From contig CAMNFR010000002.1 of NCBI GenBank assembly GCA_946537305.1, positions 48,564 to 112,563 of the forward strand: 64,000 nucleotides of DNA, read 5' to 3'. Positions 1 through 64,000 of the stretch are shown here, one piece after another; positions within the stretch are counted from its first letter, which is position 1, and each line of letters begins with the position of its first letter. Below the pieces are notes generated by a model, which worked only from the letters and a program-made list of their open reading frames with translations, made no database searches and was not told where the DNA came from. The DNA is from an uncultured Lachnospiraceae bacterium. Lineage in GTDB: Bacteria > Bacillota > Clostridia > Lachnospirales > Lachnospiraceae. The translations under genes were made by a program, and so were the position numbers.

Positions 1-200
1 ATGAATTCTTCGCCCTTTTGTGTCAATTCCACCCGGCGCAATCCTTTCCCCCGCACCAGAAGAGAGATGCCCAACTCTTCCTCCAACTCTTTCAGGCGAT
101 GACTTACGGTAGGCTGTGATACATACAAGATCTCTGCCGTTTTCGTCAGGCTGCCCGTCTTGGTAAGTGTCAGAAAAGTTTCAATATCTTGCTGATTCAT
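1..200 (-). CDS. LysR-family transcriptional regulator, N-terminal part (gene continues beyond left edge)
   Basis: The reverse complement from ATG (198-200) reads MNQQDIETFLTLTKTGSLTKTAEILYVSQPTVSHRLKELEEELGISLLVRG..., the canonical LysR winged-HTH N-terminus. The ORF is open-ended, so it is absent from the ORF track. It is divergent from the downstream operon. Confidence 0.8.
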   Translation of the reverse strand, partial: MNQQDIETFLTLTKTGSLTKTAEILYVSQPTVSHRLKELEEELGISLLVRGKGLRRVELTQKGEEF

Positions 201-439
201 AGGTATTCCTCCGCTCAAACGTTTTTTAAAATATGTTGGTTTCCAATGCCTTGTGTATTTTATATATGATAGCATGCCTAAAAAATATAAGCAATATAAA
301 TGATTTGAGAAAATAATATTCATTTTACTTCCTATTATGTTTGTGCTATTTATAATAACAGAACGAAACGGATGGCATCGGACCTTCGCATGGGCCCAGG
401 CGGAGATGATGTCATAGCAAGCATTAAAGGAGTTCAGCT

Positions 440-1126
440 ATGTTTGATATTATTAAGCATTATGATAAAGTATCCCCGGAACTGGTAGCAAAATTTGCAG
501 AGTTTGAAGAGAGTGCTTCCCTGCATGAGTGCATGGGCAGAAAGAACGCTTTCGGCGGCAAAGTACATCCTGTTTGGCCCGGATCCAAGGTCTGCGGGAC
601 AGCCTTCACCGTAGAAGCCCGCCCCGGGGACAATGTGATCCTGCACAAGGCCATTTCCATGCTGAAGCCCGGTGATGTACTGATGGTCGCCTACTCTGGA
701 GATACCCGCACCGGCGGTATGTGGGGCGGCATGATGAGCGCCTCCGCCAAGGCGCAGGGTTGCCTGGGACTGATTACCGATGGAGCCGTCCGTGATACCA
801 TGTTGATGAAAGAGCTGGATTTCCCGGTATTCTCCGCGGCTGTGAACGTGTGCGGAACCACCAAGGCATTCCCCGGTACCATCAATCATCCGGTCGTGAT
901 GTGTGGTGTAACGGTACATCCCGGCGATCTGGTCTTCGCGGATAACGATGATGTGGTCGTGGTTCCTAAGGAAATCGCCCAGGAGGTATACGACAAGACC
1001 TACGCCAGAGAGAAGAAGGAAGAGATTCTGCTGAAGCGGATCCTGAACCACGAAGGTACCACTTACGATCTGAGCGGATTTAACAAGATCGTGGAAACCC
1101 TGGATCTGACGGAAGAGCCCGACTAA
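440..1126 (+). CDS. RraA / 4-hydroxy-4-methyl-2-oxoglutarate aldolase-like family protein
   Basis: 228-aa ORF with an SD (aaaggag) upstream. The core PGDVLMVAYSGDTRTGGMWGGMMSASAKAQGCLGLITDGAVRD matches the conserved RraA-like family pattern. Confidence 0.85.
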   Translation: MFDIIKHYDKVSPELVAKFAEFEESASLHECMGRKNAFGGKVHPVWPGSKVCGTAFTVEARPGDNVILHKAISMLKPGDVLMVAYSGDTRTGGMWGGMMSASAKAQGCLGLITDGAVRDTMLMKELDFPVFSAAVNVCGTTKAFPGTINHPVVMCGVTVHPGDLVFADNDDVVVVPKEIAQEVYDKTYAREKKEEILLKRILNHEGTTYDLSGFNKIVETLDLTEEPD

Positions 1127-1239
1127 ACGGACAGAAGAAACATATGATCAGTCAGCACAAGAAGTAGGCTTAATAAGTGCACTGCTGCCATTAAAACGGA
1201 ACTTGCCGTAGAGGCCAAGGCTCATGGAGGAGAAGCACC

Positions 1240-1959
1240 ATGGATGAGATCAAAATTCTGATATCCGGAGATAAAGCAGTTTCCGTGCAGATGGGAGAGG
1301 AGATCAGCCTGGAGGTCAACCGCAGGGTATTGATGCTGCGGGCGGAAATGGACAGAAATCCCATTCCCGGCGTGACAGAGACCATGCCCACCTACGCCAG
1401 CCTGATGGTACATTATAATCCGGAGGTGATCCGTTATCGGGATCTCTGCAAAGAAATCAAAGTCCGGGCGGCTGCGATGCAGCCTCTCCCGGAGGGTGAA
1501 AAACGTATCGTAGAAGTACCGGTCTGTTACGGCGGTGAATATGGTCCGGATCTGGAACTGTGTGCAAAGCTGGAAAAAACCACGCCGGAGGAGATCATCC
1601 GGAAGCATTCTCAGCATGATTATTATGTTTACATGCTGGGGTTCGCACCGGGACATCCTTACGCAGCGCGGTTTGCAGAGCCCTACAGCTTCAAACGAAG
1701 AGAGACAGCCCGGGTCATGATTCCCGGAAGGTCCGTGGTCGTTCAGCAGAATCTGTCGGATCTGATTCCTTTTGACCAACCCTGCGGCTGGAACATTATT
1801 GGGCAGACGCCCTGTGATATCTGCAATTATAAAAAAGAAGATCCTTTTCTGGTGCATGCCGGAGAATGGATCCGCCACCGGCCGGTGACGCCGGAGGAAT
1901 ATCAGGAAATCCGCGCTCGGGTGGAAGAAGGAACCTGGGAGCGTACAATTATTTCGTAA
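1240..1959 (+). CDS. pxpB: 5-oxoprolinase subunit B family protein (KipI/PxpB-like)
   Basis: 239-aa ORF. GDKAVSVQMGEEISLEVNRRV and YMLGFAPGHPY fit the KipI/PxpB family. The gene order B-C-A matches known pxpBCA operons. Confidence 0.8.
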   Translation: MDEIKILISGDKAVSVQMGEEISLEVNRRVLMLRAEMDRNPIPGVTETMPTYASLMVHYNPEVIRYRDLCKEIKVRAAAMQPLPEGEKRIVEVPVCYGGEYGPDLELCAKLEKTTPEEIIRKHSQHDYYVYMLGFAPGHPYAARFAEPYSFKRRETARVMIPGRSVVVQQNLSDLIPFDQPCGWNIIGQTPCDICNYKKEDPFLVHAGEWIRHRPVTPEEYQEIRARVEEGTWERTIIS

Positions 1960-1972
1960 AGAGGAGGAAGTC

Positions 1973-2923
1973 ATGGGAATACTGGTAAAGGAACCGGGTA
2001 TTTTTACCACGGTACAAGACGGGGGCCGGGTCGGTTTCCAGCAGTATGGCGTGACCCCTTCCGGTCCTATGGATGAGAGGGCGTTTGCCCAGGCCAACCT
2101 GTTGGTGGGCAATCTGGAAGGAACGGAAGAGCTGGAGATGACATTTTCCGGCGGAAGATACCTCTTTGAAGAAGCGGCCGTGATTGCTCTGACAGGGGCA
2201 GACATGAAGCCGACCGTAAACGGAGAGCCGATTCCTATGTACCGCGCCGTGAGCATCGCGGCAGGACAGGAACTGGTGTTAGGATTTGCGGTGAACGGCT
2301 GCCGCACATACATGGCAGTGACCGGTGGACTGGAGGTAACTCCGGTCATGGGATCAAAGGCAACCCTGGCGGGCAAGCACCTGGGAGGAATAGATGGAAG
2401 AAAAATTATGGCGGGGGATAACATCGGCCTCACGGCTTCGGTGCCCGCGCTGAAAGACCAGGCAAAAAGAGTGTTTTCCCGCACCTCTTACCCTCGGAAG
2501 GAGATCACGCTCCGCGTGGTTCCCGGGCCGCAGAACAACGGCTTTTCCAGAGAGGAATACCGGAAATTCTTCTGGTACGGTGCGGAAATCACCAATGAAT
2601 GTGACCGCCAGGGATGCCGCCTCCAGCGAAAAGAACCGGTCCGGCATATCGGAGACGGCAACATTATCAGCGATGGTATTGCGTTCGGCTCCATTCAGAT
2701 TCCCCCGAACGGTCAGCCGATCATCATGATGGCTGACCGGCAGACGGTGGGAGGATACCCGAAAATAGGAACAGTGATCTCTGTGGACCTGCCGCTGCTG
2801 GCCCAGGCCAGGCCCGGCATGAAGGTGCGGTTCGTAGAGGTTGGCATAGAGCTTGCGCAGGAGCTTTATCTGCGAGAAAAGCAGACAAGAAAGCAGATCG
2901 CGGAGCGTTGGGGCAATGCCTGA
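1973..2923 (+). CDS. pxpC: 5-oxoprolinase subunit C family protein (KipA/PxpC-like, biotin-independent carboxyltransferase-like)
   Basis: 316-aa ORF. KEPGIFTTVQDGGRVGFQQYGVTPSGPMD and DRQTVGGYPKIG are hallmarks of the KipA/PxpC family. Confidence 0.8.
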   Translation: MGILVKEPGIFTTVQDGGRVGFQQYGVTPSGPMDERAFAQANLLVGNLEGTEELEMTFSGGRYLFEEAAVIALTGADMKPTVNGEPIPMYRAVSIAAGQELVLGFAVNGCRTYMAVTGGLEVTPVMGSKATLAGKHLGGIDGRKIMAGDNIGLTASVPALKDQAKRVFSRTSYPRKEITLRVVPGPQNNGFSREEYRKFFWYGAEITNECDRQGCRLQRKEPVRHIGDGNIISDGIAFGSIQIPPNGQPIIMMADRQTVGGYPKIGTVISVDLPLLAQARPGMKVRFVEVGIELAQELYLREKQTRKQIAERWGNA

Positions 2924-3006
2924 GACGGCGGCTCCGGAAATCATCAACAAGCAGTAAATAAGCCGGAAATGCGAGCGCGCGGCATAGGCGGCTGAAGGAG
3001 GAACCC

Positions 3007-3765
3007 ATGTTTTGTGTAGACCTGAACAGTGATGTTGGGGAAAGCTTTGGCGCTTACACCCTGGGAGATGACGAAGAGATCCTGAAACATGTGACGGCGG
3101 TGCAGGTGGCCTGCGGCTGGCACGCGGGAGATCCAATGGTAATGGATAAGGTTGTCAGGATGGCAGCGGAACGCGGCATTGCCGTAGGCGCACATCCCAG
3201 CTTCCCGGACCTGATGGGATTCGGAAGACGGAAGATGATGCTGTCCTTTGCTGAAGCCAAAAACTATGTGAAATATCAGATCGGAGCGCTGTCCGCCTTT
3301 ACGAAGACCTACGGCATCCCGATCCATCACATGGCGCCGCACGGAGCCATGGGCAACATGGTCCAGGACGATGTACAGCTGGCGCGCGCTATCTGCGAGG
3401 CGGTCTATGAGATCGATCCGGAAATCATTGTTTACTACTGCGCCGGAGCGGTGCTGGGAGAAGAGGCAGAAAAGATCGGCCTGCGCACGGCCTGCGAGAT
3501 CTTCGCGGACCGCGCCTACGAGGATGACCTTTCCCTGCGCTCCCGCAAGCTTCCCGGTGCCATGATCACCGATGAAGAAGAGTCTATCAAGCGTTGTATC
3601 CGGATGGTCAAAGAAGGGAAAGTGACATCCTATTCCGGAAAGGATCTGGACATCAAGGGAGATACGCTCTGCGTTCACGGGGATGGTCCCAAGGCCATTG
3701 CTTTCGTAAAACGCATTCACGAAGAATTCACCAAGGAAGGCATCGCAATACAGGCGTTCCGATAA
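3007..3765 (+). CDS. pxpA: 5-oxoprolinase subunit A family protein (LamB/YcsF)
   Basis: 252-aa ORF. DLNSDVGESFGAY, ACGWHAGDP and GAHPSFPDLMGFGRR are LamB/YcsF signatures. Confidence 0.88.
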   Translation: MFCVDLNSDVGESFGAYTLGDDEEILKHVTAVQVACGWHAGDPMVMDKVVRMAAERGIAVGAHPSFPDLMGFGRRKMMLSFAEAKNYVKYQIGALSAFTKTYGIPIHHMAPHGAMGNMVQDDVQLARAICEAVYEIDPEIIVYYCAGAVLGEEAEKIGLRTACEIFADRAYEDDLSLRSRKLPGAMITDEEESIKRCIRMVKEGKVTSYSGKDLDIKGDTLCVHGDGPKAIAFVKRIHEEFTKEGIAIQAFR

Positions 3766-3783
3766 TCTAAGAGGAGAAAAATC

Positions 3784-5130
3784 ATGAATCAGAAAAAAGG
3801 CGGAATGAGCATTTCCAAAAAAATGCTGATCGCTCTGGTGAGCGGACTGATCGTAGGTATTGTTTTTATGATGATCCATCGCAGCATGGTGACATCCGGC
3901 AATGAAGCAGGATGGAACATGATCAATAAGCTGCTGTTTCAGGATATCACCGTGCCGGACGGCGTGGGTGCCATCGGTCTCTTTTACATCATCGGTCAGA
4001 TCTTTATGAAGGGTCTGCAGGCAGCCGTTGTACCGCTGGTGCTGGTATCCCTGAGCCTGGCGCTCTGCAGTATTTCCAATTCCACCAAGCTGGGCCGCAT
4101 TGCCGGCAAGACGTTGGCTGGATTCTTTATCTTCTACTGTGTAGGCGCACTGATCGCCTGCGTGGTAGCGTTCCTGATCAAATCTGCCGGTCTGTTCAAT
4201 GTGACCATCGCCGGTGAAGGATTGGGCGAAGCCGCCACCATCGACGCCTTCAACCCGCTGGCCGTTATTGTAAATGCGGTTCCGAACAATATTACATCTG
4301 CTTTCAGCACCAACAACAGCATCCTGGCGGTCGTCTTCACTGCCGTTGTTATCGGTATCTGCATGAACGCCCTGGGCGAGAAGGCAGAACCGCTGAAGAA
4401 GGTGTTCGAAAGCGCCAATGAGATCATCCAGATGTACCTGAACTTCCTGATCGAGAAGGTCGGCCCCATCGCCATCTTCTGCCTGGTCACCCGCACCTTC
4501 GCCATCTACGGCGTAGAGTATCTGGCGCCTGCGGCTACGTATGTGATTTCCGCTATGGCGACCTTGCTGATCACCTGCTGCGTGATCTACCCGCTGGGCA
4601 TTATGATAACCACGGGCCTGAATCCTATGCAGTTCCTGAAGAAGATTGCCAAGGTTGGCGTTTTTGGTTTCTCCGTGAACTCCTCCGCCGCCACCCTGCC
4701 CCTGAATACTCGCACCAACCTGCAGGAGCTCGGCTGCGGCGAGGAGATCACCTCTTTCGTACTGCCTACCGGCATGACCATCAATATGAACGGTACCACC
4801 ATGATGCATATGTTCGCCGTTACCTTTATTGCGACGGCCGCCGGCATCGAGGTGACTCCGGCCAACATGATCGTTATGGCACTGCTTTCCATCTGCGCGG
4901 CAGCCGGCACACCGGCCATCCCGATTGCAGGTACAACGATGATTTTTACCGTTCTCTCCGGCATGGGCTGGACGACAGACGCCTGCCTTCTGGGTTATGC
5001 ACTGGTCGTGGCTATTAACCGGCCGGTGGAAATGGCACTGCTGCCTCTGAACGTTATCGGTGATGCGGCGGTCAACGTAATCGTCAACGCCAGCGAGGGC
5101 GAGCTGAACAAGGAAATGTACAATTCATAA
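3784..5130 (+). CDS. Dicarboxylate/amino acid:cation symporter (DAACS family)
   Basis: 448-aa polytopic membrane ORF. SSAATLP and NMNGT motifs are characteristic of GltP/SstT-type symporters. Confidence 0.88.
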   Translation: MNQKKGGMSISKKMLIALVSGLIVGIVFMMIHRSMVTSGNEAGWNMINKLLFQDITVPDGVGAIGLFYIIGQIFMKGLQAAVVPLVLVSLSLALCSISNSTKLGRIAGKTLAGFFIFYCVGALIACVVAFLIKSAGLFNVTIAGEGLGEAATIDAFNPLAVIVNAVPNNITSAFSTNNSILAVVFTAVVIGICMNALGEKAEPLKKVFESANEIIQMYLNFLIEKVGPIAIFCLVTRTFAIYGVEYLAPAATYVISAMATLLITCCVIYPLGIMITTGLNPMQFLKKIAKVGVFGFSVNSSAATLPLNTRTNLQELGCGEEITSFVLPTGMTINMNGTTMMHMFAVTFIATAAGIEVTPANMIVMALLSICAAAGTPAIPIAGTTMIFTVLSGMGWTTDACLLGYALVVAINRPVEMALLPLNVIGDAAVNVIVNASEGELNKEMYNS

Positions 5131-5193
5131 GAAAATACCGGACGCGCCGGGGGACGACTCCGGCGCGCCTTTCAGAAGAGTGAGGATATTACA

Positions 5194-6378
5194 ATGAGCT
5201 TTGAGACTGCAAAAAGAATGGAGGCACTGCCGTTTTCCGGAATCCGTGTAATGATGGAGCGGGCGAACCGCATGCAGAAAGAAGGAGCCGATATCATTCA
5301 TATGGAGATCGGACGGCCGGATTTTGATACTCCGGAGGTGATCAAGCAGGCGGCCTATGACAGCCTGGCCAAAGGGCACGTTTTCTACACCTCCAACTAC
5401 GGCATCCCTGCCCTGCGGGAGGCCATTGCCGAAAAGCTGACCAAGGAAAACGGCGTAGCCTATGCCCCGGAGGAGATTTTGGTAACCATCGGCGTGGGTG
5501 AGGGTACCTATGCGGCGGTGGCTGCTTTCTGCAACCCCGGCGAGGAGATCCTGGTCCCCAATCCTGTGTGGCTGAACTATATCCACGTGCCGAACTTTTT
5601 TGGCGCGGTTCCGGTGGCTTATGATCTGAAGGAAGAAAGAGACTATCAGATTGATGTAGAAGAGCTGGAAAGCAAGATCACAGACAAGACCCGCATGCTG
5701 GTCATCAATACCCCCGGCAATCCGACCGGCGCCGTGCAGACACGGGAGACGCTGGAGCAGCTGGCAGATCTGGCAAAACGGCATGACCTGATCGTGGTAT
5801 CGGATGAAATCTACGAGAAACTGGTCTACGGGGATACAAAGCATGTCAGCATCGCTTCTCTTCCCGGCATGAAGGAGCGGACCATCACGCTGAACGGCTT
5901 CTCCAAGTGCTATTCCATGACCGGCTGGCGCCTGGGCTACGCCGCGGCGCCGGTATCCATGATCCAAGGCATGGTCAGGGTCCATCAGTATATCAATACC
6001 TGCGCCTCTTCCTTTGTACAGGAGGCCGGCGTGGTGGCGCTGAAAAAAGCGGAGCCGGATGTTCAGATCATGGTGAAAGAATACGAACGCCGCAGAAACT
6101 ACGCCGTTAAGGCGCTGAATGCCATGGAGGGAATCAGCTGCAGAACACCCGGCGGCGCCTTCTATATCTTTGTGAATGTAAAATCACTGGGAAAGACCTC
6201 TGCAGAGGTGGCGGATTATCTGTTGGATCACGCTCATGTGGCTACGGTCCCGGGATCCGCATTCGGCGAGGGCGGCGAAGGCTACATCCGTCTGTCCTAT
6301 GCGACTGCATATGATCAGATCGTAGAAGCTATGAAACGTATGGAAAAGGCCTTTAATGAACTCAGGGAGGATAAATAA
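5194..6378 (+). CDS. Pyridoxal-phosphate-dependent aminotransferase, class I (aspartate aminotransferase-like)
   Basis: 394 aa. NTPGNPTGAV, SDEIYEKLVY and SKCYSMTGWRLGY (PLP-lysine context) are present. Confidence 0.9.
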   Translation: MSFETAKRMEALPFSGIRVMMERANRMQKEGADIIHMEIGRPDFDTPEVIKQAAYDSLAKGHVFYTSNYGIPALREAIAEKLTKENGVAYAPEEILVTIGVGEGTYAAVAAFCNPGEEILVPNPVWLNYIHVPNFFGAVPVAYDLKEERDYQIDVEELESKITDKTRMLVINTPGNPTGAVQTRETLEQLADLAKRHDLIVVSDEIYEKLVYGDTKHVSIASLPGMKERTITLNGFSKCYSMTGWRLGYAAAPVSMIQGMVRVHQYINTCASSFVQEAGVVALKKAEPDVQIMVKEYERRRNYAVKALNAMEGISCRTPGGAFYIFVNVKSLGKTSAEVADYLLDHAHVATVPGSAFGEGGEGYIRLSYATAYDQIVEAMKRMEKAFNELREDK

Positions 6379-7344
6379 ATGAAGATCGTTGTATTGGACG
6401 GATATACGGAAAACCCCGGGGATCTTTCCTGGGAGAGACTGGAAGCACTGGGCGAGTGTGTGGTCTACGACCGCACCTCCTATGAGGAATCTCCGCTGAT
6501 CGCAGAGCGCATCGGGGATGCACAGATTGCTGTCATCAACAAAACACCCATCAGCCGAGCCACCATGGATGCCTGCCCCAATCTGAACGCGATCGCCGTG
6601 CTTGCGACCGGCTACAATGTGGTAGATGTGGAAGCTGCGAAAGAAAAGGGAATCGTAGTTATGAACGTGCCCACCTACGGCACCCAGATCGTAGGACAGT
6701 ATGCGGTCGGCCTGCTGCTGGAGATCTGCTCTCACTACGCCCATCATGACGCAGCCGTGAAGGAAGGCCGTTGGGAGCACAACGATGACTGGTGCTTCTG
6801 GGATTACCCCATGATCGAGCTCTACGGTAAGACCGCCGGTGTGATCGGGCTGGGCCGCATCGGTCAGGCTACCGCGAAGATCTTGAATGCATTGAACATG
6901 AAGGTGCTTGCGTATGATGCATATCAGAGCGAGGCAGGAAAGGCTGTGGCAGAGTATGTCCCTCTGGATGAGCTGTATGCCCGCTGCGATGTCATCTTCC
7001 TGCACTGCCCGCTGTTCCCCTCCACTGAGGGAATGATCAATAAGGAAAGCATCGCCAAAATGAAGGATGGCGTGATTCTGATCAACAACAGCCGCGGCCA
7101 GCTGGTCGTGGAGCAGGATCTGGCGGATGCTCTGAATTCCGGCAAGGTCTATGCAGCGGGTCTGGACGTTGTTTCCACAGAGCCCATCCGCGGGGACAAC
7201 CCTCTGCTGACGGCAAAGAACACCATCATTACACCCCACATTTCCTGGGCCGCACAGGCCGCCAGACAGCGAATCATGGATATCACGGCGGATAACCTGG
7301 AGGCTTACCTGGCAGGAAGCCCGGTAAACGTGGTAAACAAGTGA
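6379..7344 (+). CDS. D-isomer-specific 2-hydroxyacid dehydrogenase (glycerate/hydroxypyruvate reductase-like)
   Basis: 321 aa. It has the GVIGLGRIGQATAK Rossmann motif plus NNSRGQLV, DVVSTEP and ITPHISW. The ATG directly abuts the upstream stop. Confidence 0.9.
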   Translation: MKIVVLDGYTENPGDLSWERLEALGECVVYDRTSYEESPLIAERIGDAQIAVINKTPISRATMDACPNLNAIAVLATGYNVVDVEAAKEKGIVVMNVPTYGTQIVGQYAVGLLLEICSHYAHHDAAVKEGRWEHNDDWCFWDYPMIELYGKTAGVIGLGRIGQATAKILNALNMKVLAYDAYQSEAGKAVAEYVPLDELYARCDVIFLHCPLFPSTEGMINKESIAKMKDGVILINNSRGQLVVEQDLADALNSGKVYAAGLDVVSTEPIRGDNPLLTAKNTIITPHISWAAQAARQRIMDITADNLEAYLAGSPVNVVNK

Positions 7345-7371
7345 TAGAATCGAAAGGACTTGGGAAGGCCT

Positions 7372-7880
7372 GAAAAATCTGAAGAGATGCCGTCGATTCT
7401 CCGGGGCTAACCGATTGCCTTGGGAGCGGCTGTGATGCAGGTCGCGGGACAGTACGCCCCATGCCTAAAGGTAAGATTTCGAATTTACACCACATTCAGG
7501 ACATGTCTTTCAGGACTCGGCTCGACACATGCCGCGGTGCATGGTGTGGCGCAAGTGGTACATGTCGTGACACATGTCGCGGTGCAAAATCTAGGGTAGC
7601 GATAAATTTTTAATACCTCGGAATTTGCACAACATACCATTTATGACCTTTGAAAAGAGTGAAATGTGCAATATTCAAGGTCGTACAATAGATTTGCTAC
7701 CCTTTTTGATCCTTTCTGCTTGATTCAGAGACGAAAAAAGGGTGGCAAATCTTGTTTATTTCCCGGGTTATTGCACAAATCAATTTTGATATAGGAGTCC
7801 TGTGTCCGGGATGTGCAAAAATCCGGAGTCGCAAAGATCGTTTGCTACCCCTGGTTTTTGCACAGAAATTCTTTCGGCTC
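7372..7880. repeat. Left palindrome-rich repeat mosaic (inverted copy of 56400-56775)
   Basis: The reverse complement of 7620-7880 aligns by eye with 56400-56650. Shared strings include tgtgcaaaa, (a)gatttgctaccctttt..aaaagggt(a/g)gcaaatct, ccttgaatattgcaca and cataaatggtat(a/g)ttgtgcaaa. Weaker similarity continues to about 7372 / 56775 (ttagccccggagaatcgac vs ttaagccccaaagaatcgac). No credible ORF. Confidence 0.6.
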
Positions 7881-8449
7881 CGCACCTGTGCCAAACTGGT
7901 CTATTTGATTCGTAACCTGACACTAATGCAGTCATATGGCACAAAACAAGTGCCAGGCGCCTGAAAAATGACATTCTGAGCAGGTGGATGGGGAGACATA
8001 TTTAGTGGGTATAGGCAAAATAGCACAAACGCGGAGCCGGAAGTTTTTCTGTGACAGATTGTGCCATTGCGGAAAGGATCATGGCAATTCTATTTTATGC
8101 TGTTCGTTAATTAACTAAATCTTCGTTCCAGTACCCATAACCTTTAGCGATTATCCTTGTTTGTCATGTGATTTTGATCCGTTTTGACTTTTGATTGTTC
8201 GTGTTGCAAGCATTTCCTGATAACAGTTCCCCTGTTTTGTTCTCGTTGAGGGTCCTGACAAGGGTACTGTTTTTGACTTGCCGGTGATATACGAACATTT
8301 TCGACCTAAAGCCTCACAAAAGCATTAAAAACCGGTCTATTTCGGGGGTACTGAAATTTAGCAACATTGAAATTACGAACGTAGCCAAGAGATATCCATA
8401 ATTTCTGGTCAGCAGCGGTGATTCAATACGGGAATAACAGAGCTCCCAG

Positions 8450-8650
8450 CTGCCGGAATGATATCTCCAAAGAAAACGGTAGGCCGGCGCAGGGTTTCTT
8501 CACAGCGAACTTCGACGTGTTGGAGCGCTGATCGTCTATTAAAGCAAGTCCCCATGGCATTTATAAAGCCCGCGCGGAAACACGTTCGGATAAGTTCGCC
8601 GCGAAGAGGCCCGGAGTGGCCGTGTTTTCGTGGAGATATCATTCCGGCAG
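8450..8650. repeat. 201-bp element bounded by perfect 20-bp terminal inverted repeats (MITE-like or structured RNA)
   Basis: ctgccggaatgatatctcca (8450-8469) is the exact reverse complement of tggagatatcattccggcag (8631-8650). Imperfect pairing extends about 10 nt further inward. Confidence 0.5.
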
Positions 8651-8678
8651 CGGCAGTTGTCGATACATCCCACGTATC

Positions 8679-8830
8679 GTCCATGCCGCCATCTCACGTC
8701 CGCATCCGCGGGCGCTCGCTGTCGCGGCTTTCGCCGTATGCCAAGAAAACATTAAGCAGTCCCGGATGAGCAAGCTCCTCCGTGTCTGCTTAATGTTTCT
8801 TGGCGCATGGACTCAATGCTAACGCGCAAA
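8679..8830. repeat. Direct-repeat copy L (same orientation as 56881-57032), contains a ~19-bp stem-loop
   Basis: gtccatgccgccatctc...tcgctgtcgcggctttcgccgtatgccaagaaaacattaagcag...ctgcttaatgtttcttggcgcatggactcaatgct is near-identical to 56881-57032. It has the internal hairpin gccaagaaaacattaagcag / ctgcttaatgtttcttggc. Confidence 0.7.
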
Positions 8831-8918
8831 CCTATAGTTGTCATCTGCAATAAAGGCCCTCTTGACTTCTGCGCCATTCCATGGTTTAGTTATGGCTGTG
8901 CATGGGAGGTTATGATAC

Positions 8919-9935
8919 ATGCTGGCAGTATTTCAATATGCTTTTAACGCGGTAAGTCCGATTCTTATATTAGGTGCCATCGGCTATCTGGCCCGGCAGA
9001 TGGGCTGGTTCACAAAAGACGCCCTGAAGGCAATGAACCGGTTCAATTTTCGCTTCTGCCTGAGCTGTTTAATGTTTGTGAACGTATATGAAGCAGAAAA
9101 CTCTATGGGGCTTGTACCTTCACTGCTTCTGACCTTGTTTGCTGCGCTGATTCTGCTGACGGTCGTGGGGGTTGCGGCGGCGAACCTGGTCACGAAGGAT
9201 GGCAGCCGGAAGGCTATTCTGGTGCAGGCGGCGTTTCGCTCTAACTACGCCATCATTGGGCTTCCGGTGGTCGCTTCCCTGGCAGGGCAGGAAGCCCTGG
9301 GCTTGGCTAGCCTGTTCCAGATCCCTTGCGTCATGTACTACAATGGAATGTCAGTATTCCTGCTTTTGCACTATGCCGGGCAGCATAGTGATTCAGAAAA
9401 TCCTGTCCGCAAGGTAGTGACGGGCATTCTGACCAATCCGCTGATCGACGGCCTGCTGGTCGGGACCGCGGTTCTCCTGCTGCGTCCTCTGATTCCGACC
9501 GGTGCGGACGGACAGATGCTCTTCACCATTTCCGGGAGCCTTCCCTGGGCCTATCAGGTCGTCAAATACCTGGCCAATATGTCCACACCGCTGGCACTGA
9601 TCGTACTGGGCGGGCAGATGGATTTTAAGAGCATTGCTGGTTTTCGGCGTGAGCTGATCACCGGGGTCTTTCTGCGTCTGGTCGTCGCGCCGGCACTGGG
9701 TTTTCTGGTGCTTTTTGTGTCCTACGGATTGGGGCTGGTGGATCTTCCCCGGGCTGTTGTGGCCTTGGTGACCGCCGTCTTTTCATCGCCCCTGGCGGCG
9801 GCTTCGGTAGTAATGGCTGCGGAGATGAACGGAGATGATCAGCTCTGCGGGCAGATCGTGGCCTGGACCAGCGCACTGGGTATGTTCTCGCTGTTTGTTG
9901 TGATCTCGCTGCTAAGAGCGACCGGCTGGCTGTAA
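8919..9935 (+). CDS. AEC-family (auxin efflux carrier-type) membrane transporter
   Basis: 338 aa with about 10 hydrophobic segments. The N-terminus FNAVSPILILGAIGYLARQ and overall pattern are typical of the AEC/membrane transport protein family. Confidence 0.8.
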   Translation: MLAVFQYAFNAVSPILILGAIGYLARQMGWFTKDALKAMNRFNFRFCLSCLMFVNVYEAENSMGLVPSLLLTLFAALILLTVVGVAAANLVTKDGSRKAILVQAAFRSNYAIIGLPVVASLAGQEALGLASLFQIPCVMYYNGMSVFLLLHYAGQHSDSENPVRKVVTGILTNPLIDGLLVGTAVLLLRPLIPTGADGQMLFTISGSLPWAYQVVKYLANMSTPLALIVLGGQMDFKSIAGFRRELITGVFLRLVVAPALGFLVLFVSYGLGLVDLPRAVVALVTAVFSSPLAAASVVMAAEMNGDDQLCGQIVAWTSALGMFSLFVVISLLRATGWL

Positions 9936-9985
9936 GATATCGTCTCTGCAAAAGCCTGCTCAAAAAGTATTCGGCAATTTCACGG

Positions 9986-10021
9986 AAAGTCCCCGGCGGT
10001 TGACGTGGGGGACTTTTTTTC
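9986..10021 (+). terminator. Rho-independent terminator after AEC transporter
   Basis: The stem aaagtcccc/ggggacttt has a 12-nt loop and is followed by a T-run (ttttttt). Confidence 0.6.
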
Positions 10022-10135
10022 GTATACTCAGAAGAAGATGCCGGTATGACCGGCGGGCAGCCAGACACAAATAACAGCTTGTGTAGGGCTTCACCAGAAC
10101 CTGCGTGATAATGGAATGCAGAACGGGAGAATACT

Positions 10136-12442
10136 ATGGGATATGGATTTCTTGTCTTTCTGTGCAGTGCATTGATCCTGGCCGCTCTGGGCGGCTTGTT
10201 TTACGTGCTGCGGAAAAAATTCCGGTGGAACACGAAAGTGTCTCTGCTGCTGTACATTTTTATCCTGATCTGGAGCGCCCGCTTTGCGGTTTGCTTTGCA
10301 GGAAACGTGGAAGGATCAGCTGGTCTCAGCGCCGGTGAAAAGCTGATGGACAGTCTGGTACACACCCTGCAGACATTCAGTATGGATGAAAGCTATACGG
10401 CGTTTACCCTGGAGGGAAAACGTCTGTTGGCAGATGTTTATGGGTACTCCTTCCTGGCAGAGGTCTACGGCGTGGTCATTTCCGCCCTGGACATCTTTGC
10501 GCCGATCATGGGAGGAGCTATATTATTGGAGATCCTGACCAGTGCATTCCCCAGACTGTATCTGGCCGTACGGCCCTTCCGCCGGAAATTTGTCTTTTCA
10601 GAGATGAATGAGGCGGCCGTTACACTGGCGGAGGACATCTGCCGCGGGGATCATTTTCAGACCATTCTCCGTCAGGGCGCGCTGGAGTTCCGGCCGCTGA
10701 TCGTCTTTACGGATGCCTATCCGGATCAGGAATCCGAGGCGAAATCTGAGTTGTTCGGCCGCGCAAGAGCGATGAAGGCCGTCAGCATCAAAACAGACCT
10801 CACGCATCTTCGGTTTGTGAGATCTAAATCGGTCTACTATTTCCTGATGGATGAGGACGAGGATAAGAGTATTACAGCACTCGCGGGACTGTTGGACGGC
10901 ACCGCGGAGGGTGAAATTATGTGGCCGGAGGGCACCGAAGAGGACGGCGGCGAGCCGCGCACCAAGGTGTTTGCCTTCTGCCGCAGCCGCATGAGCGCTA
11001 CGATGATCCGCAACCTGGTGGAAAGCAGTCCCCGGGGAGCAAAGATGATGGTACGTCCCATCCGTGACTATGCGAATACTGCCATCAGCCTGATGTATGA
11101 AGTGCCGCTGTTCACGGCGCTTGCGGGGCGGACGGAGGCGGAAGCGAATGCAGCGCAGACAGATGAAAAAGCGGAAGCTGCACAGACAAAGGAAAAAACG
11201 ACGGCAGAACGCCCGGGAAAAACGATCATAGTAGATGGATTTGCTACGGAAAAGGATGCCGAGGGGAGAATCGGCGGTCTGGTTCCTGTCCGGGAGCTTC
11301 ATGTGGCGATCCTTGGGAGCGGCAGCATCGCCGAGGAAGTAATGAAGGCCGTATACTGGTGCGGCCAGATGGGCGGCATTCAGCTGTATATCCACGTGCT
11401 GTCACAGGAGGCGCCTGCGCTGATGGAACGCCTGAAGCGGGTGTGTCCGGAAATGATAGCTGTGTGCGAAGCCGATTCCGACCTGCTGAAGATCTATCCG
11501 AAGAGCGATTCGTCCCTGAAGAATCCTCCGTATGCCATTCTTTCCGGTCTGGATACGTCCGTGGATGTGGAAGATCTTACCTCTTATCCGGCCGGTCTTC
11601 TGGAGAAGACCGATTACTTTGTGGTAGCGCTGGGATCGGATGAGAAAAACATTTATGTGGCCACGGAGCTGCGCCGGGAACTGACGCGCCGCGCGCTGCT
11701 TAGCGGAGCGGACCGGCATCCGGTCATTGCACCGGCCATCTTTGAGGATCGTCTGGCAGAGTCTATTACGATCAAGGTCCCCGGAGCTTATGAGCCCTAT
11801 CTGGTGCCGTTTGCCACGCTGGAAAAACGCTTCAGCTGTCAGAATGTGTTCATGGTAGATGTGACCGCGGAGGCGCTGGCCGGTGCGGATCTCTACGATG
11901 CCAAGCATCACGAAAAACAGAAAAAGGATGAATACTACGACTGGGCCAATACAGCCCGCGCCGTGCATGCGCCGTACAAGCTCTTTGCCATGGGTGCCGT
12001 CACGGGGGTAGATTTGACCGCGCCTGCGTCTAAGCGTTTCCTGGGGACAAAGACAGACATCCGCCCGGATGACGCCGCGTTTTCCTGGATGGAGCATCGC
12101 CGGTGGAATGCCTTCCAGCGTACCCAGGGTTTCCGCGCCCCCACAAAGGAGCAGCACGACCGTTATTATAAGGAAACATTATCCCACAAGCATGTGGAGC
12201 TGAAGCTGCATCCCTGCCTGGTGGAAAGCAGCCTGCGCGGCAAAGACATGCCGAAGGAGATTCCCTTTGATGAAAGCGTTTACGACGCACTGGATCTTGT
12301 GTCTGCCTATGACTATCACCTGATGTGTGAGACAAAGCGGAAGGAGGAGACAGCCGAAGGGCGGCAAGGCGGCGAGTACAAACAGTGGGATGATTATGAG
12401 AACGATGAGGCAGCAAGGGCCCTGATGGATAGGCTGGCATAG
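10136..12442 (+). CDS. Membrane protein with central Rossmann-like domain and C-terminal RyR-like module
   Basis: 768 aa. It has 3-4 N-terminal TM segments and VAILGSGSIAEEV (GxGxxA after a beta-strand). The C-terminal ARAVHAPYKLF...WMEHRRWNAFQRTQGF...KLHPCLVES resembles the RyR-domain pattern (..HE.W....GW....HP.LVP). Confidence 0.7.
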   Translation: MGYGFLVFLCSALILAALGGLFYVLRKKFRWNTKVSLLLYIFILIWSARFAVCFAGNVEGSAGLSAGEKLMDSLVHTLQTFSMDESYTAFTLEGKRLLADVYGYSFLAEVYGVVISALDIFAPIMGGAILLEILTSAFPRLYLAVRPFRRKFVFSEMNEAAVTLAEDICRGDHFQTILRQGALEFRPLIVFTDAYPDQESEAKSELFGRARAMKAVSIKTDLTHLRFVRSKSVYYFLMDEDEDKSITALAGLLDGTAEGEIMWPEGTEEDGGEPRTKVFAFCRSRMSATMIRNLVESSPRGAKMMVRPIRDYANTAISLMYEVPLFTALAGRTEAEANAAQTDEKAEAAQTKEKTTAERPGKTIIVDGFATEKDAEGRIGGLVPVRELHVAILGSGSIAEEVMKAVYWCGQMGGIQLYIHVLSQEAPALMERLKRVCPEMIAVCEADSDLLKIYPKSDSSLKNPPYAILSGLDTSVDVEDLTSYPAGLLEKTDYFVVALGSDEKNIYVATELRRELTRRALLSGADRHPVIAPAIFEDRLAESITIKVPGAYEPYLVPFATLEKRFSCQNVFMVDVTAEALAGADLYDAKHHEKQKKDEYYDWANTARAVHAPYKLFAMGAVTGVDLTAPASKRFLGTKTDIRPDDAAFSWMEHRRWNAFQRTQGFRAPTKEQHDRYYKETLSHKHVELKLHPCLVESSLRGKDMPKEIPFDESVYDALDLVSAYDYHLMCETKRKEETAEGRQGGEYKQWDDYENDEAARALMDRLA

Positions 12443-12460
12443 TGAAAAGAAAAGACAGAA

Positions 12461-12506
12461 AAAGGGATCTCTGGATGAAAAAGCCAGGGTATCCCTTTTT
12501 CTTTGC
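12461..12506 (+). terminator. Rho-independent terminator candidate
   Basis: aaagggatctctgg ... ccagggtatcccttt forms an imperfect hairpin followed by ttctttg. It separates 10136-12442 from the big cluster. Confidence 0.5.
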
Positions 12507-12569
12507 CTGAAGTGAATAATTTATCACAATGCTTCCGCACAAACGTAGTAAGGAAGAGTATCGTATTAC

Positions 12570-12598
12570 TTGAAGTGTCGTCAGTTTTGGGCTAAGAT
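12570..12598 (+). promoter_or_regulatory. Sigma-A-type promoter candidate for the large cluster
   Basis: TTGAAG (12570-12575), a 17-nt spacer, then TAAGAT (12593-12598). It lies about 25 nt upstream of the first cluster ORF, which has an SD (aaggaagg). Confidence 0.4.
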
Positions 12599-12622
12599 AT
12601 ATCCTAAGGAAGGTGACAGGGC

Positions 12623-13048
12623 ATGAATAATACCAGAAATGATTTTGATATGTTCCGGATGACGGAGGAGGAAGAGGGCGGTCAGAACTTTACGCAGTCG
12701 GATCCGGGGAAAGCGCAAAAAGGCTTCCGCCTGGAGGAGGAGCCTCTTTTGGTCCGCGACCGCAAAAAGATCATACAGTGCGCTGTCATTCTTGCGGCGG
12801 TATTTATTGTAAGCTATGTGATCTGGCCGATGGATATTTCTAATTTTTATCTGACAAATGCGGCTGTGGAGAAGTTTGTACAGGGACTGTTCTCTATGAA
12901 CGGAACCCTTCTTGCGGAGGGCGGAAAGGAAATGCTGCTGTGTATGCTGCAAGACCTTGCTCAGATTGGCCGGGCTTTTCTTACGGTAATTGTGTCTCTT
13001 GTGATCATGAAACTGACGGTTCTGCGAAAGAAAAAAACGAGGAGATAG
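12623..13048 (+). CDS. Small 2-TM membrane protein, no recognised family
   Basis: 141-aa ORF with an SD. It has two hydrophobic segments (AVILAAVFIVSYVIWPM; FLTVIVSLVIMKLTVL) and ends 8 nt before the next ORF. Confidence 0.55.
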   Translation: MNNTRNDFDMFRMTEEEEGGQNFTQSDPGKAQKGFRLEEEPLLVRDRKKIIQCAVILAAVFIVSYVIWPMDISNFYLTNAAVEKFVQGLFSMNGTLLAEGGKEMLLCMLQDLAQIGRAFLTVIVSLVIMKLTVLRKKKTRR

Positions 13049-13055
13049 AAGTGCT

Positions 13056-16000
13056 ATGAGTCGAGTGATCCGCTTGTTTGTCAGCTCTACCTTTAAGGAT
13101 TTTGCGGATGAGCGCGATGCGCTGATGCAGCACACATTTTCCACACTTCAGGAGGAATGCCGGAGAGATGGAATATCCTTCCAGGTCCTGGACCTTCGGT
13201 GGGGGATTTCCGAGCAGTCTGCTTTGAATAACGACACGCTCCGGATCTGTCTGGAAGAAATCGAACGGTGTCAGCGAATTTCTCCCGATGTGAATTTCCT
13301 CCTTATGGTGGGGGAGCGTTCGGGCTGGCACCCTCTGCCGACAGAAATATCCCGCGGGGAATGGGAACTCTTGATGCAGGCCGGTGAACATGCCGCGGCA
13401 AAGGATGTCGGTTGGCCCCGCTTGAAAAGCCTGATGGAAGCCTGGTATGCAGTGGATGAAAACGACATGGAGTGCCCAAGATGCCTGCGCCCGAGGGAGG
13501 GGATCTACGCTGAGGATCCAGCGGCGTTTCACACAGCAGAGAAGGAATTGAGGGAAGGGCTGGTCTGGCTGGTGGAACAAGCAGGCCTCCCGTCGGAGGA
13601 GATGGGAAAATATCAGGATTCAGCGACCACACAGGAAATCGTGAGAGGGCTGCTGCGCAATCCCGACCGGCTGCGCGGGCAGACTTTTGCCATGTTTCAG
13701 GATGATCCGGACAGTGTGGAAGATGAAATCAGCCGCGCGGAATGTCGCAGACTCCGGGAACGGATTCGACAGAATCTCCCGGACAGCCAGATTCATACCT
13801 ACCGAGTGGGCGACAATGCATACCTGGCTGCGGTAGAGGCCTTTTTACGTCAAAAAATTCAGGAAGAGAAAGAACGGTACCAGGCGATTGGCGCCTTTGA
13901 AGAGACACTGCGCAGCGAGGAGCGGGAGCAGCATTATCTGGAGCGGGGATATAGCAGCAGAGGGGAGCTGGAAGAGGCGTTTGCACGTTTTCTGGAGAGC
14001 CATGCCGGAGAGACGTTGCTGCTGACCGGCCCTTCGGGGAGCGGGAAAAGCTGGCTGATCCGTTATTTTTTGCGGGAGGCAGGCGAAAACATAACGGCAG
14101 CTGTCTTTACGGATGTGCAGCCAGCCTGTCGCCGAATGCAAAATATATACGCCTATCTGCTGTACAGGCTGGGCATCTCCGTCGGAAAAGCACCCGCAGA
14201 CAATGCCGAACTGAGGAATTGGTTCGAAAAAGCACTGCAATCTCTGCCGGAAGATCGGCCGGTCCGTATTTTTGTGGACTGTGTGGAAGGGATTGAGGAT
14301 TGGCGGGAGCAGGCGGACAGTCTGCTGGGTATCACGGTGCCCCGGAATGTAACGCTTATCGTAAGCGCCATCAGCCAAAACGCACTGAAGAGGCAGGAGC
14401 GGGAGATGAAAATCCCCTGTTTCAGCATGCCGCCTCTTTCGCGAGCGGGGGCTGTCCGTCAGATCCTGGAATACCTGGAAAAAGGTGGACGGCGGCTGAC
14501 GGCGCATCAACAGGAGATTCTTTCGGAAAATATCCCGGAGACGCCGATCCCGCTGCAGGCTGCGGTGATTGCCGAAGGGCTGATGCGCCAACGCAGCTTT
14601 ACAGCTTTTGTGCCGCAGGATTCGCTGTATTCGTTAGAGGATACCTTGCGGTATTTCTGCCTTCGGACAGGACAAAAAGAATATACGGTGCTGCGGCGTC
14701 ATATTCTGGGATATTTTGCGCTGGTGCATGTCGGGTTACAGGAAGAAGAACTGCTCCGATTATTGACAGTTGATGAAGCAGTGCAAAAAGAGATCCGGAA
14801 TATTCACGGCGATGATAACAGAAGGCTGCAGAATGCGCTTGCGATTTCGTTTCCCCCGGCACTCTGGGCCAGGGCATATTATGAGATACGTCCTGTGCTG
14901 ACGGAGATCCGTCAGGATGGAATGATATTGCTTTCCCTTCGTCATAATCGTCTGAGAGAGGCAATCCTACGTCTCCTGGAAAAAACAGAAGTGCGGGCTC
15001 TGCAGGAAAATCTGGTGCGGTATTTTCAGGACGAAGAGAGAAATCCATGGGCTTGGATTTCAGGGAAGGGAGAGATCCATCCCAACCGCAGAAAATATGA
15101 GGAGCTGGAGCCTCTGCTCCGGACGTCGGACCGGGAGGAGGACAGGCGCCGCTTCCTGGAAGATGTTAGATATGCAGACTGCGCCCTTCGCTTTGGCGGC
15201 CTTCTTTCTTTGGTGAAGATTTATGAGCAGTGGGTCCGCAGGAAAAAAGAGAGCGGGACGCCGGCGGAAATTCTGTTCCTGCTGCAGGAAAAGCCGGAAC
15301 TTTTTTCGCTGTTCCCGGATTCCTTTCTGCCGGCAGTGGTATCGCGTGGGCTGGCATCTGACAGGCTGCTCAGAGAATATCGCCTTCCGGGTTATATCAA
15401 AGGACAGGAAAAGAGCCGAAAAGCCGGAAGATATCATTTTCATGATATGGAACAAGGGCGGATGGCCCTGCGTGCCGATGGTATTCTGGCAGTCCTCTCC
15501 CGGGGAATGATTCATATGGCTGATCTTAGACTGGGAATCACACTTCCGGTGTATTGCAGGGTGCCGATGGAGGATGGCTGGATCTACTGGAATCGAGAAG
15601 ACTTATGCGTGCGGGATGAAAGCCGGCGGGTGGTCCTGTGTTTCGACGGAGAGGAATTGTTCGTGCGTGCTGTAATGCCTGCGACCCCGTATGAAAAGAT
15701 AGAGGCCCCGGACCGGCTGCAGCCGACAGATCCCTATGCCTGGCCGGAGTATGAGGTCATGTTCTCCCCGTATTACCGGCATCTGTCCTTCCGTGGGCGA
15801 AATGGCGTTACGAGAGCTGCACTTCCTTATGAGGAGGATGAATCGCCCCGGGTGCGGTTCCGCGCACATACAGTCTGCATAGAGACCAAGGGACGATATT
15901 TGGATATTATTGACGCGCAGGCAGGCCGTCTGCGTGGGAAGAGAAGAAGTTATTTTGCCATCGATGAATATACGGTTACATCCGACGGAAGGTTTGTGCT

Positions 16001-16970
16001 TGTCCGCCTGCTGGACGGCAGTATGACGTTGGTGGATACCGAAGTGCTCCCCGCTGGGGAAGCGGTCGATCTTCGGGAAAATATCGGAGGTGCGTCCGGC
16101 TTGCGGAGAACACTGGCGGAAGTGGGGAAAATGTTCTTCGCAGGCGCCAGGTCGGCCATCAATACGGATATCGCCGTAAAAGACGGATATACCGCACTTC
16201 ACAGGGGCGATGCAGATAAGGGAACAGATCTTTTGCCGCAACGGATGGTGTTTTCTCTTCGGTACGGATATGCAGCCTGCTATTATCGCAGGGGAAGTTC
16301 CAGTATGCTTGGCATTTATTCTCTGAAGGATCATCAGCTGCTCCGTATGGAGGAAGATATTCCCGAAATGTTTGAGAGCGATCAGGTACGGCTGCCCATG
16401 TACACGGTCCGGAACGGAAGATGCGTTGTTCTGTGCCTGGGTGGAGCCTGGCATCTGTATGATATAGAAAGCGGCGCGCACGAAGTTTGTGCGGAACGTC
16501 CGAAGGAGGATGCAGATGAAAAACTATCGGCGATGATCCGGGAACAATATGCGTCCGGGATCATGGAATACCGCACACAGTCGGAGGGAAGCGTGAGCCG
16601 GCACACGGCGGATCTGTCCGGCGTGGAAGGAAGGAGCGCGCTGGGAAAAATATCAGATGACGCGCTGGAAGCGGTAATTAAATCCTTACGGGTAGTGCTG
16701 TTCCGCGGAGAACGAAAATTCCGGGATGCAGGGATGCTGTATGAGGAATTAAGACATCTGCCGGTATGTTTCGATCCGGAAAAGGGATATTTCTGGCTGA
16801 TCGATCCTGTCCATGATATGATCCATGTTTATGACGTCCACGGAAGGTGCCTGGCCCGGGATCAGATTGATATGGATGCCACATGGGCGGATATAGATGA
16901 ATACGGAAGACTGGTAGTGATGTCCGGCGACAGCGGGCAGTCTGTGATCAGAGAGCTGATTACAGTATAA
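13056..16970 (+). CDS. DUF4062 (TIR-like) - STAND/NACHT-like P-loop NTPase - beta-propeller-like repeat protein
   Basis: 1304 aa. The N-terminus IRLFVSSTFKDFADERDALMQHTF...LDLRWGI is the DUF4062 pattern. Walker A is LLLTGPSGSGKSWL (14028-14051) and Walker B-like is VRIFVDCVEG. The C-terminal ~550 aa holds repeated blade-like strings (VVLCFDGEELFV, FVLVRLLDGSMTLVD, CVVLCLGGAWHLYD, FWLIDPVHDMIHVYD, RLVVMSGDSGQSVI). Confidence 0.82.
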   Translation: MSRVIRLFVSSTFKDFADERDALMQHTFSTLQEECRRDGISFQVLDLRWGISEQSALNNDTLRICLEEIERCQRISPDVNFLLMVGERSGWHPLPTEISRGEWELLMQAGEHAAAKDVGWPRLKSLMEAWYAVDENDMECPRCLRPREGIYAEDPAAFHTAEKELREGLVWLVEQAGLPSEEMGKYQDSATTQEIVRGLLRNPDRLRGQTFAMFQDDPDSVEDEISRAECRRLRERIRQNLPDSQIHTYRVGDNAYLAAVEAFLRQKIQEEKERYQAIGAFEETLRSEEREQHYLERGYSSRGELEEAFARFLESHAGETLLLTGPSGSGKSWLIRYFLREAGENITAAVFTDVQPACRRMQNIYAYLLYRLGISVGKAPADNAELRNWFEKALQSLPEDRPVRIFVDCVEGIEDWREQADSLLGITVPRNVTLIVSAISQNALKRQEREMKIPCFSMPPLSRAGAVRQILEYLEKGGRRLTAHQQEILSENIPETPIPLQAAVIAEGLMRQRSFTAFVPQDSLYSLEDTLRYFCLRTGQKEYTVLRRHILGYFALVHVGLQEEELLRLLTVDEAVQKEIRNIHGDDNRRLQNALAISFPPALWARAYYEIRPVLTEIRQDGMILLSLRHNRLREAILRLLEKTEVRALQENLVRYFQDEERNPWAWISGKGEIHPNRRKYEELEPLLRTSDREEDRRRFLEDVRYADCALRFGGLLSLVKIYEQWVRRKKESGTPAEILFLLQEKPELFSLFPDSFLPAVVSRGLASDRLLREYRLPGYIKGQEKSRKAGRYHFHDMEQGRMALRADGILAVLSRGMIHMADLRLGITLPVYCRVPMEDGWIYWNREDLCVRDESRRVVLCFDGEELFVRAVMPATPYEKIEAPDRLQPTDPYAWPEYEVMFSPYYRHLSFRGRNGVTRAALPYEEDESPRVRFRAHTVCIETKGRYLDIIDAQAGRLRGKRRSYFAIDEYTVTSDGRFVLVRLLDGSMTLVDTEVLPAGEAVDLRENIGGASGLRRTLAEVGKMFFAGARSAINTDIAVKDGYTALHRGDADKGTDLLPQRMVFSLRYGYAACYYRRGSSSMLGIYSLKDHQLLRMEEDIPEMFESDQVRLPMYTVRNGRCVVLCLGGAWHLYDIESGAHEVCAERPKEDADEKLSAMIREQYASGIMEYRTQSEGSVSRHTADLSGVEGRSALGKISDDALEAVIKSLRVVLFRGERKFRDAGMLYEELRHLPVCFDPEKGYFWLIDPVHDMIHVYDVHGRCLARDQIDMDATWADIDEYGRLVVMSGDSGQSVIRELITV

Positions 16971-16998
16971 AAACGATAGGGTGAAAGGGGGAGAAAAC

Positions 16999-19452
16999 AT
17001 GGCATTGACACAGGAAAACCGGAGGAAGCTGGAAGACTTAGCTTTGGAGAAGGGGGGACTTTTCCCGCAGGCGGAGCTGTTCGGCGATATGCCTGTGCTT
17101 TTTGTAGGACTGGGCGGCTTGGGAGTGCGCACGCTGCAGGTGATCCGGCGGAATATACAAGGGAGAGAAGGCGCCGCCGAGAAGGCTTTCTTTTTAGCCA
17201 TTGACAGCGATGAACATGATCTCCAGGCATATCGCGATGGCATTCATGTCGCAGATGCCGGAATGAATGAGGTGATATCCATATTTGCGCCTGGTATTGT
17301 ACCAGGGCTTTTCGGCCCCAATGGGGCTGGTGGCATACGGAAAAACGGACGTTTATTGCTGACAGCAGGCCACAAATATGAAGCAATACAGAATTATCTG
17401 AGCAGATGTGTTATGCGGATTGAATCTATACTGCATGGGATGGGGAAATTTCAGGTCATCCTAATTTCCGGTACGGGCGGCGGAACGGGCGGCGGAATTG
17501 TGGTCGATGTGGCTTATATAATCCGAAATGCAATGATGCATCTGGGAGTAGCAGCGGATCGCTATCTGCTGCAAGGGTTTCTGTTCCTGCCGGATGTAAT
17601 GTCCGGAATACCAGGGCTGATGATGGATTATGCGCAGCGGAAGATGATTGCCGCAAACGGTTATGCTGCGCTGAAAGAAATAGATTACTACCTACAGCCG
17701 CTCGCGGAACGTGAGCCTTATGTGCTGGAATTGCCGGGGCAGACGGTGACTTCAGAGGCAGCTGTACTGGACCAGTGCAAGCTCATCTCTGGGAAGACGG
17801 CTGCAGGGAACTTTCGCAGTACAGATCGGACCGTGCAGATGGTCGGGGATTGTCTGGCAGAACTAACGGCGGAAATCCATATGCCGCCCGGAAACGAAAT
17901 GCCGCTGCAATATTTGTCCGGGAATGGCTATCAAATGCTTCTCTTCGAAAAAAAGGAGATACCGGAGCGGGAAGTGCTCACGTGGACTGCGAGTCAGATC
18001 TGGCAGCAAATGATGGAGGCGTGGAGTGTCCAGGGACATCAACTGGAGCAGGCAGGGCGGCATGTGCTGGCAGGAATCCTTATGAACGACGGTCCCTCCC
18101 TTATGAACTTTGCCTTGCATAGGCTGGGGTATGATGGACAGGCTTTTCGGGCGGAGGCTATAGAGGCAGAGCCGTTTCCTACACGGGCACAACTGTTAGA
18201 TGATCCGGAATATGGTTTTAGACGGGCGGCAGAAGTGGCGGAAGTATGGAGAGGACGTATCCTGAAAAGGCTGCCTGAGCTGGAAACGGATATTCGAACG
18301 ATCATCCGGGAGAGGCTGAACAACTGCCTGGATAGGGGACCGTTCTTCGTGGCCGCCTTGCTGGATGGGAATCGTTCACACCTGTATAATAGAGGAGAAC
18401 GAGCCTGGCCGGGAATCATTCATTTCTTGAACGTGATGCGGGAATCAATGAATGAGATGGCACAGAACGCGATGCGTCGTTTTGAAATTGAGCGGCACCA
18501 GTTGCCGGAGCTGGCTGTCCGGGCATCTTCTCCTTTCGCCGGCAGAGCAGTAAAAAGTGCGTATATGGAGGAATGCTGCAATATAGCAGAGGGCCTCATC
18601 ATATATGAACTTCTGTCACGGGTCATGATCGATGTGCTGGGGCGTCTACAGAGAGAGCTGACAGGGGATCTAATAGTTAGGTGGGAGCCATATCAGGAGA
18701 TTGTTGAATATGTGGAACGAATTCTGAAGGATGATGCGGAAGCGGTTTACAACGCAGGTGTCGGAATACCGAATGAGGACGCTTTGATTGATCTGCCGGA
18801 GGCAACCGGTCAGCGGATCCGAGCGGTTCTGCACGAAATAGCAAATCCGAATCAGGTGAAATTGATTTCACATTGTATCAGTAATTCCATGCGCCTTCAT
18901 CCGGGTTGGTGGGGGGATGTCCGGGAAAATGAGGAATTCCGGGCAGCCTCTGAGATACGGGATATATTCCAGGGATATCTCCAGGGTTCATTGGAACCTC
19001 AGTTGCCGGAGAAGCTGATTATGATCTCCCGGTTTCCCGGTCATCTTGATGTCCAACAGGTAAATAACGAGTGGAACATGAACGGAACTGTTCGGCACAA
19101 TGCGCTGCAGCAGGCTGCTGATGAGATCATAGCTGCTTTTTCAGGAACGATGGCTGCGCTGCTGCCGGGTGGAGTAACACAGAAAACGTTATTCCTGGCG
19201 CCGGCGAGCACACCGGATCTTACGTCAAGAGTGACTGTGCTGCTGCCGCCGGATACCCTGAGAGGGGTGTATATGGGCGGTGCGCCAAGATATACATTGG
19301 CAGGCATACGTTATCCGGTTGCATTTTCGACGATTCCGGATATCGAAGAATACGCAAGGTTCTATCAGCAGGAACCGACAATGCCTGGGCTTCATCTGGA
19401 TGAAGAGACTCAGCGCTGGCACGATTATCATCCTTCGGGGATGTCAGTATAG
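16999..19452 (+). CDS. Tubulin/FtsZ-superfamily GTPase-like protein (Tubulin_2 / FtsZl-1-like), paralog 1
   Basis: I prefer ATG 16999 (SD aaggggga) over GTG 16981. VLFVGLGGLGVRTL is a T1-like loop. ISGTGGGTGGGIVVD (17470-17496) matches the GGGTG[ST]G signature. NGYAALKEIDYY is shared with paralog 2, and both start MAL..(6)..KL..L.L.KGG. Confidence 0.8.
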   Translation: MALTQENRRKLEDLALEKGGLFPQAELFGDMPVLFVGLGGLGVRTLQVIRRNIQGREGAAEKAFFLAIDSDEHDLQAYRDGIHVADAGMNEVISIFAPGIVPGLFGPNGAGGIRKNGRLLLTAGHKYEAIQNYLSRCVMRIESILHGMGKFQVILISGTGGGTGGGIVVDVAYIIRNAMMHLGVAADRYLLQGFLFLPDVMSGIPGLMMDYAQRKMIAANGYAALKEIDYYLQPLAEREPYVLELPGQTVTSEAAVLDQCKLISGKTAAGNFRSTDRTVQMVGDCLAELTAEIHMPPGNEMPLQYLSGNGYQMLLFEKKEIPEREVLTWTASQIWQQMMEAWSVQGHQLEQAGRHVLAGILMNDGPSLMNFALHRLGYDGQAFRAEAIEAEPFPTRAQLLDDPEYGFRRAAEVAEVWRGRILKRLPELETDIRTIIRERLNNCLDRGPFFVAALLDGNRSHLYNRGERAWPGIIHFLNVMRESMNEMAQNAMRRFEIERHQLPELAVRASSPFAGRAVKSAYMEECCNIAEGLIIYELLSRVMIDVLGRLQRELTGDLIVRWEPYQEIVEYVERILKDDAEAVYNAGVGIPNEDALIDLPEATGQRIRAVLHEIANPNQVKLISHCISNSMRLHPGWWGDVRENEEFRAASEIRDIFQGYLQGSLEPQLPEKLIMISRFPGHLDVQQVNNEWNMNGTVRHNALQQAADEIIAAFSGTMAALLPGGVTQKTLFLAPASTPDLTSRVTVLLPPDTLRGVYMGGAPRYTLAGIRYPVAFSTIPDIEEYARFYQQEPTMPGLHLDEETQRWHDYHPSGMSV

Positions 19453-19492
19453 AACAATCCGTTGACAGATTTCTAAGACAGGGGGAGAGAAA

Positions 19493-20143
19493 ATGTTTGG
19501 AAAAATTATATTTACGGCGGTGGTTGCAGCCGTCCTTGGGAGTATTGGGATATTTTGCAATGCCAGGTGGAAAAACAGTGACCCGGAGATACGAGCACTG
19601 GCTCCTTGGGGAATAATGACGCTGATTGGATTGTTTGGCTGGATCGCTCTTCTACTGTTTTTGTTTGGAGGACTGGGGGGAGCCTGCTTTTTGTTTATTC
19701 TGTTAACGGCTGCATTGCTGGCCCTTACAGGTAATAAGGCTCTAAAGGCCGGTATGGACAGGGGTGAACTGCCGAAGCTTCTGGGAATTGTTTTATTATC
19801 AGGCTTGGGAAAATGGATGGGAACACTTCTTCGCTATACCATTATAGGTATTCCAGCTGTCAGATATCTGGAGGGTGCCGGAAAATATGGTCTGGAAGCA
19901 ATGGGAGAAGAATTATTAAGAATAGCAGAGGAGGAGGCAAAGAAGCCCCGGCAGGAGGAACCACAGCAGAGTGTCTGGGATACATACGATACATACGCTC
20001 GACAGGAGCCTGAACCCGAACCGGAAAAAAAGGTGGAAGTATGGAGGCCCAACGGACTTGTGAATGAATATCTGAAAGTAAATAGTGATAATACCATGTA
20101 TTACGATCCCGATGACGGTGAATGGCACAGAATACCGGATTAG
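19493..20143 (+). CDS. Polytopic membrane protein with acidic cytoplasmic tail, no recognised family
   Basis: 216 aa with a strong SD (gggggagag). It has 4-5 hydrophobic segments followed by a charged tail (EEEAKKPRQEEPQQ...EPEPEPEKK). Confidence 0.65.
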   Translation: MFGKIIFTAVVAAVLGSIGIFCNARWKNSDPEIRALAPWGIMTLIGLFGWIALLLFLFGGLGGACFLFILLTAALLALTGNKALKAGMDRGELPKLLGIVLLSGLGKWMGTLLRYTIIGIPAVRYLEGAGKYGLEAMGEELLRIAEEEAKKPRQEEPQQSVWDTYDTYARQEPEPEPEKKVEVWRPNGLVNEYLKVNSDNTMYYDPDDGEWHRIPD

Positions 20144-20205
20144 AGTGTGTGACGATCGGTAGTGGAATTGTCACATAAAAAACACAAAAAATATTACGGA
20201 AATGT

Positions 20206-20234
20206 TTGATAAATTGTGCAAACTACGATAGAAT
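20206..20234 (+). promoter_or_regulatory. Internal sigma-A-type promoter candidate upstream of the giant acidic protein gene
   Basis: TTGATA (20206-20211), a 17-nt spacer, then TAGAAT (20229-20234). It sits in the largest intergenic gap inside the cluster (141 nt). Confidence 0.4.
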
Positions 20235-20283
20235 AGTCTTATTATGGATTTGCGAATGATGTCGCAAAAGATCGGGGGATCAT

Positions 20284-23200
20284 ATGGGTTTTGATGAAAT
20301 GGGAGGCGGCTTTGATGGCGGGATGGAAAGTGTCAGCGAAGCACCTTCCATTTCTGAGGTTCCGGAGATCAGTGAAAGCATAGAAGAACCGGCTGAGGTG
20401 GATTTCGGAGATCTGGAGGTCCCGGAAGAGATGCCGGCGGAAGTCGGGGAGATGGAAGAAATCGGGGAGTCTGATTTTGAGGATCTGGACTTCGGCGAAC
20501 TGGACGAAATGCCGGAAGAAGGATTGGAAGATATCCCGGAAGACAGTCTGGACTTCGAAATGGAAGATGATTTCGAAGACATTCCGGAGGAGGATATCGA
20601 GGACATTCCAGAAGATATCGAGGATATTCCTGAGGATATTGAGGACGTTCCAGAGGAGATCGAGGATATTCCGGAGGAAGAAATCGAAGAGGAGATCGAG
20701 GACATTCCAGAAGAAGAGATCGAAGATATCCCTGAGGAAGAGCTTGAAGAAGAAATCGAGGATATCCCTGAGGAAGAACTCGAAGATATCCCAGAGGAGG
20801 AACTCGAAGAGGAAATAGAAGATATTCCAGAGGAGGAACTCGAAGAAGAGATCGAGGACATTCCAGAAGAAGAGATAGAAGAGGAGCTCGAGGATATCCC
20901 TGAGGAAGAGCTCGAAGAAGAGATCGAGGACATTCCAGAGGAGGAACTCGAAGAAGAGATCGAGGACATTCCAGAAGAAGAGATAGAAGAGGAGATCGAG
21001 GATATTCCTGAGGAAGCGCTTGAAGAAGAGATCGAGGACATCCCTGAGGAAGAACTCGAAGATATCCCCGAGGAGGAACTCGAAGAAGAGATCGAGGACA
21101 TTCCGGAAGAAGAGATAGAAGAGGAAATCGAGGATATTCCTGAGGAAGCGCTTGAAGAAGAGATCGAGGACATCCCTGAGGAAGAACTCGAAGATATCCC
21201 CGAGGAGGAACTCGAAGAAGAGATCGAGGACATTCCAGAAGAAGAGATCGAAGAGGAGATCGAGGATATCCCAGAGGAGGAGATCGAAGAAGAGATCGAG
21301 GACATTCCAGAGGAGGAGATCGAAGAAGAGCTCGAGGATATTCCTGAGGAAGAACTCGAAGAGGGGATCGAGGATATCCCTGAGGAGGAACTTGAAGAGG
21401 AAATAGAAGATATCCCCGAGGAAGAACTCGAAGAGCAAGCTGAAGAAGAGCTCGAAGAACAAGCCGAGGAAGAACTCGAAGAGCAAGCTGAAGAAGAGCT
21501 CGAAGAACAAGCCGAGGAAGAACTCGAAGAACAAGCTGAAGAAGAACTCGAAGAGCAAGCTGAAGAAGAGCTCGAAGAGCAGGAAGAGCTCGAAGAGCAA
21601 GAAGAACTCGAAGAGCAGGAAGAGCTCGAGGAGCAGGAAGAGTTAGAAGAACAGGAAGAACTCGAGGAGCAGGAAGAACTCGAAGAGCAAGAGGAACTCG
21701 AGGAGCAGGAAGAGCTCGAAGAGCAAGAAGAGCTCGAGGAGCAGGAAGAGCTCGAAGAGCAGGAAAAACTCGAAGAGCAGGAAGAGTTAGAAGAGCAGGA
21801 AGAGCTCGAAGAGCAGGAAGAGTTAGAAGAACAGGAAGAGCTCGAAGAGCAGGAAAAACTCGAAGAGCAAGAAGAGTTAGAAGAGCAGGAAGAACAGGAA
21901 GAGCTCGAAGAGCAGGAAGAACTCGAGGAGCAGGAAGAACTCGAGGAGCAGGAAGAGTTAGAAGAACAGGAAGAGCTCGAAGAGCAGGAAAAACTCGAAG
22001 AGCAGGAAGAGTTAGAAGAGCAGGAAGAGCTCGAAGAGCAGGAAGAGTTAGAAGAACAGGAAGAGCTCGAAGAGCAGGAAAAACTCGAAGAGCAAGAAGA
22101 GTTAGAAGAGCAGGAAGAACAGGAAGAGCTCGAAGAGCAGGAAGAACTCGAGGAGCAGGAAGAGTTAGAAGAACAGGAAGAACTCGAGGAGCAGAAAGAG
22201 TTAGAGGAACAGGAAGAGCAGGAAGAACTTGAAGAACAGGAGCGTGAGGAAGAGATTCTGGAATTGAAAAAAGTGTCGGAGGAAACAGAAGAAGTCTCCG
22301 AGCAGGAAATGTTCCTCCCCGCTGAAATGCAGGAACACTTCCAGAAAGAAAACGTGACTCTGGATGAGCATCTGGCTATGTACAACGAAGTACAGCAGCA
22401 GATGTCTGCTTTGGATGCAGAAAAAACTGCGATGGCGGAAAGCCGCGCAGAGGCAGAGGCCCTTCTGTCTGATGAAAACCTGACTGATGAGCAGCGTGCC
22501 ATCCTGGAGGAGTCGCTGGAGACGATGGATGCCCGGACCGCTGAAATGGAGCAGCAGCAGGAAGATTGCGACAAGCAGATGCAGATGCTTCAGACAGAGC
22601 GCTATGAAATGGAGCAGATCAGCAGTGCGGAAATGCGGGAGAACGAGGGCACCAGAGAAGCTCTTCTCGAGCAGGCTGCGGAACAGCATGAAAAGTTTGA
22701 AGATGCTCTGGACGGGAAGGACAGCGAAGCGTTCGTAGAAGAATGTAAAGACACGGTGGAGCAGCTGCAGGAGCAGGAAGCGGTCGTTAAGGACGCCAAA
22801 GAACTGAAATTCCAGGAAATCTACGAGTATGTGACCTCTCACAATATGGACCGGTTCGATACAGCGAATGATCCATATTACCGGCATTTGATGGAAGAAT
22901 ACCGCGCCCTTTCTGAACAGGAGAGCGCCGTTCACGGCGAAGCCGCCCGTCTGGATGCTCAGGCCATGTCGGTAGCTCTGACGCAAGAACTGCCCTACCA
23001 GTCTGCGCCGACAGAGCTGCCGCCTCACGAATTCCATACTAGTGTGTATTCCGATGAAGAATTGATGCGTGAAAAGCCGGAGAAGACCGGAACAAACATA
23101 GAAGAACTGTCGGAAGCGGAGGATGAAGCGGCCGAAGAAGCAGAGACAGATGCGGTGGCGGAAATTCCTGAGAAGGAAGTGCAGGAGTCTCTCTCGGAAG

Positions 23201-25224
23201 TGCAGGAGAGCAAGGCACAGGAAGTACAAGAGGCCATCGAGAACGGAACGGATGATCCGGAAAAAACGGATTATTTTGTAGACGAAGTCCGTGCAAAAGA
23301 AGCGCTGGAAGGTTTTTCCCGGGAAACATGGGAAAAGATGACAGTGGAGGAGAAGCAGGAGCAGATCCAAAAACTGGCAGAGTACAACAAGGAAATTCTT
23401 GGAATAGATCCGGATATCCGGGTAGAGTATTATCACAGTCAAGAGCCGGGAGACTGTGGGCATTACTCCGAAAAAGACGGCGTGGTCTATATCAATGCGG
23501 ACAACCTGGAGGACGGTGCGGAGACCGCAGATACGATTGCACACGAACTCCGTCATGCTTATCAGTATGAAAGAGCCAAGAAGCTGGAAAATGACAGAGA
23601 TGTTGCCTTTGCGCAGAATCTGAGACCGGGCGGATATATATCACCGGAAACAGATCTGGATGCATATTATGACCAGCCGGTAGAGGCGGATGCATTTGCC
23701 TATGGAGAACGTTTTGGCGATTATGTAAAGTCGATGGATTCGTCTGCGGCGGCGGAAGTGACGGCCCGGCCTGTGGAAAAAACGGATGCCCCCGAAAAGA
23801 AGGAAGTCGAAAAGGAGCAGACGCCGGAGGGTCTTTCCAAAGTGGAAAAGAGTCCGGAACGGCTGGAGCAGGAAAAGCTACATAAACGGCTGGAAGGAGA
23901 AGAGCTTCGGGAAATCAAGGAAACCATCCGTCCGATCTATGAGAATGCCCGGGAAGTGGGTGAAGCAGATCAGGCACTGGAGTACTACAAGGAGCACTTT
24001 GACATCGAAAGCGGTCATATTGAGAAAGTGGCGGAGAAATCGCTGGAAGCGGCCGACTCTTTTGAGGAATTGTTCAGGGCGGAGGATTATGATGGTCTTT
24101 ATTCTCCGGACATTGATCGCAGAACGCTTCAGACAATGGCGTACTTTCATGATACAGGCATGGACGGCGGGATTGAGGCGGCCAATTATGCTGAAGAACG
24201 AGCTTCTTATATAGAAAAACACGCCGGTGAACTATCAGAAAAGACCGGAGCAGAGAAGACCGAGGAAGAGCGCGGTGCGGAATTTGATGAGAGCATCCGC
24301 AAAAATCATTCACTGCAGTCAGCGGTCCATGTCCTGGAACACCGGGAACAGCTGGAAGCCATGGGCGTCGATCCGGATACCGTAGCGGTCGGATGTTTTA
24401 TGCACAGCAAGAGCTGTTCCGGAATGAAGAATCTGGCTGGCGGCGGAAAAGAATGGGGCACCTCCCTGGAGAAAATAGAGGCGGCCGTTAAAGAACATAA
24501 TGAGAAACATCCGGAGGAACCGATTACCTTCGACCGCGGCTGCCTGTTTAACGAAGACGGTACAGCGGATGAAAAGAAACTGGCACAGATGAGAAGCTAC
24601 TGTGCCTGCCTGCGTGTAGGTGATGCTTACGGACATGATTATCAATCGGTGGAGACACAGGGAGGAAAACGCGTTGATATAGAAAAAACAACGCTTTCTG
24701 TGCCCCCGGAGGATACCGCGAAGAAGGTACAGGCAGAGGAACTTCGGCAGCGCCTGGAAGGTATTCCTGAAGATGACAAAGTACAGGCATATCGGAAAGC
24801 AGCGTACTATCAGGAAGTTCAGGGCATGAAGATTTCCGTGGACGGCGTGGAACTGACGAATGAGAATGACCCGAAGGGCATAGCCCGGATGTATGCTGCC
24901 GGAGAAAAGAATTTCCGTGAACTAAAGACGGAGACGGCATCCAAAGAAGGTACGGCTGAAATGACGCATTCCATCACACTGGTCGATGGCAATGACAGTG
25001 TATACTGTACCCAGGAATGTATCGATGAGCGAATCAAGGAGTTGAATACGATTTGCGTGGAGGCGCCTCAAAGCGGGAAAAAGCCGGAGGATCTGAAGAA
25101 AGCAAATATGAAGGTCGTTCTGCACATCGGGAAAAACTGCGATGAGCGGGTTTTGAAAAGCTATGAGAAGTACGCAGACCGTGTAGAAGCAACGTATAAT
25201 ATTAAAATGGAGATTCGGGAATGA
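20284..25224 (+). CDS. Giant hyper-acidic tandem-repeat protein with HExxH zincin-like motif and HD-domain-like region
   Basis: 1646 aa. Residues ~80-650 are almost pure E/D/I/L/P/Q repeats. AHELRHAYQYE (HExxH at 23542-23556) is followed by QPVEADAFAYGERF. The HD-like pattern is SGHIEKVAEKS...(about 45 aa)...MAYFHDTGMDG (HD at 24148-24153), followed by further His/Asp clusters. Confidence 0.85.
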   Translation: MGFDEMGGGFDGGMESVSEAPSISEVPEISESIEEPAEVDFGDLEVPEEMPAEVGEMEEIGESDFEDLDFGELDEMPEEGLEDIPEDSLDFEMEDDFEDIPEEDIEDIPEDIEDIPEDIEDVPEEIEDIPEEEIEEEIEDIPEEEIEDIPEEELEEEIEDIPEEELEDIPEEELEEEIEDIPEEELEEEIEDIPEEEIEEELEDIPEEELEEEIEDIPEEELEEEIEDIPEEEIEEEIEDIPEEALEEEIEDIPEEELEDIPEEELEEEIEDIPEEEIEEEIEDIPEEALEEEIEDIPEEELEDIPEEELEEEIEDIPEEEIEEEIEDIPEEEIEEEIEDIPEEEIEEELEDIPEEELEEGIEDIPEEELEEEIEDIPEEELEEQAEEELEEQAEEELEEQAEEELEEQAEEELEEQAEEELEEQAEEELEEQEELEEQEELEEQEELEEQEELEEQEELEEQEELEEQEELEEQEELEEQEELEEQEELEEQEKLEEQEELEEQEELEEQEELEEQEELEEQEKLEEQEELEEQEEQEELEEQEELEEQEELEEQEELEEQEELEEQEKLEEQEELEEQEELEEQEELEEQEELEEQEKLEEQEELEEQEEQEELEEQEELEEQEELEEQEELEEQKELEEQEEQEELEEQEREEEILELKKVSEETEEVSEQEMFLPAEMQEHFQKENVTLDEHLAMYNEVQQQMSALDAEKTAMAESRAEAEALLSDENLTDEQRAILEESLETMDARTAEMEQQQEDCDKQMQMLQTERYEMEQISSAEMRENEGTREALLEQAAEQHEKFEDALDGKDSEAFVEECKDTVEQLQEQEAVVKDAKELKFQEIYEYVTSHNMDRFDTANDPYYRHLMEEYRALSEQESAVHGEAARLDAQAMSVALTQELPYQSAPTELPPHEFHTSVYSDEELMREKPEKTGTNIEELSEAEDEAAEEAETDAVAEIPEKEVQESLSEVQESKAQEVQEAIENGTDDPEKTDYFVDEVRAKEALEGFSRETWEKMTVEEKQEQIQKLAEYNKEILGIDPDIRVEYYHSQEPGDCGHYSEKDGVVYINADNLEDGAETADTIAHELRHAYQYERAKKLENDRDVAFAQNLRPGGYISPETDLDAYYDQPVEADAFAYGERFGDYVKSMDSSAAAEVTARPVEKTDAPEKKEVEKEQTPEGLSKVEKSPERLEQEKLHKRLEGEELREIKETIRPIYENAREVGEADQALEYYKEHFDIESGHIEKVAEKSLEAADSFEELFRAEDYDGLYSPDIDRRTLQTMAYFHDTGMDGGIEAANYAEERASYIEKHAGELSEKTGAEKTEEERGAEFDESIRKNHSLQSAVHVLEHREQLEAMGVDPDTVAVGCFMHSKSCSGMKNLAGGGKEWGTSLEKIEAAVKEHNEKHPEEPITFDRGCLFNEDGTADEKKLAQMRSYCACLRVGDAYGHDYQSVETQGGKRVDIEKTTLSVPPEDTAKKVQAEELRQRLEGIPEDDKVQAYRKAAYYQEVQGMKISVDGVELTNENDPKGIARMYAAGEKNFRELKTETASKEGTAEMTHSITLVDGNDSVYCTQECIDERIKELNTICVEAPQSGKKPEDLKKANMKVVLHIGKNCDERVLKSYEKYADRVEATYNIKMEIRE
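20575..22240 (+). repeat. In-frame three-tier coding tandem repeat array (about 24-36-bp EDIPEE-type units, 24-bp EELEEQAE units, 18-bp EELEEQ units)
   Basis: Read directly from the sequence. IEDIPEEE(L/I)EEE-type units span ~20575-21420. EELEEQAE x6 spans ~21421-21570. EELEEQ (occasionally EKLEEQ / EEQ) spans ~21571-22240, with higher-order periodicity marked by the EKLEEQ variants. Confidence 0.9.
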
Positions 25225-25934
25225 TCATACAAAAGAAAAACGAAAAGAAGCGGACAGGTTATCTTTCGGTATTTGATCTGAACCAAAGCCTGCCGCGGCC
25301 GGATGGACAGGCGGGAGCGGAGATTCTTTTTGCCATCATCGAAAAAGAATCGATTCCGATCAGCCGTATCACGCTGGAGTATGAAAAGGACATTCATGGC
25401 GGGTACGGCAAGGAACACTTTAGCAGGCAGGGATTTTTGCAGAAATACGCATCCTGTGACTGGTTTCGGCAGAGTGGGCGCCTGCAGGCCTTGGAAATCT
25501 GGGAGATAGAACTCTCGGAGGGAAGTCTGCTGATCGGGAACATGGGCTCTGTGGTGAAAGTCCTGAGCGAAAACGAAGCAATGGATTTCACACGGTTCTT
25601 CACGAATATAGAAGAGGACACCTTCCGGTATCATTCCTTCCCGCAGCAGCTGGCAGATGATCTGATACAAAAAGAAGGTATGAATCTCCGGAGAGCGGTA
25701 GAATCTCTTCAGAAACTGAGTGAATATCCGGATATCTATCAGGAATATATCGCCGGTGGAAAAGATGGCGCGGCAGGACATTCGAACCCTGTTACAGTGG
25801 AAGGATATACGGCAGAAAGAATCATGCAGGAAGTGAAACTGCATCCCATCGGAGCTTATCTGATGCTGGTAAAACTGAGGAAGGATCCGGAAAAGGCCAA
25901 AAAGACCCTGGCAAGGGGAATTGTCCGGAAATAA
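25221..25934 (+). CDS. Hypothetical protein, translationally coupled to the giant acidic protein gene
   Basis: 237-aa ORF. Its ATG (25221) overlaps the upstream stop (ATGA junction). No recognised family. Confidence 0.65.
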   Translation: MIIQKKNEKKRTGYLSVFDLNQSLPRPDGQAGAEILFAIIEKESIPISRITLEYEKDIHGGYGKEHFSRQGFLQKYASCDWFRQSGRLQALEIWEIELSEGSLLIGNMGSVVKVLSENEAMDFTRFFTNIEEDTFRYHSFPQQLADDLIQKEGMNLRRAVESLQKLSEYPDIYQEYIAGGKDGAAGHSNPVTVEGYTAERIMQEVKLHPIGAYLMLVKLRKDPEKAKKTLARGIVRK

Positions 25935-25973
25935 TACCAAGTCTTTCAGAGGCGGAACAGGAGAGACAGCAAG

Positions 25974-27350
25974 ATGTTATATCAGACGACAGACACGCCG
26001 GAACCTTCTCCGGAAAACATGCGGGATCCGATTCTCTGTTATATCCGGGAGCGTATTCTGGCGAAAGGATCTGTAAGCGCCGGACAGGCACAGGAATTCC
26101 TTCACTATATTGGCCTGGATGCCAAAAATCTGCGGACGATGCTGGAACTGGAAGAGCCGTATGTGCCGCTGACAGATCAGGAATATACGTGGGATCAGGT
26201 CTGCGGAAAGCATGCGGAGCTGGATCTGAATGATTATATGAAACAGGGTGTCAGCCGTATTCAGAAGGCGCTGGGGGAAAAGCAGGAAGAAGTCATTAAT
26301 CGCGCTGCGGACTGCATTGTACAGGGCCTGCGGGAAAAAGGAGATGCCGCATTTGCCTGCTTTATACTGGAACCGGAGGCAGAGAACGGTCTCGGACGCC
26401 TGCTGCAGCAGGAAAAACAGATAGATTACGGATTTCTGATCGATATCAACAAGAACACTTTTCAGCAGATCAAGGAAAAGGATGAGTCGGCCAGAAGAGA
26501 GCGCCCCGGTATTTTCGGACACCGGCAGGAGGCACTGGATGATCTGCTGGAGACCGTGGATCTTTTCCTGAGCCAGCGCTATGAGATGTATCGTTATAAA
26601 GCTGTGGAAACTGTGTGCGACCAGCTGACGGAAAACTTTGTCTCCCATGCACCGGTTTTTCCGTCGGGTAGCTGTCCGCCTGTATGGGCGTCAGTCTTTG
26701 AGCAGATGAATCTGTACAGTATCTTTGAACGGGAATATCTGCGATCTTTCCTGACAGATTCCTTCCTGACTTCGGATATGCTGTGGGAGGCAGCGGAGCG
26801 ATGCAAGGCACTTGCTGCTCCGCCGAAGCCGGCAGAACCCGAACCGGAACCGGCGCCGATGCCTGCACCGGAGCCAGTGCCTGTACCAGAGCCGGAGCCA
26901 GTGCCCGAACCGGAACCTGCCGCTGACTGGGATTGGGACGATGACTGGTCGGTTCCGCAGGAGACAGTACCCCAGGTACCGGAGGCAGAGGAAGAAAAGG
27001 AGGCTCCCGGGAACGCAGAGGAACGGCCTGACCTCTCTCTGCTTGAAGAGGGGGTGGAAAATCAGTGCATTATTATTCAAAATGACCAGATTATTTTGAA
27101 TGTTTATGATATAATGACACCGGTGGACACTTCGGGAATGACGCTTCTTCAGGGAATGGATAAGCTTAAAGAGATGCAGAGGGAAGGCCTGAAGCCGGTT
27201 TTTTCGAGGACCTATGAACTTCGGGACCAGGAAGATCTGCTGATCCTGTTGAAGAACGAAGCGTTCGTTCAGCAGCTGAAGAAGAGCATAGAAGCGGTAA
27301 AACAGCGCCGGCAAACCATTGAAAAGCTGACGGAATGGCTGTTGTCATAA
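25974..27350 (+). CDS. Hypothetical protein with Pro/Glu-rich linker and acidic-Trp motif
   Basis: 458 aa with an SD (aggaga). The central linker is PPKPAEPEPEPAPMPAPEPVPVPEPEPVPEPEPAADWDWDDDW (motif at 26925-26948). No recognised family. Confidence 0.7.
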   Translation: MLYQTTDTPEPSPENMRDPILCYIRERILAKGSVSAGQAQEFLHYIGLDAKNLRTMLELEEPYVPLTDQEYTWDQVCGKHAELDLNDYMKQGVSRIQKALGEKQEEVINRAADCIVQGLREKGDAAFACFILEPEAENGLGRLLQQEKQIDYGFLIDINKNTFQQIKEKDESARRERPGIFGHRQEALDDLLETVDLFLSQRYEMYRYKAVETVCDQLTENFVSHAPVFPSGSCPPVWASVFEQMNLYSIFEREYLRSFLTDSFLTSDMLWEAAERCKALAAPPKPAEPEPEPAPMPAPEPVPVPEPEPVPEPEPAADWDWDDDWSVPQETVPQVPEAEEEKEAPGNAEERPDLSLLEEGVENQCIIIQNDQIILNVYDIMTPVDTSGMTLLQGMDKLKEMQREGLKPVFSRTYELRDQEDLLILLKNEAFVQQLKKSIEAVKQRRQTIEKLTEWLLS

Positions 27351-27366
27351 AGGAACGAATAAGATC

Positions 27367-28908
27367 ATGGATAATATCAGACAGGTAAAGTATAATAAGA
27401 TCAATTGCACCGGATGCGGTGACTTTACAGAGGCGGATCTGGTAGCGTTTGATTTGGGGAAAGTATTCGCGGATGCTGTACGGGAAACAGCGGTGGACCC
27501 TGTCTGGGAGCCGCTGGCACAGTTGGATCTCCGCTTCTACTACACGATGCGGGATATTTGCCAGGAACTGGAATACCGGAGGCACCCGAACCTGCCTACG
27601 GAGCTGACGCTGGAGGTGCGGGATGTGACCCGTCAGATGGAATTTTTGATGGATGATTATCCCTTCGCGCAGATGAGCCGGGAATCCCGAAATTCCATGC
27701 AGTACAACAAGCTCTTTGAGCAGGTCCGCTCTTCCTTTGATTCGATCTCGGAGAAAGCGGAGGCATTGGAGGCGTTGATCCGGGCACTGACTACGTATTC
27801 CGGAGAGACAGTCATTCTGAAAGTGCCGATCTTTATATCGCTGGGATCTGATGAGGATGGAAACGAGATGATCCATGGCCTGGATTATTTCATTAACGGC
27901 GAAAAAAGAAGTATCCGGGAAAGAGTCTGCCCGTCCTGCGGCATGCCGATGGACAGTCAGGCGGGCTACCGGAACGAATTTATTATCGGGCTGGCAGGAT
28001 TGCCGCGGGTCGGCAAATCGGCTTATCTGGCCTCGTTGGTGCATCAGCTGAAGAAACTGCCGCAGGATGGATTTATTCATGTCAAACAGAATGACAGCGA
28101 AAGCCTGGAGAAATTTGAAAAGGATATCGTAGCGCCGTATGAGCGGGGAGAGACGATTCAGAAGACAGCGGTAGAGCACGAGGATGCCATTCCGCTGGTC
28201 TATCTGCCACTCCAGATCGGAAGCCGTGAATATAACTTTATATTTGTAGATATGCCGGGCGAGGTGTACGGAAGTATGGATAGTTCCGGCCTGGATTTTA
28301 TCAGCAACCGCCGTTCCATTCTGAAGAATGCGGATGTTATCTGGTGCTGTATAGAACCGTCCATGGTAGATCCGAAATATACCAATAAGAATGTGCCTGC
28401 CAAAACACAGGATGCCTCCAGACAGCTTTCCAGTCTGATCAACATCCTGAACATGATCTATATTACCAAGATTCCTTCCGGTATCATACTGACACAGTCA
28501 GATCTTGTGGATAGCGAGTACCGCCTCTTCCGGCCGGAGGTTTCGGTCATGGATGAATATGTTCTGGAGGACCATTCGCTGGATCTTTTGCGGATGAATG
28601 ATTTTGTGGAAGATACCCGCCGGTTCATCGATAAAATGAGCAATTTCCGGCTGTCTATCGAAGGAACGTTTGAAGGATTTTCCATGTTTGGGGTGGCTTC
28701 CTACGGCTTTGATGTCAGTGATAAGGTGCTGCTTTCCAATAAGACGATCCAGCCGTCCATGGTAGAGCTTCCTTTCCTGTGGACCCTGGCGAAGCTGGGA
28801 CTGCTGAAGGTAACAAAGGCAACCCAGACCAAGACGCTGTTGGGCAAAGAAAAGTGGAAGCTGGAGGAAGTGGAAGATGAGAACGCCCTTTACATGCAGG
28901 AAGACTGA
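27367..28908 (+). CDS. Zinc-ribbon-containing P-loop GTPase-like protein, paralog A
   Basis: 513 aa. CTGCG ... CPSCG are split by a ~170-aa insert. Walker A is GLAGLPRVGKS (27988-28020), G3-like is FVDMPGE, and the G4 position reads ILTQSD. The C-terminal PFLWTLAKLGLL is shared with paralog B. Confidence 0.8.
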   Translation: MDNIRQVKYNKINCTGCGDFTEADLVAFDLGKVFADAVRETAVDPVWEPLAQLDLRFYYTMRDICQELEYRRHPNLPTELTLEVRDVTRQMEFLMDDYPFAQMSRESRNSMQYNKLFEQVRSSFDSISEKAEALEALIRALTTYSGETVILKVPIFISLGSDEDGNEMIHGLDYFINGEKRSIRERVCPSCGMPMDSQAGYRNEFIIGLAGLPRVGKSAYLASLVHQLKKLPQDGFIHVKQNDSESLEKFEKDIVAPYERGETIQKTAVEHEDAIPLVYLPLQIGSREYNFIFVDMPGEVYGSMDSSGLDFISNRRSILKNADVIWCCIEPSMVDPKYTNKNVPAKTQDASRQLSSLINILNMIYITKIPSGIILTQSDLVDSEYRLFRPEVSVMDEYVLEDHSLDLLRMNDFVEDTRRFIDKMSNFRLSIEGTFEGFSMFGVASYGFDVSDKVLLSNKTIQPSMVELPFLWTLAKLGLLKVTKATQTKTLLGKEKWKLEEVEDENALYMQED

Positions 28909-28932
28909 TAAGAGCGGTAAAATGGCGGGAGG

Positions 28933-29178
28933 ATGCAGACAATGAAAACATTGGAAGAAGAGATCAAAGCCCAGAAAATAGAAACTATACGAAAAGACGG
29001 GATGTTCCGCCTGCTTGGAATCGTGGTGGTGGTGGCAGCAGTATATTTTGCCATACAGTTTGTTCATGCAGATTTTAAGATACTGACGTTCCTGAATCCG
29101 TGGGCGAGCGCAGTTATGCAGCTGATCGGCGATCTGCTGTATCCCATCAGTGATCTGCTGCGTGAACTGATACCGTAA
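28933..29178 (+). CDS. Small single-TM protein between the two GTPase genes
   Basis: 81-aa ORF with one hydrophobic segment (FRLLGIVVVVAAVYFAIQF). The start is ambiguous (ATG 28933 or 28942). Confidence 0.5.
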   Translation: MQTMKTLEEEIKAQKIETIRKDGMFRLLGIVVVVAAVYFAIQFVHADFKILTFLNPWASAVMQLIGDLLYPISDLLRELIP

Positions 29179-29250
29179 CACCGTGCGGCAGACTGCAAAA
29201 TAATTAGCATGATATAAAGTGTAACATAATAACTGTCGGGAGGAAAGAAT

Positions 29251-31002
29251 ATGAGCGATAACGGCGGCAGTAATGCCAAGAAGATGGAGTTTCACAGAGT
29301 CCACTGCCCGCGCTGCGGAAGAACCATGCTCGCCAATGAGCTGGCATTTGATTTCGGAGAAATCATAAATGTGGCACTGGAGAAGGCGAAGAACCGGAAA
29401 TTCGGGCATAATGAGGAATGGTACGATCTGACCAATCTGAACCTCTGCCTGTACCTGGACCTGCGGGATCTGATGACTTCATATGGTCTCTCTCAGGCTC
29501 CGAACGGAACGTACCAGGGCATGTTTACCTTTACCACCAAGGATCTGGGCGATCAGCTTCTGCGTCTTGCCGATTCCGCCAACCCCAACATGTCCATTGC
29601 AATCCTGGGCTCCAGCAATAATCTGATTGAATATGAAAAGCTGACCCGCTTTATGAGCAAATCCAGCGATGTGGATGTGATGGAACTGGCAGAGCGTATT
29701 CAGGAACTTGCCATTCGGATTCAGAAGAACCCCAACGCCGTGATCGCCAGTTTTCATGTAACAGTCAATCTGCAGAAGGATGATCGGGGAAATTATTTTG
29801 CCAACCGACTGCTTATAAAATTTGATGACGGTCAGCTGCAGAATGTGACACGCTTTATCTGCAAGGGTGAAAAAGGAGCGCCTTGCGGTAAAGTGCTCTA
29901 CGGCCACGCGGGTCAGTTTAAAGAGATTATTATTGGCCTGGCCGGTACAGCCCGTGTTGGTAAGACCGCGTACCTGGCGTCGCTGCTGGCCAGCATTCTG
30001 CGGCAGGGCAACGGTATACAGAAGCTGGGACACGATCAGAATGTGATCACTAATATTGCTTATGTAGATGAGGCATATGACCGGTTCAAGAAGGACCTGC
30101 TGGATCCGTATGCCAACTGTACCAAGATTACGAAGACCCAGTACATCTTTGATAAGGTGGGAGATACCGAGGCCATTTCCCTCTTCTCCCTGACCTTTGC
30201 CATCAACAACCGGAAAAAATATATTTTTACCTTCATCGATATGCCCGGTGAAGTATACGATGACGGAGCAGAAGGCGCTAACGTGGTCATCAATAACCGC
30301 CAGATCATCTCAGATGCCAGCATGATCTGGCTGTGCATCGCGCCGGCACAGATTGCAGGCGGGGCGGTAGTGGCCGGCGGAGACCAGGTAAATACAGATC
30401 TGGGCAACGCCTTTGCCAACCTGGAAAAGACCATGCAGGCAATCAACCGCTCAAGACAGATCCCGACCGCAGTGCTGATCACCTGCAGCGATCTGATCGA
30501 AGATAAATACGAGCTGTTTGATTCTACATTCAATCCTTTTGCTTCACAGGAAAATCCGATCCGTACCATGGATAGCAAGAATAAAAAGACGCCCTGGGTC
30601 AGCGAGGCCGGGGCACTGTTCTACACCAACATGGAATGGTTCATTCGGAATGCGTTCTCTTACCTGAAGACCAATCCGGGACTGCCCGCCAGTATCGAAA
30701 ATATCTTTGGCGGATTTACCCCCTTTGCGGTGGCTTCCTACGGAAAGCAGATCGATAACCCGCTGGCGGTAAAGGCCGGATTTGACATTCCTACGCCTTC
30801 TATGATCGAGGGGCCGTTCCTTTGGACGCTGGGTATTCTGGGACTGATTCCGGTCTGCAAGGAGGAATTGGTCACACGTACCCGCCGGGTCAGAAAAGGC
30901 CTCTTTGGGCACCGGGATGAGACGTATCAGGAAACAGAGATCGTAAATGTTGAGGGAAGAGAGCGCAGACGTCTCTTCTACTATTCGGGACAGGAGGATT
31001 GA
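29251..31002 (+). CDS. Zinc-ribbon-containing P-loop GTPase-like protein, paralog B
   Basis: 583 aa. It starts with an N-terminal CPRCG and the second half-ribbon is degenerate (CKGEKGAPCG). Walker A is GLAGTARVGKT (29935-29967), G3-like is FIDMPGE, and the G4 position reads LITCSD. LAFDFGE and PFLWTLGILGLI are conserved with paralog A. Confidence 0.8.
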   Translation: MSDNGGSNAKKMEFHRVHCPRCGRTMLANELAFDFGEIINVALEKAKNRKFGHNEEWYDLTNLNLCLYLDLRDLMTSYGLSQAPNGTYQGMFTFTTKDLGDQLLRLADSANPNMSIAILGSSNNLIEYEKLTRFMSKSSDVDVMELAERIQELAIRIQKNPNAVIASFHVTVNLQKDDRGNYFANRLLIKFDDGQLQNVTRFICKGEKGAPCGKVLYGHAGQFKEIIIGLAGTARVGKTAYLASLLASILRQGNGIQKLGHDQNVITNIAYVDEAYDRFKKDLLDPYANCTKITKTQYIFDKVGDTEAISLFSLTFAINNRKKYIFTFIDMPGEVYDDGAEGANVVINNRQIISDASMIWLCIAPAQIAGGAVVAGGDQVNTDLGNAFANLEKTMQAINRSRQIPTAVLITCSDLIEDKYELFDSTFNPFASQENPIRTMDSKNKKTPWVSEAGALFYTNMEWFIRNAFSYLKTNPGLPASIENIFGGFTPFAVASYGKQIDNPLAVKAGFDIPTPSMIEGPFLWTLGILGLIPVCKEELVTRTRRVRKGLFGHRDETYQETEIVNVEGRERRRLFYYSGQED

Positions 31003-31003
31003 T

Positions 31004-33262
31004 ATGCAGCTTTTGTATGGAAATGACGGCGTCAATTACAGGGTGATCGATAAATCCGCCGAAATGACGGACGGCGTGCAGAAAACGCTGCTGGGATCCT
31101 ACTCCCGCTACGATTTTGTGACGGATCCGAAGGTCTATTCCTCCGTGGCGCAGGAGCCGGAAGCGATAACCTATGTTTCCACTAACCTGGACAATCAGCT
31201 GAAAAGCGACCAGGTGGTGGTCTGCAAAATGGGGCACATGCGTAATTTTTCCTCTCCCAGCTATTATTTCCACGGTCTGGTGAAGGAAGTCCCTGCGGAT
31301 TATTATAAGAAGGACTTTTTTGAACTTTTCGGCTATCAGTTCATTCCGGATGTGGAGGCCAATTCCGCACATTACAGCGGGGGAACGGTGGATGGATATC
31401 AGTTTCCCGTACAGCCGGTCAACCAGAAAGCATTGACCGACGAACAGCTGATCGTGATTCTGGCAAGCTTTCTGTCCAATGACAAAAAGGGACAGAAAAC
31501 AAAGATCCTGTGCGATGCTTCCGGGGATGATTATAACCGTCGCAGCCGCGAGATCCTGGCGTCGATCTATCATTATCTCCCCTATGAACTTCGCAAACGC
31601 TATGGCTTCAAATCTTACAGCCAGGATGAGAAGAATCTTCCGGCGCGTGTTGCCTTTGTGGTTTTCCCGAAGGAAGAAGTACACGATGTGACTGGATTTG
31701 TCACCCTGCAGGAATCCCGGGGAGACATAGCGCATTCTGTGGAGCGCGAATACCTTGATTACGCAGCCTATCTGGTGGAAAAACTGGATGATTCACAGCG
31801 TACGGAACATTTTGAGACCATGTCCAAGCTGGCGAGTAACGGATATCTCCGGATCAAGGACTGCGTGGATTATTACAACAACCTGAAGAACTGGTCCAAC
31901 GGGACGCAGGAAGCGCTGCTGCCGGACTGGATTCAGTATATCGATCAGAACAGCTTCCGCAAAGGGCCGCTCTATGAGATGCTGCTGAAGATCATTGTCG
32001 CTAAGGTGGATAACGCATATTACAATGATTACCTGTTTGATCAGACATTGAGGCTGTATCAGGAGAACGTATACAATCTGTCTCCCCAGGCGGCCAAGAC
32101 CATGCGCTTCGCGGACTGCCTGGATGAGATCTTTATCGAACCTGCCCGGTTCCATGAGTGGTATCAGGAGCAGCTGCAGGCAAAGATCAATATGCTTCGA
32201 CCGGAACAGAAGGAATCTCCGGTCTATATGGCAGGCTTTTATGAGGAAGAGATCCGCGCCTTGGAACAGGTAGATATCATGAGCGAGGAGCTGAAGGAGC
32301 TTCTTCAGACAGAGGTGCAGAATCTTCGGGCAAAGATCCGCAGCAACGCGGCCAATGTGGAAGAGCAGAAGGACCGGGAGGTTGAGGAACTGCATCGCCA
32401 GGTCAGCAAGATCGGCAGAGTGGAGGATCTGGTGTCGATGGTCGAGATCCTGCGCCGCAATATTCAGTTTGCTGAAAATAAAGAAGTGCTCACGGCGAAT
32501 GTGGAAGAGTGGCTGGCGGAACATATCCCGGACAGAATCACTTCCGAAAGCGAGTTGCGGATCTGGAAAGAACAGGTGGAGAAGCTTGGTGGAAATATTT
32601 CCGCGGAAATGCAGGAAAACATCCTGAGGGAGCTGGCGAGAGAAGAACAGCTTCAGATCCAGGCGAGAGAGTCTCGCAAATGTGTCATCCGGCCGGGGGA
32701 GGTCCTGAGATCCTATCGGAACCTGGTGGAATATCTGGCTAAAGGCGTGCTGCAGCCAGAGGATAAGGTGATAGCTGAGATCGGGAAAAGAGCACCGAGT
32801 GAATATAAAGCTTCTACCATGTTGAAAATGCTTAGCTTTATCCTCTATCCGGAGGATGAGTCCCAGGGCAGTGTCTCGATTGCATGGAAGCGCGTGTTCC
32901 TGGAAGAGAAGCTGATGACGGCGGAACATGCTGAATATCTGCTGAAGGATCCGGAAGCAGAGGAGGAGTTTGTTAAAAGAGTAGTGCACTTCTTCCTGAA
33001 GGAAGATTCCGTCAGGATCTCCGGCATCTATCTGGCAAGACTGATTCAGCGGTATCATCCCGAGCTGAATGCCATGTTCCGAAAACTCTATGAAAAGGGA
33101 GAGGACGAGGAGTACTTCTTCTCGGATGAACTGAAAACGCTGTCAGCATCTGCCCCCAAACGGAGCAACTGGGCTTATGAGACAGAGTCGGAGCCCCAGG
33201 AGGATCATTCCAAACAAGGAAAGAAAGGATCACTGGGGGGCCTGTTCGGAAGGAAATGGTAA
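31004..33262 (+). CDS. Large hypothetical protein (coiled-coil-rich C-terminal half)
   Basis: I prefer ATG 31004 (SD ggacaggagg; 1 nt after the upstream stop) over the ORF-track start 30947. That gives 752 aa with no recognised family. The N-terminus MQLLYGNDGVNYRVIDKS is worth testing against GTPase-associated (GAP1-type) N-domains. Confidence 0.7.
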   Translation: MQLLYGNDGVNYRVIDKSAEMTDGVQKTLLGSYSRYDFVTDPKVYSSVAQEPEAITYVSTNLDNQLKSDQVVVCKMGHMRNFSSPSYYFHGLVKEVPADYYKKDFFELFGYQFIPDVEANSAHYSGGTVDGYQFPVQPVNQKALTDEQLIVILASFLSNDKKGQKTKILCDASGDDYNRRSREILASIYHYLPYELRKRYGFKSYSQDEKNLPARVAFVVFPKEEVHDVTGFVTLQESRGDIAHSVEREYLDYAAYLVEKLDDSQRTEHFETMSKLASNGYLRIKDCVDYYNNLKNWSNGTQEALLPDWIQYIDQNSFRKGPLYEMLLKIIVAKVDNAYYNDYLFDQTLRLYQENVYNLSPQAAKTMRFADCLDEIFIEPARFHEWYQEQLQAKINMLRPEQKESPVYMAGFYEEEIRALEQVDIMSEELKELLQTEVQNLRAKIRSNAANVEEQKDREVEELHRQVSKIGRVEDLVSMVEILRRNIQFAENKEVLTANVEEWLAEHIPDRITSESELRIWKEQVEKLGGNISAEMQENILRELAREEQLQIQARESRKCVIRPGEVLRSYRNLVEYLAKGVLQPEDKVIAEIGKRAPSEYKASTMLKMLSFILYPEDESQGSVSIAWKRVFLEEKLMTAEHAEYLLKDPEAEEEFVKRVVHFFLKEDSVRISGIYLARLIQRYHPELNAMFRKLYEKGEDEEYFFSDELKTLSASAPKRSNWAYETESEPQEDHSKQGKKGSLGGLFGRKW

Positions 33263-33265
33263 ATC

Positions 33266-34405
33266 ATGAGGTATAAATATGTTTCACACCTGACAGATCT
33301 GAAGGATCTGAAACACATAGAGTGGTTCGTTCTTCACAGTCAGGAATATGAATTTGCAACAGACCGGGCCAGAACGCTCCGGGATCGCCTGCAGAAAAAT
33401 ATTCATAAGAAAAACATTCTGTACTCGGAGATCGTCACGGACTATGAGGAGCTGGTGCGGCATTTTGACAATGATCTTTACCATTACCAGTTTGAACTGA
33501 CCGGTGAGGACCCGGACAAATGGCTGTTCAGCAATATTCCGGTAAACTATTTTGTGCCTGCCGAGGATAAGGATGGAGGCCAGTACACGGTTCCCTATCA
33601 GTATATCGTGGAAAACCGCATCAATTATGATTTTGTGGAAATGAGCAAACGTCACACGCAGCTGCTCTCGGACAGCCAGAAACGGGCCGAAAGTACCTTC
33701 CAGGCGGTGCAGGATCATTACATGAGATACTGGGTAGGCGGCGGTGTGCGGGATGCGCTGGACCGCTATCAGGGGATTCGTTACGGAAGTGATTATCACA
33801 TCCTGCGCACCGTACTCCTCTTTGTGCTCTACAACATCCTGTTGGGCATTGCCCTGCAGGAATCTCAGTTCATCGGGATCCTTACACATCCCTGGCAGCT
33901 GATATCCACAGAGGCAACGGCACAATTTGCGCCGTATAATCTGTTTACCGGACACAGAGTTCTTGGGATCATCGCGTTCCTTCTGGTGCTGTATTTTGTC
34001 TTTATGGATGCGGTCTATGCCTACGGCATTTACTACATGATCTATATGAAGCAGAAATACGGTATGGTAAAGAAGTATCACGAAGAAGTGCTCCGGCTGT
34101 TGGAACCCTTCCAGAAAGACTTTGAACAGTGCCGAAAGGGAATCACCGGTCCCGTCAGTAAAATCAGGAACAGGGACAGCGTGTATATCCCTCTGATCCG
34201 GAAGGTCAGCCGCGGATATGATTTTACCTCCGGGAAAATGGCACCGGCAGAAAAGGGAGAAACGCCGCAGCCACTGCTGCAGTCTGTGCGGGTGCCTGTT
34301 CCGGGATTTTACACCAGGCCGATTCATAAGTGCCTGATCGGGCTGGTGATCGCGCTGATCTTTATCACCGCGATATGCAATCCGTATAATATGATACTTT
34401 TCTGA
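33266..34405 (+). CDS. Membrane protein, no recognised family
   Basis: 379 aa, starting 3 nt after the upstream stop. The soluble N-terminal half is followed by at least 3 hydrophobic segments. Confidence 0.7.
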   Translation: MRYKYVSHLTDLKDLKHIEWFVLHSQEYEFATDRARTLRDRLQKNIHKKNILYSEIVTDYEELVRHFDNDLYHYQFELTGEDPDKWLFSNIPVNYFVPAEDKDGGQYTVPYQYIVENRINYDFVEMSKRHTQLLSDSQKRAESTFQAVQDHYMRYWVGGGVRDALDRYQGIRYGSDYHILRTVLLFVLYNILLGIALQESQFIGILTHPWQLISTEATAQFAPYNLFTGHRVLGIIAFLLVLYFVFMDAVYAYGIYYMIYMKQKYGMVKKYHEEVLRLLEPFQKDFEQCRKGITGPVSKIRNRDSVYIPLIRKVSRGYDFTSGKMAPAEKGETPQPLLQSVRVPVPGFYTRPIHKCLIGLVIALIFITAICNPYNMILF

Positions 34406-34460
34406 TTCTCTTCGGAGAGTTATGAGATAGATTACAAAAAGAGAAAATGAGGAGACTGCC

Positions 34461-36722
34461 ATGAAGAAGCGAATTCTGATATTGGGAATGGTCCTGGCCA
34501 TGCTTGGCTCCGTTTTCAGCTTCCCGACGTCCAATGTTCGCGCGGAAGATGAAAACAAAAATAAGAAGCTGGATCTGGTCATGGTTCTGGATAAATCCGG
34601 TTCCATGAAGGGAAACGACCCCAATGGTTTAATGAAGACAGCGGCCAATATGCTGACGGCCATGATGCCCGCCAAATCCGGGCGCGTGGGCGTGGTTGCC
34701 TTTAACATTAAATCGGAACAGGTGGTAGGCCTGACCGAGCTGACCGACGTGACGTCTGTGAATGATATCATGGGCAAGGTCAGCACCATCAAGTATAAAG
34801 GGGATACCAACATCGGCGACGCTGTTTCCGATGCAGTGGATATGTTCGACTTAAACGATGACCACGTGCACGCGGTGCTGGTGCTCTCCGACGGCAAACC
34901 GGATTTCGGTCTGGATAAGAACGCGGAGCAGGCCAGTGATGAACGGCTGAACGATACGCTGGCCAAGATCAAGGGTAAGGAGTGCTACATCTATGCCCTG
35001 GGATTCGGCAAGGACATGGCGGATACCAATGATGTTCCGTACAAAAAGCTTTCAAGTATTGTCACTTCCCCGGAGACCATATCCACGGAAACCGATCCCG
35101 CAAAGATTCACGAATTCTTTGTGAAGATGCTGCTGGATCTGATCGGGGCCAAGATCCCGGAGATCTATGACAATAAGATCCCTATCGAGCCGAATGTAAA
35201 GGAAGCCAATATTTACATCAGCTCCGCGGAGGACATGACGGATGTGACAGTGGGACTGACGGATCCCTCCGGGAATAGCATTCCCATGGAAAACAGTGAA
35301 AAGGTGTGGTTCTTTAAGGACAGCTATTCTGCTGTGATCAAGCTGTTTGACCCCGCGCCGGGGGAATACGTCATCAGTACGTCCCGTGAGGATATCAACA
35401 TCACGGTCGGCTATGTGCCGTTCTATGATTATACGCTTCGCAGTGAGATCGTGGACGAGACCGGCGTACCGGTGGAGAAACTGGATAACGGCAAGACAGT
35501 GGAGATCCGCACCTGCCTCAGCCAGGAGGAGCAGGACGTGACCGAGCCGATGGCTTACGATAATGTGACTGCTATGGCTACGGTAACGGCGAAGGACACC
35601 GGCGAGAGCGTAGAAGTGCCGCTGACATTCCGGGATGGGATGCTGCGCGGCAATATGAGCTTTGAGCGTGTGGCCGCCTACACGGTGGATATCCGCGTGG
35701 AGTCAGAGACCTTCGACCTGAAGGATCAGCTTACGGTGGAGACCAACCAGCGCGGTTTTGGCTGGGCACCCGGACAGACCGGCGTGGATCTGATCGAAAA
35801 GAAGATCCTGGATAAGACCCTGAAAAAAGAAGTGACCCTGCTGGTGGATAATCAGGAGCTGATGGGGGCTATTGAAGATCCCGACGGCGTGGGCGTAGCT
35901 CTGGATCAGGTGACTTCCAGTGATGAGGAAAAGGTTACGGCGGAGATCACCAATGACGGAATACTGCTGACCGGTAAAAAGTGGGGGTCTTCTCTGATTA
36001 CCGTTACGTACCGGGATGGTCTGGGCAACACGCTGGAGACTTCCTTCACCACCAGCGTGAAAGATAAGATGCTGATCGCGTTCTTTGCCGCGCTGCCGGT
36101 GCTGCTGGGCCTGATCGCCGCGCTGGTCGTTTATCTGATCATGCGGCAGTCCCGTATGATCCGCGGAGATTTTGAGATCACCCGTGTGACGATTGACCGC
36201 GGTGACAGCGATGTATCCATCATCTCCATTCCCAAGAGTTACAAGGGCAAGACCTTTGTGGGGCGGAAGAAGACGCTGGGCAACGGCGTGTCCCGATACG
36301 CACAGGATGTATATTCTACAGACGGCACCCTGCTGCAGGTACAGCAGCTGTACCAGATGTTCTCCAACACCCAGTCCGAGATGCGCCAGAACCTGGATAC
36401 CTTCCAGTTTATCGGCAGCTACCTGGGCCGCAATGGCTGCAGCATCAAGGTGAAGAAGGGATCTCCTGTGTCCCTGTCCAATAACCGCAGCTACCGCCAG
36501 GCTGTCAAGATGAAGTGGCCGCAGAAGGCGACGTTCAAGGTGTTCACCAAGGATGCTTCCGGGACGGAGATCTGCGTGGAAGGCCGCTACGCCATGGGCC
36601 GCAAGGCCGGTGCCTCCGCCGCGAAGGGCGGAAAAGGAGGAAGAGGCGGACGTCAGAATGCCGCTCCCACGCCGCCGCCTGTACAGAATAACAACGATTT
36701 TGACGAGGATTTCTTCAGTTAA
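34461..36722 (+). CDS. Secreted/type-I membrane vWA-domain protein with cytoplasmic tail
   Basis: 753 aa. It has a signal peptide (MKKRILILGMVLAMLGSVFSF..VRA) and a vWA MIDAS motif (LDLVMVLDKSGSMKGND). A single TM (MLIAFFAALPVLLGLIAALVVYLIM) lies near residue ~540. A ~190-aa tail follows, ending in a Gly/Lys-rich stretch plus NNNDFDEDFFS. Confidence 0.85.
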   Translation: MKKRILILGMVLAMLGSVFSFPTSNVRAEDENKNKKLDLVMVLDKSGSMKGNDPNGLMKTAANMLTAMMPAKSGRVGVVAFNIKSEQVVGLTELTDVTSVNDIMGKVSTIKYKGDTNIGDAVSDAVDMFDLNDDHVHAVLVLSDGKPDFGLDKNAEQASDERLNDTLAKIKGKECYIYALGFGKDMADTNDVPYKKLSSIVTSPETISTETDPAKIHEFFVKMLLDLIGAKIPEIYDNKIPIEPNVKEANIYISSAEDMTDVTVGLTDPSGNSIPMENSEKVWFFKDSYSAVIKLFDPAPGEYVISTSREDINITVGYVPFYDYTLRSEIVDETGVPVEKLDNGKTVEIRTCLSQEEQDVTEPMAYDNVTAMATVTAKDTGESVEVPLTFRDGMLRGNMSFERVAAYTVDIRVESETFDLKDQLTVETNQRGFGWAPGQTGVDLIEKKILDKTLKKEVTLLVDNQELMGAIEDPDGVGVALDQVTSSDEEKVTAEITNDGILLTGKKWGSSLITVTYRDGLGNTLETSFTTSVKDKMLIAFFAALPVLLGLIAALVVYLIMRQSRMIRGDFEITRVTIDRGDSDVSIISIPKSYKGKTFVGRKKTLGNGVSRYAQDVYSTDGTLLQVQQLYQMFSNTQSEMRQNLDTFQFIGSYLGRNGCSIKVKKGSPVSLSNNRSYRQAVKMKWPQKATFKVFTKDASGTEICVEGRYAMGRKAGASAAKGGKGGRGGRQNAAPTPPPVQNNNDFDEDFFS

Positions 36723-36747
36723 AGTAGTATGCATTTATAATATATTG

Positions 36748-36756
36748 TGCTATAAT
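36748..36756 (+). promoter_or_regulatory. Extended -10 promoter candidate (TGcTATAAT) upstream of tubulin-like paralog 2
   Basis: tgtgcTATAATtatg lies in the 96-nt gap between 36722 and 36819. The -35 is poor. Confidence 0.3.
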
Positions 36757-36818
36757 TATGATGTTGGCCTGTGATGGCCGTAAGATCGAAGTAAAACAGC
36801 GAAAGGAGAACTTAGGAA

Positions 36819-39800
36819 ATGGCTTTAAGTCCGCTGAAAAAAGAAAAGCTGGCGCAGCTGGAGCTGAATAAGGGAGGTGTGGCGTTCGTATCGCAGAAAT
36901 CCTCTGTGACGCCGAATCCCACGGTGATCATCAGTCTGGGCGGCCTGGGTGGAAAGACCCTGAATGCCCTGAAGGGCAAATTTGTGCGTGAGATCGGGGA
37001 GAGCGATCATATTTATTTCCGAATGATCGATACGTCTCTTCCGGACATGGATGATCTGTGTAAGGTAAAGTCGGACGGAACCATGAATACTTCTCCGAAC
37101 GCGCATCTGGAACAGATAGAGGCGGTGCCGATCTTTGATCCTGCGATCGCAAATATCCTGAAGGCCGGCTCCATTCCGCCCAACATCAAAAACTGGCTGA
37201 ATCCGGCGCTGATCGGTACGGAACTGGATAACTCCGGTGCCCAGCAGATCCGCCAGATCGGCCGCGCGATGCTGACCAACGACACCGTGTATTTCAATGT
37301 CCGCACCAAGCTGAGCTCTGCAATTCTGAGTGCCATCGGCCAGATGCCGTTTGGCGGCAATGTGGACGTCATCCTGATCGCCGGTGTATCCGGCGGTACC
37401 GGCAGCGGCACGGTGATCGACCTCAGCTATATGATACATGACATCTTCAAATCTGCGGGAAGCACCAGCTATAAGCTGGCGGGCTATATCTTTACCCCGG
37501 ATGCTCAGTTCATGATTCCGCAGATCAAGAATAACCCTACGACGCTGCTGAATCTGAAGAAGAACGGATATGCGGCCCTGAAGGAAATCGATTACTTCAT
37601 GAATATCCAGGAGACACAGAGTGTCTATAAGCTGGAGCTCGGCTCTTCGGCGGTCACCTCCACCAAGAACATCTTCAGCAGCTGCACGCTGGTCTCCGGC
37701 TATGCCTCCGGCGGCGGCATGAACGATACCGATGTGACTATCGGCCGTCTGACCGATCAGCTGATGGATATGCTGACGGATATTACCATCACGGACAAGG
37801 GCGGCATGCCGCAGCAGATGTCCGCCTCCATTTTGAGCAATGAGAACGCCAACCTGAATTCCTGGTTCGGACTTCATCCGGCGCGCCGGATCTATCACCG
37901 CTATGCTTCTTACAAATATCAGGTGCTGGGGTACAATTCCATCGTGATTCCCCGGGATGAGATCCTTGCGTACTGCGTGAACAAAATCTATGCCGGCGTG
38001 CTGCAGGAGTTCCAGAATTTCTCGCTGGTGAACAAGCAGATGATGCAGAAGGTGTTCGCGCAGACGAATGTGATCAACCCGGATACCTTTGTGCAGTTTG
38101 CGACAACCATCAACGCGAATAACCCGATCAACCGCACGCTGGTCATGGACGGCGGCTACACCAAGTCTATGATCAAAAATGATCCCATGATCGCCTATAA
38201 CGATGCGGTGGATCTGGCGCATGCGGAGCGCGTGAAAATCAATGGCGGCTTCCAGGCCATGGTGGAGGATCATGTTTATAAGGCACTGTCCCAGGAAGTG
38301 GATAAGATCTTCAATCAGTTTGGTCCGTACGTGGCCATGAAGGCCATTGAGCATAAGCACACGGAACTGAGCGTGGGAGATCCCAAGGAACCCTTCCCCG
38401 GTATTATTGAAATGCTGGAGCGGCAGAGCGAAAAGCTGATGGCCCGCGCCAATGCGGCGAACAACGCATTTAACAATGGCGGGCATCAGCAGATCCAGGC
38501 GGCGGCCAATGAGGCTATGGGCGGTCTGTTCGGGACCAACCACGCCGCGGTGAACAACTATGTGGAGATCTGCTGCAACCAGGCGGTGACCTCTCAGATT
38601 GATGTGGTCCTGTTTAAGACCCTGTCCGATGCGCTCTACAATGTGGCGGTCCGCATGAACAAGCTGAATTCCGACCTCTTTGAGGTGTATACCAGCATCC
38701 TGACCGAAATCCAGAAAATCCTGAACCAGGACGGCCAGTACTTCTCGAATTCCAATATGTCCCAGGTGGGCAATAACCGCTACTTCTCCATCGATATCAT
38801 TAAGAGCGGCAAGGGGAAAGCTGACCGGCTGGAAAAATACCTCGATAGCTTTATCTCTACAGTATCCGTACAGGAGCTGGCGCAGAACTTCATTAAGAAG
38901 ATGCGTGATAACCGTGACAAGTGGGTGGCCCAGAACAGCGAAAATGATTTCGACGTGGTGGCCGAGGTCCGCGATCTGATGGATGACTGCTTGAATTCCA
39001 ACAAGATGACCACGGATATTGTAGAAAAATTTGTGACGGTCGCCTACAGCACCAAGGACATGAAGCCGGAAGAACTGGATGCCATCTGGGATGACAACAC
39101 GCCGACCGGTCCTAAGATGCAGGCACTGGCCTCCGCCGCGAATGAGATCTACCAGCAGCTCTCCAACGGAGCGCAGCCCATGGCGAATTCCACGGGTCAG
39201 ATCCCGCTGAACAGCTTTGCTGGACAGCTGTTTATCAGTACGCTGAAGGATACGCCGCAGCTGACAAATATCCTGAATAATCTGGTCAAGGGGGCGCAGG
39301 GATTTACGCCGGCGACCAGTGATTCCAAGAATAAATTCATCTTTACCCGTCAGTATATGAGCCTTCCCATGTATATTCTGTTGGGCATGGGTGAGTACAA
39401 CCAGGTATACGTGGAAAACCCGAGCGCGGGACGCCACATGGACGAGAACAACCAGAACTGGGGCCGGTTCCCGAACCCCTACACCATCGATTCCGTGGCG
39501 ATCGATCTGGCGACTGCCCAGCGGCCGGCAGAGGATATCGAATCGTATCCGGATTACAAGGTGCTGACCGATGTGAAGGCCAAAGCCACGGACGGCGTAA
39601 AGAAGTATGGGTTCATCAATGTGCAGGTGGATGCCACCGGTATGGGACATATGTATCTGAATGACATTACAAATACGCCGGCGGATATGGAAGCCTTTAA
39701 AGAGGGATTCTACAATGCGCTGATGAAAAAGAAGAATCTGGATGTCATTGAGTACATGAAGCAGAACGGGTTTATTATCAATCCGATTGAGGTGACACGC

Positions 39801-40481
39801 GGTCAGACCGATGTGGATCTCTCTCTGCTGGATTTTGCCGATGCCGCACCGGCGGATCTGTCCGGAATGTATAAGGATATCCCCGTGAACATCCCGGATG
39901 TATACAAGTGGCTGAGAAAATCCATCAAATACATGGACATTCTGGATAAGGACACGGCTATCTTTGAAGAATTGCAGGAAGTCATTGACAGGGCAGAAAT
40001 AAATCGCCATGCCAAATCAAAATTCATTGATGATGTGGAAACCTTTGCGTTTGCGCTTCGCACCGGCATGGTGAAGCAGAACGAAAAGAACCCGAAGATC
40101 TGGAATTACATGGACGGCAAGGAGCCGGTGGCCGTGAACTTTGGCCGCGCCAAAGCGTTTGACCGGAAGTATTTCCTGTACCACGTGTTCGTGAGCTTCC
40201 AGCAATTGGATGATAAGCGGCTGCAGGCATATAACGCACAGGCGGGCAAGAAGATTGACGAAGGCGCGGAGATCGATTACGAATTCCTGAGCGACCACAT
40301 CAGCGAGATGCTTTCCGACAGCGAGCTGGGGGATGTATTCAACAGTGAGGTCGTGAATGAAGAAGCTGAGGAACAGGGCGTCACGGATAACTATCAGGTC
40401 ACGGACCGAGCGGAAGACAAGGGCAACCCCTACAAGGTGCTGAAGCGCTTCTATGAACTGATCCAGACAAGCTTCGAATAA
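36819..40481 (+). CDS. Tubulin/FtsZ-superfamily GTPase-like protein (Tubulin_2 / FtsZl-1-like), paralog 2
   Basis: 1220 aa with a strong SD (gaaaggaga). It carries VIISLGGLGGKTL, ILIAGVSGGTGSGTVIDL (37383-37412; GGTGSG tubulin signature) and KKNGYAALKEIDYFM. The ~900-aa C-terminal extension has no family I recognise. Confidence 0.85.
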   Translation: MALSPLKKEKLAQLELNKGGVAFVSQKSSVTPNPTVIISLGGLGGKTLNALKGKFVREIGESDHIYFRMIDTSLPDMDDLCKVKSDGTMNTSPNAHLEQIEAVPIFDPAIANILKAGSIPPNIKNWLNPALIGTELDNSGAQQIRQIGRAMLTNDTVYFNVRTKLSSAILSAIGQMPFGGNVDVILIAGVSGGTGSGTVIDLSYMIHDIFKSAGSTSYKLAGYIFTPDAQFMIPQIKNNPTTLLNLKKNGYAALKEIDYFMNIQETQSVYKLELGSSAVTSTKNIFSSCTLVSGYASGGGMNDTDVTIGRLTDQLMDMLTDITITDKGGMPQQMSASILSNENANLNSWFGLHPARRIYHRYASYKYQVLGYNSIVIPRDEILAYCVNKIYAGVLQEFQNFSLVNKQMMQKVFAQTNVINPDTFVQFATTINANNPINRTLVMDGGYTKSMIKNDPMIAYNDAVDLAHAERVKINGGFQAMVEDHVYKALSQEVDKIFNQFGPYVAMKAIEHKHTELSVGDPKEPFPGIIEMLERQSEKLMARANAANNAFNNGGHQQIQAAANEAMGGLFGTNHAAVNNYVEICCNQAVTSQIDVVLFKTLSDALYNVAVRMNKLNSDLFEVYTSILTEIQKILNQDGQYFSNSNMSQVGNNRYFSIDIIKSGKGKADRLEKYLDSFISTVSVQELAQNFIKKMRDNRDKWVAQNSENDFDVVAEVRDLMDDCLNSNKMTTDIVEKFVTVAYSTKDMKPEELDAIWDDNTPTGPKMQALASAANEIYQQLSNGAQPMANSTGQIPLNSFAGQLFISTLKDTPQLTNILNNLVKGAQGFTPATSDSKNKFIFTRQYMSLPMYILLGMGEYNQVYVENPSAGRHMDENNQNWGRFPNPYTIDSVAIDLATAQRPAEDIESYPDYKVLTDVKAKATDGVKKYGFINVQVDATGMGHMYLNDITNTPADMEAFKEGFYNALMKKKNLDVIEYMKQNGFIINPIEVTRGQTDVDLSLLDFADAAPADLSGMYKDIPVNIPDVYKWLRKSIKYMDILDKDTAIFEELQEVIDRAEINRHAKSKFIDDVETFAFALRTGMVKQNEKNPKIWNYMDGKEPVAVNFGRAKAFDRKYFLYHVFVSFQQLDDKRLQAYNAQAGKKIDEGAEIDYEFLSDHISEMLSDSELGDVFNSEVVNEEAEEQGVTDNYQVTDRAEDKGNPYKVLKRFYELIQTSFE

Positions 40482-40499
40482 GGAGCAGAGGAACTATTT

Positions 40500-42305
40500 A
40501 TGAAACTTTTACAGAGAGAGACCGTGAATAAAGCAGGGGTCAAGGCGGAGATCGATGCGGTCTGCCGGAACCTGCTGACGGAAAGCGTGCATGAGTATAT
40601 CAGCACACCGGTGGTCATGGTGATCTATCTGGGAGAGGAATCTTACCGCGTTGTAAACGCATCTCTTCGGGATGCGTTTACAACTTCTTTTAAGGTAGAA
40701 CCCAGTGTTTATGAGATCACACTGGAGGATTCCTGTGCTGGGCCGGAGGTCATCTACGAAAGGATCACGGAACAGATCGCGGAGGCTGCCAATAACGGGA
40801 AAAATTACGAGGATACCCGTTTTGTCTTTGTGTCTGTGATGGATGATCCCATTTTTGAATCAGGCGGAGAGGCGTTGATCGAGGGGCTTCGCGGTGCCTT
40901 TGAGGAGCTGTCGAATGTTTCCGTGAGCACCAAAAAGACTTCCTTCTATGGTATTTTCCGGCAGGCCAGGCGCAAGGTGACCCGGAATGCATCCTTTGCC
41001 TTTGTGAATGCGGGAAAGGATCTGTGGCGGAGCATCTACCACATGGAGGTTCCCTTCTTCGCGAAGGAAATCAATTTGTACACACAGCTGATTGCCATTC
41101 ACTGTATCGGGGAAGATTACACCATGGTGCAGGAACCCGGCACGGCAGAGTATGCCTGGAAATCCCTGAATCTGAAGCAGCTGAAACTGCCGGAGCTGAT
41201 GATTGCCCGCGTGCTGCGGGAGATCTATGCCAGGCAGATGAACGGCAAGAATATCAATTATGATGAGTGGACCGAAAATATCGGCGCGGAGCTGGAGAGC
41301 CTGTTCGATCAGCTGCTCTCACAGCCGGAACATGGGTATGAACAGTTCATTCCTCTGAATTACCGGCCGGAGGAGCCGGTGCAGGAAGTGCGGACGGGGC
41401 TGTTCGGGAAATCCCGGCAGCAGGAGGTAAAAACTTCTTTCCATGGTGATGTGATCAGGGATGAAGCCTCTCTTGACCGGCTTCTGCAGGAGCTTCTGGG
41501 CGATATTTCGCTCACGGAGGAAGAGTGTGACGATATGCTGGAGACCATTACCAGCTCTGCGACCTCCATTGATAACGACCATAACCGCATCTCCCAGTTC
41601 GTAAGGGAGTACCTGACCCGTCAGATCGGGGAAGTCAGGACCAGGGCGGAAAATCTGCGGTCCCGTAATCAGCGCAGCAGTGCCGAGGCGGACAGTGTTT
41701 CTGCGCTGCTGGCACAGACCTATCAGCGCAAAAAGGAGCTGATGGTGCTGCAGAAGAAGGCGGAGATCCTGGAGTTCCTGGTACAGCAGCTTTCTTCCGG
41801 CAATACTATGAGCCGCATTGTGTCGGACATCTATAAGAAAAACAAAGAATGTACCGATATTCTGGATGAACTCAGCAAGAACCAGTACGGCGGCACGCTG
41901 GAACATGTATCTGTGAGCGGTCTCCCTGCCTTCCGGGTGAATCAGACGGTCCACGCCATCTTAAAGGGCATGGAGAACAGCAAGCTGTATGAGATCATCA
42001 ATAATGAAGAAGCTATTCTGCAGCAGCTGGAGCGGTTCCTGGCCGCGAGCACGAACGCCGTCGGAGGCCCGAAGGAACACAATTTGGGAGAGATCAACGG
42101 CATTTACAATCAGTTGGAAAACATTCAGCGAGAGCTTTTAATGACACCAAACCAGGCGGCAGATCCTAAGGTAAGCGAGCTGGTGAAAAGATTCGCCGGC
42201 CTTTCCGTCAGGACCGGCAGTCTGTACCGGGAGAATACCTTTTATATTATCTCCTTCCGGAATTATACGAGCGACCGCTATATTTATCGTTACAGAGAGG
42301 AATAA
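40500..42305 (+). CDS. Hypothetical protein (possible degenerate tubulin-like partner; low confidence on that idea)
   Basis: 601 aa with an SD (taaggagc). It follows paralog 2 after 18 nt. VVMVIYLGEESYRV and FVFVSVMDDPIFESGGEALIEG sit where T1 and T4 loops would be, but the glycines are lost. Confidence 0.7.
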   Translation: MKLLQRETVNKAGVKAEIDAVCRNLLTESVHEYISTPVVMVIYLGEESYRVVNASLRDAFTTSFKVEPSVYEITLEDSCAGPEVIYERITEQIAEAANNGKNYEDTRFVFVSVMDDPIFESGGEALIEGLRGAFEELSNVSVSTKKTSFYGIFRQARRKVTRNASFAFVNAGKDLWRSIYHMEVPFFAKEINLYTQLIAIHCIGEDYTMVQEPGTAEYAWKSLNLKQLKLPELMIARVLREIYARQMNGKNINYDEWTENIGAELESLFDQLLSQPEHGYEQFIPLNYRPEEPVQEVRTGLFGKSRQQEVKTSFHGDVIRDEASLDRLLQELLGDISLTEEECDDMLETITSSATSIDNDHNRISQFVREYLTRQIGEVRTRAENLRSRNQRSSAEADSVSALLAQTYQRKKELMVLQKKAEILEFLVQQLSSGNTMSRIVSDIYKKNKECTDILDELSKNQYGGTLEHVSVSGLPAFRVNQTVHAILKGMENSKLYEIINNEEAILQQLERFLAASTNAVGGPKEHNLGEINGIYNQLENIQRELLMTPNQAADPKVSELVKRFAGLSVRTGSLYRENTFYIISFRNYTSDRYIYRYREE

Positions 42306-42308
42306 ACA

Positions 42309-43724
42309 ATGGCAGCCAGAGGTACCAGAAATACAACCAATTCCCTGAATAAAGGTGTACTGGTCATCAGTGCGGCGGCTGGCGTCGTGGGCAGCTTTGT
42401 GTCCGGTCTGATTTACCGGATCATCAGCCCGATGATGTGGAGTCCGCTCGCTGTGGGCATCAGCTTTATGATCTTCGCAGCTGTGCTGATCGGGATTATG
42501 GTGGTGGTGAACCTGCTGAATGATAATCTGGGATTTCATGTCAGCAAATTTCATGACGGCGGGCAGATCATCCTTACACTCATCGGCTTTATTCTGGGAG
42601 CGCTGATTTTGGGGACGCTCTTTGAATTCATCTATGAGATGAACTTCTTTGAGGGAAAGAAGGGGTATCAGGAGCCGACTTCCTATGTATTCCTGATCGA
42701 CAATTCAGGATCCATGGACAGCAGTGATCCCGAAAATGTCCGCTACGCCGCTATAACTCAGATTATCAGCGGCAAAGAAGACAGTTTCCCGTACGCGGTA
42801 TATGGATTCAGCAACGGGGTAGAGGTTATGCGGGAGCTGGCACCTATATCTGCCGGCAACAATGAATTGACCGGGATAGCCTCCGGCGGCACCGAAATCC
42901 GCGGTACGCTCACCCGTCTGTACGAGGAGTATGAGAATGGGCTGAAGGACCAGCTGGGCGAAGCCCCCAAGTTCCTGCTTCTTTCAGACGGCTATGCCAC
43001 GGATATCGGCTGGTTTAGTTCTATCAATAAGATTCTGAAGGAATACGCCAAAACAAATATAGAGATTTCTACGGTAGGTCTGGGGGAAGCAGATGATGAA
43101 TTGATGCAGCAGATCGCGGATGATACCGGCGGCGTGTATATCAGTGTCAACGATGTGAACCAGCTGGAACAGTCCATGTCGCAGGCAATCTCCAAATCCG
43201 GCGCGAATAAATATGCCAGAACGCTGTATACCCTGCGAAATGTTCCTTCGCTGAACTTCCTGTATGCTCTGATGCGTATTGTGTTTACGGCCATTCTGGG
43301 CGTGGGCATTTCCTGCTCTATGCTGTTTGCTACCGGCAAGGGAGATGACAGCGATAAGATCGTTACGACCTCCATCATCACCGGTGTGCTTGCAGGCTTG
43401 GCATTGGAACTTCTGATCAACGGTATCCCGCTTCCGCCGAATCTTGTACGTTACCTGTACTTTATTCTGGTAGCGCTTACCTTTATTACTGAGATGGGCT
43501 TTGGCGGAAACGGCAGAGGCGCAAAGTATAAGGATGCGGACGATATGCTGGGAGGCGGCGGACGCATGCAGATGGGCGGGAAACAGAACCTGCGCAATAC
43601 CGGCGCCGGAAATACCGGCGGAGATATGGATGATCTGATGGGCGGCGGCACATCCGGGGGACGATCCGGCGGTGCATCTTCCGGTGGTTCATCCTATGAC
43701 GATGATTTCTTCAATGACTTCTAG
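42309..43724 (+). CDS. Polytopic membrane vWA-domain protein with Gly-rich tail
   Basis: 471 aa. About 3 TM segments come first, then the vWA MIDAS motif (YVFLIDNSGSMDSSDPEN), then about 3 more TM segments. The tail is Gly-rich and ends SSYDDDFFNDF. Confidence 0.85.
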   Translation: MAARGTRNTTNSLNKGVLVISAAAGVVGSFVSGLIYRIISPMMWSPLAVGISFMIFAAVLIGIMVVVNLLNDNLGFHVSKFHDGGQIILTLIGFILGALILGTLFEFIYEMNFFEGKKGYQEPTSYVFLIDNSGSMDSSDPENVRYAAITQIISGKEDSFPYAVYGFSNGVEVMRELAPISAGNNELTGIASGGTEIRGTLTRLYEEYENGLKDQLGEAPKFLLLSDGYATDIGWFSSINKILKEYAKTNIEISTVGLGEADDELMQQIADDTGGVYISVNDVNQLEQSMSQAISKSGANKYARTLYTLRNVPSLNFLYALMRIVFTAILGVGISCSMLFATGKGDDSDKIVTTSIITGVLAGLALELLINGIPLPPNLVRYLYFILVALTFITEMGFGGNGRGAKYKDADDMLGGGGRMQMGGKQNLRNTGAGNTGGDMDDLMGGGTSGGRSGGASSGGSSYDDDFFNDF

Positions 43725-43733
43725 GAGGCGCGT

Positions 43734-44315
43734 ATGATTACCGGATTACAGGTAGAGACAAAACATGATGATACCCGGGTGCTGCGCGCGATCAAGGAAA
43801 ACCGCAACGACCAGAACCAGTATCTGGTGTATCTGAATCCTAATAAAAACGGACTTTTGGCCGGAGGCGCCGAAAAGGGGCAGGCAATCCTGATTTCCGC
43901 CGGCGCCAACAATCCCAATCTGATTTCCTACGATTTCCGCCTGAAACGCGGACTGTATGATGTGGTGATTGAGCGTATTGAAAGCATTGCGGGAGGAGAA
44001 ATTCACACGGACCCGGAATCCCGATACGAGTATCCGGACCCCGTGATGGTGGGACAGCGTTATCTGGTGCGTTCCAAGGTGGAAGATACCGTCTGCTATG
44101 GCGAAGCCGGCGTGCGGGTCCGCATCCAGAGCGTGGAGGTCCCGCTGGGGCCGGAAATGGTCTATTACGTGATCGACAGAGATGAACTGAAAGACATAAA
44201 ATATTATGTTCCCTTTCACGATGAGAAGAAGATTGATTTCTTCGTCAAAGGGGTACAAAGCGGTGAGATGCAGCTGTATCTCGGCAATCCGAGCTTTCAG
44301 ATCGAACGGATATAG
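43734..44315 (+). CDS. Hypothetical soluble protein
   Basis: 193-aa ORF with an SD (aggagg) and tight spacing. No recognised family. Confidence 0.65.
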   Translation: MITGLQVETKHDDTRVLRAIKENRNDQNQYLVYLNPNKNGLLAGGAEKGQAILISAGANNPNLISYDFRLKRGLYDVVIERIESIAGGEIHTDPESRYEYPDPVMVGQRYLVRSKVEDTVCYGEAGVRVRIQSVEVPLGPEMVYYVIDRDELKDIKYYVPFHDEKKIDFFVKGVQSGEMQLYLGNPSFQIERI

Positions 44316-44336
44316 TATGTAGAGGGGGAAAAGAGT

Positions 44337-45257
44337 ATGGGTTCATTTGACAGCTGGGACGACTGGGACGATGATTTCAGTGATACCGGCACAGGAAGCC
44401 AGAATCAGAATACAGGAGGCCGTCGGAGCAGCTTTGATGATGATTACGGCAATCAGGGCGGCGGCGATTTCGGAGGCAGCGGAGGCAGCCGCAAGGGCGG
44501 CAGCTACCCCGTGCCACGGGATGAGGACCAGTACGGTGTGCGGCCGCAAGGCCCCGGCCGCGGCGGTTACACACCACCCGCGCAGCAGACAAGTGATGAT
44601 TCAGGCGTCTATGTGATCCGCAGCATCTCGGAAGTGCCGCTCTCCGGACAGGGAGCACTGAGTAAGATCTTCCGGGGCATCCCCTTCACGGCGAATAATC
44701 AGATCAATATTTCTCTGCAGGAAGCCGGGAGCCTTGGCCACGGAGGCGGCGCTATTAATGGCATCATTTACGGTAAGATTGAAAATCAGGCGTTAGGGCC
44801 CGGTATGCGGGTGAAGATCCGGGGAACGGTCAAGCGCGGCCAGATCATCATCAAGGACCTGTATGATGTAGACAGCGGCGGCCTTCCGATTGGCATCAAT
44901 CCCTACTGGGTGGATCCGATGTATCAGCAGAGCTCATCCAACCGAAGGGGAAATCCGGCTGCGATGGCAGCGGTCCTGGCAGTGATCGCTATACTGGCTG
45001 TTGCGTTTTTCCTCCTTCGAGGCGGAATCGATCCTTCAACATTGAATAAGATCAAGATAGCGGCGATCATTATCGGAGCACTGGTCTTCATCAAAGTGTT
45101 CAACATCAACATTTTTAACAACTCGTTTGTGCAGAAGGTGATACTGATCGTGGTGCTATGCGCCATCGCCTTGTACGTCCCCGGCGGGGACAGTGTGATG
45201 GTGTGCGCCATCATGATTTTTGGTCTGTATATCATGCTGAAGGGAATCATAAAATAG
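44337..45257 (+). CDS. Membrane protein with N-terminal acidic-Trp motif and Gly-rich linker
   Basis: 306 aa. The N-terminus is MGSFDSWDDWDDDFSD (44346-44378), followed by a G/S/N-rich region. The C-terminal third has 3 hydrophobic segments. Confidence 0.65.
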   Translation: MGSFDSWDDWDDDFSDTGTGSQNQNTGGRRSSFDDDYGNQGGGDFGGSGGSRKGGSYPVPRDEDQYGVRPQGPGRGGYTPPAQQTSDDSGVYVIRSISEVPLSGQGALSKIFRGIPFTANNQINISLQEAGSLGHGGGAINGIIYGKIENQALGPGMRVKIRGTVKRGQIIIKDLYDVDSGGLPIGINPYWVDPMYQQSSSNRRGNPAAMAAVLAVIAILAVAFFLLRGGIDPSTLNKIKIAAIIIGALVFIKVFNINIFNNSFVQKVILIVVLCAIALYVPGGDSVMVCAIMIFGLYIMLKGIIK

Positions 45258-45301
45258 ATACAGCGGTTCGTGTAAGGTACTTTAAAAAGGAATAGTGTAA
45301 T

Positions 45302-47989
45302 ATGGCGAATGGAAATTATGGATCATTGCTGCGGGAGGATTATTCCAACGACTATGTCGTGACCCACAAGAATGACATTATTTCCCGGAATGCGCTGGAT
45401 GATCCCTTTTATCAGGGACGTCAGGTGGATCTGCCCCATATTCAAAAAGGCCAGCTTTGTCGGGTTTCCAACCAGGAGATGGCCTTTTTTCAAATACGGG
45501 GAATTTCCCGCTTCTGGGGAGAACAGGAAGACTTTGATATTAATGGAGTGATGTCGGATCTGCTCTGCGGCCTGAACAAGGAAAAAATGGGCTATGCCTA
45601 TATTCTCCGGGGAGATCGCAGCGGCATTCGGATATGCATTGGCATCGATTCATATCTGATCGAGTCTCTGAAAAGCTCGCTGATGTCCCTGTTCCCGAAT
45701 ATAAGTCTGGAACCGGTGGGGCTGGGGGACGTGGTCCCGCAGAGTATGACGGACGGCGGCATAGTTACGGGCATTCCCACGAACAAGCTTTCCGGAGACA
45801 AGCCGGGCGATGTGCAGATCGATCACATCATCCGCGGCATGGTGGGAAAAGATTTTGTCTATGTGGTATATGCTTCGGGAATCGCGCCTTACCAGGTGAC
45901 GGGATGGCATAATGCGCTGCTGCAGGAAATGTCCCATGCCTTCGAATACCAGAAAAGCGGTATCAGTGACAGCGGTACCACCATCGATAAGCAGAGCTTT
46001 GTGCACACCCGCTACTTTGAGAATCTGGAAGAACTGGAACGCACCTATCATGTAGGTCTGGAGCGTGGCATGTGGTATTACACTGCCTATTTCGGGGTAA
46101 ATGATGATGCCTCCGGAGAGGTGTTCGGCAATCTGATCCGTTCTACGTTTTCCGGGACGGAATCCCGACCGGACAAGGTCCGCACGCTGTACCATGCGAA
46201 GCCTCAGGTGATCCTGCGCCTCATCCGGAGCGGCATGCAGCTGCTGGATACCCTGGAAGACGGGATGTCTCATCCGCTGGGGGAGAGCGCCGCATATAAA
46301 TATCAGTCCATTATCAACAGTGATCAGCTGGGCGTGATCAGTGCGCTTCCTATGAAGGAGTACCCCGGGTATTATATTGATAACTACGTGGAATTTGATG
46401 TATCCAACCGACCTCGCTATAAGATTGAAGAACCGGTGCCCATCGGGGATATCATGAACGCCGGGCGTGCCGTCCCTACCGGGGTGCGAAACAGGTATTC
46501 TATCGAAAAGAATGATTACACCAGGCACTGCCTGATCATAGGCATCACGGGCGGCGGCAAGACCAATACCAGTAAATCTCTGCTGCGGACGCTGTGGCGG
46601 CAGCCGCCGGAAAAGAGGATCCCTTTCCTGGTCATCGAATCCGCTAAGCGGGAATACTGGGAGCTGCGCAATCTGGAAAACTTTGAGGATCTGATGGTCT
46701 ACACATTAGGGTCCGAGGATCCGGAAAAGGCTGTGCGGTACCGTCTGAACCCCTTTGAGACGCTGCCTGGGATTTCGCTGCAGAGCCACATCGATCTTCT
46801 GCTGGCCACCTTCAAAACGGCCTTTGAGATGTACCCGCCCATGCCGTATGTGCTGGAAACGGCGGTGTATGAGGTCTATAAGGATCGTGGCTGGAATATT
46901 GTGACCAACAAGAATGATTACGGGCTGACGCGCTACCCCACGCTGAGCGATCTGTACGACAAAATCGGCTATACCGTAGAGAACATGGGCTATGATAAGG
47001 AAGTCTCCTCCAATATCCGGTCGGCTTTGGAGGCACGCATCAATTCGCTGATGATCGGCGGTAAAGGGGCCATGCTGAATACGCCCAAATCGATCCCCAT
47101 CGAATCTCTGCTGAGCTATCCAACGGTGCTGGAGCTGGAAGACATCGGAGATGATGAGACCAAATCCTTTGTTATCGGCATTCTGCTGGTCCAGCTGTAT
47201 GAGTACCGGAAATACCAGAAGGATAAGATCAACGGTGCCAAGAAACTGCAGCATATCCTGATGGTGGAGGAGGCGCATCGCCTGCTGAAAAATGTTTCCG
47301 AATCAGCGAATCCGACGCAGGCCAAGTCTGTGGAATTTTTCTGCAACATGCTGGCAGAGATCCGTACGTATGGGCAGGGAATCTTTATTGCGGATCAGAT
47401 TCCCACCAAGCTTGCTCCGGATACCATCAAGAACACCAACCTGAAGATCGTGCACCGCACGGTGGCAAGGGAAGACCGGGAGACCATCGGTATGGCCATG
47501 AACATGACGCCGGAGCAGATCGAGTATCTGAGCTCGCTGCCCCGTGGGTTTGCTGCGGTCTATGCCGAAGGAGATAACCGGCCGAAATGTGTGAAGCTGC
47601 CGCTGGTAAAGGACAAGTATTCCCTGACCAGAGAGCAGGTGATCGGTCCTATCCGCAGCAAGGTGGATAACCAGTTGATTGATGATTTTAAAGAGATGCA
47701 CTGCGGCTGTACCTACTGCGAGCAGCGCTGCCGCTTCGGCGAAGCCATAAAGAAGAATCTTTCGGCGGTTAATATGGCCGGAGGGATTGCGGAAATTGAA
47801 AAACATAAGTATAATGTAACCGTAATCGATAAATTTATCTCCTTCCTGGAGCAGAAAAAAGTGATTTCCTGCGAAGGAATTCACGGCCGGCTGTGTGCGG
47901 CGGGATTCCTGTTGGAAAGATGTAAGTTAGATCGTGGTTATAAAAAGAAAATTCTGGCAGGGTATGTCCGCTATCTGTCAGAGAAATAG
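45302..47989 (+). CDS. HerA/FtsK-like (DUF87-type) P-loop ATPase
   Basis: 895 aa. Walker A is IIGITGGGKTNTSK (46541-46564) and Walker B is HILMVEEAHRLL. GIFIADQIPTKL and KIVHR follow downstream. The C-terminal region has a Cys cluster (CGCTYCEQRC). Confidence 0.8.
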   Translation: MANGNYGSLLREDYSNDYVVTHKNDIISRNALDDPFYQGRQVDLPHIQKGQLCRVSNQEMAFFQIRGISRFWGEQEDFDINGVMSDLLCGLNKEKMGYAYILRGDRSGIRICIGIDSYLIESLKSSLMSLFPNISLEPVGLGDVVPQSMTDGGIVTGIPTNKLSGDKPGDVQIDHIIRGMVGKDFVYVVYASGIAPYQVTGWHNALLQEMSHAFEYQKSGISDSGTTIDKQSFVHTRYFENLEELERTYHVGLERGMWYYTAYFGVNDDASGEVFGNLIRSTFSGTESRPDKVRTLYHAKPQVILRLIRSGMQLLDTLEDGMSHPLGESAAYKYQSIINSDQLGVISALPMKEYPGYYIDNYVEFDVSNRPRYKIEEPVPIGDIMNAGRAVPTGVRNRYSIEKNDYTRHCLIIGITGGGKTNTSKSLLRTLWRQPPEKRIPFLVIESAKREYWELRNLENFEDLMVYTLGSEDPEKAVRYRLNPFETLPGISLQSHIDLLLATFKTAFEMYPPMPYVLETAVYEVYKDRGWNIVTNKNDYGLTRYPTLSDLYDKIGYTVENMGYDKEVSSNIRSALEARINSLMIGGKGAMLNTPKSIPIESLLSYPTVLELEDIGDDETKSFVIGILLVQLYEYRKYQKDKINGAKKLQHILMVEEAHRLLKNVSESANPTQAKSVEFFCNMLAEIRTYGQGIFIADQIPTKLAPDTIKNTNLKIVHRTVAREDRETIGMAMNMTPEQIEYLSSLPRGFAAVYAEGDNRPKCVKLPLVKDKYSLTREQVIGPIRSKVDNQLIDDFKEMHCGCTYCEQRCRFGEAIKKNLSAVNMAGGIAEIEKHKYNVTVIDKFISFLEQKKVISCEGIHGRLCAAGFLLERCKLDRGYKKKILAGYVRYLSEK

Positions 47990-48045
47990 AAGGCTGTACA
48001 GCTTTCGAAACATCGCGGAAAAAGGGGAAAAGGGAGTCGCAGGTT

Positions 48046-49695
48046 ATGGCAAATTTCTGTAATCACTGTGGAAATAAGGTGCCGGATGGGTTGGACCGCT
48101 GCCCGTATTGTGGCAAGAAAATCAAATGGCCCACGGAAAAGGGCGGGAAACATGAGATTGGCGATAATATCAGCGGCGGCGGAAAAAAGATCCTGCTTTT
48201 TGCAGGTATCGCCGTGGTAGCCGTGGCCGCCCTGGCGGGCATCGGGATGTTTGTTGAGCATAAGCCGGGGCCTGGGCCGCAGCCTACCATGGAAACTCTT
48301 GCGATTGAGCCGGAAACGGCCGTAGACTCCGGGGTGGATCATTCTGCGGAAGTACAGGTACTCCAGGATCAGTACAATCAGTTCCTGTCTGATTATCAGA
48401 GCGGTCTGGTGGAAGTGGACATGCGGGATAACGGTGCCTCCTATTACCAGGACGGAGAGCTGAGAAGTGAAGATGCAAACGCGGATGAGACCTCTGTCTA
48501 TAACCGGGAATACTATTATAAAGATGGCGATCTGTATATTATGATTCTTCGTGATCCGTCGACCGGACAGGAGAATGATGTTTATGTGCAGAACGGACAG
48601 ATCCTCCGGTGGAGAGATGTATCCGGCACAAATCACGATGATTTTTCCGCAGATTCCGATGCCATGGACACGTTGAACACGTATCTGCAGGAGGGCTATG
48701 ATCTGTACGCAGCCCATCAGGATCGCGCGTCGGCGGCCCTTGAGACCATGGCACCGGCCACACCTACAGAAGCGGCCACGCTGGCACCCACCGAAGCGCC
48801 TACAACGGTTCCGCCTACGACTGTGACAGCAGACGGATTCATCTTCCCGGATAGTGATTCGCGTTATCTTTCAGAGTCCGAACTGGCCGGTCTTAGTGAC
48901 TGGGAACTTCGGGTCGCGCGGAACGAACTGTATGCGCGTCACGGCCGGAAATTTAAAGACACGGAACTGCAGAATTATTTTAACGGCTGCAGCTGGTATA
49001 ACGGTACCATCAATCCGGATGATTTCCAGGATGAGACCATGTTCAATAAATATGAAATGGCCAACAGGGATCTGATCCGCGGATATGAAAAATCCCGCTC
49101 CGGATCGGACAACGGGGTGAATTATTCCGTGGTCAATGCATCTGGTGCGGACGACATAACCCGCTATACAGCCATGGGAAATTATCGACAGGTTACCAGT
49201 GGGGACGGCACATTTTCATTTGCCGTCCCTACTGATTTATTTAATGTTGAAGTAAGCTCAGACACACAGTATTCCTATTATTATCGGGACAGTTCCGATC
49301 AGCTGCAATACGCGCTTTTCGTGGGCCGGTTGGATGATGCGGGAGACGCTTTGTCCCGCGCGGATGCCAGGTACCGGGAGTACAGAAACTACTTTTCTTC
49401 GACCTATTTTGACAGCGCGCCAACAGAGATCAATGACAGTGGTTCAGCCCGCGGTCTGATCGGCGGATATTATGACAGCAGCAGGACCCGCGGTGCCTAT
49501 GTGATTGTCCGGAACGACGGACGTTCCACCTATTATCTGGAGTTTGATTACTATACATCTGATCCGGACAACGAACATTCCGCTGAGCGATATATGGAAG
49601 ATTATCTGTACCGAAGCTGTTCTTTCAGCGGAACGTCGTATCTTCCGAGAAATTTTGAGCTGTTCAGAACGAACGACATGGGATCAAAGAAATAA
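48046..49695 (+). CDS. Zinc-ribbon / single-TM / YARHG-domain protein
   Basis: 549 aa. It has an N-terminal CNHCGNKVPDGLDRCPYCG, a TM segment (ILLFAGIAVVAVAALAGIGMFV), and ARNELYARHGRKFKDTELQNYF, which is the YARHG-domain signature. Confidence 0.8.
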   Translation: MANFCNHCGNKVPDGLDRCPYCGKKIKWPTEKGGKHEIGDNISGGGKKILLFAGIAVVAVAALAGIGMFVEHKPGPGPQPTMETLAIEPETAVDSGVDHSAEVQVLQDQYNQFLSDYQSGLVEVDMRDNGASYYQDGELRSEDANADETSVYNREYYYKDGDLYIMILRDPSTGQENDVYVQNGQILRWRDVSGTNHDDFSADSDAMDTLNTYLQEGYDLYAAHQDRASAALETMAPATPTEAATLAPTEAPTTVPPTTVTADGFIFPDSDSRYLSESELAGLSDWELRVARNELYARHGRKFKDTELQNYFNGCSWYNGTINPDDFQDETMFNKYEMANRDLIRGYEKSRSGSDNGVNYSVVNASGADDITRYTAMGNYRQVTSGDGTFSFAVPTDLFNVEVSSDTQYSYYYRDSSDQLQYALFVGRLDDAGDALSRADARYREYRNYFSSTYFDSAPTEINDSGSARGLIGGYYDSSRTRGAYVIVRNDGRSTYYLEFDYYTSDPDNEHSAERYMEDYLYRSCSFSGTSYLPRNFELFRTNDMGSKK

Positions 49696-49723
49696 CAGCA
49701 TCTTTTGGCGAAAGGGTATAACG

Positions 49724-50809
49724 TTGGATATTAGAGGGATTTTTGGGGGGAAAAGCAGTACAGTGGCCGGCGGCAAAAAGAAGCCATCCGAGGATGATGC
49801 CATATATTATTACGGTCGTCAGCTTTCAGGCGTGGATCATATTGTGTATTCTCAGCTGGTCATGGGCCTGAAAAAGATGGAACCCAAAATCGGCCTGTAT
49901 GGGGGAGACTTTGATTCCGTCAGCCGTATTTCCCAACTGGTGTTGGCGGATCATCCGGAAATATTCTGGTTTGCCGGCGCCGGACAGGTGACGCAGAAAG
50001 GAAGCCAGCTGTTCTTTTCTCCGTTTTATACCATGAGCGAAGGCGTAAAGAACAACCGGCAGAAGCAGTTGGAACAGGCAGCAAAGAACTTTAAACGTTC
50101 CGTACGGGGACGTAAAACTTCTTATGACCGGTTGCAGGCGGCTTTTACCTGGCTGGTAAAAAACACCACCTATGTGGACGGTGCGCCGGATAATCAGAAT
50201 ATCTGCAGTGTGTTTCTTAACCACAAGAGTGTCTGCGCCGGTTATGCCAAATCCTTACAGTATCTGCTTCAATCGGTGGGGATCGAATGCCTGTATGTAT
50301 GGGGAGATGTCATAGGAAAAGGAAGGCACGGCTGGAATATCGTGAATCTTGATGGGGCCTATTATCAGACAGATGTGACCCTGGGGGATCGCTCCTTTTC
50401 AGACGGGACATCCGTAGGAAACGGACTTCCTGCTGAACTGGAAGCGGAGTACGGCTACATGTGCATGACCGATGAAGAGGCCCGACGCGACAGGATCGAA
50501 AATGTTACAGAGCTGGGGGTGACACTTCCGGCGTGCATATCAACGGCCATGAATTATTACCGGAGGAACAATCTGTTTTTTGCGGGCGGGGCACAAGGTG
50601 CCTGGATAAACATGGAGCAGAGACTGTCTAAGGGGGAGACCTCTTGGTGCTATCAGTTTGCGTCCGAATATGAATATGATATGTTCCTGCAGGATATAGA
50701 CGGTGGACGTTATACCGATCTGGCGCTGCGGCACCTGAAGAAGAACCGGATAAGTACCTGTACCAGCCGTATTCCTTCTTTGTACGTGGTCATCGGCTGG
50801 GTCAGGTGA
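49724..50809 (+). CDS. Transglutaminase-like (Cys-His-Asp) domain protein, paralog of 52548-54236
   Basis: CAGYAKSLQYLLQSVGIECLYVWG...GRHGWNIVNLDGAYYQTDVT is a transglutaminase-core pattern. The start is uncertain. TTG 49724 (SD aaaggg) is the first start after the upstream stop that retains the region homologous to the paralog (AIYYYGRQL..ADHPEIFW). Confidence 0.7.
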   Translation: MDIRGIFGGKSSTVAGGKKKPSEDDAIYYYGRQLSGVDHIVYSQLVMGLKKMEPKIGLYGGDFDSVSRISQLVLADHPEIFWFAGAGQVTQKGSQLFFSPFYTMSEGVKNNRQKQLEQAAKNFKRSVRGRKTSYDRLQAAFTWLVKNTTYVDGAPDNQNICSVFLNHKSVCAGYAKSLQYLLQSVGIECLYVWGDVIGKGRHGWNIVNLDGAYYQTDVTLGDRSFSDGTSVGNGLPAELEAEYGYMCMTDEEARRDRIENVTELGVTLPACISTAMNYYRRNNLFFAGGAQGAWINMEQRLSKGETSWCYQFASEYEYDMFLQDIDGGRYTDLALRHLKKNRISTCTSRIPSLYVVIGWVR

Positions 50810-50826
50810 TTTTCGGGAGGCAGCCT

Positions 50827-51282
50827 ATGAAACGGGTTCTGGTCAAGTCCGTGTACGATGCTTTTGATTATGTGATGGCACATTACTATCCCGCAGGACT
50901 GGAAGACCTGTCGGAAAAGAAGGATAGCTATGCCGTGATTTCTATTCAGGACACTCACACGGGCGGGTTTGGCTTTGCTTTTCAGGAAAATAAGTTTTGT
51001 CAGGGCGTCCTTAGCCTGTATTTTGATGATATCGAGAAAGAGGTGGATGGAGCGGTCCTGTTCACACGGCGACAGGCAGAACAGATCATAGAATTTGTAA
51101 ATTCACACCGACAGGCAGAAACGCTTCTTGTTCATTGCTACGGCGGAGAGTCTCGTTCCAGAGCGGTAGGCGCTTTTGCAGTAAAGTTGTTGGGTGGAGA
51201 TAACAGACGTTTGCTGGAAGGTGGGAATGCGAATCGTCATGTATATGACACGCTAATAGGCGCCTGGCAAAAACAGATGTGA
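50827..51282 (+). CDS. Cys-based phosphatase-like protein (CX5R motif)
   Basis: I prefer ATG 50827 (SD gggagg). LLVHCYGGESRSRAVG fits HCX5R(S/T). LSLYFDDI upstream resembles the predicted protein-tyrosine-phosphatase (COG5350-like) pattern. Confidence 0.6.
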   Translation: MKRVLVKSVYDAFDYVMAHYYPAGLEDLSEKKDSYAVISIQDTHTGGFGFAFQENKFCQGVLSLYFDDIEKEVDGAVLFTRRQAEQIIEFVNSHRQAETLLVHCYGGESRSRAVGAFAVKLLGGDNRRLLEGGNANRHVYDTLIGAWQKQM

Positions 51283-51308
51283 TGATAACAATTATAAATG
51301 AGAAAATT

Positions 51309-51362
51309 ACAACCCAGATAGCAGCGTGAAATACCTGATTTCGTGCTGAATCTGGGTTGTAA
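51309..51362 (+). terminator. Long imperfect hairpin ending the + strand cluster (terminator candidate, no clear U-run)
   Basis: tacaacccagat ... atctgggttgta forms a 12-bp outer stem with additional inner pairing. Confidence 0.35.
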
Positions 51363-51536
51363 ATTCTTAGATTACCAGACAAGGCTTCCGGTGGTTCCGC
51401 TATCAGTTATTCACATGGCATATTCGCAGAACTCAGTCATAAAATGAAAAAAGATGGAATCCTTTCACACTTTCTGCTAGAATAGCGGTATGTCGGCATT
51501 TTTTGCAAATGATGTCACCCCTGACAGGAGGTCACG

Positions 51537-52547
51537 ATGCCAGATAAAAGATGTTCGCTCGATCCTGAAGCTTCGCTTATGGGCAAGAACCATGAGCAGA
51601 CTACCCTTCGCCCTGAAGTTACGGTCATCGGTGCGGCAATCATGGATATGGTCGTAGGTCCGGTGAGCGAGGCAGTTTTTCGGACAGGCTCCCAGCCCAT
51701 GCAGTATTCCCGCCTGACCTACGGAGGCGACGCCCTGAATGAATCCTTGATTCTGTCAAAACTGGGCGTGCGGACGGAGCTGATCACGAAGGTGGGAAAC
51801 GATGAGACCGGCGAACGCATTCTGGCACATGCAGCAAAGAGCGGTATTATTCTGAATCATGCAATAAAGGAAGACGGACTGACCACGGGCATCAATGTGG
51901 TATTGGTAGATTCGTCCGCTGAACGCTATTTCCTGACAAATCCGGAGAGCAGTCTGCGGAAGCTTTCGGAGGAAGACATTCTGCCCGCGCTGGACGAGGC
52001 GGCGGATATCGTAAGCTTTGCCAGCCTGTTCGTATCTCCCCTGCTGGACATTCCGGCGATGGAACGGGTATTCCGGAAGATCAAGGAAAAACCAGGACGG
52101 ATTTTGACGGCGGACATGACCAAGGCAAAAAATGGGGAGACCCTTCGGGATCTCGCGCCGTTGATCCCCCATATCGATGTTCTGCTGCCCAACCGGGAGG
52201 AGGCCTCTCTGCTGACCGGGGAGGCAGATCCGTACCGCAGCATGCAGTGCATGCTGGAAGCAGGCTTTTCCTGCGTAGTCATGAAGATCGGAGGGGATGG
52301 CTGTCTGGTAGGACGGGGCGGAAAGATCACTCGCGTTGCAGCCTGTCCTGTAACAAACGTATCGGATACCACCGGTGCCGGGGACAGCTTTGTAGCGGGC
52401 TTCCTGTACGGACTGACACAGGAGCTTTCCGCAGAAAAATGCGCGGGCCTTGGCAGCGCGACGGCGGCCTGTACCGTGGAAGCCGTAGGTGCAACGGAGG
52501 GGAAAATCACTCCGGAAGAGATTATGAGACGATTCGAAAGGAATTGA
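51537..52547 (+). CDS. PfkB-family carbohydrate kinase (ribokinase-like)
   Basis: 336 aa with an SD (aggagg). It has VIGAAIMDMV near the N-terminus and the DTTGAGDSFVAGFLYG PfkB signature 2. Confidence 0.9.
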   Translation: MPDKRCSLDPEASLMGKNHEQTTLRPEVTVIGAAIMDMVVGPVSEAVFRTGSQPMQYSRLTYGGDALNESLILSKLGVRTELITKVGNDETGERILAHAAKSGIILNHAIKEDGLTTGINVVLVDSSAERYFLTNPESSLRKLSEEDILPALDEAADIVSFASLFVSPLLDIPAMERVFRKIKEKPGRILTADMTKAKNGETLRDLAPLIPHIDVLLPNREEASLLTGEADPYRSMQCMLEAGFSCVVMKIGGDGCLVGRGGKITRVAACPVTNVSDTTGAGDSFVAGFLYGLTQELSAEKCAGLGSATAACTVEAVGATEGKITPEEIMRRFERN

Positions 52548-54236
52548 ATGTATAGAGAAGATGACTTCCCGGAAGAGAACTACCGGGAAGAAGATTACTG
52601 GAATGAGAATTCCTGGGACGACGATTTCCGGGAAGAACGATACAGAGACGAGCCTTACAGAGACGAATCCTACAGAGACGAGCCTTATAGAGACGAGCCT
52701 TACAGAGATGAACCTTACAGAGGCGAATCATATAGAGACGAGTATCACAGAGACAACGCCTATGGGCAGGGAGATAACAGTGCTGGATACAGGAGCAGGA
52801 GAGAGGAACGGAAAAGGCGGCAGCGCAGACGCAGCGTCTTTCACCGCCTGCTGTTCCTGGTCGTTCTGGTGGTCGTCTTGGCTGCGGCTGTCTATATAGG
52901 CGGCTCGCGGCTTGGTCTGCACCTGCAGGTTCCTTCATGGCAGAGCGTCGAGGAGGATGCATCCTCGCTGACACAGCAATTCATCGACGGCGTGCAGGAG
53001 CTGATCGGCGGGAAATCAGAGAGCAGTGAGGATAATAAGGCTGCCGGACAAGAAGAAAATAACGCGGCTGCGCAGGAAGATAGTAATGCGTCCGTGCAGG
53101 GAGATAGTGCGGCAGCACAGTCGGGAGGCGACGCGGCCGCAGAACAGTCAGATGCTGCGGCTGCCGCACAGACGGCGGCAGAGGACGGATCGGATGAAGC
53201 CCTGCATCAGGCGCTGACATCCGGACCCTATTATTTCTATCGTCAGCTCAACGAAGACGATCAGGAAATCTATCGCCTGATCTACGCCGGCGTCACAAAT
53301 ATGGAGAAAGAGATCAGCTGTCCCACGCGGGATTACGAATATGTCTACCGCATAGAGGATCTGATGCTGGCGGATCATCCGGAAATCTTCTGGTATGAGG
53401 GCCGCGGCAACTCCCTGCAGTACGCCTACAAGCTGGTGCTGCAGCCGGAATACACGGTGGATGCCGTTACAAAAGCGGAGCGGGAAAAGAAGATCGCGGA
53501 GGAGACGGCAGAGTTTATGTCGCACGTCGGCCCGGATGAAACCTCCTACGAGCGTCTGGCGACAGCCTTTAACTTTATCACCAACCGGGTGTCATATCAG
53601 GCAAATTCCCCGGATGACCAGAATCTTGTCAGCGCGATGATCCACCACCAAAGCGTGTGCGCGGGTTATGCCAAGGGCGTGCAGTACCTGCTGCAGCAGC
53701 TGGGCATAGAGTGCCTGTATGTATGGGGCAGTGTGGACGGCCGCGGAGATCATGCCTGGAATATCGTTAATCTGGACGGCGTCTACTATCACTCGGACGC
53801 TACCTTCGGCGACCGTTCCTTCACGGATGGCAGCACGGAGGATCATGGCCTACCGGCGGCGCTGGCACAGGAATACGGATATCTGTGCATGAGCGATGAA
53901 AAAGCCCTGCGCGACCGGACCATTTCCATGGACCTGCCGGAGGGCGTCAGCGTGCCGGTCTGCAGTTCAGAGGACCAGTCCTACTACCGCCGGCACGGAT
54001 GGTATTTTGAAACCTATTCCGAGGCCGTCTGGGACGATATGCGTCAGACCCTGGCCTCCGGACAGACATACTGGCGCTACCAGTTCGGAAGTAAAGAAGC
54101 CTACGAAAGCTTCCTGGAAGAGATCGCCGACAACCGGTTCGCCCGGATGGCCCTGGAAGAACTGGGGCTCTCCAGCGTCCGCAGCTATACCAGCCCCAAC
54201 GACACCCTCTGGATCGTCGCCGGTTGGGTGCCGTGA
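52548..54236 (+). CDS. Membrane-anchored transglutaminase-like protein with N-terminal YRDEP repeats
   Basis: 562 aa. N-terminal acidic/aromatic repeats are followed by a TM (LLFLVVLVVVLAAAVYI). The core is CAGYAKGVQYLLQQLGIECLYVWG...GDHAWNIVNLDGVYYHSDAT. It is collinear with 49724-50809. Confidence 0.8.
   Translation: MYREDDFPEENYREEDYWNENSWDDDFREERYRDEPYRDESYRDEPYRDEPYRDEPYRGESYRDEYHRDNAYGQGDNSAGYRSRREERKRRQRRRSVFHRLLFLVVLVVVLAAAVYIGGSRLGLHLQVPSWQSVEEDASSLTQQFIDGVQELIGGKSESSEDNKAAGQEENNAAAQEDSNASVQGDSAAAQSGGDAAAEQSDAAAAAQTAAEDGSDEALHQALTSGPYYFYRQLNEDDQEIYRLIYAGVTNMEKEISCPTRDYEYVYRIEDLMLADHPEIFWYEGRGNSLQYAYKLVLQPEYTVDAVTKAEREKKIAEETAEFMSHVGPDETSYERLATAFNFITNRVSYQANSPDDQNLVSAMIHHQSVCAGYAKGVQYLLQQLGIECLYVWGSVDGRGDHAWNIVNLDGVYYHSDATFGDRSFTDGSTEDHGLPAALAQEYGYLCMSDEKALRDRTISMDLPEGVSVPVCSSEDQSYYRRHGWYFETYSEAVWDDMRQTLASGQTYWRYQFGSKEAYESFLEEIADNRFARMALEELGLSSVRSYTSPNDTLWIVAGWVP
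52641..52757 (+). repeat. 15-bp in-frame tandem repeat (YRDEP/YRDES/YRGES units, about 8 copies)
   Basis: tacagagacgagcct and close variants are repeated head-to-tail. Confidence 0.85.
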
Positions 54237-54260
54237 GAAATCGGGGACAGGTACCGTTTC

Positions 54261-55235
54261 TCATTTCCGAATACTATAGTATTTCGTACCTTTCTTCAGC
54301 TTGCCGCGGCATTCGGCCATCTCGCTGACCGTGACCAGCTGATATCCCTGGTCCACAAGCCAGGGAACGATGGTCTTCGCGGCCTCGGCCGTGGGCTTGT
54401 GAATATCATGCATCAGGATGATATCCCCGTCCCGGACCTCCCGTTTGATGCAGGAAATCGTTGCAGAAGTGCTGCGGGTCTTCCAGTCCAGCGTATCAAT
54501 GGACCAGAGGATCAGCGGCATTTTTGCATTGGAAGCCACGGTGCTGTTAGAGGAACCATACGGCGGCCGCAGCAGCACGGGCTTTTTACCGGTGATTTTT
54601 TTGACCGCTTTATTGGTACGGTTAAGCTGGCTGCGCAGGGAGGAGGCACTGAGCTTGCTCAGATTGCTGTGATCCCAGGAATGATTGCCGATCTCACAGC
54701 CCATCTTATAGGCCTGCTTCAGCTGCTTCTTATACTGGTTCACCCGGTTCCCGACCACGAAGAACGTCGCCAGACCGTCATTTTTCTTCAGGGCGCTCAG
54801 GATAATGGGGGTATAGACAGAGGGGCCGTCGTCATAGGTCAGCGCCACCATCTTGCCCTTTTTATTGATGGATCGGGTCAGAACGCCTTTCTTGCTGAAA
54901 TAGCAGAGCTTCTTGCCGATGGTCTTCTTGCCGGTGACCATATAGCCCTTCTTGTCAAAATAATATTTCTTTTTCTTGACCGTGATCCACTTTTTCTTCA
55001 CCGGGACGCCGTTCTTATAATATTGCTTCCCTTTGGCGGTCTTTACAAAACCATCCGGGTGCGTAACGGCAGCAGCCTTGGTTTCCACGGCGCCGGCGGC
55101 GCTTTCCGAAGAAGACGATTCCGCGGCTAAGGCAGCGGAAGGCAGGACCATCAGCAGAAGAACAGAGAGTAAAACGGACAGCAGAATTCCGGAAAATGTG
55201 GAACCGGAAAGTATATTGCGATAAGATTTTTGCAT
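54261..55235 (-). CDS. Polysaccharide/peptidoglycan deacetylase (NodB domain) with cell-wall-binding repeats
   Basis: 324 aa. It has a signal/TM segment and CW_binding-type repeats (KGKQYYKNGVPV.., KKKYYFDKKGYMVTG, KKLCYFSKKGVL). The NodB motifs are ALTYDDGP, HSWDH and LLRPPYG. Confidence 0.9.
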   Translation of the reverse strand: MQKSYRNILSGSTFSGILLSVLLSVLLLMVLPSAALAAESSSSESAAGAVETKAAAVTHPDGFVKTAKGKQYYKNGVPVKKKWITVKKKKYYFDKKGYMVTGKKTIGKKLCYFSKKGVLTRSINKKGKMVALTYDDGPSVYTPIILSALKKNDGLATFFVVGNRVNQYKKQLKQAYKMGCEIGNHSWDHSNLSKLSASSLRSQLNRTNKAVKKITGKKPVLLRPPYGSSNSTVASNAKMPLILWSIDTLDWKTRSTSATISCIKREVRDGDIILMHDIHKPTAEAAKTIVPWLVDQGYQLVTVSEMAECRGKLKKGTKYYSIRK

Positions 55236-55472
55236 GGCAGCCTCCGGGAAAGATCTGGTGCGGTGTAAATAGATGCGGAAAAGAATCTTTTATTTACAAT
55301 AGTAATATACCATGCCGAAGAAATGAAAACAAGCGGACGAGATAGTTTATGTCAATTTTGCAGCCAGTCTACTCGTATTTCACCTGTATTCTTTCTCAAC
55401 TCTACATCCAGGAGGTGGGAACATGGCTGTTTTTGTGCTATTATAACCTCATCAATCAAAGGAGTAAAAACA

Positions 55473-56381
55473 ATGGATCAGAAGAAGACAGGACAGTACA
55501 TAGCAGAAAAAAGGAAGGCACTCGGTCTTACGCAGGCAAAGCTGGCAGAAATACTGGGCATGAGCGATAAATCCGTTTCCAAATGGGAACGTGGTGTGTG
55601 CCTTCCGGACGTGTCAGTCTATCAGCCGCTGTGCGATATCCTTGGCATCAGTATCAATGAATTTATTGCCGGTGAGGATATCGACGAAGGAAGTCTTGCT
55701 CAAAAATCAGATGAAAATCTGATCCTGGTCTCCGCCGATTCGCTGAAGAGGAGAACGAGACTGAAAAGAGCTGTTGCCGCCGTGACGGCGGCTGCGGTCC
55801 TGCTCTGCGCGACGCTGGGATATGTGCTGGTAAAAGAAGGATACTTTGACCGGAATTATGTGATTCCTTTTTCGATGGGGAGCCCTCAGATGCAGGTGGT
55901 CCAGACGATGTCTGAGGCAGAGGCTTATGTCTTCCAATACGACGCCGATCGATCGTTTCAGAAAATGACCGTCTATGTGACAGAATATAAAAACGGACAG
56001 GAAATTTCCCGTGAACCGTTCATAGAGTTTAATGCGAATGAGCATGACGGGAAATTAAATGGAACGCTCTGCATCACACGGGACAAAAGTACGTATGATA
56101 TGAAGCTGAGCGGGATCCGCGAATTTGAAGATCACAGCGGAACAGCCACTGTGGAGGGCCCTTATCCCGTTAAGGAAAAAATCGGGAACCCGGAAAATTA
56201 CAGTTCCGGTGTCAGCCATGTGGAGGATAAAATAAAAATAATAAATGATCAGGAAATCCGGTTGGTTGCTTTTTCATATCAGAATAACGGAGAGGATCTG
56301 ATCGTAGGTACTGCCGACAGTGAAGAAGATACAGCAGCTTTCAGATTTGTGGTTTCTGTTGTGTTCAGTTCCGATGATTGA
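55473..56381 (+). CDS. XRE-family HTH regulator with TM segment and extracytoplasmic domain
   Basis: I prefer ATG 55473 (SD aaaggag). The sequence begins MDQKKTGQYIAEKRKALGLTQAKLAEILGMSDKSVSKWERG (Cro/C1 HTH), followed by a TM (AVAAVTAAAVLLCATLGYVLV). Confidence 0.8.
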   Translation: MDQKKTGQYIAEKRKALGLTQAKLAEILGMSDKSVSKWERGVCLPDVSVYQPLCDILGISINEFIAGEDIDEGSLAQKSDENLILVSADSLKRRTRLKRAVAAVTAAAVLLCATLGYVLVKEGYFDRNYVIPFSMGSPQMQVVQTMSEAEAYVFQYDADRSFQKMTVYVTEYKNGQEISREPFIEFNANEHDGKLNGTLCITRDKSTYDMKLSGIREFEDHSGTATVEGPYPVKEKIGNPENYSSGVSHVEDKIKIINDQEIRLVAFSYQNNGEDLIVGTADSEEDTAAFRFVVSVVFSSDD

Positions 56382-56399
56382 GATGGTGAGAAACGGGGA

Positions 56400-56775
56400 T
56401 CTGTGCAAAATCCCGGGGCAGCAAATAATCTTTGCTACCCTGGAATTTGCACATCCCAGAGATAATAATCCTGTGCCAAAATTGATTTGTGCAATATTCA
56501 GGATAAATTACAAGATTTGCTACCCTTTTTTCGCTTTTGGATCAAGCAAGAAGGATCAAAAAGGGTAGCAAATCTATTCTACGACCTTGAATATTGCACA
56601 AATCACTCTTTTCAAGAGTCATAAATGGTATATTGTGCAAAATCCGGGGTAGTATATATATTTTACTACCCCGGATTTTGCACTGTGACATGTACCACGA
56701 TCTGTGTCCACGCCCGCCTCCTGGAGGGGGACGCTTAAGCCCCAAAGAATCGACTGCGCCTCTTGCTGGCAATAA
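56400..56775. repeat. Right palindrome-rich repeat mosaic (inverted copy of 7372-7880)
   Basis: See the left copy. It contains a perfect 20-bp hairpin (56635-56654 / 56664-56683, gtgcaaaatccggggtagta) and a perfect 18-bp hairpin (56513-56530 / 56558-56575, agatttgctacccttttt). Confidence 0.6.
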
Positions 56776-56792
56776 TAAGCATCCTACGTATT

Positions 56793-56924
56793 GTCCATGC
56801 CGCCATCTCGTGCCCGCTTCGCGGTCACTCGGTACCGTCCATGCCGCCAACTCGTGCCCGCTTCGCGGGTACTCGGAACCGTCCATGCTGCCAGCTCGTG
56901 CCCGCTTCGCGGTCACTCGCTGTC
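56793..56924. repeat. 44-bp tandem repeat, 3 units (gtccatgc(c/t)gcca.ctcgtgcccgcttcgcgg..actcg.....)
   Basis: Units start at 56793, 56837 and 56881. Only one unit is present in the left copy (8679-). Confidence 0.8.
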
Positions 56925-57032
56925 GCGGCTTTCGCCGTATGCCAAGAAAACATTAAGCAGCCCCGGATGAGCGAGCTCCTCCGTGGCTGCTTAATGTTTT
57001 CTTGGCGCATGGACTCAATGCTTACGCGCAAA
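56881..57032. repeat. Direct-repeat copy R (same orientation as 8679-8830) with 20-bp stem-loop
   Basis: It is near-identical to 8679-8830. The hairpin is gccaagaaaacattaagcag (56941-56960) / ctgcttaatgttttcttggc (56987-57006). Confidence 0.7.
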
Positions 57033-57124
57033 AAGGGTATTTACATTATCATCATTTGCCTATAGAATAGGGTGGATGCGCGTTATAGAACGTGCAAGAA
57101 AGCGAAACGGAGAATCTTAGTATC

Positions 57125-58360
57125 ATGAAAATTTTTCAGCGCGCGGATATCCTGCTTCCGAAGGTGGATTCCATGGGAGACTGGGCTGTCATTGCCTGTG
57201 ATCAGTTCACTTCTCAGCCGGATTACTGGGAGCGTGTCCAGGCCAGAACAGCCGGAAAGCCCTCTGCGGGACACCTGATCATGGCAGAGGTCGATCTGGA
57301 GACCCGCACTGAGGAGCGCATTCGCTCCGTGCAGGAAGCGATGATCGACTACCGCAAGCGCAAACTGTTCACCAAGTATTCCAACTGCTACATCTACGTA
57401 GAGCGCACACTGCTAAACGGCATGGTCCGCCGGGGCATCGTAGGCGTGATCGATCTGGAGTCCTACGACTACAGTACCGATTCCGTATCCCCCATCCGTG
57501 CTTCTGAAGAAACTGTCCTGGGACGCATCCCGATCCGTAAAAAAATCCGAGAAAAAGCGTCGCTGGAATTGTCCCATGTTCTTATGCTGGCCGATGACGA
57601 TCAGATGAGCCTGATCGCTCCGATTACCGAGATCAAAGACGAGCTGCCTCTGCTGTATGACTTCGATCTGATGGAAGGTGGCGGACATATTGCCGGCTAC
57701 CTGGTGTCCGGGGAAGAGGCGGATGCCTTTGATGAGCGCCTGGATGAATACGCGGAGCGCCAGACGGAGGAATACGAGAACCTGGCCGGCACGCCCCTGC
57801 TGTTCGCCGTGGGAGACGGCAACCACTCCATCGTGACCGCCAAGGATGTTTATGAACATGAAAAGGCTGCGCATCCGGAAAAGGATTACTCCAAAAGTCC
57901 GCTGCGCTATACCATGGTAGAGCTGGAAAATCTGTACGATGACGTGCAGGAAATTGACTCCATCTACCGCATTATCAAGCACACCGACCCCGAAAATCTG
58001 CTTTCTGCGATTCAGAGCTACTGCGCAGAAGATGGCTACCCGGTGACCTGGTGTGTCGGCGACAAAGAAGGCGTTATTAAGCTGGATCCCGCCCGTGGTC
58101 CGCTGGCGGTCAGCGTTTTGCAGGATTTTCTGGATTATTATCTGTCGGAGGAAGCCGGAGAGATCGATTACATTCACGGTGCGGATGTGCTGCGGGAGCT
58201 TTCCCGTCAGGAAGGCTGTATTGGTTTTCTGATGTCCCCCATTCGTAAAGAGGACTTGTTCCCCAGCCTGCAGGCCGGCGGTCCGCTGACAAGAAAGGCC
58301 TTTTCCATGGGACAGGCCCGGGAAAAAAGGTACTATCTGGAAGCACGGCGAATCCGGTAA
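57125..58360 (+). CDS. DUF1015-like protein
   Basis: I prefer ATG 57125 (ggag 12 nt upstream) over GTG 57092. LLFAVGDGNHSIVTAK resembles the DUF1015 ..DG.HR..tA motif. The assignment is tentative. Confidence 0.65.
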   Translation: MKIFQRADILLPKVDSMGDWAVIACDQFTSQPDYWERVQARTAGKPSAGHLIMAEVDLETRTEERIRSVQEAMIDYRKRKLFTKYSNCYIYVERTLLNGMVRRGIVGVIDLESYDYSTDSVSPIRASEETVLGRIPIRKKIREKASLELSHVLMLADDDQMSLIAPITEIKDELPLLYDFDLMEGGGHIAGYLVSGEEADAFDERLDEYAERQTEEYENLAGTPLLFAVGDGNHSIVTAKDVYEHEKAAHPEKDYSKSPLRYTMVELENLYDDVQEIDSIYRIIKHTDPENLLSAIQSYCAEDGYPVTWCVGDKEGVIKLDPARGPLAVSVLQDFLDYYLSEEAGEIDYIHGADVLRELSRQEGCIGFLMSPIRKEDLFPSLQAGGPLTRKAFSMGQAREKRYYLEARRIR

Positions 58361-58441
58361 ATTTTTCTTGCCTTTTCAAGCAGAATATACTATTCTATAA
58401 GGTGATAAAACAGCTTTTAATATGCTACGGGAGGGACAACC

Positions 58442-59290
58442 ATGGCAGAACCGAGAGCCTCCAGAGAAGGCTATCGCACCCGTTCATCCGAAAACCGAAC
58501 ACCCTCAAGGCGGCCGAGAAGGCGTCGTCGCAGATACTCTTATCGCCTTTATGTGATGATAGGCGTACTGATCCTGCTGCTTTTGCTGCTGGTCTTTCTG
58601 CTGTCGAAGCTTTTTGGCGGCGGAGGAGATAAAAAGGCCGCAGAGACCACGATGGCTCCGGAAAGTGCCATTGAGACTACTGCTGCAGAGACAACAGCGG
58701 CCGCTATACCGGCTCCGACAGCTGCGCCGGCGGCAGCCAATGAATGGTACCTGATCCTGGTGAACAAGGACAATCCTGTTCCGGAGGATTATCAGGTGGA
58801 ACTGACCAGTCTCCGCAATGATCAGTCCGTGGACTCCCGTATTTATCCGGACCTTCAGGCCATGTTCGATGAAATGCGTGCGCAGGGCCTCTCCCCCATG
58901 ATCACCTCCTCCTACCGCTCCGCGGAAGATCAGCAGAAGATCATGGATAACAAGATCGCCGAGTACAAGGAGCAGGGCTACACCGATGAGGATGCCCGCG
59001 AGCTGGCCGAAGAATGGGTGGCCAAGCCCGGTACCAGCGAGCATCAGCTGGGCATCTGCATTGATATCTCCTCCACCGACAGCGAAGATAGCGACATGAA
59101 GGTGAACGTGTGGAACTGGCTGATCGACAACAGCTACAAATACGGGTTCATCCAGCGCTATCCAGAAGACAAAACGGAAATCACCGGGATCATCAACGAG
59201 CCCTGGCATTACCGTTATGTAGGAAAAGAAGCAGCAAAGGAGATCTTCGACCAGAACATTACCCTGGAAGAATATCTGGGCGTATATTGA
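58442..59290 (+). CDS. M15B-family D-alanyl-D-alanine carboxypeptidase (VanY-like), membrane anchored
   Basis: 282 aa. A basic N-terminus and a TM segment are followed by SYRSAEDQ, GTSEHQLGICIDI and EPWHYRYVG (VanY/M15 zinc-ligand motifs). Confidence 0.9.
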   Translation: MAEPRASREGYRTRSSENRTPSRRPRRRRRRYSYRLYVMIGVLILLLLLLVFLLSKLFGGGGDKKAAETTMAPESAIETTAAETTAAAIPAPTAAPAAANEWYLILVNKDNPVPEDYQVELTSLRNDQSVDSRIYPDLQAMFDEMRAQGLSPMITSSYRSAEDQQKIMDNKIAEYKEQGYTDEDARELAEEWVAKPGTSEHQLGICIDISSTDSEDSDMKVNVWNWLIDNSYKYGFIQRYPEDKTEITGIINEPWHYRYVGKEAAKEIFDQNITLEEYLGVY

Positions 59291-59369
59291 TGTGACAAGG
59301 GGACGTACCTTCTGTCACACATTGCAAGCGATGTGTGTGTGACAGAAGGTACGTCCCCTTGTCACATCA
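59288..59369. terminator. 34-bp perfect inverted repeat (hairpin) immediately at the VanY-like stop codon
   Basis: tgatgtgacaaggggacgtaccttctgtcacaca (59288-59321) is the exact reverse complement of 59336-59369, with a 14-nt loop. No canonical U-run follows, so the terminator function is uncertain. Confidence 0.55.
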
Positions 59370-59625
59370 TTGTGTTTACAAAAAAATAACGAACAAATTT
59401 GGAAGACTTTCTGTGCGCCGTGATCATACGGCTCACGGGAGGTCTTTCTTTTATTAATGCTCCCCGGATTTTACCGGATCGTGTAACAAAAACCGGCCGG
59501 AAACGTCTTCCGAAAGCCTTTAACCGTGACAAAAAGTGATGGTTACCCTCACTTTTAGTTTGTGGACAATCGGGAAGGAATGGGGTATCCTGTGATTCAC
59601 CGCGGGAGGAACGGAGGATCGGCAG

Positions 59626-61023
59626 ATGACGGAACGTGAACGGGAACGGGAACAGGAACTGCGGGAGGCGGTGATGAGCCGCCTGTCCCCGGTCCGTGAG
59701 ATGGAGGATGAGGAGATCCTGGCACAGATCGATGACGTGCTGCGGGAGAACGGGAGGAGAGACCGCCTTTCGGTCGAGAGCAAAAGCAGGCTCAGAAAGC
59801 ACCTGTTTGATTCTCTGCGCCGTCTTGATTTGCTGCAGGAGCTTTTGGAGGATGACAGTATTACCGAAATCATGGTGAACGGAAAAGACTGCATTTTCCT
59901 GGAACGGAACGGCCGTACGGAGCACTGGCCCGGCTCTTTTTCCGCGCAGGAACGCCTGGAGGACGTAATCCAGCAAATCGTCTCCCGGGTCAACCGCGTG
60001 GTCAATACGGCCTCCCCCATTGTGGACGCCCGACTGGCAGACGGATCACGCGTGAACGTGGTTCTGCCGCCGGTAGCCCCGGACGGCCCGATTCTGACCA
60101 TCCGAAAATTTCCCGCCGATCCAATTACCATGGAGCAGCTGATCGAATGGGGCAGCATCCCCCGGGAGGCTGCGGATTTTCTGGCGTGTCTGGTCCGCAC
60201 CGGCTATAACCTGTTTATTTCCGGCGGCACCGGCTCCGGGAAGACGACCTTCCTGAACGCATTGTCCGCTTATATACCCTCGAGTGAGCGTGTGATTACC
60301 ATTGAGGATTCCCTGGAACTGCAGATCCTTGGCATTCCGAACCTGGTCAGATTGGAGACCCGGAACGCCGGAGCCGAAGGAACAGGGGCCGTGACCATAC
60401 GGGATCTGATACGCACGGCGCTGCGGATGCGCCCGGATCGGATCATTGTCGGCGAGGTGCGCGGGGCGGAGGCGTTGGACATGCTACAGGCTTTCAATAC
60501 TGGGCATGATGGGAGTTTATCAACGGCTCACGCCAACAGCACCGCGGACCTGTTATCACGTCTGGAGACCATGGTATTGATGGCGGGAGAACTCCCGCTG
60601 GCTGCCATACGGCAGCAGATCGCATCCTCCGTAGAGATCCTGGTGCATCTTGGGAGGCTGCGCGGCGGCAGACGAAAGGTGCTGGAAATTGTGGAGGTGC
60701 TGGGGTATGAAGCAGGAGAGATCAGGCATCAGACACTTTTTCACTACGATGAGAACCGGGGCTGCCTCCGCGCGGACGGGCATCCCCTCCGCCGGATCCG
60801 CAAATGGGAGATGGCGGAGGGACCCGGAAGCGGAGCCCGATTACAGGCGATGCTTGCTGACACTTCCGCAGAGGATCCTGTTCATGATGGCAGGAGCGCT
60901 GCTGGCGGCGGGGATCGGAGCATTGTTCTACCGGAGCCGCCTGGCCATGCTGGCGTTCTCGCCCCTGATATGGATCATTCCGAGGCGAATGGAGACAGCG
61001 CTGGCACAGACGCGGCGGGATAA
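59626..61023 (+). CDS. cpaF: CpaF/TadA-family type II/IV secretion ATPase (Tad pilus); 3' end probably artefactually extended
   Basis: It has Walker A (LFISGGTGSGKTT), VITIEDSLEL, RPDRIIVGEVRG and TGHDGSLST. Homology-like sequence ends near ..GHPLRRIRKWEMAEG (~60820). The remaining ~65 codons are low-complexity and overlap the tadB frame. Confidence 0.85.
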   Translation: MTEREREREQELREAVMSRLSPVREMEDEEILAQIDDVLRENGRRDRLSVESKSRLRKHLFDSLRRLDLLQELLEDDSITEIMVNGKDCIFLERNGRTEHWPGSFSAQERLEDVIQQIVSRVNRVVNTASPIVDARLADGSRVNVVLPPVAPDGPILTIRKFPADPITMEQLIEWGSIPREAADFLACLVRTGYNLFISGGTGSGKTTFLNALSAYIPSSERVITIEDSLELQILGIPNLVRLETRNAGAEGTGAVTIRDLIRTALRMRPDRIIVGEVRGAEALDMLQAFNTGHDGSLSTAHANSTADLLSRLETMVLMAGELPLAAIRQQIASSVEILVHLGRLRGGRRKVLEIVEVLGYEAGEIRHQTLFHYDENRGCLRADGHPLRRIRKWEMAEGPGSGARLQAMLADTSAEDPVHDGRSAAGGGDRSIVLPEPPGHAGVLAPDMDHSEANGDSAGTDAAG

Positions 61024-61573
61024 GCTGGCCCTGCAGTTTCGGGACGGTATCCTGTCTGTGGCGGCAGCTCTTTCTGCCGGTTACGCCATAGATAACGCCT
61101 GGTGGGAGGCCGCCCGGGAGATGGCGGTGATCTACGGAGAGGACGGTGAGATCACCCGCGAATTTACCATGATCCGTCGAAAGATCCGTCGTAACATGAC
61201 CTCAGAAGAGGCGGTGGAGAGCTTGGCGGAGAGGAGCGGCATCCCGGAGATCCGGCAGTTTTCCGATGTTTACGCGGCGGCCCGCCGCACCAGTGGGAAC
61301 CTTGGGCCCATCCTGAAGGATACCGCGGAGCTTTTGAACCGAAAGCTTCAGGTGCGCGAAGAGATCCGCACACAGGCGGCAGCCAAGCGCATGGAACAGC
61401 GCATTATGACGGTCATGCCGGCAGCTATCCTGCTGTACGTGAACCTGGGAAATCCCGGCTTCACAGATCCGCTGTACCAGGGACTCGCAGGCCGTCTGAT
61501 CATGACCATCTGCCTGGCGGTCTACGCGGCAGCCATCCGGATGGGCGAACGGATCCTGGCGGTGGAGGTATGA
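60884..61573 (+). CDS. tadB: TadB-like type II secretion system F-family membrane protein (start uncertain)
   Basis: The frame contains PDYRRCLLTLPQRILFMMAGALLAAGIGALFYRS, a typical TadB N-terminus. The first in-frame ATG after that segment is 60884, so the conserved PDYRR segment lies upstream of any plausible start. Confidence 0.65.
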   Translation: MMAGALLAAGIGALFYRSRLAMLAFSPLIWIIPRRMETALAQTRRDKLALQFRDGILSVAAALSAGYAIDNAWWEAAREMAVIYGEDGEITREFTMIRRKIRRNMTSEEAVESLAERSGIPEIRQFSDVYAAARRTSGNLGPILKDTAELLNRKLQVREEIRTQAAAKRMEQRIMTVMPAAILLYVNLGNPGFTDPLYQGLAGRLIMTICLAVYAAAIRMGERILAVEV

Positions 61574-62925
61574 GAATGCGGAAAAAAGAGAAGAAGGCCT
61601 CTTATCCGCTGGGGGATCTGGCAAGGCGTCTGCGGCGGCGAATGGGCCAGCCCGAATATCCGGCTGCCCGGCTGGAGACACAGCAGATCCTGTATCCGGA
61701 GGAGGATGCACGGGAGGCGCTGTGCCGGGAGGATGAACAGCGTTTTCGTCGGGCTATTCTATGCGTGCTGGCGGGGATTGTACTGACGATGGCGGCAGCG
61801 CTGATGGTCGGAACGGATACCTTTACGGTGCTGACGCGCCCGGATTACGGACAAAACGCCCGTCAGGAACTGCTGGATGTGTCTCTGGGGGAAGAGGAAT
61901 ACCAGATTCCCCTGACCGTCGAGTCCCGGCGATACACGGAGGAAGAATGGGAACGCCTGAGAGAAGAGGTCTGGAAGCAGGCCGAAGAGAAGGCGTTGGG
62001 AGAAAACGACAGTTGGGAACACATCACCACAGATCTGGTGCTCACGGAGGACAGCGGTATTCCGGGTATCGATCTGATCTGGGAGAGTTCAGACCCGGAG
62101 GTGATCGACTACGATGGCATGTTGGGCAAGGAAGGTCTCCGGGAAGAGACGCCGGTGACGCTGACCGTTTACATACGCAGCGAGGAACGGGTCTGGGAAA
62201 AGTCTCTGACAGCGGTGGTGGACCCGCGGCCGCAGAACGAGACGGAGCGGAAACAGCAGATGCTTTCCGATCGTCTGCGGGAAGCCGCTTCCGACCGGGA
62301 ACAGGCCGAGATACGTCTCCCGCAGGAAAGCGGAGGACAGCAGATCCTGTATCACGGGGAAGATGATCTGCCGCCGGTCTTGTTTCTGCTGCTGGGCCTG
62401 CTGGCGGCGGGCGCATTGCTGTATCTGCCGATACAACAGAGGCAGGAAGCGCTGAAAAACCGGGAGCGGGAGCTGATGATCGCCTACCCGGAGCTGGTGA
62501 GTACCCTGACGGTGCTGATGGGCGCGGGCCTGACCGTTCGCGGCGCATTTGAGCGAATGGCGGTTTCCTACCGCAGACAGCGGGAGGCCGGGGCGCCGGT
62601 CATGACCGTCTATGAAGAGGTACTGCTTTGCGTGAATTCCCTGCGGCAGGGAGCTTTTGAGGAGCAGGTCTATGTAGAATTCGGAAGACGTTGCGCCTTG
62701 CAGCCCTACCTGCGGCTAGGAAGTCTGCTAGCCGCCAATCTGAGGAAAGGAAGCGGAGGCCTGCTGATCCTCCTTCGCGAAGAATCGGAAGCGGCTCTGT
62801 CCTCCAGACTTCGGCAGGCCAGAAAGAAAGGAGAGGAAATCTCCTCCAAGCTGCTTCTTCCCATGCTGATGCTGTTTGCCCTGGTGCTGGTACTGCTGAT
62901 GGCACCGGCCATGATGTCCTTTTGA
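61570..62925 (+). CDS. tadC: TadC-like type II secretion system F-family membrane protein with large N-terminal extension
   Basis: 451 aa. ATG 61570 overlaps the tadB stop (ATGA). The C-terminal YPELVSTLTVLMGAGLTVRGAFERM...LLLPMLMLFALVLVLLMAPAMM fits the T2SSF pattern. Confidence 0.75.
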   Translation: MRMRKKEKKASYPLGDLARRLRRRMGQPEYPAARLETQQILYPEEDAREALCREDEQRFRRAILCVLAGIVLTMAAALMVGTDTFTVLTRPDYGQNARQELLDVSLGEEEYQIPLTVESRRYTEEEWERLREEVWKQAEEKALGENDSWEHITTDLVLTEDSGIPGIDLIWESSDPEVIDYDGMLGKEGLREETPVTLTVYIRSEERVWEKSLTAVVDPRPQNETERKQQMLSDRLREAASDREQAEIRLPQESGGQQILYHGEDDLPPVLFLLLGLLAAGALLYLPIQQRQEALKNRERELMIAYPELVSTLTVLMGAGLTVRGAFERMAVSYRRQREAGAPVMTVYEEVLLCVNSLRQGAFEEQVYVEFGRRCALQPYLRLGSLLAANLRKGSGGLLILLREESEAALSSRLRQARKKGEEISSKLLLPMLMLFALVLVLLMAPAMMSF

Positions 62926-62943
62926 CAGGAGAGGAGAAGAAAG

Positions 62944-63198
62944 ATGCTGCATGCACAAGAAGAACTGTATATGATCCCGGAGACCTTCCCGGATAGATGT
63001 CTTCCGGCAGAATATGAAAATGAGAAAAAGGAAAAGTATTCCTTCTGGGGGGATGAACGAGGTGTCGGGACGGTGGAAATTATCCTGATTCTGGTGGTGC
63101 TGATCGCGCTGGTGATCATCTTTAAGACCCAGTTGACCAGTCTGGTTAATACCATTTTCAGTACCATTACCAGAAACGCGAATAATGTACTCAAGTAA
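62944..63198 (+). CDS. Flp-family type IVb pilin candidate
   Basis: 84 aa with an SD (ggagaggag). GDERGVGTVEIILILVVLIALVIIFK resembles an Flp prepilin G/xxxxE(I/Y) cleavage-site region plus a hydrophobic helix. The leader is long, so the start is uncertain. Confidence 0.6.
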   Translation: MLHAQEELYMIPETFPDRCLPAEYENEKKEKYSFWGDERGVGTVEIILILVVLIALVIIFKTQLTSLVNTIFSTITRNANNVLK

Positions 63199-64000
63199 AA
63201 TGCGCGGGAGCATGACCGTTTTCCTGGCCCTGACGCTTTCACTCTTTCTGGGCGTGACCGGGGTGCTGATGGATTATGCCCGGGCACAGATGCTTTCCTA
63301 CCAGGCGGAGGCGGCCGCTGCGGCCGCCGCGGAGTCCGTTTTTGCTGGATATTTTGCGCCGCTGTGGGGAGAGTACGAGCTCTTCGGCCGCCTGGTGCCG
63401 GAGGACAGCCTGGAAAAGCTTTCAGAGGAGACATGCACCTACGCAAAGGCCTGGGGCGGCGGCTCCCGGGGGACCTTTACGGCTTTCTCCCGGCTGGAGG
63501 CATCCTGGGACCAGGTAGTCTTTCTGACCGATGAAAACGGCGCCGTGTTCCGTGAACTGGCCACCCGTGCCATAGGGAGCGAGGCGGGTGAAATACTTCT
63601 TTCAGAATGGAAAGAACGCCTGGGGCTCTCTCGGGGGGATACTGCCGGGAAGCTTACGGAGGGCGCGGCCCGGGATGAGATCCGGCAGGATGATGTCCTT
63701 CCGAACTATGACGAAATGAAAGAAGCCTTGACAGAGGCGGAGAAGGAAGAGGAAGAAGCCAGAAAGGCCGCGGAAGAGGCCAGGAAAAAGGCGGAAGAAG
63801 CCAAGAAAAAGGCGGAAGAAGCCGGTGAAGAGCCGGCAGAGGAAACACCAGCTGAAGAAAGTACGGAGGAAATGCCGTCCGGGACAGCTGCAGCGGCGGG
63901 AGAGACAGAGACGCCGGTCCCGGTCGTACGGGATACAAGGACCCCGGAGGAAAAGGCGAAGGCCAGGAAATATCTGCAGCTGATCGATACCGTGCGGCGG
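63185..64000 (+). CDS. Tad-locus membrane-anchored protein, partial (TadE/pseudopilin-like N-terminus; runs off right edge)
   Basis: This is my own translation, because the ORF is open-ended and absent from the ORF track: (MYSSK)MRGSMTVFLALTLSLFLGVTGVLMDYARAQMLSYQAE... followed by the Glu/Lys-rich EEARKAAEEARKKAEEAKKKAEEAG. The start is 63185 or 63200. Confidence 0.55.
   Translation, partial: MYSSKMRGSMTVFLALTLSLFLGVTGVLMDYARAQMLSYQAEAAAAAAAESVFAGYFAPLWGEYELFGRLVPEDSLEKLSEETCTYAKAWGGGSRGTFTAFSRLEASWDQVVFLTDENGAVFRELATRAIGSEAGEILLSEWKERLGLSRGDTAGKLTEGAARDEIRQDDVLPNYDEMKEALTEAEKEEEEARKAAEEARKKAEEAKKKAEEAGEEPAEETPAEESTEEMPSGTAAAAGETETPVPVVRDTRTPEEKAKARKYLQLIDTVRR

Follow-up and report, generated by a model that had tools for sequence, protein, structure and literature searches.

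Three unrelated protein families of one putative conflict system end in acidic-aromatic tips that, judged by their conservation among homologues, are genuine short linear motifs: the vWA protein 1 (vWA1) and the vWA protein 2 (vWA2), with the tip at the C-terminus, and a 306-aa membrane protein, with the tip at the N-terminus. The favoured reading, with a probability of about 0.55, is that these tips couple membrane sensors to the soluble machinery of their own system by docking onto a putative partner. A sequence-only reading of the window (the whole analysed stretch of 64,000 nucleotides from an uncultured Lachnospiraceae bacterium; all features described here lie on the + strand) had proposed such a motif in at least five cluster proteins; all six peptides that it quoted were found in + strand reading frames, at or a few codons off the positions it gave, and the proposal stands for the three proteins named above and falls for a 458-aa protein, a giant acidic protein and a transglutaminase-like protein.

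Pfam matches, a gene order kept in more than 20 loci and the description by Kaur, Burroughs, Iyer and Aravind (eLife 2020, section 29) identify the locus as a predicted firmicute GAP1-N2/DO-GTPase/tubulin (FtsZl1)/two-vWA conflict system, that is, the firmicute tubulin theme of their GAP1-N2-type DO-GTPase system. The equivalent name is the vWA/FtsZl1 operons of Makarova and Koonin (2010), who gave vWA-FtsZl1 gene linkage as the top conserved trait of these operons. The window locus has these components in common with the system that Kaur et al. describe: two DO-GTPases that combine N-terminal zinc ribbons with a DxxGE Walker B motif (27367-28908 and 29251-31002; Pfam DO-GTPase2, 34.7 and 27.4 bits, cut-off 27), a GAP1-like protein extended at its C-terminus by a polar region (31004-33262; its GAP1-M score of 20.2 bits misses the cut-off of 24, and the assignment relies on synteny and orthologue C-termini), two Tubulin_2/FtsZl1 proteins with long C-terminal regions (tubulin 1, 823 aa, 16981-19452, Pfam Tubulin_2 2e-33; tubulin 2, 1220 aa, 36819-40481, 2e-49), a vWA protein with an Ig-like stalk and a polytopic vWA protein with an extracellular vWA domain. 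Between the DO-GTPase genes lies a small ORF for an 81-aa TM protein (28933-29178), and a 601-aa protein (40500-42305), for which Pfam and PDB sequence searches revealed no known family, invariably comes after tubulin 2. Several components of the window locus lie outside the described system: a HerA module, a giant acidic protein bearing zincin-like and HD-like motifs, a DUF4062-STAND NTPase, and genes of the YARHG and transglutaminase-like types. Neither Kaur et al. (2020) nor Makarova and Koonin (2010) mention the acidic-aromatic tips or the basic G-[LIF]-F-G-[KR] peptides discussed below.

The best-documented tip is that of vWA1 (753 aa, 34461-36722; Pfam VWA 4e-14; AF2 pLDDT 83). AF2 modelling predicts a signal peptide, a vWA domain with a DxSxS MIDAS, three Ig-like domains, a TM helix (536-563), a basic cytoplasmic domain (565-712) and a disordered tail, which the signal peptide and TM helix place in the cytoplasm; Foldseek searches matched pilus adhesins, integrin I domains and the anthrax toxin receptor. 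The tail (pLDDT 30-35, compared with 85-92 in the adjoining domain) begins with a basic/polar linker (KGGKGGRGGR..., aa 716-742, 36606-36686) and ends in NNNDFDEDFFS-COOH (36687-36719); the low-complexity linkers reported beside the peptides were confirmed, and residues 716-753 of vWA1 have a pLDDT below 50. The homologous linkers are unalignable (11% pairwise identity, 17% K+R), although their length stays roughly constant at 30-45 aa. The homologues end in ..DFEDDFF-COOH or DDFDDFTF-COOH; 37 of the 42 distinct tails have the tip, the remaining 5 keep FF or FxDF, and at minimum FF or FxDF after acidic residues is found in 42/42. Positions -5/-4 are D in 32/42 tails and position -3 is F in 33/42; the pairwise identity is 38% over the last 10 residues and 11% over the preceding 30. 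The strict C-terminal motif occurs in 12/27 vWA1 orthologues versus 1/303 non-system ORFs (Fisher p = 8e-14).

The polytopic vWA2 (471 aa, 42309-43724; Pfam VWA 3e-12; hydropathy) has its vWA domain between TM bundles, an architecture matching that described by Kaur et al. (2020, section 29), and its poly-TM layout suggests that both termini are cytoplasmic. A Gly/Ser-rich linker (43494-43688) precedes the tip SSYDDDFFNDF-COOH (43689-43721). The orthologues end in DSDDDFFDF, SSDDFF, GNIDDFF, SEDDFFSKY or ITFDDDFNTGG, with the strict motif at the C-terminus in 8/15 of them against the same 1/303 non-system ORFs, and Erysipelotrichaceae orthologues carry tips at both termini, the N-terminal one starting MDFNDFDDFE. 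Wherever a homologue was detected in the loci compared, the gene directly 3' of vWA2 encodes a 193-aa soluble protein (43734-44315) with tandem Ig/FNIII-like beta sandwiches (AF2 pLDDT 91); its best Foldseek matches were FNIII/Ig tandems (E-value 2e-3), and none was MSP-specific.

The 306-aa protein (44337-45257) belongs to no Pfam family and its gene stands directly upstream of the HerA-like ATPase gene in all cases. It consists of the N-terminal motif, a G/S/N linker, a beta-rich domain and 3-4 C-terminal TM helices; it has no signal peptide, and the N-terminus is probably cytoplasmic. The N-terminal peptide MGSFDSWDDWDDDFSD (44337-44384) represents a hydrophobic-DDD-hydrophobic type found family-wide, as SDWDDDW, SWDDWDTDW, SDWDDWDDW, FDDFDDFF or FDDFDDFNDF and, in distant members, NPLDDDL; one homologue (P0198) has about eight NDPF repeats in its place, and the window protein has a weaker second copy, SSFDDDYG, in the linker (44427-44450). 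The partner ATPase (45302-47989; Pfam DUF87 6e-9; PADLOC HerA/mad8) had been a candidate for the common hub. In L003, L008 and L012 the 193-aa gene is not followed by a HerA gene; Erysipelotrichaceae loci have neither HerA nor the 306-aa gene downstream of it, an FtsK/SpoIIIE ATPase replaces HerA in L058 and L059, and the tips are kept in the Erysipelotrichaceae loci as well as in L058 and L059. Since loci without HerA still keep the tips, HerA was rejected as a general receptor of the vWA tails.

Measured against per-protein shuffles of the 37 window proteins, the pattern [FWY]DDD[FWY] occurs 5 times with 0.046 expected and [FWY]D[DE]D?[FWY] 9 times with 1.4 expected; the regular expression proposed in the sequence-only reading gave 5 observed and 0.7 expected in the same proteins. 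The two housekeeping stretches, 440-9935 and 55323-62925, contained no match to these patterns. The possible objection that such peptides are equally common in unrelated proteins does not hold, with the strict C-terminal motif in just one of those 303 ORFs; the three conserved tips are nearly absent from 323 non-system ORFs of the same contigs.

The tips are retained down to about 40% protein identity in vWA1 and vWA2 and about 30% in the 306-aa family, while the flanks diverge, as the sequence-only reading had expected of a functional motif. Their flavour depends on the lineage: W/F-rich in the clade of the window, FDDFDDF in Erysipelotrichales and LDDDL/IDDLSL in the lineage of L010; within one lineage it shifts in parallel across different proteins. 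In distant relatives (L014, L015, L017, L018 and L023; tubulin 2 at most 35% identical) vWA1 lacks the tail, and the two GTPases, GAP1 and tubulin are kept, together with the 601-aa protein, vWA2 and HerA in L014 and L023. With the core intact in relatives without the vWA1 tail, the tips are therefore clade-specific and not essential to the system.

Under the docking reading, the two outward-facing vWA receptors and the HerA-associated 306-aa protein would each have a disordered cytoplasmic tether ending in an acidic-aromatic tip. On the vWA proteins this tip has the form [ND]-D-F-[ED]-D-D-F-F-x-COOH; in the 306-aa protein it is N-terminal and of the type hydrophobic-DDD-hydrophobic. The tips would bind the tubulin-2/601-aa pair or the DO-GTPase/GAP1 switch, and extracellular binding at the MIDAS site might in this way lead to a polymer or a GTPase complex being assembled in the cytoplasm. 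The earlier proposal of docking peptides serving one common hub is borne out in the motif-like behaviour of the three tips, and not in the single hub. The tubulin-2/601-aa pair or the GTPase/GAP1 core is the most likely predicted receptor: the genes of the pair stand between the two vWA genes, and the N-terminal extension of tubulin 2 is basic and conserved (residues 1-84 hold 12 of the protein's 43 conserved basic columns). Pfam, PDB sequence and Foldseek searches revealed no TPR, CAP-Gly, MSP, PDZ or SH3 peptide-binding domain in the locus proteins, and a comparison of tip-bearing with tip-less lineages revealed neither a receptor-like insertion nor a specific loss of basic residues.

Short peptides are known to act as such handles elsewhere. 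The conserved C-terminal peptide of FtsZ binds the membrane tethers FtsA, ZipA and SepF, and here too a short peptide on a flexible linker would join a tubulin-family protein to membrane proteins; the polarity is reversed, however, with the peptide on the membrane proteins and FtsZl1 as the presumed binder, and the chemistry is acidic-aromatic, unlike the amphipathic DIPxFLR of FtsZ. In eukaryotes, FFAT (EFFDAxE) binds the VAP MSP domain, EEY/F-COOH binds CAP-Gly, W-acidic motifs bind the kinesin light-chain TPR, and DPF/DPW/FxDxF bind the AP-2 appendage. By analogy only, these share with the present tips two aromatic residues in an acidic tract of a disordered segment and one motif class common to several clients, and the NDPF repeats of P0198 resemble Eps15, but none of the locus proteins showed an MSP, CAP-Gly, TPR or appendage-like domain. 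Integrin and ANTXR cytoplasmic tails couple to the cytoskeleton through linear motifs. The AF2 model and Foldseek matches of vWA1 show the same succession of vWA/MIDAS ectodomain, Ig-like stalk, single TM helix and cytoplasmic tail, and by this analogy the motif in its tail might link it to a polymer of cytoskeletal type, although vWA1 belongs to a bacterial conflict system, the polymer would resemble tubulin instead of being actin, and the motif is unrelated to NPxY.

A second peptide, basic-aromatic [KR]-x-G-[LIF]-F-G-[HKR], recurs on soluble components: near the C-termini of both DO-GTPases, at the extreme C-terminus of the GAP1-like protein (GGLFGRKW-COOH), and in the 458-aa and 601-aa proteins. 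Perhaps no folded hub exists and the acidic-aromatic tips pair with these peptides through charge and aromatic interactions, many weak contacts clustering the machinery at the receptors. The basic motif does keep its position in at least five families, its carriers are soluble whereas the acidic tips are mainly on membrane proteins, and the vWA1 tails themselves have a basic block followed by an acidic-aromatic one; but it is modestly enriched in the window (7 occurrences, with 2.5 expected), pairing of two peptides of about 8 residues would be weak, and the motif is equally present in the tip-less L014, L017 and L023, so that another primary role, most simply a MARCKS-like membrane-binding patch, is indicated and the pairing is unlikely.

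Action in cis or between like molecules is a rather doubtful alternative. The SSB tip binds its own OB fold, and the vWA1 tip could likewise fold onto its own basic domain or linker (autoinhibition) or onto a neighbour's domain (clustering); no segment of the locus is more basic than the vWA1 cytoplasmic domain (+10 to +16 per 150 aa) and it is the length of the linker that stays steady, not its sequence. Against this, AF2 with a 35-sequence alignment, modelling contacts within vWA1, leaves the tail undocked from its own domain (pLDDT about 33), the domain is equally basic in orthologues without the tail, and vWA2 and the 306-aa protein have no such domain, so that their tips would be left unexplained.

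SSB also offers a formal likeness: its C-terminal tip (..DFDDDIPF-COOH) recruits many genome-maintenance proteins. As in the vWA proteins, an acidic run and aromatic/hydrophobic residues stand at the extreme C-terminus behind a disordered linker, the tip being conserved and the linker not, and a single peptide type serves as the docking handle; SSB, however, is an OB-fold DNA-binding protein with known partners, while the carriers here are integral membrane receptors, one with an N-terminal motif. The resemblance (including the free C-terminus), the HELRH motif of the giant protein and the failure of the receptor-domain searches in the locus would suit tips whose model or target is a host or invader factor from outside the locus, either as a decoy of the SSB tip to which phage or host proteins would bind, or as a protease recognition or processing signal, for which the zincin-like domain of the giant protein could be the protease. 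This is improbable: cleavage lacks supporting evidence, the N-terminal position of the 306-aa motif means that a free carboxylate is not required, and the parallel shifts of flavour are more readily explained by a receptor co-evolving within the system than by a universal host factor.

That the recurrence is functionless chance, a product of composition in acidic low-complexity regions, holds for the site in the giant acidic protein and is plausible for the transglutaminase-like N-terminus, and the lack of conservation at the 458-aa site also speaks for it. As a general explanation it is very improbable, being refuted for the three conserved tips, whose linkers are basic or Gly/Ser/Asn-rich, by their conservation in homologues and their scarcity in non-system ORFs.

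Three of the sites first quoted do not belong to the conserved set. AADWDWDDDW (26919-26948), in the PEPEP linker of the soluble 458-aa protein (aa 316-325), is absent from the orthologues in L055, L056 and L022 and from Erysipelotrichaceae homologues, a distribution that marks it as a lineage-specific instance. The peptide of the giant acidic protein, ESDFEDLDFGELDE (20467-20508), matched no core pattern and is judged compositional for this reason and because of the net charge of the protein (-518; pI 4.05). The scan revealed one site missed earlier, QWDDYENDE (12383-12409), 10 residues from the C-terminus of a 768-aa N-terminally TM-anchored protein without orthologues in the fetched loci. 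Finally, NSWDDDFREE (52608-52637), at the cytoplasmic N-terminus of the 562-aa transglutaminase-like membrane protein, had been taken to tie the gene at 52548 to the cluster. It sits in a D/E/Y/R repeat (YRDEP x6), and in its closest orthologues (P0073-P0079) the N-terminus is still acidic and Tyr-rich and precedes a poly-Arg stop-transfer signal; the loci of two of them (P0073 and P0078) were examined and are housekeeping contexts with no DO-GTPase or tubulin genes nearby, and the gene is therefore judged independent of the cluster.

Every gene between about 10136 and 54236 lies on the + strand. Of the GAP1-N2 DO-GTPase conflict systems set out by Kaur et al. (2020, PMC7159879, section 29), the locus represents the firmicute "tubulin theme", and it corresponds to the vWA/FtsZl1 operons described by Makarova and Koonin (2010, PMC2875224). 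Pfam searches revealed two Tubulin_2 (FtsZl1) proteins (16981-19452, 2e-33; 36819-40481, 2e-49; the latter, of 1220 aa, is referred to as tubulin-2), two DO-GTPases (27367-28908 and 29251-31002), two vWA proteins (vWA1, 34461-36722, VWA 4e-14; vWA2, 42309-43724, VWA 3e-12), a HerA/DUF87 ATPase (45302-47989), a DUF4062/STAND-like NTPase, and a zinc-ribbon and YARHG protein; the window also contains two transglutaminase-like paralogues with a mutual identity of 45%. Taken together, Pfam, the AF2 model of vWA1 and the TM layout of vWA2 indicate two long-tailed tubulins, a stalked vWA protein and a polytopic one whose vWA domain lies outside the cell, as in the firmicute theme. Both GTPases exceed the cut-off of 27 bits for PF19993 (DO-GTPase2; 34.7 and 27.4 bits) and contain GxxxxGK[ST], D-M-P-G-E and pairs of CxxC. 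The GAP1-like gene (31004-33262) gave a weak Pfam match to GAP1-M (20.2 bits, under the cut-off of 24) and none to any other GAP1 domain, GAP1-N2 included. It follows the GTPase genes immediately, and its product has a polar C-terminal extension, both in agreement with the GAP1 of Kaur et al.; the listed ORF overlaps the end of DO-GTPase 2 (30947-31003), and since the orthologues start with MQLLYGNDG, the real start is probably ATG 31004. An 81-aa single-TM ORF (28933-29178) lies between the two GTPase genes, and each related locus examined has a counterpart of 77-93 aa at the corresponding position. PADLOC recognised no known defence system at the locus, with generic HerA/mad8 matches only, and a full-text literature search turned up purely computational descriptions of these systems and no experimental study.

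The sequence-only reading had listed six acidic-aromatic peptides in proteins of this region and had taken them for docking peptides of one cytoplasmic hub. All six were found in frame; the peptides do occur as listed, and far more often than chance would give. With per-protein shuffles of the 37 window proteins as the baseline, [FWY]DDD[FWY] was observed five times (0.046 expected), [FWY]D[DE]D?[FWY] nine times (1.4 expected) and the expression proposed by that reading five times (0.7 expected), while the housekeeping genes at the window flanks (440-9935 and 55323-62925) contained no matches. The pattern scan added a further site, QWDDYENDE (12383-12409, + strand). In non-system ORFs of the same contigs, the strict motif was found at 1 of 303 C-termini and at none of 323 N-termini. 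Of the six sites listed, only those of vWA1, vWA2 and a 306-aa membrane protein (44337-45257) form a set, one conserved family of short linear motifs.

For vWA1 (753 aa), a database search yielded 53 homologues with 39-100% identity, 51 of them full-length, which gave 42 distinct tails. At least two aromatic and at least three acidic residues occur within the last 12 positions of 37 of these tails, and the remaining five terminate in GFDDFFS, NSFFD or DGFNDFTF. Anchoring at the C-terminus places Asp at -5 and -4 in 32/42 tails, Phe at -3 in 33/42 and Phe or Thr at -2 in 38/42; D at -5/-4 and F at -3/-2 are found in about 75-80% of the tails. Conservation is concentrated in the tip itself: the last 10 residues have a pairwise identity of 38%, compared with 11% for the 30 residues before them, a basic stretch (17% K+R) rich in Gly, Ser, Thr and Asn. 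The strict C-terminal motif is present in 12/27 vWA1 orthologues (Fisher p = 8e-14 against the non-system ORFs). AF2 modelling, based on an alignment of 35 sequences, gave a confident model (pLDDT 83) in which a signal peptide precedes the vWA domain and three Ig-like domains, and a TM helix (536-563) leads into a cytoplasmic domain (565-712), followed by residues 716-753 with a pLDDT of 30-35, not docked to the rest; vWA1 thus has a conserved core within a disordered, divergent segment, as is usual for short linear motifs. Intramolecular docking of the tail was discarded, the full-length model leaving it disordered. Foldseek searches with the ectodomain found pilus adhesins, integrin I domains and the anthrax toxin receptor. 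In more distant relatives (tubulin-2 identity of 35% or less), vWA1 ends right after the cytoplasmic domain, and the tips are therefore a clade-specific elaboration.

The C-termini of vWA2 (471 aa) orthologues from the window clade are DSDDDFFDF, SSDDFF, GNIDDFF and SEDDFFSKY, and Erysipelotrichaceae orthologues combine a C-terminal ITFDDDF(NTGG) with an N-terminal MDFNDFDDFE. Among 1.84 billion representative proteins, searched exhaustively, the 306-aa protein has 19 relatives, with such N-termini as SDWDDDW, SWDDWDTDW, SDWDDWDDW, FDDFDDFF and FDDFDDFNDF and, in distant members, NPLDDDL[SD][VI]. The flavour of the motif is shared within a lineage: FDDFDDF is used in both proteins of Erysipelotrichales, W- and F-rich versions occur in the window clade, and in one related locus (L010) vWA2 starts with MEIDDLSLGG and the 306-like protein with ..NLDDDLSVS; such sharing among different proteins is the expected product of a co-evolving common receptor. 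The Thomasclavelia GAP1 tail carries SFDDFDV or NDFIDDDF. Above the background of non-system ORFs, the motif recurs in unrelated proteins of the one system: vWA1, vWA2, the 306-aa family and, in some lineages, the GAP1 tails. By topology the conserved tips are cytoplasmic, a placement that we infer in the case of the vWA2 termini and the 306-aa N-terminus. In one distant member of the 306-aa family, P0198, the single N-terminal motif gives way to some eight NDPF/SDPF repeats within a Gly/Ser linker; they resemble the DPF repeats of eukaryotic Eps15.

The other three sites fall away. DWDWDDDW of the 458-aa protein is absent from its orthologues in three related loci (L055, L056, L022). The site in the giant acidic protein is compositional: the protein has a net charge of -518, and the peptide fits none of the core patterns. 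The gene at 52548, encoding a 562-aa transglutaminase-like protein, had been tied to the cluster through its motif, and this tie did not hold up. Its WDDDF lies within a YRDEP-type repeat, and the closest orthologues have acidic Tyr-rich N-termini (MDWDDD.., YDDEFEYYEEED.., YDDYDDYY..) followed by a poly-Arg stop-transfer signal and a TM helix. Both orthologue loci fetched (P0073 and P0078) lack DO-GTPase, tubulin and vWA genes within 10 kb and have housekeeping surroundings; as the acidic N-termini are kept in these contexts, they are a trait of the protein family, independent of the cluster. The sole remaining link is paralogy with the in-cluster gene 49724-50809.

In kind, a tip on a disordered tether may be likened to the SSB C-terminal tip, the FtsZ C-terminal peptide and the FFAT motif. 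The SSB tip, ending in D-D-D-I-P-F-COOH, belongs to an OB-fold ssDNA-binding protein, whereas here the carriers are vWA and other membrane proteins, the endings are DDFF(x) or DFTF, and in one carrier the motif is N-terminal. The FtsZ peptide is located at the C-terminus of the tubulin homologue itself; here the tips are on membrane proteins, and the C-terminus of tubulin-2 (..NPYKVLKRFYELIQTSFE), well conserved in close orthologues, has no acidic-aromatic tip. FFAT motifs contain an EFFDAxE core in an acidic tract and bind an MSP-domain receptor (VAP), and the likeness consists in the two Phe in the acidic tract of the tips. An FFAT/VAP-MSP system was rejected, since Pfam revealed no MSP domain and the only beta-sandwich protein, of 193 aa (43734-44315), predicted by AF2 as two tandem Ig/FNIII-like beta sandwiches (pLDDT 91), had generic Ig/FNIII matches in Foldseek (E 2e-3 or weaker) and no specific MSP similarity; this protein may be the FNIII-type component of DO-GTPase systems noted by Kaur et al. 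The peptide-processing systems of the same authors (FxSxx-COOH and acidic types) were dismissed as well, their peptides being small precursors in VMAP systems, not receptor tails. The acidic-aromatic peptide does not appear in the text of PMC7159879 or PMC2875224 and, to our knowledge, such a tip on a disordered tether is new and unreported in this context.

Judged from these sequences, the tips are best explained as candidate docking peptides. Conserved short linear motifs at three sites uphold that part of the sequence-only reading, while its single hub and the roles it gave to HerA and to the gene at 52548 find no support. HerA is not a general receptor of the vWA tails, because the vWA tips are kept where its gene is missing or replaced. 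Three Erysipelotrichaceae/Thomasclavelia loci (L003, L008, L012), in which the 193-aa gene is followed by housekeeping genes with neither a 306-aa nor a HerA gene, have the strongest tips; in L058 and L059, where the ..DDFF tips are kept, an FtsK/SpoIIIE-type ATPase of 1103 aa, a different membrane protein of 253-267 aa and a small 66-aa ORF replace the HerA-like ATPase and the 306-aa protein (L058:18883-19480, L059:15226-16175). HerA may be the receptor for the N-terminal peptide of the 306-aa protein, next to which it is always encoded. Should one receptor serve all the tips, the choice would narrow to the DO-GTPases, tubulin-2, the 601-aa and 193-aa proteins and a 379-aa membrane protein. 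The N-terminal extension of tubulin-2 is conserved and basic (12/43 conserved basic columns in the first 84 residues), its gene is enclosed by the two vWA genes, and no feature of such operons is better conserved than vWA-FtsZl1 linkage (PMC2875224); for these reasons our preference would go to the tubulin-2/601-aa pair, followed by the GTPase/GAP1 core. Searches with Pfam (E up to 10) and against PDB sequences found no recognisable peptide-binding domain in the 601-aa, 193-aa, 306-aa and 237-aa proteins, the tubulin C-terminal region or the vWA1 cytoplasmic domain. A comparison of lineages whose vWA1 has or lacks the tip, covering gene presence and absence, lost basic residues, tip-lineage insertions and the charge of the vWA1 cytoplasmic domain, gave no receptor signature; distant FtsZl1 loci (L036-L054), having different partners and no vWA genes, were left out. 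In a distant relative without vWA tail tips (L014:3326-5116), a DO-GTPase ends in an acidic-aromatic tail, ..EELEEVWDDIEDQGELFQL.

A second, basic-aromatic peptide, [KR]-x-G-[LIF]-F-G-[HKR]-.., recurs on soluble components: RKGLFGHRDE in DO-GTPase 2 (30892-30921), KGLFGREK or KNLFGKEK in DO-GTPase 1 orthologues, RPGIFGHRQE or RAGIFGHREE in the 458-aa family (26502-26531 in the window), RTGLFGKSRQ in the 601-aa protein (41391-41420), GGLFGRKW, FGLFGGKW or KKPFGFFK at the extreme GAP1 C-terminus (33236-33259 in the window) and MDIRGIFGGK at the N-terminus of the in-cluster transglutaminase paralogue (49724-49753). Charge-complementary pairing of this peptide with the acidic tips presents a rival model to docking on a folded receptor. 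The peptide is positionally conserved in orthologues, tip-less lineages included, so its primary role is probably different from tip pairing; a membrane-binding patch is the simplest idea. For the transglutaminase paralogue, the 434-aa ORF (49505-50809) overlaps the YARHG gene, and translation probably starts at TTG 49724, giving 361 aa with neither a TM helix nor a signal peptide; GAAAGGG lies upstream of this TTG, and the orthologue P0082 starts with MDIRGLFGGK.

A wider arrangement, which we regard as an unlikely one, would be an integrin-like outside-in signalling device. Extracellular vWA/MIDAS receptors would be coupled by the tips on their disordered tails to a tubulin-like (FtsZl1) polymer and a double-GTPase switch. 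With the basic G-[LIF]-F-G-[KR] peptide on soluble components as the complementary partner, the short linear motifs would make up a network of two codes, from which a machine for immunity or membrane remodelling would be put together when needed. Wiring of this kind, if true, would be a prokaryotic counterpart of the eukaryotic adaptor networks (DPF/FxDxF-AP-2, EEY-CAP-Gly, FFAT-VAP). FtsZl1/DO-GTPase/vWA systems are widespread, and the conserved tip of about eight residues on the receptor tails provides a direct and cheap experimental handle, offering a test of whether bacterial immune machines are wired through short linear motifs like those networks.

Several neighbouring genes deserve mention. 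The giant acidic protein (20284-25224; 1646 aa, pI 4.05) has no Pfam matches and contains, in order, long EEIEDIPEE/EELEEQ repeat arrays, a coiled-coil-like region, and HELRH zincin-like and HD-like AYFHDTG motifs; in L055 fragments of an orthologue are found upstream, and in L023 the gene after HerA encodes a protein with a similar N-terminal part. In L056, ZorA/MotA-like and MotB/OmpA-like genes are immediately upstream of the related locus (L056:1-1888), and zinc-ribbon-anchored Peptidase_M15 and NADase_transloc genes are inserted after vWA1 (L056:12432-14452), which fits a defence role with swappable effectors. At the upstream edge, a 768-aa membrane protein (10136-12442), also with no Pfam matches, combines a Rossmann-like segment (GSGSIAEE) with a C-terminal region similar to RyR-type domains; a RyR-domain protein is encoded near the transglutaminase orthologue in L060 (L060:2252-3856).

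Follow-up and report, generated by a model that had tools for sequence, protein, structure and literature searches.

The window, i.e., the whole 64,000-nt stretch of DNA analysed here, carries a gene cassette within an island of ~40 kb that is flanked by metabolic genes and also holds a STAND NTPase and a HerA-like ATPase. At its centre, two paralogous GTPase genes (A and B), a small gene for a membrane protein (TM81) between them and a GAP1-like gene starting one base past the stop codon of B are packed in an operon-like manner, and the locus further contains two Tubulin_2 genes and two vWA genes. The ORFs of A, TM81 and B were located where an earlier note on this DNA had placed them, and a metagenome contig of the same sequence, on which genes had been called independently, gave products of 513, 78, 583 and 752 aa for A, TM81, B and the GAP1-like gene. 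A TM scan revealed many TM proteins in the cassette and no TM helices in A or B. The features are as follows (nucleotide positions of the window).

13056-16970, + strand: STAND-type NTPase, 1304 aa, with N-terminal DUF4062; upstream arm of the island
16981-19452, + strand: tubulin-like protein 1 (Tubulin_2), 823 aa; PF13809, 2e-33; upstream arm of the island
27367-28908, + strand: GTPase A, DO-GTPase2, 513 aa
27406-27420, + strand: A, knuckle 1, C14-C17 (C14TGC)
A, ~aa 30-183: inserted domain
27928-27942, + strand: A, knuckle 2, C188PSCG
27997-28020, + strand: A, P-loop GLPRVGKS, aa 211-218
A, T267: switch-I (G2) Thr
28249-28263, + strand: A, G3 DMPGE, aa 295-299, D295/G298 invariant
28489-28503, + strand: A, G4 LTQSD, aa 375-379, D379 invariant
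28696-28707, + strand: A, G5-position ASYG, aa 444-447
28753-28803, + strand: A, alpha-5 PSMVELPFLWTLAKLGL, aa 463-479
28942-29178, + strand: TM81, small membrane protein, 78 aa from the likely start (81 aa from 28933)
29005-29064, + strand: TM81, hydrophobic helix FRLLGIVVVVAAVYFAIQFV, single TM
29251-31002, + strand: GTPase B, DO-GTPase2, 583 aa
29305-29319, + strand: B, knuckle 1, C19PRCG, followed by the inserted domain
29860-29889, + strand: B, knuckle 2, C204-x7-C212G
29944-29967, + strand: B, P-loop GTARVGKT, aa 232-239
B, T296: switch-I Thr
30238-30252, + strand: B, G3 DMPGE, aa 330-334
30478-30492, + strand: B, G4 ITCSD, aa 410-414
30733-30744, + strand: B, G5-position ASYG, aa 495-498
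30796-30846, + strand: B, alpha-5 PSMIEGPFLWTLGILGL, aa 516-532
B, after alpha-5: C-terminal beta-hairpin and polar tail
31004-33262, + strand: GAP1-like protein, 752 aa, with polar C-terminal extension
33266-34405, + strand: conserved cassette protein, 379 aa, three predicted TM helices (TM scan)
34461-36722, + strand: vWA protein 1, 753 aa; Pfam VWA, 4e-14; syntenic in related loci
36819-40481, + strand: tubulin-like protein 2 (Tubulin_2), 1220 aa; PF13809, 2e-49
42309-43724, + strand: vWA protein 2, 471 aa, multi-TM with five hydrophobic segments; Pfam VWA, 3e-12

A and B are true, anciently duplicated GTPases of the DO-GTPase2 ("double-GTPase") family. In BLASTP, they shared 29% identity over essentially their full length with an E value of 2e-57, so their paralogy is far beyond chance. 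Searches against Pfam DO-GTPase2 (PF19993; gathering cutoff 27) gave 34.7 bits for A and a marginal 27.4 bits for B, and the same domain is annotated in 15 B-type orthologues and in 10/10 sampled distant relatives found with an A+B profile, which detects about 3,000 representative GTPases (50% identity clustering). The AF2 models of A (pLDDT 89, pTM 0.87) and B (pLDDT 84.6, pTM 0.84) display the canonical order beta1/P-loop/alpha1 ... beta5-G4 ... beta6-G5-alpha5. When the models were compared with the PDB using Foldseek, the best 50 matches of each were all TRAFAC-class P-loop NTPases and nearly all GTPases, led by translation-factor, Era/EngB, G-alpha or Rho GTPases; the list for B included the ATP-using EHD at rank 19. 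The TRAFAC-type identity proposed in the earlier note was thus confirmed by profile and fold. A KAP/AAA+ identity was rejected, as B showed only a sub-threshold AAA_14 match (19.8 vs 27) and the fold matches were GTPases. PDB sequence matches to F1 beta comprised the P-loop only (E about 0.08).

Motifs G1-G4 are intact in A and B and are accompanied by a G5-position motif. Their G1/G2/G3/G4 key residues are invariant in both paralogue groups, and the second Cys pair, the P-loop Gly/Lys, the G3 Asp/Gly, the G4 Asp, one switch-I Thr and a C-terminal Trp are invariant in 48 homologues. The Walker-B Glu (D-x-[PAS]-G-E; DMPGE in A and B), named as a hallmark of the DO-GTPase family (PMC7159879), was present in 107/113 representatives whose P-loop was recognised by script, and the third P-loop position was Arg in 31/37 A-type, 14/15 B-type and 54/104 wider members. 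At G4, for which [TNS]KxD is the norm across the family and TKSD is found in close relatives, the Lys is replaced by Gln in A and Cys in B, a loss confined to this clade. Since the guanine-reading G4 Asp is invariant and the Lys alone is replaced, base specificity is less uncertain than had been supposed from these motifs. The PFLWTL..LGL segment, previously taken for a free hydrophobic tail, is a short helix at the alpha-5 position, following the G5-position ASYG and modelled by AF2 with a pLDDT of about 95, and its P-h-h-W motif recurs in 109/135 wider family members. The other motifs quoted as common to the two proteins are all present, except that the N-terminal element, AFDFGE in B, ends in GK rather than GE in A (AFDLGK).

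Both proteins contain two knuckle-type Cys pairs 170-181 aa apart, with the second pair (C-x2/7-C) located 23 residues ahead of the P-loop, and have no further conserved Cys. This split CxxC...CxxC layout is not a peculiarity of the locus but the norm of the family, as both Cys pairs occur together in 146/154 relatives, with an insert of 49-246 aa. The second half-ribbon of B, earlier described as degenerate, turned out to be a conserved knuckle, whose C-x7-C spacing is kept in 13/15 B-type sequences, the remaining two having CPNCG. The knuckle regions of A and B were modelled as beta-hairpins (pLDDT 85-94) in monomers of pTM 0.84-0.87, which suggests packing within one chain. The four conserved Cys most likely form one putative zinc site, which would keep the inserted domain, conserved and ~170 aa long, clamped to the G domain.

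The small ORF between A and B encodes a protein with one TM segment, as had been noted, and its length of 81 aa needs correction. Its RBS spacing favours the fourth codon (28942; GGGAGG-9 nt-ATG), and the agreement of RBS, gene callers and orthologues makes 28942 the most likely start, giving a predicted product of 78 aa. Its polar N-terminus leads into a single hydrophobic helix (Kyte-Doolittle score of 2.34 across 19 aa), which is followed by an amphipathic C-terminus. Each A-B gap in the 11 complete loci of the clade described below holds an ORF of 77-86 aa, despite identities of <=30%.

The GAP1-like gene starts at 31004 (AGGAGG-7 nt-ATG); a longer ORF from 30947 overlaps B and was discarded, and the identical 752-aa product exists in public collections. 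Its Pfam GAP1-M (PF20014) score of 20.2 bits is below the cutoff of 24, 8 of its 11 orthologues have a GAP1-M match (best E 2e-5), and no GAP1-N2 or GAP1-C match was obtained with Pfam HMMs. Orthologues of the 379-aa three-TM protein (31-40% identity) are syntenic in the 8 A-type loci extending past GAP1 and in one locus with B first (L016). In vWA protein 1, a signal/TM segment is followed by an extracytoplasmic vWA domain, a beta-rich region, a TM helix (aa 539-557) and a cytoplasmic tail; Pfam searches gave no YtkA match at E<=1 and only a weak Big_2 match (E 0.075) between the vWA domain and the TM helix. For vWA protein 2, no YtkA match was obtained at E<=0.01. Tubulin-like protein 2 has a long C-terminal region and syntenic orthologues of 51-58% identity. 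The STAND-type NTPase, with Pfam matches to DUF4062, AAA_22, AAA_16 and, weakly, nSTAND1, is missing upstream of A in the related loci L001/2 and L005/6 and lies outside the cassette common to all related loci.

A and the small TM gene were found in an Erysipelotrichaceae-centred clade only, where they are kept together with B in 11/11 complete loci, which answers in the affirmative, for this clade, the question of the earlier note whether pair and small gene stay together. The genes for A, the small TM protein, B, GAP1, the three-TM protein, vWA and the tubulin-like protein are strictly co-inherited, and the GAP1-like gene always lies directly downstream of the B-type GTPase. More distant loci in Intestinibacter, Lachnospiraceae and Eubacteriales possess one B-like GTPase just upstream of GAP1, without A or the small ORF, so the system as such does not depend on a heterodimer.

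Judged by its predicted gene content, the locus matches the Firmicutes tubulin theme of Kaur et al. 2020 (PMC7159879), and the DO-GTPase of that study is the one that Makarova and Koonin 2010 described in FtsZl1/vWA operons as a "distinct GTPase"; both precedents had been named correctly in the earlier note, namely the GTPase partner of FtsZl-1/vWA loci (PMC2875224) and the double GTPases with Zn ribbons in conflict systems (PMC7159879). In the locus as in the GAP1-N2-type system of Kaur et al., two TRAFAC GTPase paralogues have a Walker-B Glu and Cys knuckles at the N-terminus, the gene directly downstream is GAP1-like and has a polar C-terminal extension, both tubulin-domain genes have long C-terminal regions, one of the two vWA genes is multi-TM, TM components are numerous and the hosts are Firmicutes. 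Their theme also includes C-terminal coiled-coil regions of the tubulins, a vWA-YtkA fusion and an FNIII-repeat component (PMC7159879), whereas GAP1-N2, GAP1-C, YtkA and FNIII were not detected here by Pfam HMMs, and G4 lacks its Lys. Moreover, one GTPase of their two-GTPase GAP1-N2 systems has TM helices, whereas here neither does, and a single TM helix is found instead on a 78-aa protein of its own, whose gene lies between theirs; and two compact ribbons were described there, in contrast to the two Cys pairs split by a ~170-aa domain. With the FtsZl1-vWA-GTPase operons, the locus shares a Tubulin_2/FtsZ-like gene, vWA proteins, many membrane proteins and a P-loop GTPase that is diverged but has Walker A/B as well as a Cys-rich region; it differs in having no OmpA or protein kinase component and in its TQSD (A) and TCSD (B) in place of the TxKD-type signature (PMC2875224). 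With its Tubulin_2, vWA and GTPase genes, it counts as such an operon despite the deviating G4 signature. The locus is thus a well-preserved case of a computationally described kind of system with a few clade-specific twists, which adds detail and corrections to a known class and is not a new kind of system.

The A/B pair is predicted to be the switch of a bacterial tubulin/vWA conflict system. We propose that A, B and the GAP1-like protein probably act together as the nucleotide-dependent switch in a "GTPase-centric" tubulin/vWA system of the Firmicutes type. The affinity of both G domains for GTP would be modest, given a G4 that has lost its Lys and kept its Asp; A would dimerise with B across the nucleotide sites, a heterodimer also being inferred by Kaur et al. 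(PMC7159879); and the nucleotide state would be passed on to GAP1, which may gate the assembly of tubulin-like/coiled-coil and membrane vWA components at the membrane. As for the 78-aa TM protein, which came in with copy A, its most likely role is to tether or scaffold the soluble pair at the membrane, and it would replace the TM helices fused to one GTPase in other two-GTPase systems.

It is unlikely, in our estimation, that A and B form no heterodimer, with B as the ancestral switch partner of GAP1 (homodimer or monomer) and A plus its small TM partner as a separate accessory module, e.g., a sensor, a membrane recruiter or an inhibitor of B. The lone B-like GTPases next to GAP1 in Intestinibacter, Lachnospiraceae and Eubacteriales would fit such an arrangement, as would the better conservation of B (54-58% identity to Thomasclavelia-type loci vs 39-50% for A) and a rough NJ tree in which B clusters with single-copy GTPases and A forms its own clade. 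However, A retains all catalytic motifs and the domain architecture of B, the two genes and the small ORF are never apart in the 11 loci, and paired paralogues recur in 38% of the systems of the family (PMC7159879).

A comparably low probability is given to a housekeeping or developmental machine for membrane remodelling or cytoskeletal functions, not directed against invaders, in which the GTPases would regulate filament or vesicle dynamics. The patchy distribution argues against it, as do the island setting amid metabolic genes with the STAND NTPase and HerA-like ATPase, the fast evolution of components (small ORF <=30%, GAP1 ~38-45% identity) and the differing mobile or defence genes adjoining the same cassette (integrases in L005 vs Mob/methylase/GmrSD in L006; ToxN upstream in L001/2). 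In its favour, membrane remodelling was proposed for the FtsZl1/vWA/GTPase operons by Makarova and Koonin 2010 (PMC2875224), membrane proteins abound in the cassette, no classical toxin effector was found in the core cassette by Pfam HMM searches, and PADLOC had no defence model matching the GTPases, the GAP1-like protein or the tubulins of the window. Concerning the Cys pairs, remnants of two ribbons or an intersubunit zinc hook in the dimer appear slightly less probable than these two readings: a few short family members do have four Cys pairs as two compact ribbons (e.g., P0168, C6/C22 and C63/C75), and the GAP1-N2-type GTPases of Kaur et al. have "two N-terminal ZnRs" by their description (PMC7159879), yet exactly two co-conserved pairs are the norm, A and B conserve no further Cys, and both knuckles are confident hairpins in the monomer models.

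Among the predicted conflict systems of bacteria, those with DO-GTPase, GAP1 and tubulin make up a large class, and our literature search found no experimental study or solved structure for any DO-GTPase. Because it is compact and fully intact, comes from gut Firmicutes and encodes two GTPases that could be modelled with confidence, the locus could serve as a test case for how the GTPase pair communicates with the tubulin, whether the split Cys pairs truly act as a zinc clamp, and whether bacteria evolved a GBP-like cis arginine mechanism of their own.

GBP1 and atlastin are dynamin-superfamily GTPases activated by G-domain dimerisation. The P-loop Arg has a counterpart in Arg48 of GBP1, and GBPs/atlastins have a reduced "RD" G4 (PMC5084822). 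A and B resemble them in the P-loop Arg, in a G4 with Asp and without the canonical Lys, and in their predicted function as a pair near membranes in an immunity-like context, but show no detectable homology past the generic G domain and no helical stalk. Membership of the GBP/atlastin/dynamin group was rejected, as no Pfam GBP/dynamin match was obtained and the best 50 Foldseek matches included none of this type for A and, for B, only the EHD mentioned above as a dynamin-superfamily match. Because the P-loop Arg occurs in about half of the wider family and the Foldseek matches are not near GBP/dynamin, the parallel is an analogy only. By this analogy, it is conceivable, although we regard it as doubtful, that the Erysipelotrichaceae-centred clade converted an ancestral one-GTPase switch into an asymmetric, membrane-tethered heterodimer by adding A and a dedicated 78-aa TM micro-protein; this would combine low-affinity guanine binding upon loss of the G4 Lys, dimerisation-triggered hydrolysis by a cis P-loop arginine and the Walker-B Glu, and a single zinc site clamping the inserted domain, as a sensor, onto the G domain, and would license bacterial tubulin polymerisation as an anti-invader response. 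The Glu in question follows G3 in A and B, whereas the dynamin superfamily has a hydrophobic residue at this position.

The open reading frames of the window place the two paralogous GTPase genes A and B, together with a small one-TM ORF (TM81), in the same direction with little space between them.

27367-28908, + strand: A, ORF of 513 aa
28933/28942-29178, + strand: small ORF (TM81), between A and B
29251-31002, + strand: B, ORF of 583 aa

A and B could be aligned over their full length (29% identity, E 2e-57), and products of 513, 78, 583 and 752 aa, the last being the GAP1-like protein encoded directly after B, were called on an independent metagenome contig of the same sequence. The tandem paralogues, the small ORF and the motifs quoted in the earlier note were all present in the window, well above chance. 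The TM protein between the GTPases had been given as 81 aa; the gene is there, but its true start is most likely 28942, where GGGAGG lies 9 nt ahead of an ATG, and the product has 78 aa. For the GAP1-like gene the start is at 31004 (AGGAGG, 7 nt, ATG), 1 base past the stop of B, and this junction suggests translational coupling of the two genes. The alternative start at 30947, which gives the longest ORF and a 56-nt overlap with B, was rejected because the ribosome binding site, the orthologues and public gene calls favour 31004. Promoter and terminator counts between the genes of the cluster equalled the shuffle background.

Profile searches picked Pfam DO-GTPase2 (PF19993) for both proteins, with 34.7 bits for A and 27.4 bits for B at a gathering cutoff of 27 bits, and DO-GTPase1, MMR_HSR1 and GTP_EFTU gave lower-scoring, sub-threshold matches. 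AlphaFold2 models, with an input alignment of 48 sequences, reached pLDDT 89 and pTM 0.87 for A, and pLDDT 84.6 and pTM 0.84 for B. When the models were compared with the PDB by Foldseek, the matches listed were all TRAFAC-class and nearly all GTPases, including aEF1-alpha/EF-Tu/Hbs1, Der, EngB, G-alpha, Rho/Cdc42, Arl13B, septin and YcjX, with a best E of 5e-6 and low TM scores. The Pfam and fold searches thus ruled out KAP, AAA or another non-GTPase P-loop class, and the TRAFAC assignment proposed earlier was upheld. The search for a solved structure related by sequence gave a best E of 0.06 with the P-loop alone aligned, and NCBIfam returned no family for A and noise below threshold for B (best, a CxxC family, E 0.009); A and B are GTPase-family members without a close solved relative. 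An exhaustive profile search of representatives, which was needed since a profile search of a word-indexed set of 5.8 billion proteins found 0 new relatives, collected 2,998 family members at E<=1e-3.

The anatomy of A was derived by combining the alignment with the secondary structure of its AlphaFold2 model, and B has the identical order of elements.

Knuckle 1: C14xxC17 in a beta-hairpin, then the AFD strand, with F28 invariant
Inserted domain: ~aa 30-183, alpha/beta and conserved, with L50, L55, Y58, D63 and D162 nearly invariant
Knuckle 2: C188PSCG, exactly 23 residues ahead of the P-loop
G1: beta1 and the P-loop GLPRVGKS, then alpha1
Switch-I region: invariant T267, taken as G2 by assignment
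G3: beta3 and DMPGE, the Glu being a family hallmark
G4: beta5 and LTQSD
Beta6 and ASYG: at the location of G5, which is SAK in classical GTPases
Alpha-5-position helix: PSMVELPFLWTLAKLGL, short and very confident in the model
C-terminal end: beta-hairpin

Since the catalytic residues are all kept in both proteins, neither looks like a pseudo-enzyme. The G4 motif had been called non-canonical, and T(Q/C)SD is indeed present, but the Asp of G4 never varies. The usual family form is [TNS]K[STP]D, with TKSD in nearby single-copy relatives, whereas the clade around the window locus, the Erysipelotrichaceae-centred loci having A, TM81 and B, carries T[QCRM]SD. What sets this clade apart is therefore that its G4 has lost the Lys while the guanine-reading Asp is kept, and such a G4 is predicted to retain guanine specificity with weaker binding and quicker exchange.

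The split zinc ribbon was likewise confirmed as a Cys layout, though as a family-wide trait rather than a peculiarity of the window locus. Among the 154 family members in which the P-loop was locatable, 146 carry an N-terminal CxxC as well as a second Cys pair immediately ahead of the P-loop, and the two pairs lie 49-246 residues apart (median 170). The second half-ribbon of B is not degenerate as had been supposed: C204 and C212 align with the invariant A columns C188 and C191, and the C-x7-C spacing recurs in 13/15 B-type proteins, the other 2 having CPNCG. Exactly four co-conserved Cys, with both pairs in knuckle-type hairpins (pLDDT 85-94), point to a single putative intramolecular zinc site per GTPase. 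A few short family members have four Cys pairs arranged as two compact ribbons, and these may be the "two N-terminal ZnRs" of Kaur et al. (PMC7159879).

The C-terminal PFLWTL segment had been proposed as a hydrophobic tail for membrane binding, a role that is unlikely. The segment is a family-wide core element: the P-h-h-W motif occurs in 109/135 wider relatives, with W472 of A invariant, and the AlphaFold2 models show a short confident helix followed by a beta-hairpin. A TM scan predicted no TM segment in A or B, and a TM or membrane anchor at PFLWTL is not supported.

Analysis of related loci revealed that A, a 77-86-aa ORF, B and the GAP1-like gene follow one another in all 11 complete clade loci, namely the window and 10 others including Thomasclavelia spiroformis An567 and several Erysipelotrichaceae MAGs. 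Wherever the contig reaches past the GAP1-like gene, a 3-TM protein, vWA and Tubulin_2 come next in the same order. The A-type homologues (505-542 aa) are 39-61% identical to A, and the B-type homologues (555-578 aa) 27-30%; the related loci named by organism are Thomasclavelia/Erysipelotrichaceae, and as the closest A homologue is just 61% identical, the organism of the window probably represents another lineage. The pair is kept in all complete clade loci but not in distant ones (Intestinibacter bartlettii, Lachnospiraceae, Eubacteriales), where one B-like GTPase lies directly upstream of GAP1 and both A and the small ORF are absent. In an unbootstrapped NJ tree, B grouped with the single-copy proteins and A formed its own clade. 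Because of these single-copy loci and the tree, A and the small TM gene look like a module joined to an older B-GAP1 core.

In two contigs that are otherwise identical, L005 and L006 (coordinates 1-8800), one and the same cassette has different DNA upstream: one contig has two phage-type integrases there, the other has Mob_Pre, an EcoRI-type methylase, GmrSD/HNH and TnpV. The cassette therefore lies at a recombination-prone or mobile site. A ToxN-family toxin gene (338-859 in L001/L002, Erysipelotrichaceae MAG) lies about 9 kb upstream of the cassette, a hint that the surroundings are a defence island. Such variable mobile and defence neighbours fit an accessory, mobile system.

In the window, the GAP1-like protein matches GAP1-M below threshold, and a GAP1-M match was also obtained for 8/11 orthologues; next come a 3-TM protein, vWA1 (an extracytoplasmic vWA), a 1,220-aa Tubulin_2, the multi-TM vWA2 and further membrane proteins. 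Upstream of A lie a second Tubulin_2, a DUF4062-STAND NTPase and a 1,646-aa acidic repeat protein. Since the window flanks are ordinary metabolic genes, the system forms a ~40-kb island, whose outer genes are listed below.

13056-16970, + strand: STAND NTPase (DUF4062), with weak PADLOC mad8/Avs-like matches
16981-19452, + strand: upstream, shorter Tubulin_2, directly after the STAND NTPase
20284-25224, + strand: acidic repeat protein, 1,646 aa, without Pfam match
25221-25934, + strand: 237-aa product, no Pfam family, directly upstream of A with the next gene
25974-27350, + strand: 458-aa product, no Pfam family
45302-47989, 48046-49695, 49505-50809 and 52548-54236, all + strand: four genes at the downstream end

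The locus matches the GTPase-centric systems of Kaur et al. (PMC7159879) as well as the operons with FtsZl1, vWA and a "distinct GTPase" of Makarova and Koonin 2010 (PMC2875224), a partnership that the earlier note had named. PADLOC, which has no DO-GTPase model, returned no match for A, B, TM81, the GAP1-like protein, the tubulins or vWA1, whereas its matches in the island were HerA-like and STAND proteins only. A full-text literature search found no later experimental work on DO-GTPases.

A and B are intact TRAFAC GTPases from a single family, inherited together with GAP1-like, tubulin, vWA and membrane genes and packed with them in an operon-like manner. They would work as a pair forming a nucleotide-dependent switch, in line with the pairwise GTPase action proposed by Kaur et al. 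(PMC7159879). The P-loop GxxRxGK[ST], with its third-position Arg, occurs in 31/37 A-type, 14/15 B-type and 54/104 wider members (A, 27997-28020; B, 29944-29967), and the Walker-B Glu occupies the position of Ras Gln61. In GBP1 and atlastin, Arg48 and Arg77 become internal arginine fingers once the G domains dimerise, and the G4 motif of these families is likewise reduced, lacking the Lys (PMC5084822). A and B share both the Arg position and the Lys-less G4, but Foldseek does not put them near GBP or dynamin, and the likeness is one of analogy only. By that analogy, the P-loop Arg and Walker-B Glu suggest that hydrolysis may be switched on by dimerisation, with the catalytic residues acting in cis.

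TM81 is the obvious candidate for recruiting the soluble GTPases to the membrane. One GTPase carries fused TM helices in other two-GTPase GAP1-N2 systems (PMC7159879), whereas in the window A and B are soluble and TM81 is separate. TM81 is a genuine, fast-evolving gene: orthologues from distant loci share at most about 30% identity in an almost gap-free alignment, and keep an MxSLK start, one hydrophobic helix, an F..IP..G motif and an amphipathic tail. An HMM from 11 orthologues gave no significant match among 250 family proteins or in the single-GTPase loci, and the idea that TM81 split off from a longer GTPase of the family as its C-terminal anchor was rejected.

Overall, the description in the earlier note is accurate and its assignment mostly right, and the system had already been described in silico. 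What is modestly new is that this clade has an architecture of its own, with two soluble DO-GTPase2 paralogues and a TM micro-protein, and has specifically lost the Lys of G4, along with the GBP-like P-loop Arg and the split Cys layout with a conserved inserted domain across the family. The window locus is a good experimental entry point to DO-GTPase systems.

Several further observations concern the rest of the island. The STAND and upstream Tubulin_2 arm lies outside the cassette kept in all related loci. The first ~650 residues of the acidic repeat protein are almost pure acidic repeats (IEDIPEE/ELEEQ units), after which come an HExxH-type motif (IAHELRHAYQ) and perhaps an HD-like segment; L003/L004 have a homologous large gene upstream of A, which is missing from L001/L002 and L005/L006. 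A PEPEPxP low-complexity linker occurs in the 458-aa product, and genes of similar length (237 and 396 aa) occupy the place of the 237/458-aa pair in L003/L004 alone. The downstream genes encode a HerA/DUF87-type ATPase (PADLOC HerA, mad8), a zinc-ribbon, TM and YARHG protein, and two transglutaminase-core proteins. In 2-kb windows, G+C was about 48-61% across the window and about 49-52% in the GTPase cassette.

Follow-up and report, generated by a model that had tools for sequence, protein, structure and literature searches.

We found that Tub2, the 1220-aa product of a gene in a 64,000-nucleotide stretch of DNA from an uncultured Lachnospiraceae bacterium (the window), belongs to the FtsZl1/Tubulin_2 family of the tubulin/FtsZ superfamily, and that its locus is a Firmicutes "tubulin theme" of the GAP1-N2 DO-GTPase conflict systems, built around FtsZl1. 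The architecture of this locus has already been published in a computational study (Kaur, Burroughs, Iyer & Aravind 2020, PMC7159879), which an earlier note on this DNA had missed. That Tub2 is the core protein of such a system and acts by the mechanism proposed below seems to us moderately likely. The features of the locus are collected in Table 1. A literature search found no experimental work on any FtsZl1 protein or DO-GTPase system.

Table 1. Genes and sites of the tubulin locus, in window coordinates
Feature	Position	Strand	Basis or remark
DUF4062 + STAND-type NTPase, 1304 aa	13056-16970	+	Directly 5' of paralog 1
Paralog 1 (Tub1), T1 and T4 loops intact	16981-19452	+	823 aa from GTG; 817 from ATG at 16999
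Two DO-GTPase genes	27367-28908, 29251-31002	+	PF19993 E=1.9e-8 and 3.3e-6
GAP1-like protein	31004-33262	+	GAP1-M E=7e-4, 20.2 bits, below cut-off 24; synteny
379-aa protein, three TM segments	33266-34405	+	Synteny
vWA protein 1, 753 aa	34461-36722	+	Pfam, topology
Intergenic gap, 96 nt	36723-36818	+	Sequence read; extended -10-like site and ribosome-binding site
Tub2, FtsZl1/Tubulin_2 protein (candidate core of the system)	36819-40481	+	1220 aa; ORF call, Pfam, homologs
Tub2 FtsZ/tubulin-like core, aa 30-398	36906-38012	+	Pfam, AF2, Foldseek
Tub2 family-specific helical module, aa 399-800	38013-39218	+	AF2 secondary structure; BLASTP against paralog 1
Tub2 small alpha/beta domain, aa 801-881	39219-39461	+	AF2 strands 802-809, 829-834, 839-849
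Tub2 acidic C-terminal extension, aa 882-1220, net charge -20	39462-40478	+	Alignment, homolog lengths
601-aa soluble protein, possible degenerate tubulin-like partner without glycine loops	40500-42305	+	Position, AF2, profiles
16-bp hairpin with T-rich tail, within the 601-aa gene	40650-40684	+	Conserved
vWA protein 2, 471 aa, multi-pass membrane	42309-43724	+	Pfam, topology
193-aa soluble protein, kept in the window's own clade only	43734-44315	+	Synteny, topology
306-aa membrane protein, acidic-aromatic N-terminus FDSWDDWDDDF	44337-45257	+	Topology
HerA/FtsK-type ATPase, 895 aa	45302-47989	+	Pfam DUF87 E=6e-9; PADLOC HerA and mad8 models

Tub2 matched Pfam Tubulin_2 over aa 37-393 (model positions 2-353/356) with E=1.9e-49 and a score of 169.3 bits, far above the cut-off of 27, so the match is not due to chance. 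An AF2 model that leaves out the acidic extension aa 882-1220 (pLDDT 87.7, pTM 0.77) retrieved CetZ1 (4b46, E=1e-5) as the best Foldseek match plus dozens of FtsZ chains; FtsZ made up most of the top 50, in which CetZ took ranks 1 and 4 and one entry was a tubulin. These alignments extend for 350-390 columns over the whole 300-335-aa cores, with target-normalised TM values of 0.42-0.52. The predicted fold has two domains, a Rossmann-like nucleotide domain and a beta-rich second one (270-376), with a core helix. Pfam and fold search agree in this way with the superfamily assignment that the earlier note had made. Profile search returned no sequence relatives of Tub2 in the PDB, no Pfam match to FtsZ_C or Tubulin_C was obtained in the protein, and PADLOC, which has no model for it, lends no direct support to a defence role.

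The open reading frame was as previously described and the three motifs quoted for it were all found in the translation: VIISLGGLGGKTL is aa 36-48, ILIAGVSGGTGSGTVIDL is aa 185-202, of which nt 37383-37412 encode G189-T198 only, and KKNGYAALKEIDYFM is aa 247-261. The T1 loop LGGLGGKT (aa 40-47, 36936-36959) comes after strand 35-40 of the AF2 model, while the T4 loop GVSGGTGSGT (aa 189-198, 37383-37412) contains SGGTGSG (aa 191-197). The PROSITE tubulin signature at T4 is [SAG]-G-G-T-G-[SA]-G, and Tub2 fits both this signature and a glycine-rich T1 after strand S1. Homologs of Tub2 (n=134) are mostly ~1200 aa long, and in the alignment of its orthologs (n=40) the glycines of T1 (G41/42/44) and T4 (G189/192/193/195/197) are invariant, as are N249, K255, E256 and D258; the long helix 240-260 of the model bears NGYAALKEIDYF. 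Tub2 is a real FtsZl1 (Tubulin_2) relative that probably binds GTP. An insert of ~150 aa between the glycine loops had been described as common to both paralogs; the length holds for Tub2 (~151 aa) but not for Tub1 (~122 aa). Eukaryotic tubulin has a similar spacing. That of Tub2 is a family trait and not a special insert, and inserts between T1 and T4 were noted in FtsZl1 by Makarova & Koonin 2010 (PMC2875224).

The ~900 residues in which no family had been recognised are for the most part not orphan sequence, as Tub2 1-881 aligns with Tub1 7-813 (E=6e-51, 23% identity); by this alignment only aa 882-1220 are an ortholog-specific acidic extension, missing in Tub1 and shorter in the ~1030-1060-aa relatives. 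Helices occupy aa 379-800 of the AF2 model, one of them 69 residues long (575-643), and aa ~394-881 are a helical module homologous to that of Tub1 and kept family-wide, which matches the "coiled-coil plus alpha-helical C-terminal domain" of FtsZl1. The small alpha/beta domain ends with G871-x-H873-x-D875-E876, and the aligned orthologs show no variation at G871 or H873; nearly every clade retains G-x-H, and the counterpart of the motif in Tub1 is PGLHLDEE. Tub2 is predicted to be soluble. Makarova & Koonin 2010 (PMC2875224) described the FtsZl1 family and its operons with vWA and GTPase genes, and Tub2 resembles FtsZl1 (PF13809) in its strong Pfam match, its N-terminal FtsZ-like domain, coiled coil and alpha-helical C-terminus, the extra sequence between T1 and T4, and an operon with vWA genes, divergent P-loop GTPase genes and many membrane proteins. 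It differs in the modelled second, FtsZ C-terminal-like beta-rich domain, which the 2010 sequence analysis did not find, and in that its clade adds the ~340-aa acidic extension and the conserved G-x-H-x-D-E motif. With FtsZ and CetZ (4b46, 8gzv, 1ofu) Tub2 shares the predicted overall two-domain fold and the T1 and T4 glycine loops, whereas identity is 11-12%, T7 is not recognisable, 800 residues are extra and there is no cell-division context.

The genes for DO-GTPase2, GAP1-M, the two vWA proteins and HerA form one same-strand cluster. Kaur et al. 2020 (PMC7159879) described for the Firmicutes theme two tubulin-domain genes whose products carry a coiled coil at the C-terminus, a pair of vWA genes, of which one is fused to YtkA and the other is multi-TM and exposes its vWA on the outside, and GAP1 with a polar tail; this GAP1 has an N2-type N-terminal domain and lies downstream of the DO-GTPase. 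Likewise, the window, from a Firmicutes host, has two DO-GTPase genes (PF19993 at 34.7 and 27.4 bits, cut-off 27; a zinc-ribbon-like Cys motif stands at the N-terminus of both), a GAP1-like gene, two Tubulin_2 genes whose products have a helical C-terminus, and two vWA genes, one multi-TM with its vWA outside. vWA protein 1 is predicted to carry a signal peptide, an extracellular vWA domain (MIDAS DKSGS), one TM at 539-557 and a cytoplasmic tail ending in DFDEDFFS; in vWA protein 2 the MIDAS is DNSGS and the tail ends in YDDDFFNDF, and both vWA domains are predicted outside the cell. The window differs from the published system in that Pfam gave no GAP1-N2 match in its GAP1-like protein and only a sub-threshold GAP1-M, that no YtkA domain was detected in vWA protein 1 at E<=0.01, and that the HerA/FtsK ATPase, the 601-aa gene, and the STAND gene with the extra tubulin are not mentioned in the paper. 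The GAP1-like protein matches by phmmer the GAP1-position ORFs of related loci, and its Paenibacillus counterpart has GAP1-N2 at 1.3e-44. HerA homologs occur in 9 related loci, and an FtsK_SpoIIIE protein takes the same place in L003/L004.

We fetched 84 loci, of which 82 are non-redundant. The arrangement vWA, tubulin, vWA-TM was found in 63/82 loci and a DO-GTPase within 10 kb of the tubulin also in 63/82; a homolog of vWA protein 1 lies upstream of the tubulin in 69/82, and one of vWA protein 2 is present in 68/82. The conserved unit of these loci is vWA, tubulin and vWA-TM, with a DO-GTPase usually near, and the constant neighbours of Tub2 are the two vWA membrane proteins and the downstream gene, not the distant Tub1. 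In the mechanism that we favour, Tub2 would bind GTP and form homo-oligomers or filaments under the membrane through its FtsZ-like core and helical module. It would connect to the vWA proteins through their cytoplasmic tails, with the DO-GTPase/GAP1 pair as a switch, so that an event sensed at the envelope becomes a cytoplasmic assembly. This assembly may then recruit or activate variable downstream parts, HerA/FtsK here, and in related loci the products of NADase, Macro, phosphoesterase, DNase or toxin genes.

Alternatively, the system could be a housekeeping cytoskeleton for membrane remodelling or vesicle formation with no immune or conflict role, the original hypothesis of Makarova & Koonin 2010 (PMC2875224). 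The cluster is rich in membrane proteins, no obvious toxin or nuclease effector was found in the window, chromosomes of Paenibacillus, Brevibacillus and Bacillus stably carry the vWA-tubulin-vWA triad, and no prophage or viral association of the loci was found. However, the distribution is patchy and the gene content around the small core highly variable, with effector-like insertions in related loci (L003/4 with Peptidase_M15, NADase_transloc and LHH; L005 with Macro, Metallophos, TatD and Tpt1) and TIR fusions in some members of the tubulin family. STAND and HerA are typical of defence islands, and Kaur et al. 2020 (PMC7159879) argued for a conflict role. We regard the housekeeping role as unlikely.

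Tub2 might also act without polymerising. No canonical T7 catalytic loop was located in Tub2 by alignment: the loop that follows the long helix (aa 261-269) varies among orthologs and has no conserved acidic residue. For this reason GTP hydrolysis activated by polymerisation is only a possibility for Tub2. Conserved acidic residues lie elsewhere near the loop (E256/D258, D313, D380/E381), and T6-H7 of FtsZl1 was likewise not identifiable for Makarova & Koonin 2010 (PMC2875224). The protein could then be a GTP-regulated scaffold or switch, monomeric or dimeric, in which the helical C-terminal module assembles; the failure to find a conserved T7-like acidic loop and the 800 non-tubulin residues, including the 69-residue helix, fit this, and "do not form filaments" was among the options of the 2010 study. 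Yet the predicted fold has a second, activation-type domain besides the nucleotide domain, E256/D258 or D380/E381 could replace T7, and all characterised superfamily members form filaments (Makarova & Koonin 2010, PMC2875224), which makes a non-polymerising Tub2 quite improbable.

Tub1 begins 10 nt after the STAND NTPase gene and ~17 kb from Tub2. The two are true paralogs, and their alignment at E=6e-51 means that the GTPase domains are homologous. Relatives of Tub1 amount to one protein, 98% identical, with nothing more in 5.8 billion proteins or a metagenome scan; on the tree it stands nearest to a TIR-fused tubulin whose locus is rich in TIR genes and in whose 13-kb contig no DO-GTPase or vWA match was found. 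Three rare codons are used at 23 per 1000 in Tub1 versus ~2 per 1000 in Tub2. By these comparisons Tub1 is a rare, divergent copy, and we infer that it is a separate accessory one, recently acquired or fast-evolving and tied to the STAND NTPase. Counting tubulin copies within +-10 kb, a single full tubulin was found in 80/84 fetched loci, and 4 contigs have a second full one within 10 kb, including L005, where the locus edge truncates the first copy. The second copies are upstream, downstream or tandem depending on the locus, and on the tree each groups as sister, or almost as sister, with the other copy of its own locus, which indicates independent duplications. Orthologous loci thus largely carry one copy with no partner, and no co-conserved Tub1/Tub2 pair as in alpha/beta-tubulin or BtubA/B was found, given the missing Tub1 orthologs, the single-copy loci and the independent duplications. 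The heteropolymer, or alternatively two filament systems that differ in their membrane partners, that the earlier note had suggested for Tub1 and Tub2 is consequently not supported and very unlikely: both proteins have T1 and T4 and are homologous over ~810-880 residues, the genes share strand and cluster, a 2-TM protein follows Tub1, and two tubulin genes are stated for Firmicutes systems by Kaur et al. 2020 (PMC7159879), but besides its lack of orthologs, its distance and its codon use, Tub1 adjoins the STAND NTPase and not a vWA gene.

Tub2 had also been seen as heading a second sub-module, with a gap before it. The 96 nt and the extended -10-like TGcTATAAT (36749-36757) are there, together with a AAAGGAGA ribosome-binding site; its rank as second-largest gap in the cluster is not clear, as 20144-20283 measures 140 nt and 28909-29250 measures 342 nt unless a 78-81-aa ORF in it is real. 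The region is not enriched in promoter-like sites relative to shuffled sequence, and the gap was found to contain no terminator-like site. As an evolutionary unit the sub-module is not supported, since the conserved block begins one gene earlier, with vWA protein 1, and the vWA-to-tubulin spacing in the orthologs of L016 and L035 is 14-18 nt versus 96 nt here. The gap may contain an internal promoter, or it may be a junction for cargo insertion; in L003, peptidase and NADase genes stand at its position.

As described earlier, the 601-aa ORF starts 18 nt past the Tub2 stop and is followed by a vWA protein with several hydrophobic segments. Its gene has the same position, directly 3' of the tubulin, as a Paenibacillus family of 780-860 aa, and is missing from Ruminococcus/Oscillospiraceae-type loci, where vWA-TM comes directly after the tubulin. 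Tubulin_2 is matched by 30/40 Paenibacillus-type downstream proteins (best E=6e-6), which have FIGDK and RVDDPxN in place of the T1 and T4 glycine loops and keep G-x-H-[DE][DE] in 25/40; judged by these matches and motifs, the Paenibacillus-type gene codes for a degenerate tubulin whose glycine loops are lost. The AF2 model of the 601-aa protein predicts a Rossmann-like domain at the N-terminus, long helices and an alpha/beta domain at the C-terminus, with tubulin chains among its weak fold matches (probability 0.93-1.0) and no fold match at E<=1e-3. In a database of 74 sequences, N-domain HMMs cross-matched 15/47 members of the Paenibacillus family at E<0.1, hhalign gave collinear alignments with E=0.001-0.003 and weak profile scores, and 0/23 members of the 601-aa family matched Pfam Tubulin_2. 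That the 601-aa protein is a degenerate tubulin like its Paenibacillus counterpart is therefore only suggestive. The conserved hairpin within the gene is a possible attenuator.

The likeliest direct partner of Tub2 would be this 601-aa product, which may be a tubulin derivative without nucleotide loops. In this sense, we tentatively propose, as a rather doubtful extension, a working unit of a GTP-binding FtsZl1 tubulin and the adjacent loop-less "pseudo-tubulin" (the Paenibacillus 780-860-aa gene, possibly also the 601-aa one), docked by short acidic-aromatic tail peptides to two vWA membrane proteins with the MIDAS outside, and with the intragenic hairpin setting the tubulin:partner ratio. 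It would follow alpha/beta-tubulin and BtubA/B in combining two paralogous subunits, of which one may be non-catalytic, but the candidate partner would be the adjacent loop-less gene (in Paenibacillus, and suggested here) and not the loop-bearing Tub1. If true, the pseudo-tubulin pair would constitute an integrin-like outside-in device, in which binding of a ligand at the envelope sets off polymerisation of the tubulin type, and this serves as an immune or abortive signal.

The gene cluster of the window has the architecture that Kaur, Burroughs, Iyer & Aravind (eLife 2020, PMC7159879) described for GAP1-N2-type DO-GTPase systems. According to these authors, ~52% of such systems centre on tubulin genes, in Firmicutes and Actinobacteria only, and they contain two vWA genes, one of which encodes a multi-TM protein with its vWA domain outside. 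As the architecture is already published, the conceptual gain is small. Our analysis sharpens three points: a second FtsZ domain in the predicted fold of paralog 2 (Tub2, an FtsZl1/Tubulin_2 protein), a conserved unit of three genes, and the product of the adjacent gene as the likely partner of Tub2, rather than a second active paralog.

Features of the tubulin cluster (window coordinates; all listed cluster genes, 13056 to 47989, are on the + strand)
Feature	Position	Strand	Remark
STAND NTPase	13056-16970	+	DUF4062 + STAND, 1304 aa
Tub1 (paralog 1)	16981-19452	+	823 aa
2-TM protein	19493-20143	+	
1646-aa protein	20284-25224	+	no Pfam match
ORF	25221-25934	+	no Pfam match
ORF	25974-27350	+	no Pfam match
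DO-GTPase	27367-28908	+	
Small ORF	28933-29178		78-81 aa
DO-GTPase	29251-31002	+	
GAP1-like protein	31004-33262	+	
3-TM protein	33266-34405	+	
vWA protein 1	34461-36722	+	
DFDEDFFS	36690-36719		C-terminus of vWA protein 1
Tub2 (paralog 2)	36819-40481	+	1220 aa
Antisense ORF	36825-40010	-	1061 aa, inside Tub2 gene; rejected
G-x-H-x-D-E	39429-39446		Tub2 aa 871-876
601-aa protein	40500-42305	+	
Hairpin	40650-40684		inside 601-aa gene
vWA-TM protein	42309-43724	+	multi-TM vWA protein 2
YDDDFFNDF	43695-43721		C-terminus of vWA-TM
193-aa protein	43734-44315	+	
306-aa membrane protein	44337-45257	+	
FDSWDDWDDDF	44346-44378		N-terminus of 306-aa protein
HerA-type ATPase	45302-47989	+	

A scan of GTDB species genomes returned at least 526 matches. 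The best 79 loci belong to Thomasclavelia and other Erysipelotrichaceae, Lachnospiraceae, Oscillospiraceae, Ruminococcus, Paenibacillus, Brevibacillus, Bacillus and Priestia. When neighbours were counted with phmmer against the ORFs of 82 non-redundant loci, a vWA gene was found 5' of the tubulin in 69 and a vWA-TM gene 3' of it in 68; the complete triad is present in 63/82, the same number of loci in which a DO-GTPase lies within 10 kb of the tubulin. The conserved unit is vWA, tubulin and vWA-TM. The earlier note had placed Tub2 at the head of a second sub-module, a view that finds no support here: two related loci (L016 and L035) have 14-18 nt between the vWA gene and the tubulin, and in L003/L004 the same junction holds inserted Peptidase_M15 and NADase_transloc genes (7959-9979 of that locus), so the 96-nt gap is not a conserved module boundary. 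Effector-type genes also occur elsewhere in related loci, as FtsK_SpoIIIE and LHH toxin genes lie downstream in L003/L004 (19489 onward), and Macro, Metallophos, TatD and Tpt1 (PTS_2-RNA) genes surround an extra tubulin copy in L005 (9340-15966). Fusions of Tubulin_2 with TIR were found in locus L085 (3849-7409) and in the proteins P0122 and P0129. Around the L085 fusion lie a HipA toxin gene and further genes with TIR domains, one of them an FtsW/RodA-TIR fusion. These fusions and their setting are in keeping with an immune function of part of the family. No relative of Tub2 was found in viral contigs, and thus there is no sign of a phage origin.

Regarding the protein itself, residues 37-393 match Pfam Tubulin_2 (PF13809, E=1.9e-49), which bears out the family assignment made before. 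The AlphaFold2 model of residues 1-900, built from an alignment of 42 sequences, is confident (pLDDT 87.7, pTM 0.77), and Foldseek against the PDB places CetZ1 first (4b46, E=1e-5), followed by dozens of FtsZ structures. With FtsZ-type structures the 350-390 aligned columns span the entire cores of 300-335 residues, with a TM-score (normalised to the target) of 0.42-0.52 and 11-12% identity. Since these alignments cover whole FtsZ/CetZ cores, Tub2 is predicted to have the FtsZ/tubulin fold both in its nucleotide domain and in a beta-rich second domain (aa 270-376). The second FtsZ domain of FtsZl1 was not recognised by sequence in 2010 (Makarova & Koonin, PMC2875224), and in the PDB neither a single-sequence search nor a 40-sequence profile detects a relative of Tub2. 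Both glycine nucleotide loops are intact: G41, G42 and G44 of T1 and G189, G192, G193, G195 and G197 of T4 are invariant among 40 orthologs with identity down to 21%. In the ortholog alignment no canonical T7 catalytic loop was located, the stretch after helix 240-260 being variable, and E256/D258, D313 and D380/E381 are conserved acidic residues. The peptide KKNGYAALKEIDYF was rejected as T7, its place in the long helix that follows strand S5 being too near T4. It is more likely the counterpart of helix H5, in the A-x-x-G-x-x-x-L region of FtsZ; in agreement, the alignment of Makarova & Koonin (PMC2875224) reaches only H5.

Beyond the core, residues 399-800 are helical in the model, including one helix of 69 residues, and residues 801-881 form a small alpha/beta domain whose last motif is G871-x-H873-x-D875-E876. 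This motif closes a C-terminal module common to both paralogs, and its G-x-H portion is kept across nearly all clades (PGLHLDEE in paralog 1). Residues 882-1220 constitute an acidic extension of net charge -20, which orthologs keep and paralog 1 lacks. Tub2 is soluble; TM segments are absent from it as from the 601-aa protein, the 193-aa protein and the ATPase.

The reading frame of Tub2 and the three peptides quoted for it in the earlier note were recovered, as were the 96-nt upstream gap with TGcTATAAT, where a good ribosome-binding site is also present, and, 18 nt past the gene, the 601-aa ORF followed by a vWA protein with several hydrophobic segments. In a promoter/terminator scan, promoter-like matches in the region are as numerous as expected from shuffling, TGcTATAAT being a consensus match only, and no terminator-like site was found in the gap. 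The long antisense ORF inside the gene was rejected as a codon-bias artefact, because the sense strand has merely two TTA/CTA/TCA codons; CTG accounts for 72 of its 91 Leu codons.

Paralogy with Tub1 was rightly proposed. Residues 1-881 of Tub2 align with residues 7-813 of paralog 1 (BLASTP, E=6e-51, 23% identity), so that the homology far exceeds the GTPase domain. Of the claimed loop spacing, the value for Tub2 stands (~151 aa) but the likeness to paralog 1 does not (~122 aa there); added sequence between T1 and T4 is a trait of the FtsZl1 family (Makarova & Koonin, PMC2875224). In a collection of 5.8 billion proteins paralog 1 has a single close relative (98% identical), its next-best matches (22% identity) belonging to the paralog-2 family, and a metagenome scan with it gave nothing. 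With a profile HMM for the GTPase domain, only 4 contigs (L003/4, L005, L014, L025) turned out to have another full tubulin within 10 kb. The place of this extra copy varies (upstream, in tandem, or 3' of HerA near Macro, phosphoesterase, TatD and Tpt1 genes), and each pair is sister or nearly so on the tree, which indicates independent duplications. A Tub1/Tub2 heteropolymer, suggested earlier as one of two options from the presence of two divergent paralogs in one locus, is therefore not supported. Paralog 1 starts 10 nt past the STAND NTPase gene, contains 23 TTA/CTA/TCA codons per 1000 vs 2-10 in the other cluster genes tested, and on a neighbour-joining tree is a long branch grouped with a Tubulin_2-TIR fusion, whose 13-kb contig has TIR-domain genes and no DO-GTPase or vWA matches. 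The segment 13056-19452 may constitute a separate STAND-tubulin module beside the DO-GTPase system.

In Paenibacillus-type loci, a gene of 780-860 aa directly follows the tubulin. Searched one by one, 30/40 of its products match Pfam Tubulin_2 (best E=6e-6), the only family that recurs. Their alignment with the tubulin is collinear, with FLFIGDK opposite the T1 loop, RVDDPxNVLVPE opposite T4 and FLRELxxxQ opposite ALKEIDYFM, and 25 of the 40 have G-x-H-[DE][DE] close to the C-terminus. They are degenerate tubulin paralogs without nucleotide loops, and are likely to correspond to the "second tubulin" in Kaur et al. At this position the window encodes the 601-aa protein, which belongs to a small family (37 clusters at 50% identity among 1.84 billion proteins); the gene is missing from Ruminococcus/Oscillospiraceae-type loci among those surveyed. 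In its AlphaFold2 model (pLDDT 77, pTM 0.74), the 601-aa protein follows the plan of Tub2: beta and alpha elements alternate in the N-domain, and three long helices and an alpha/beta domain at the C-terminus come after it. Its fold matches include tubulin chains, none reaching E<=1e-3. Comparisons by hhalign gave E=0.001-0.04 against tubulin and 0.003-0.05 against the Paenibacillus family, with probabilities of 1-20%; HMM cross-matches with the latter family are reciprocal in a 74-sequence database, and 0/23 members match Pfam Tubulin_2. The homology signal being weak, we lean only slightly towards a tubulin derivative.

Within this gene, ~170 nt past the Tub2 stop, lies a hairpin with a perfect 16-bp stem and a 3-nt loop (-23.5 kcal/mol), with TTCTTTTAAG 3' of it; the encoded peptide VVNASLRDAFTT is invariant. 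It recurs in 8 orthologous loci whose proteins are 39-48% identical, and its wobble changes are compensatory. In the alignment 93% of cells pair, both sides of 6 pairs change, and covariation scores 0.277 vs 0.139 in shuffles, 0/500 of which reach the observed value. The hairpin may be an intragenic attenuator that fixes the ratio of tubulin to downstream products.

Both vWA proteins keep their MIDAS. vWA protein 1 combines a signal peptide and the motif DKSGS with a single TM segment and a cytoplasmic tail of ~200 residues; in vWA-TM, DNSGS is placed between groups of TM segments. Acidic-aromatic peptides, adjoining low-complexity and partly Gly-rich stretches, stand at the termini of three membrane proteins. 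The tails are kept in the clade of the window (L001-L016) and not in the Paenibacillus or Ruminococcus clades; a cytoplasmic partner may dock at the acidic-aromatic motifs. The 1646-aa ORF has no match in Pfam, NCBIfam or elsewhere; its N-terminus is low-complexity and its coding strand strongly purine-rich (GC skew 0.36, AT skew 0.45 in 20001-22000). It could be a variable repeat or sensor part of the system. The small ORF between the DO-GTPase genes is a gene call in the source contig, without annotation. Among PADLOC defence models only HerA and mad8 gave a match, in both cases to the ATPase; the two tubulins, the vWA proteins and the 601-aa protein had none, and NCBIfam gave nothing for 8 cluster proteins.

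The FtsZl1 tubulin is thus conserved beside two membrane vWA proteins and linked to DO-GTPase and GAP1 genes. Tub2 would self-assemble under the membrane in a GTP-dependent manner; the assembly would be coupled to the tails of the vWA proteins, and the DO-GTPase/GAP1 switch would control it. In a conflict system it would act as the platform that sets a threshold, a role proposed by Kaur et al. The direct partner of Tub2 would be the adjacent gene product. Besides the Tub1/Tub2 heteropolymer, there are two main rivals, both less likely. The cluster may serve housekeeping membrane remodelling, for which its many membrane proteins speak, and against which stand the effector-type genes and TIR fusions of related loci. 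Tub2 may otherwise be a GTP switch that does not polymerise. Makarova & Koonin 2010 (PMC2875224), who defined FtsZl1 and its vWA and GTPase operon partners, left polymerisation open. Searches of the literature for experiments on FtsZl1, on DO-GTPase systems or on anti-phage systems of tubulin type yielded just the two computational papers, by Kaur et al. and by Makarova & Koonin.

Within the tubulin/FtsZ superfamily, FtsZl1 is the branch that has diverged most, and hundreds of Firmicutes genomes encode it (one scan gave at least 526 matches). Its proteins have no solved structure or biochemical study, and whether they polymerise has been a question since 2010. Priestia megaterium (in strain S2, CP051128, at about 6.36-6.38 Mb), Paenibacillus and Thomasclavelia spiroformis are among the cultivable hosts of related loci. 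The main interest lies in whether, and how, FtsZl1 proteins assemble.
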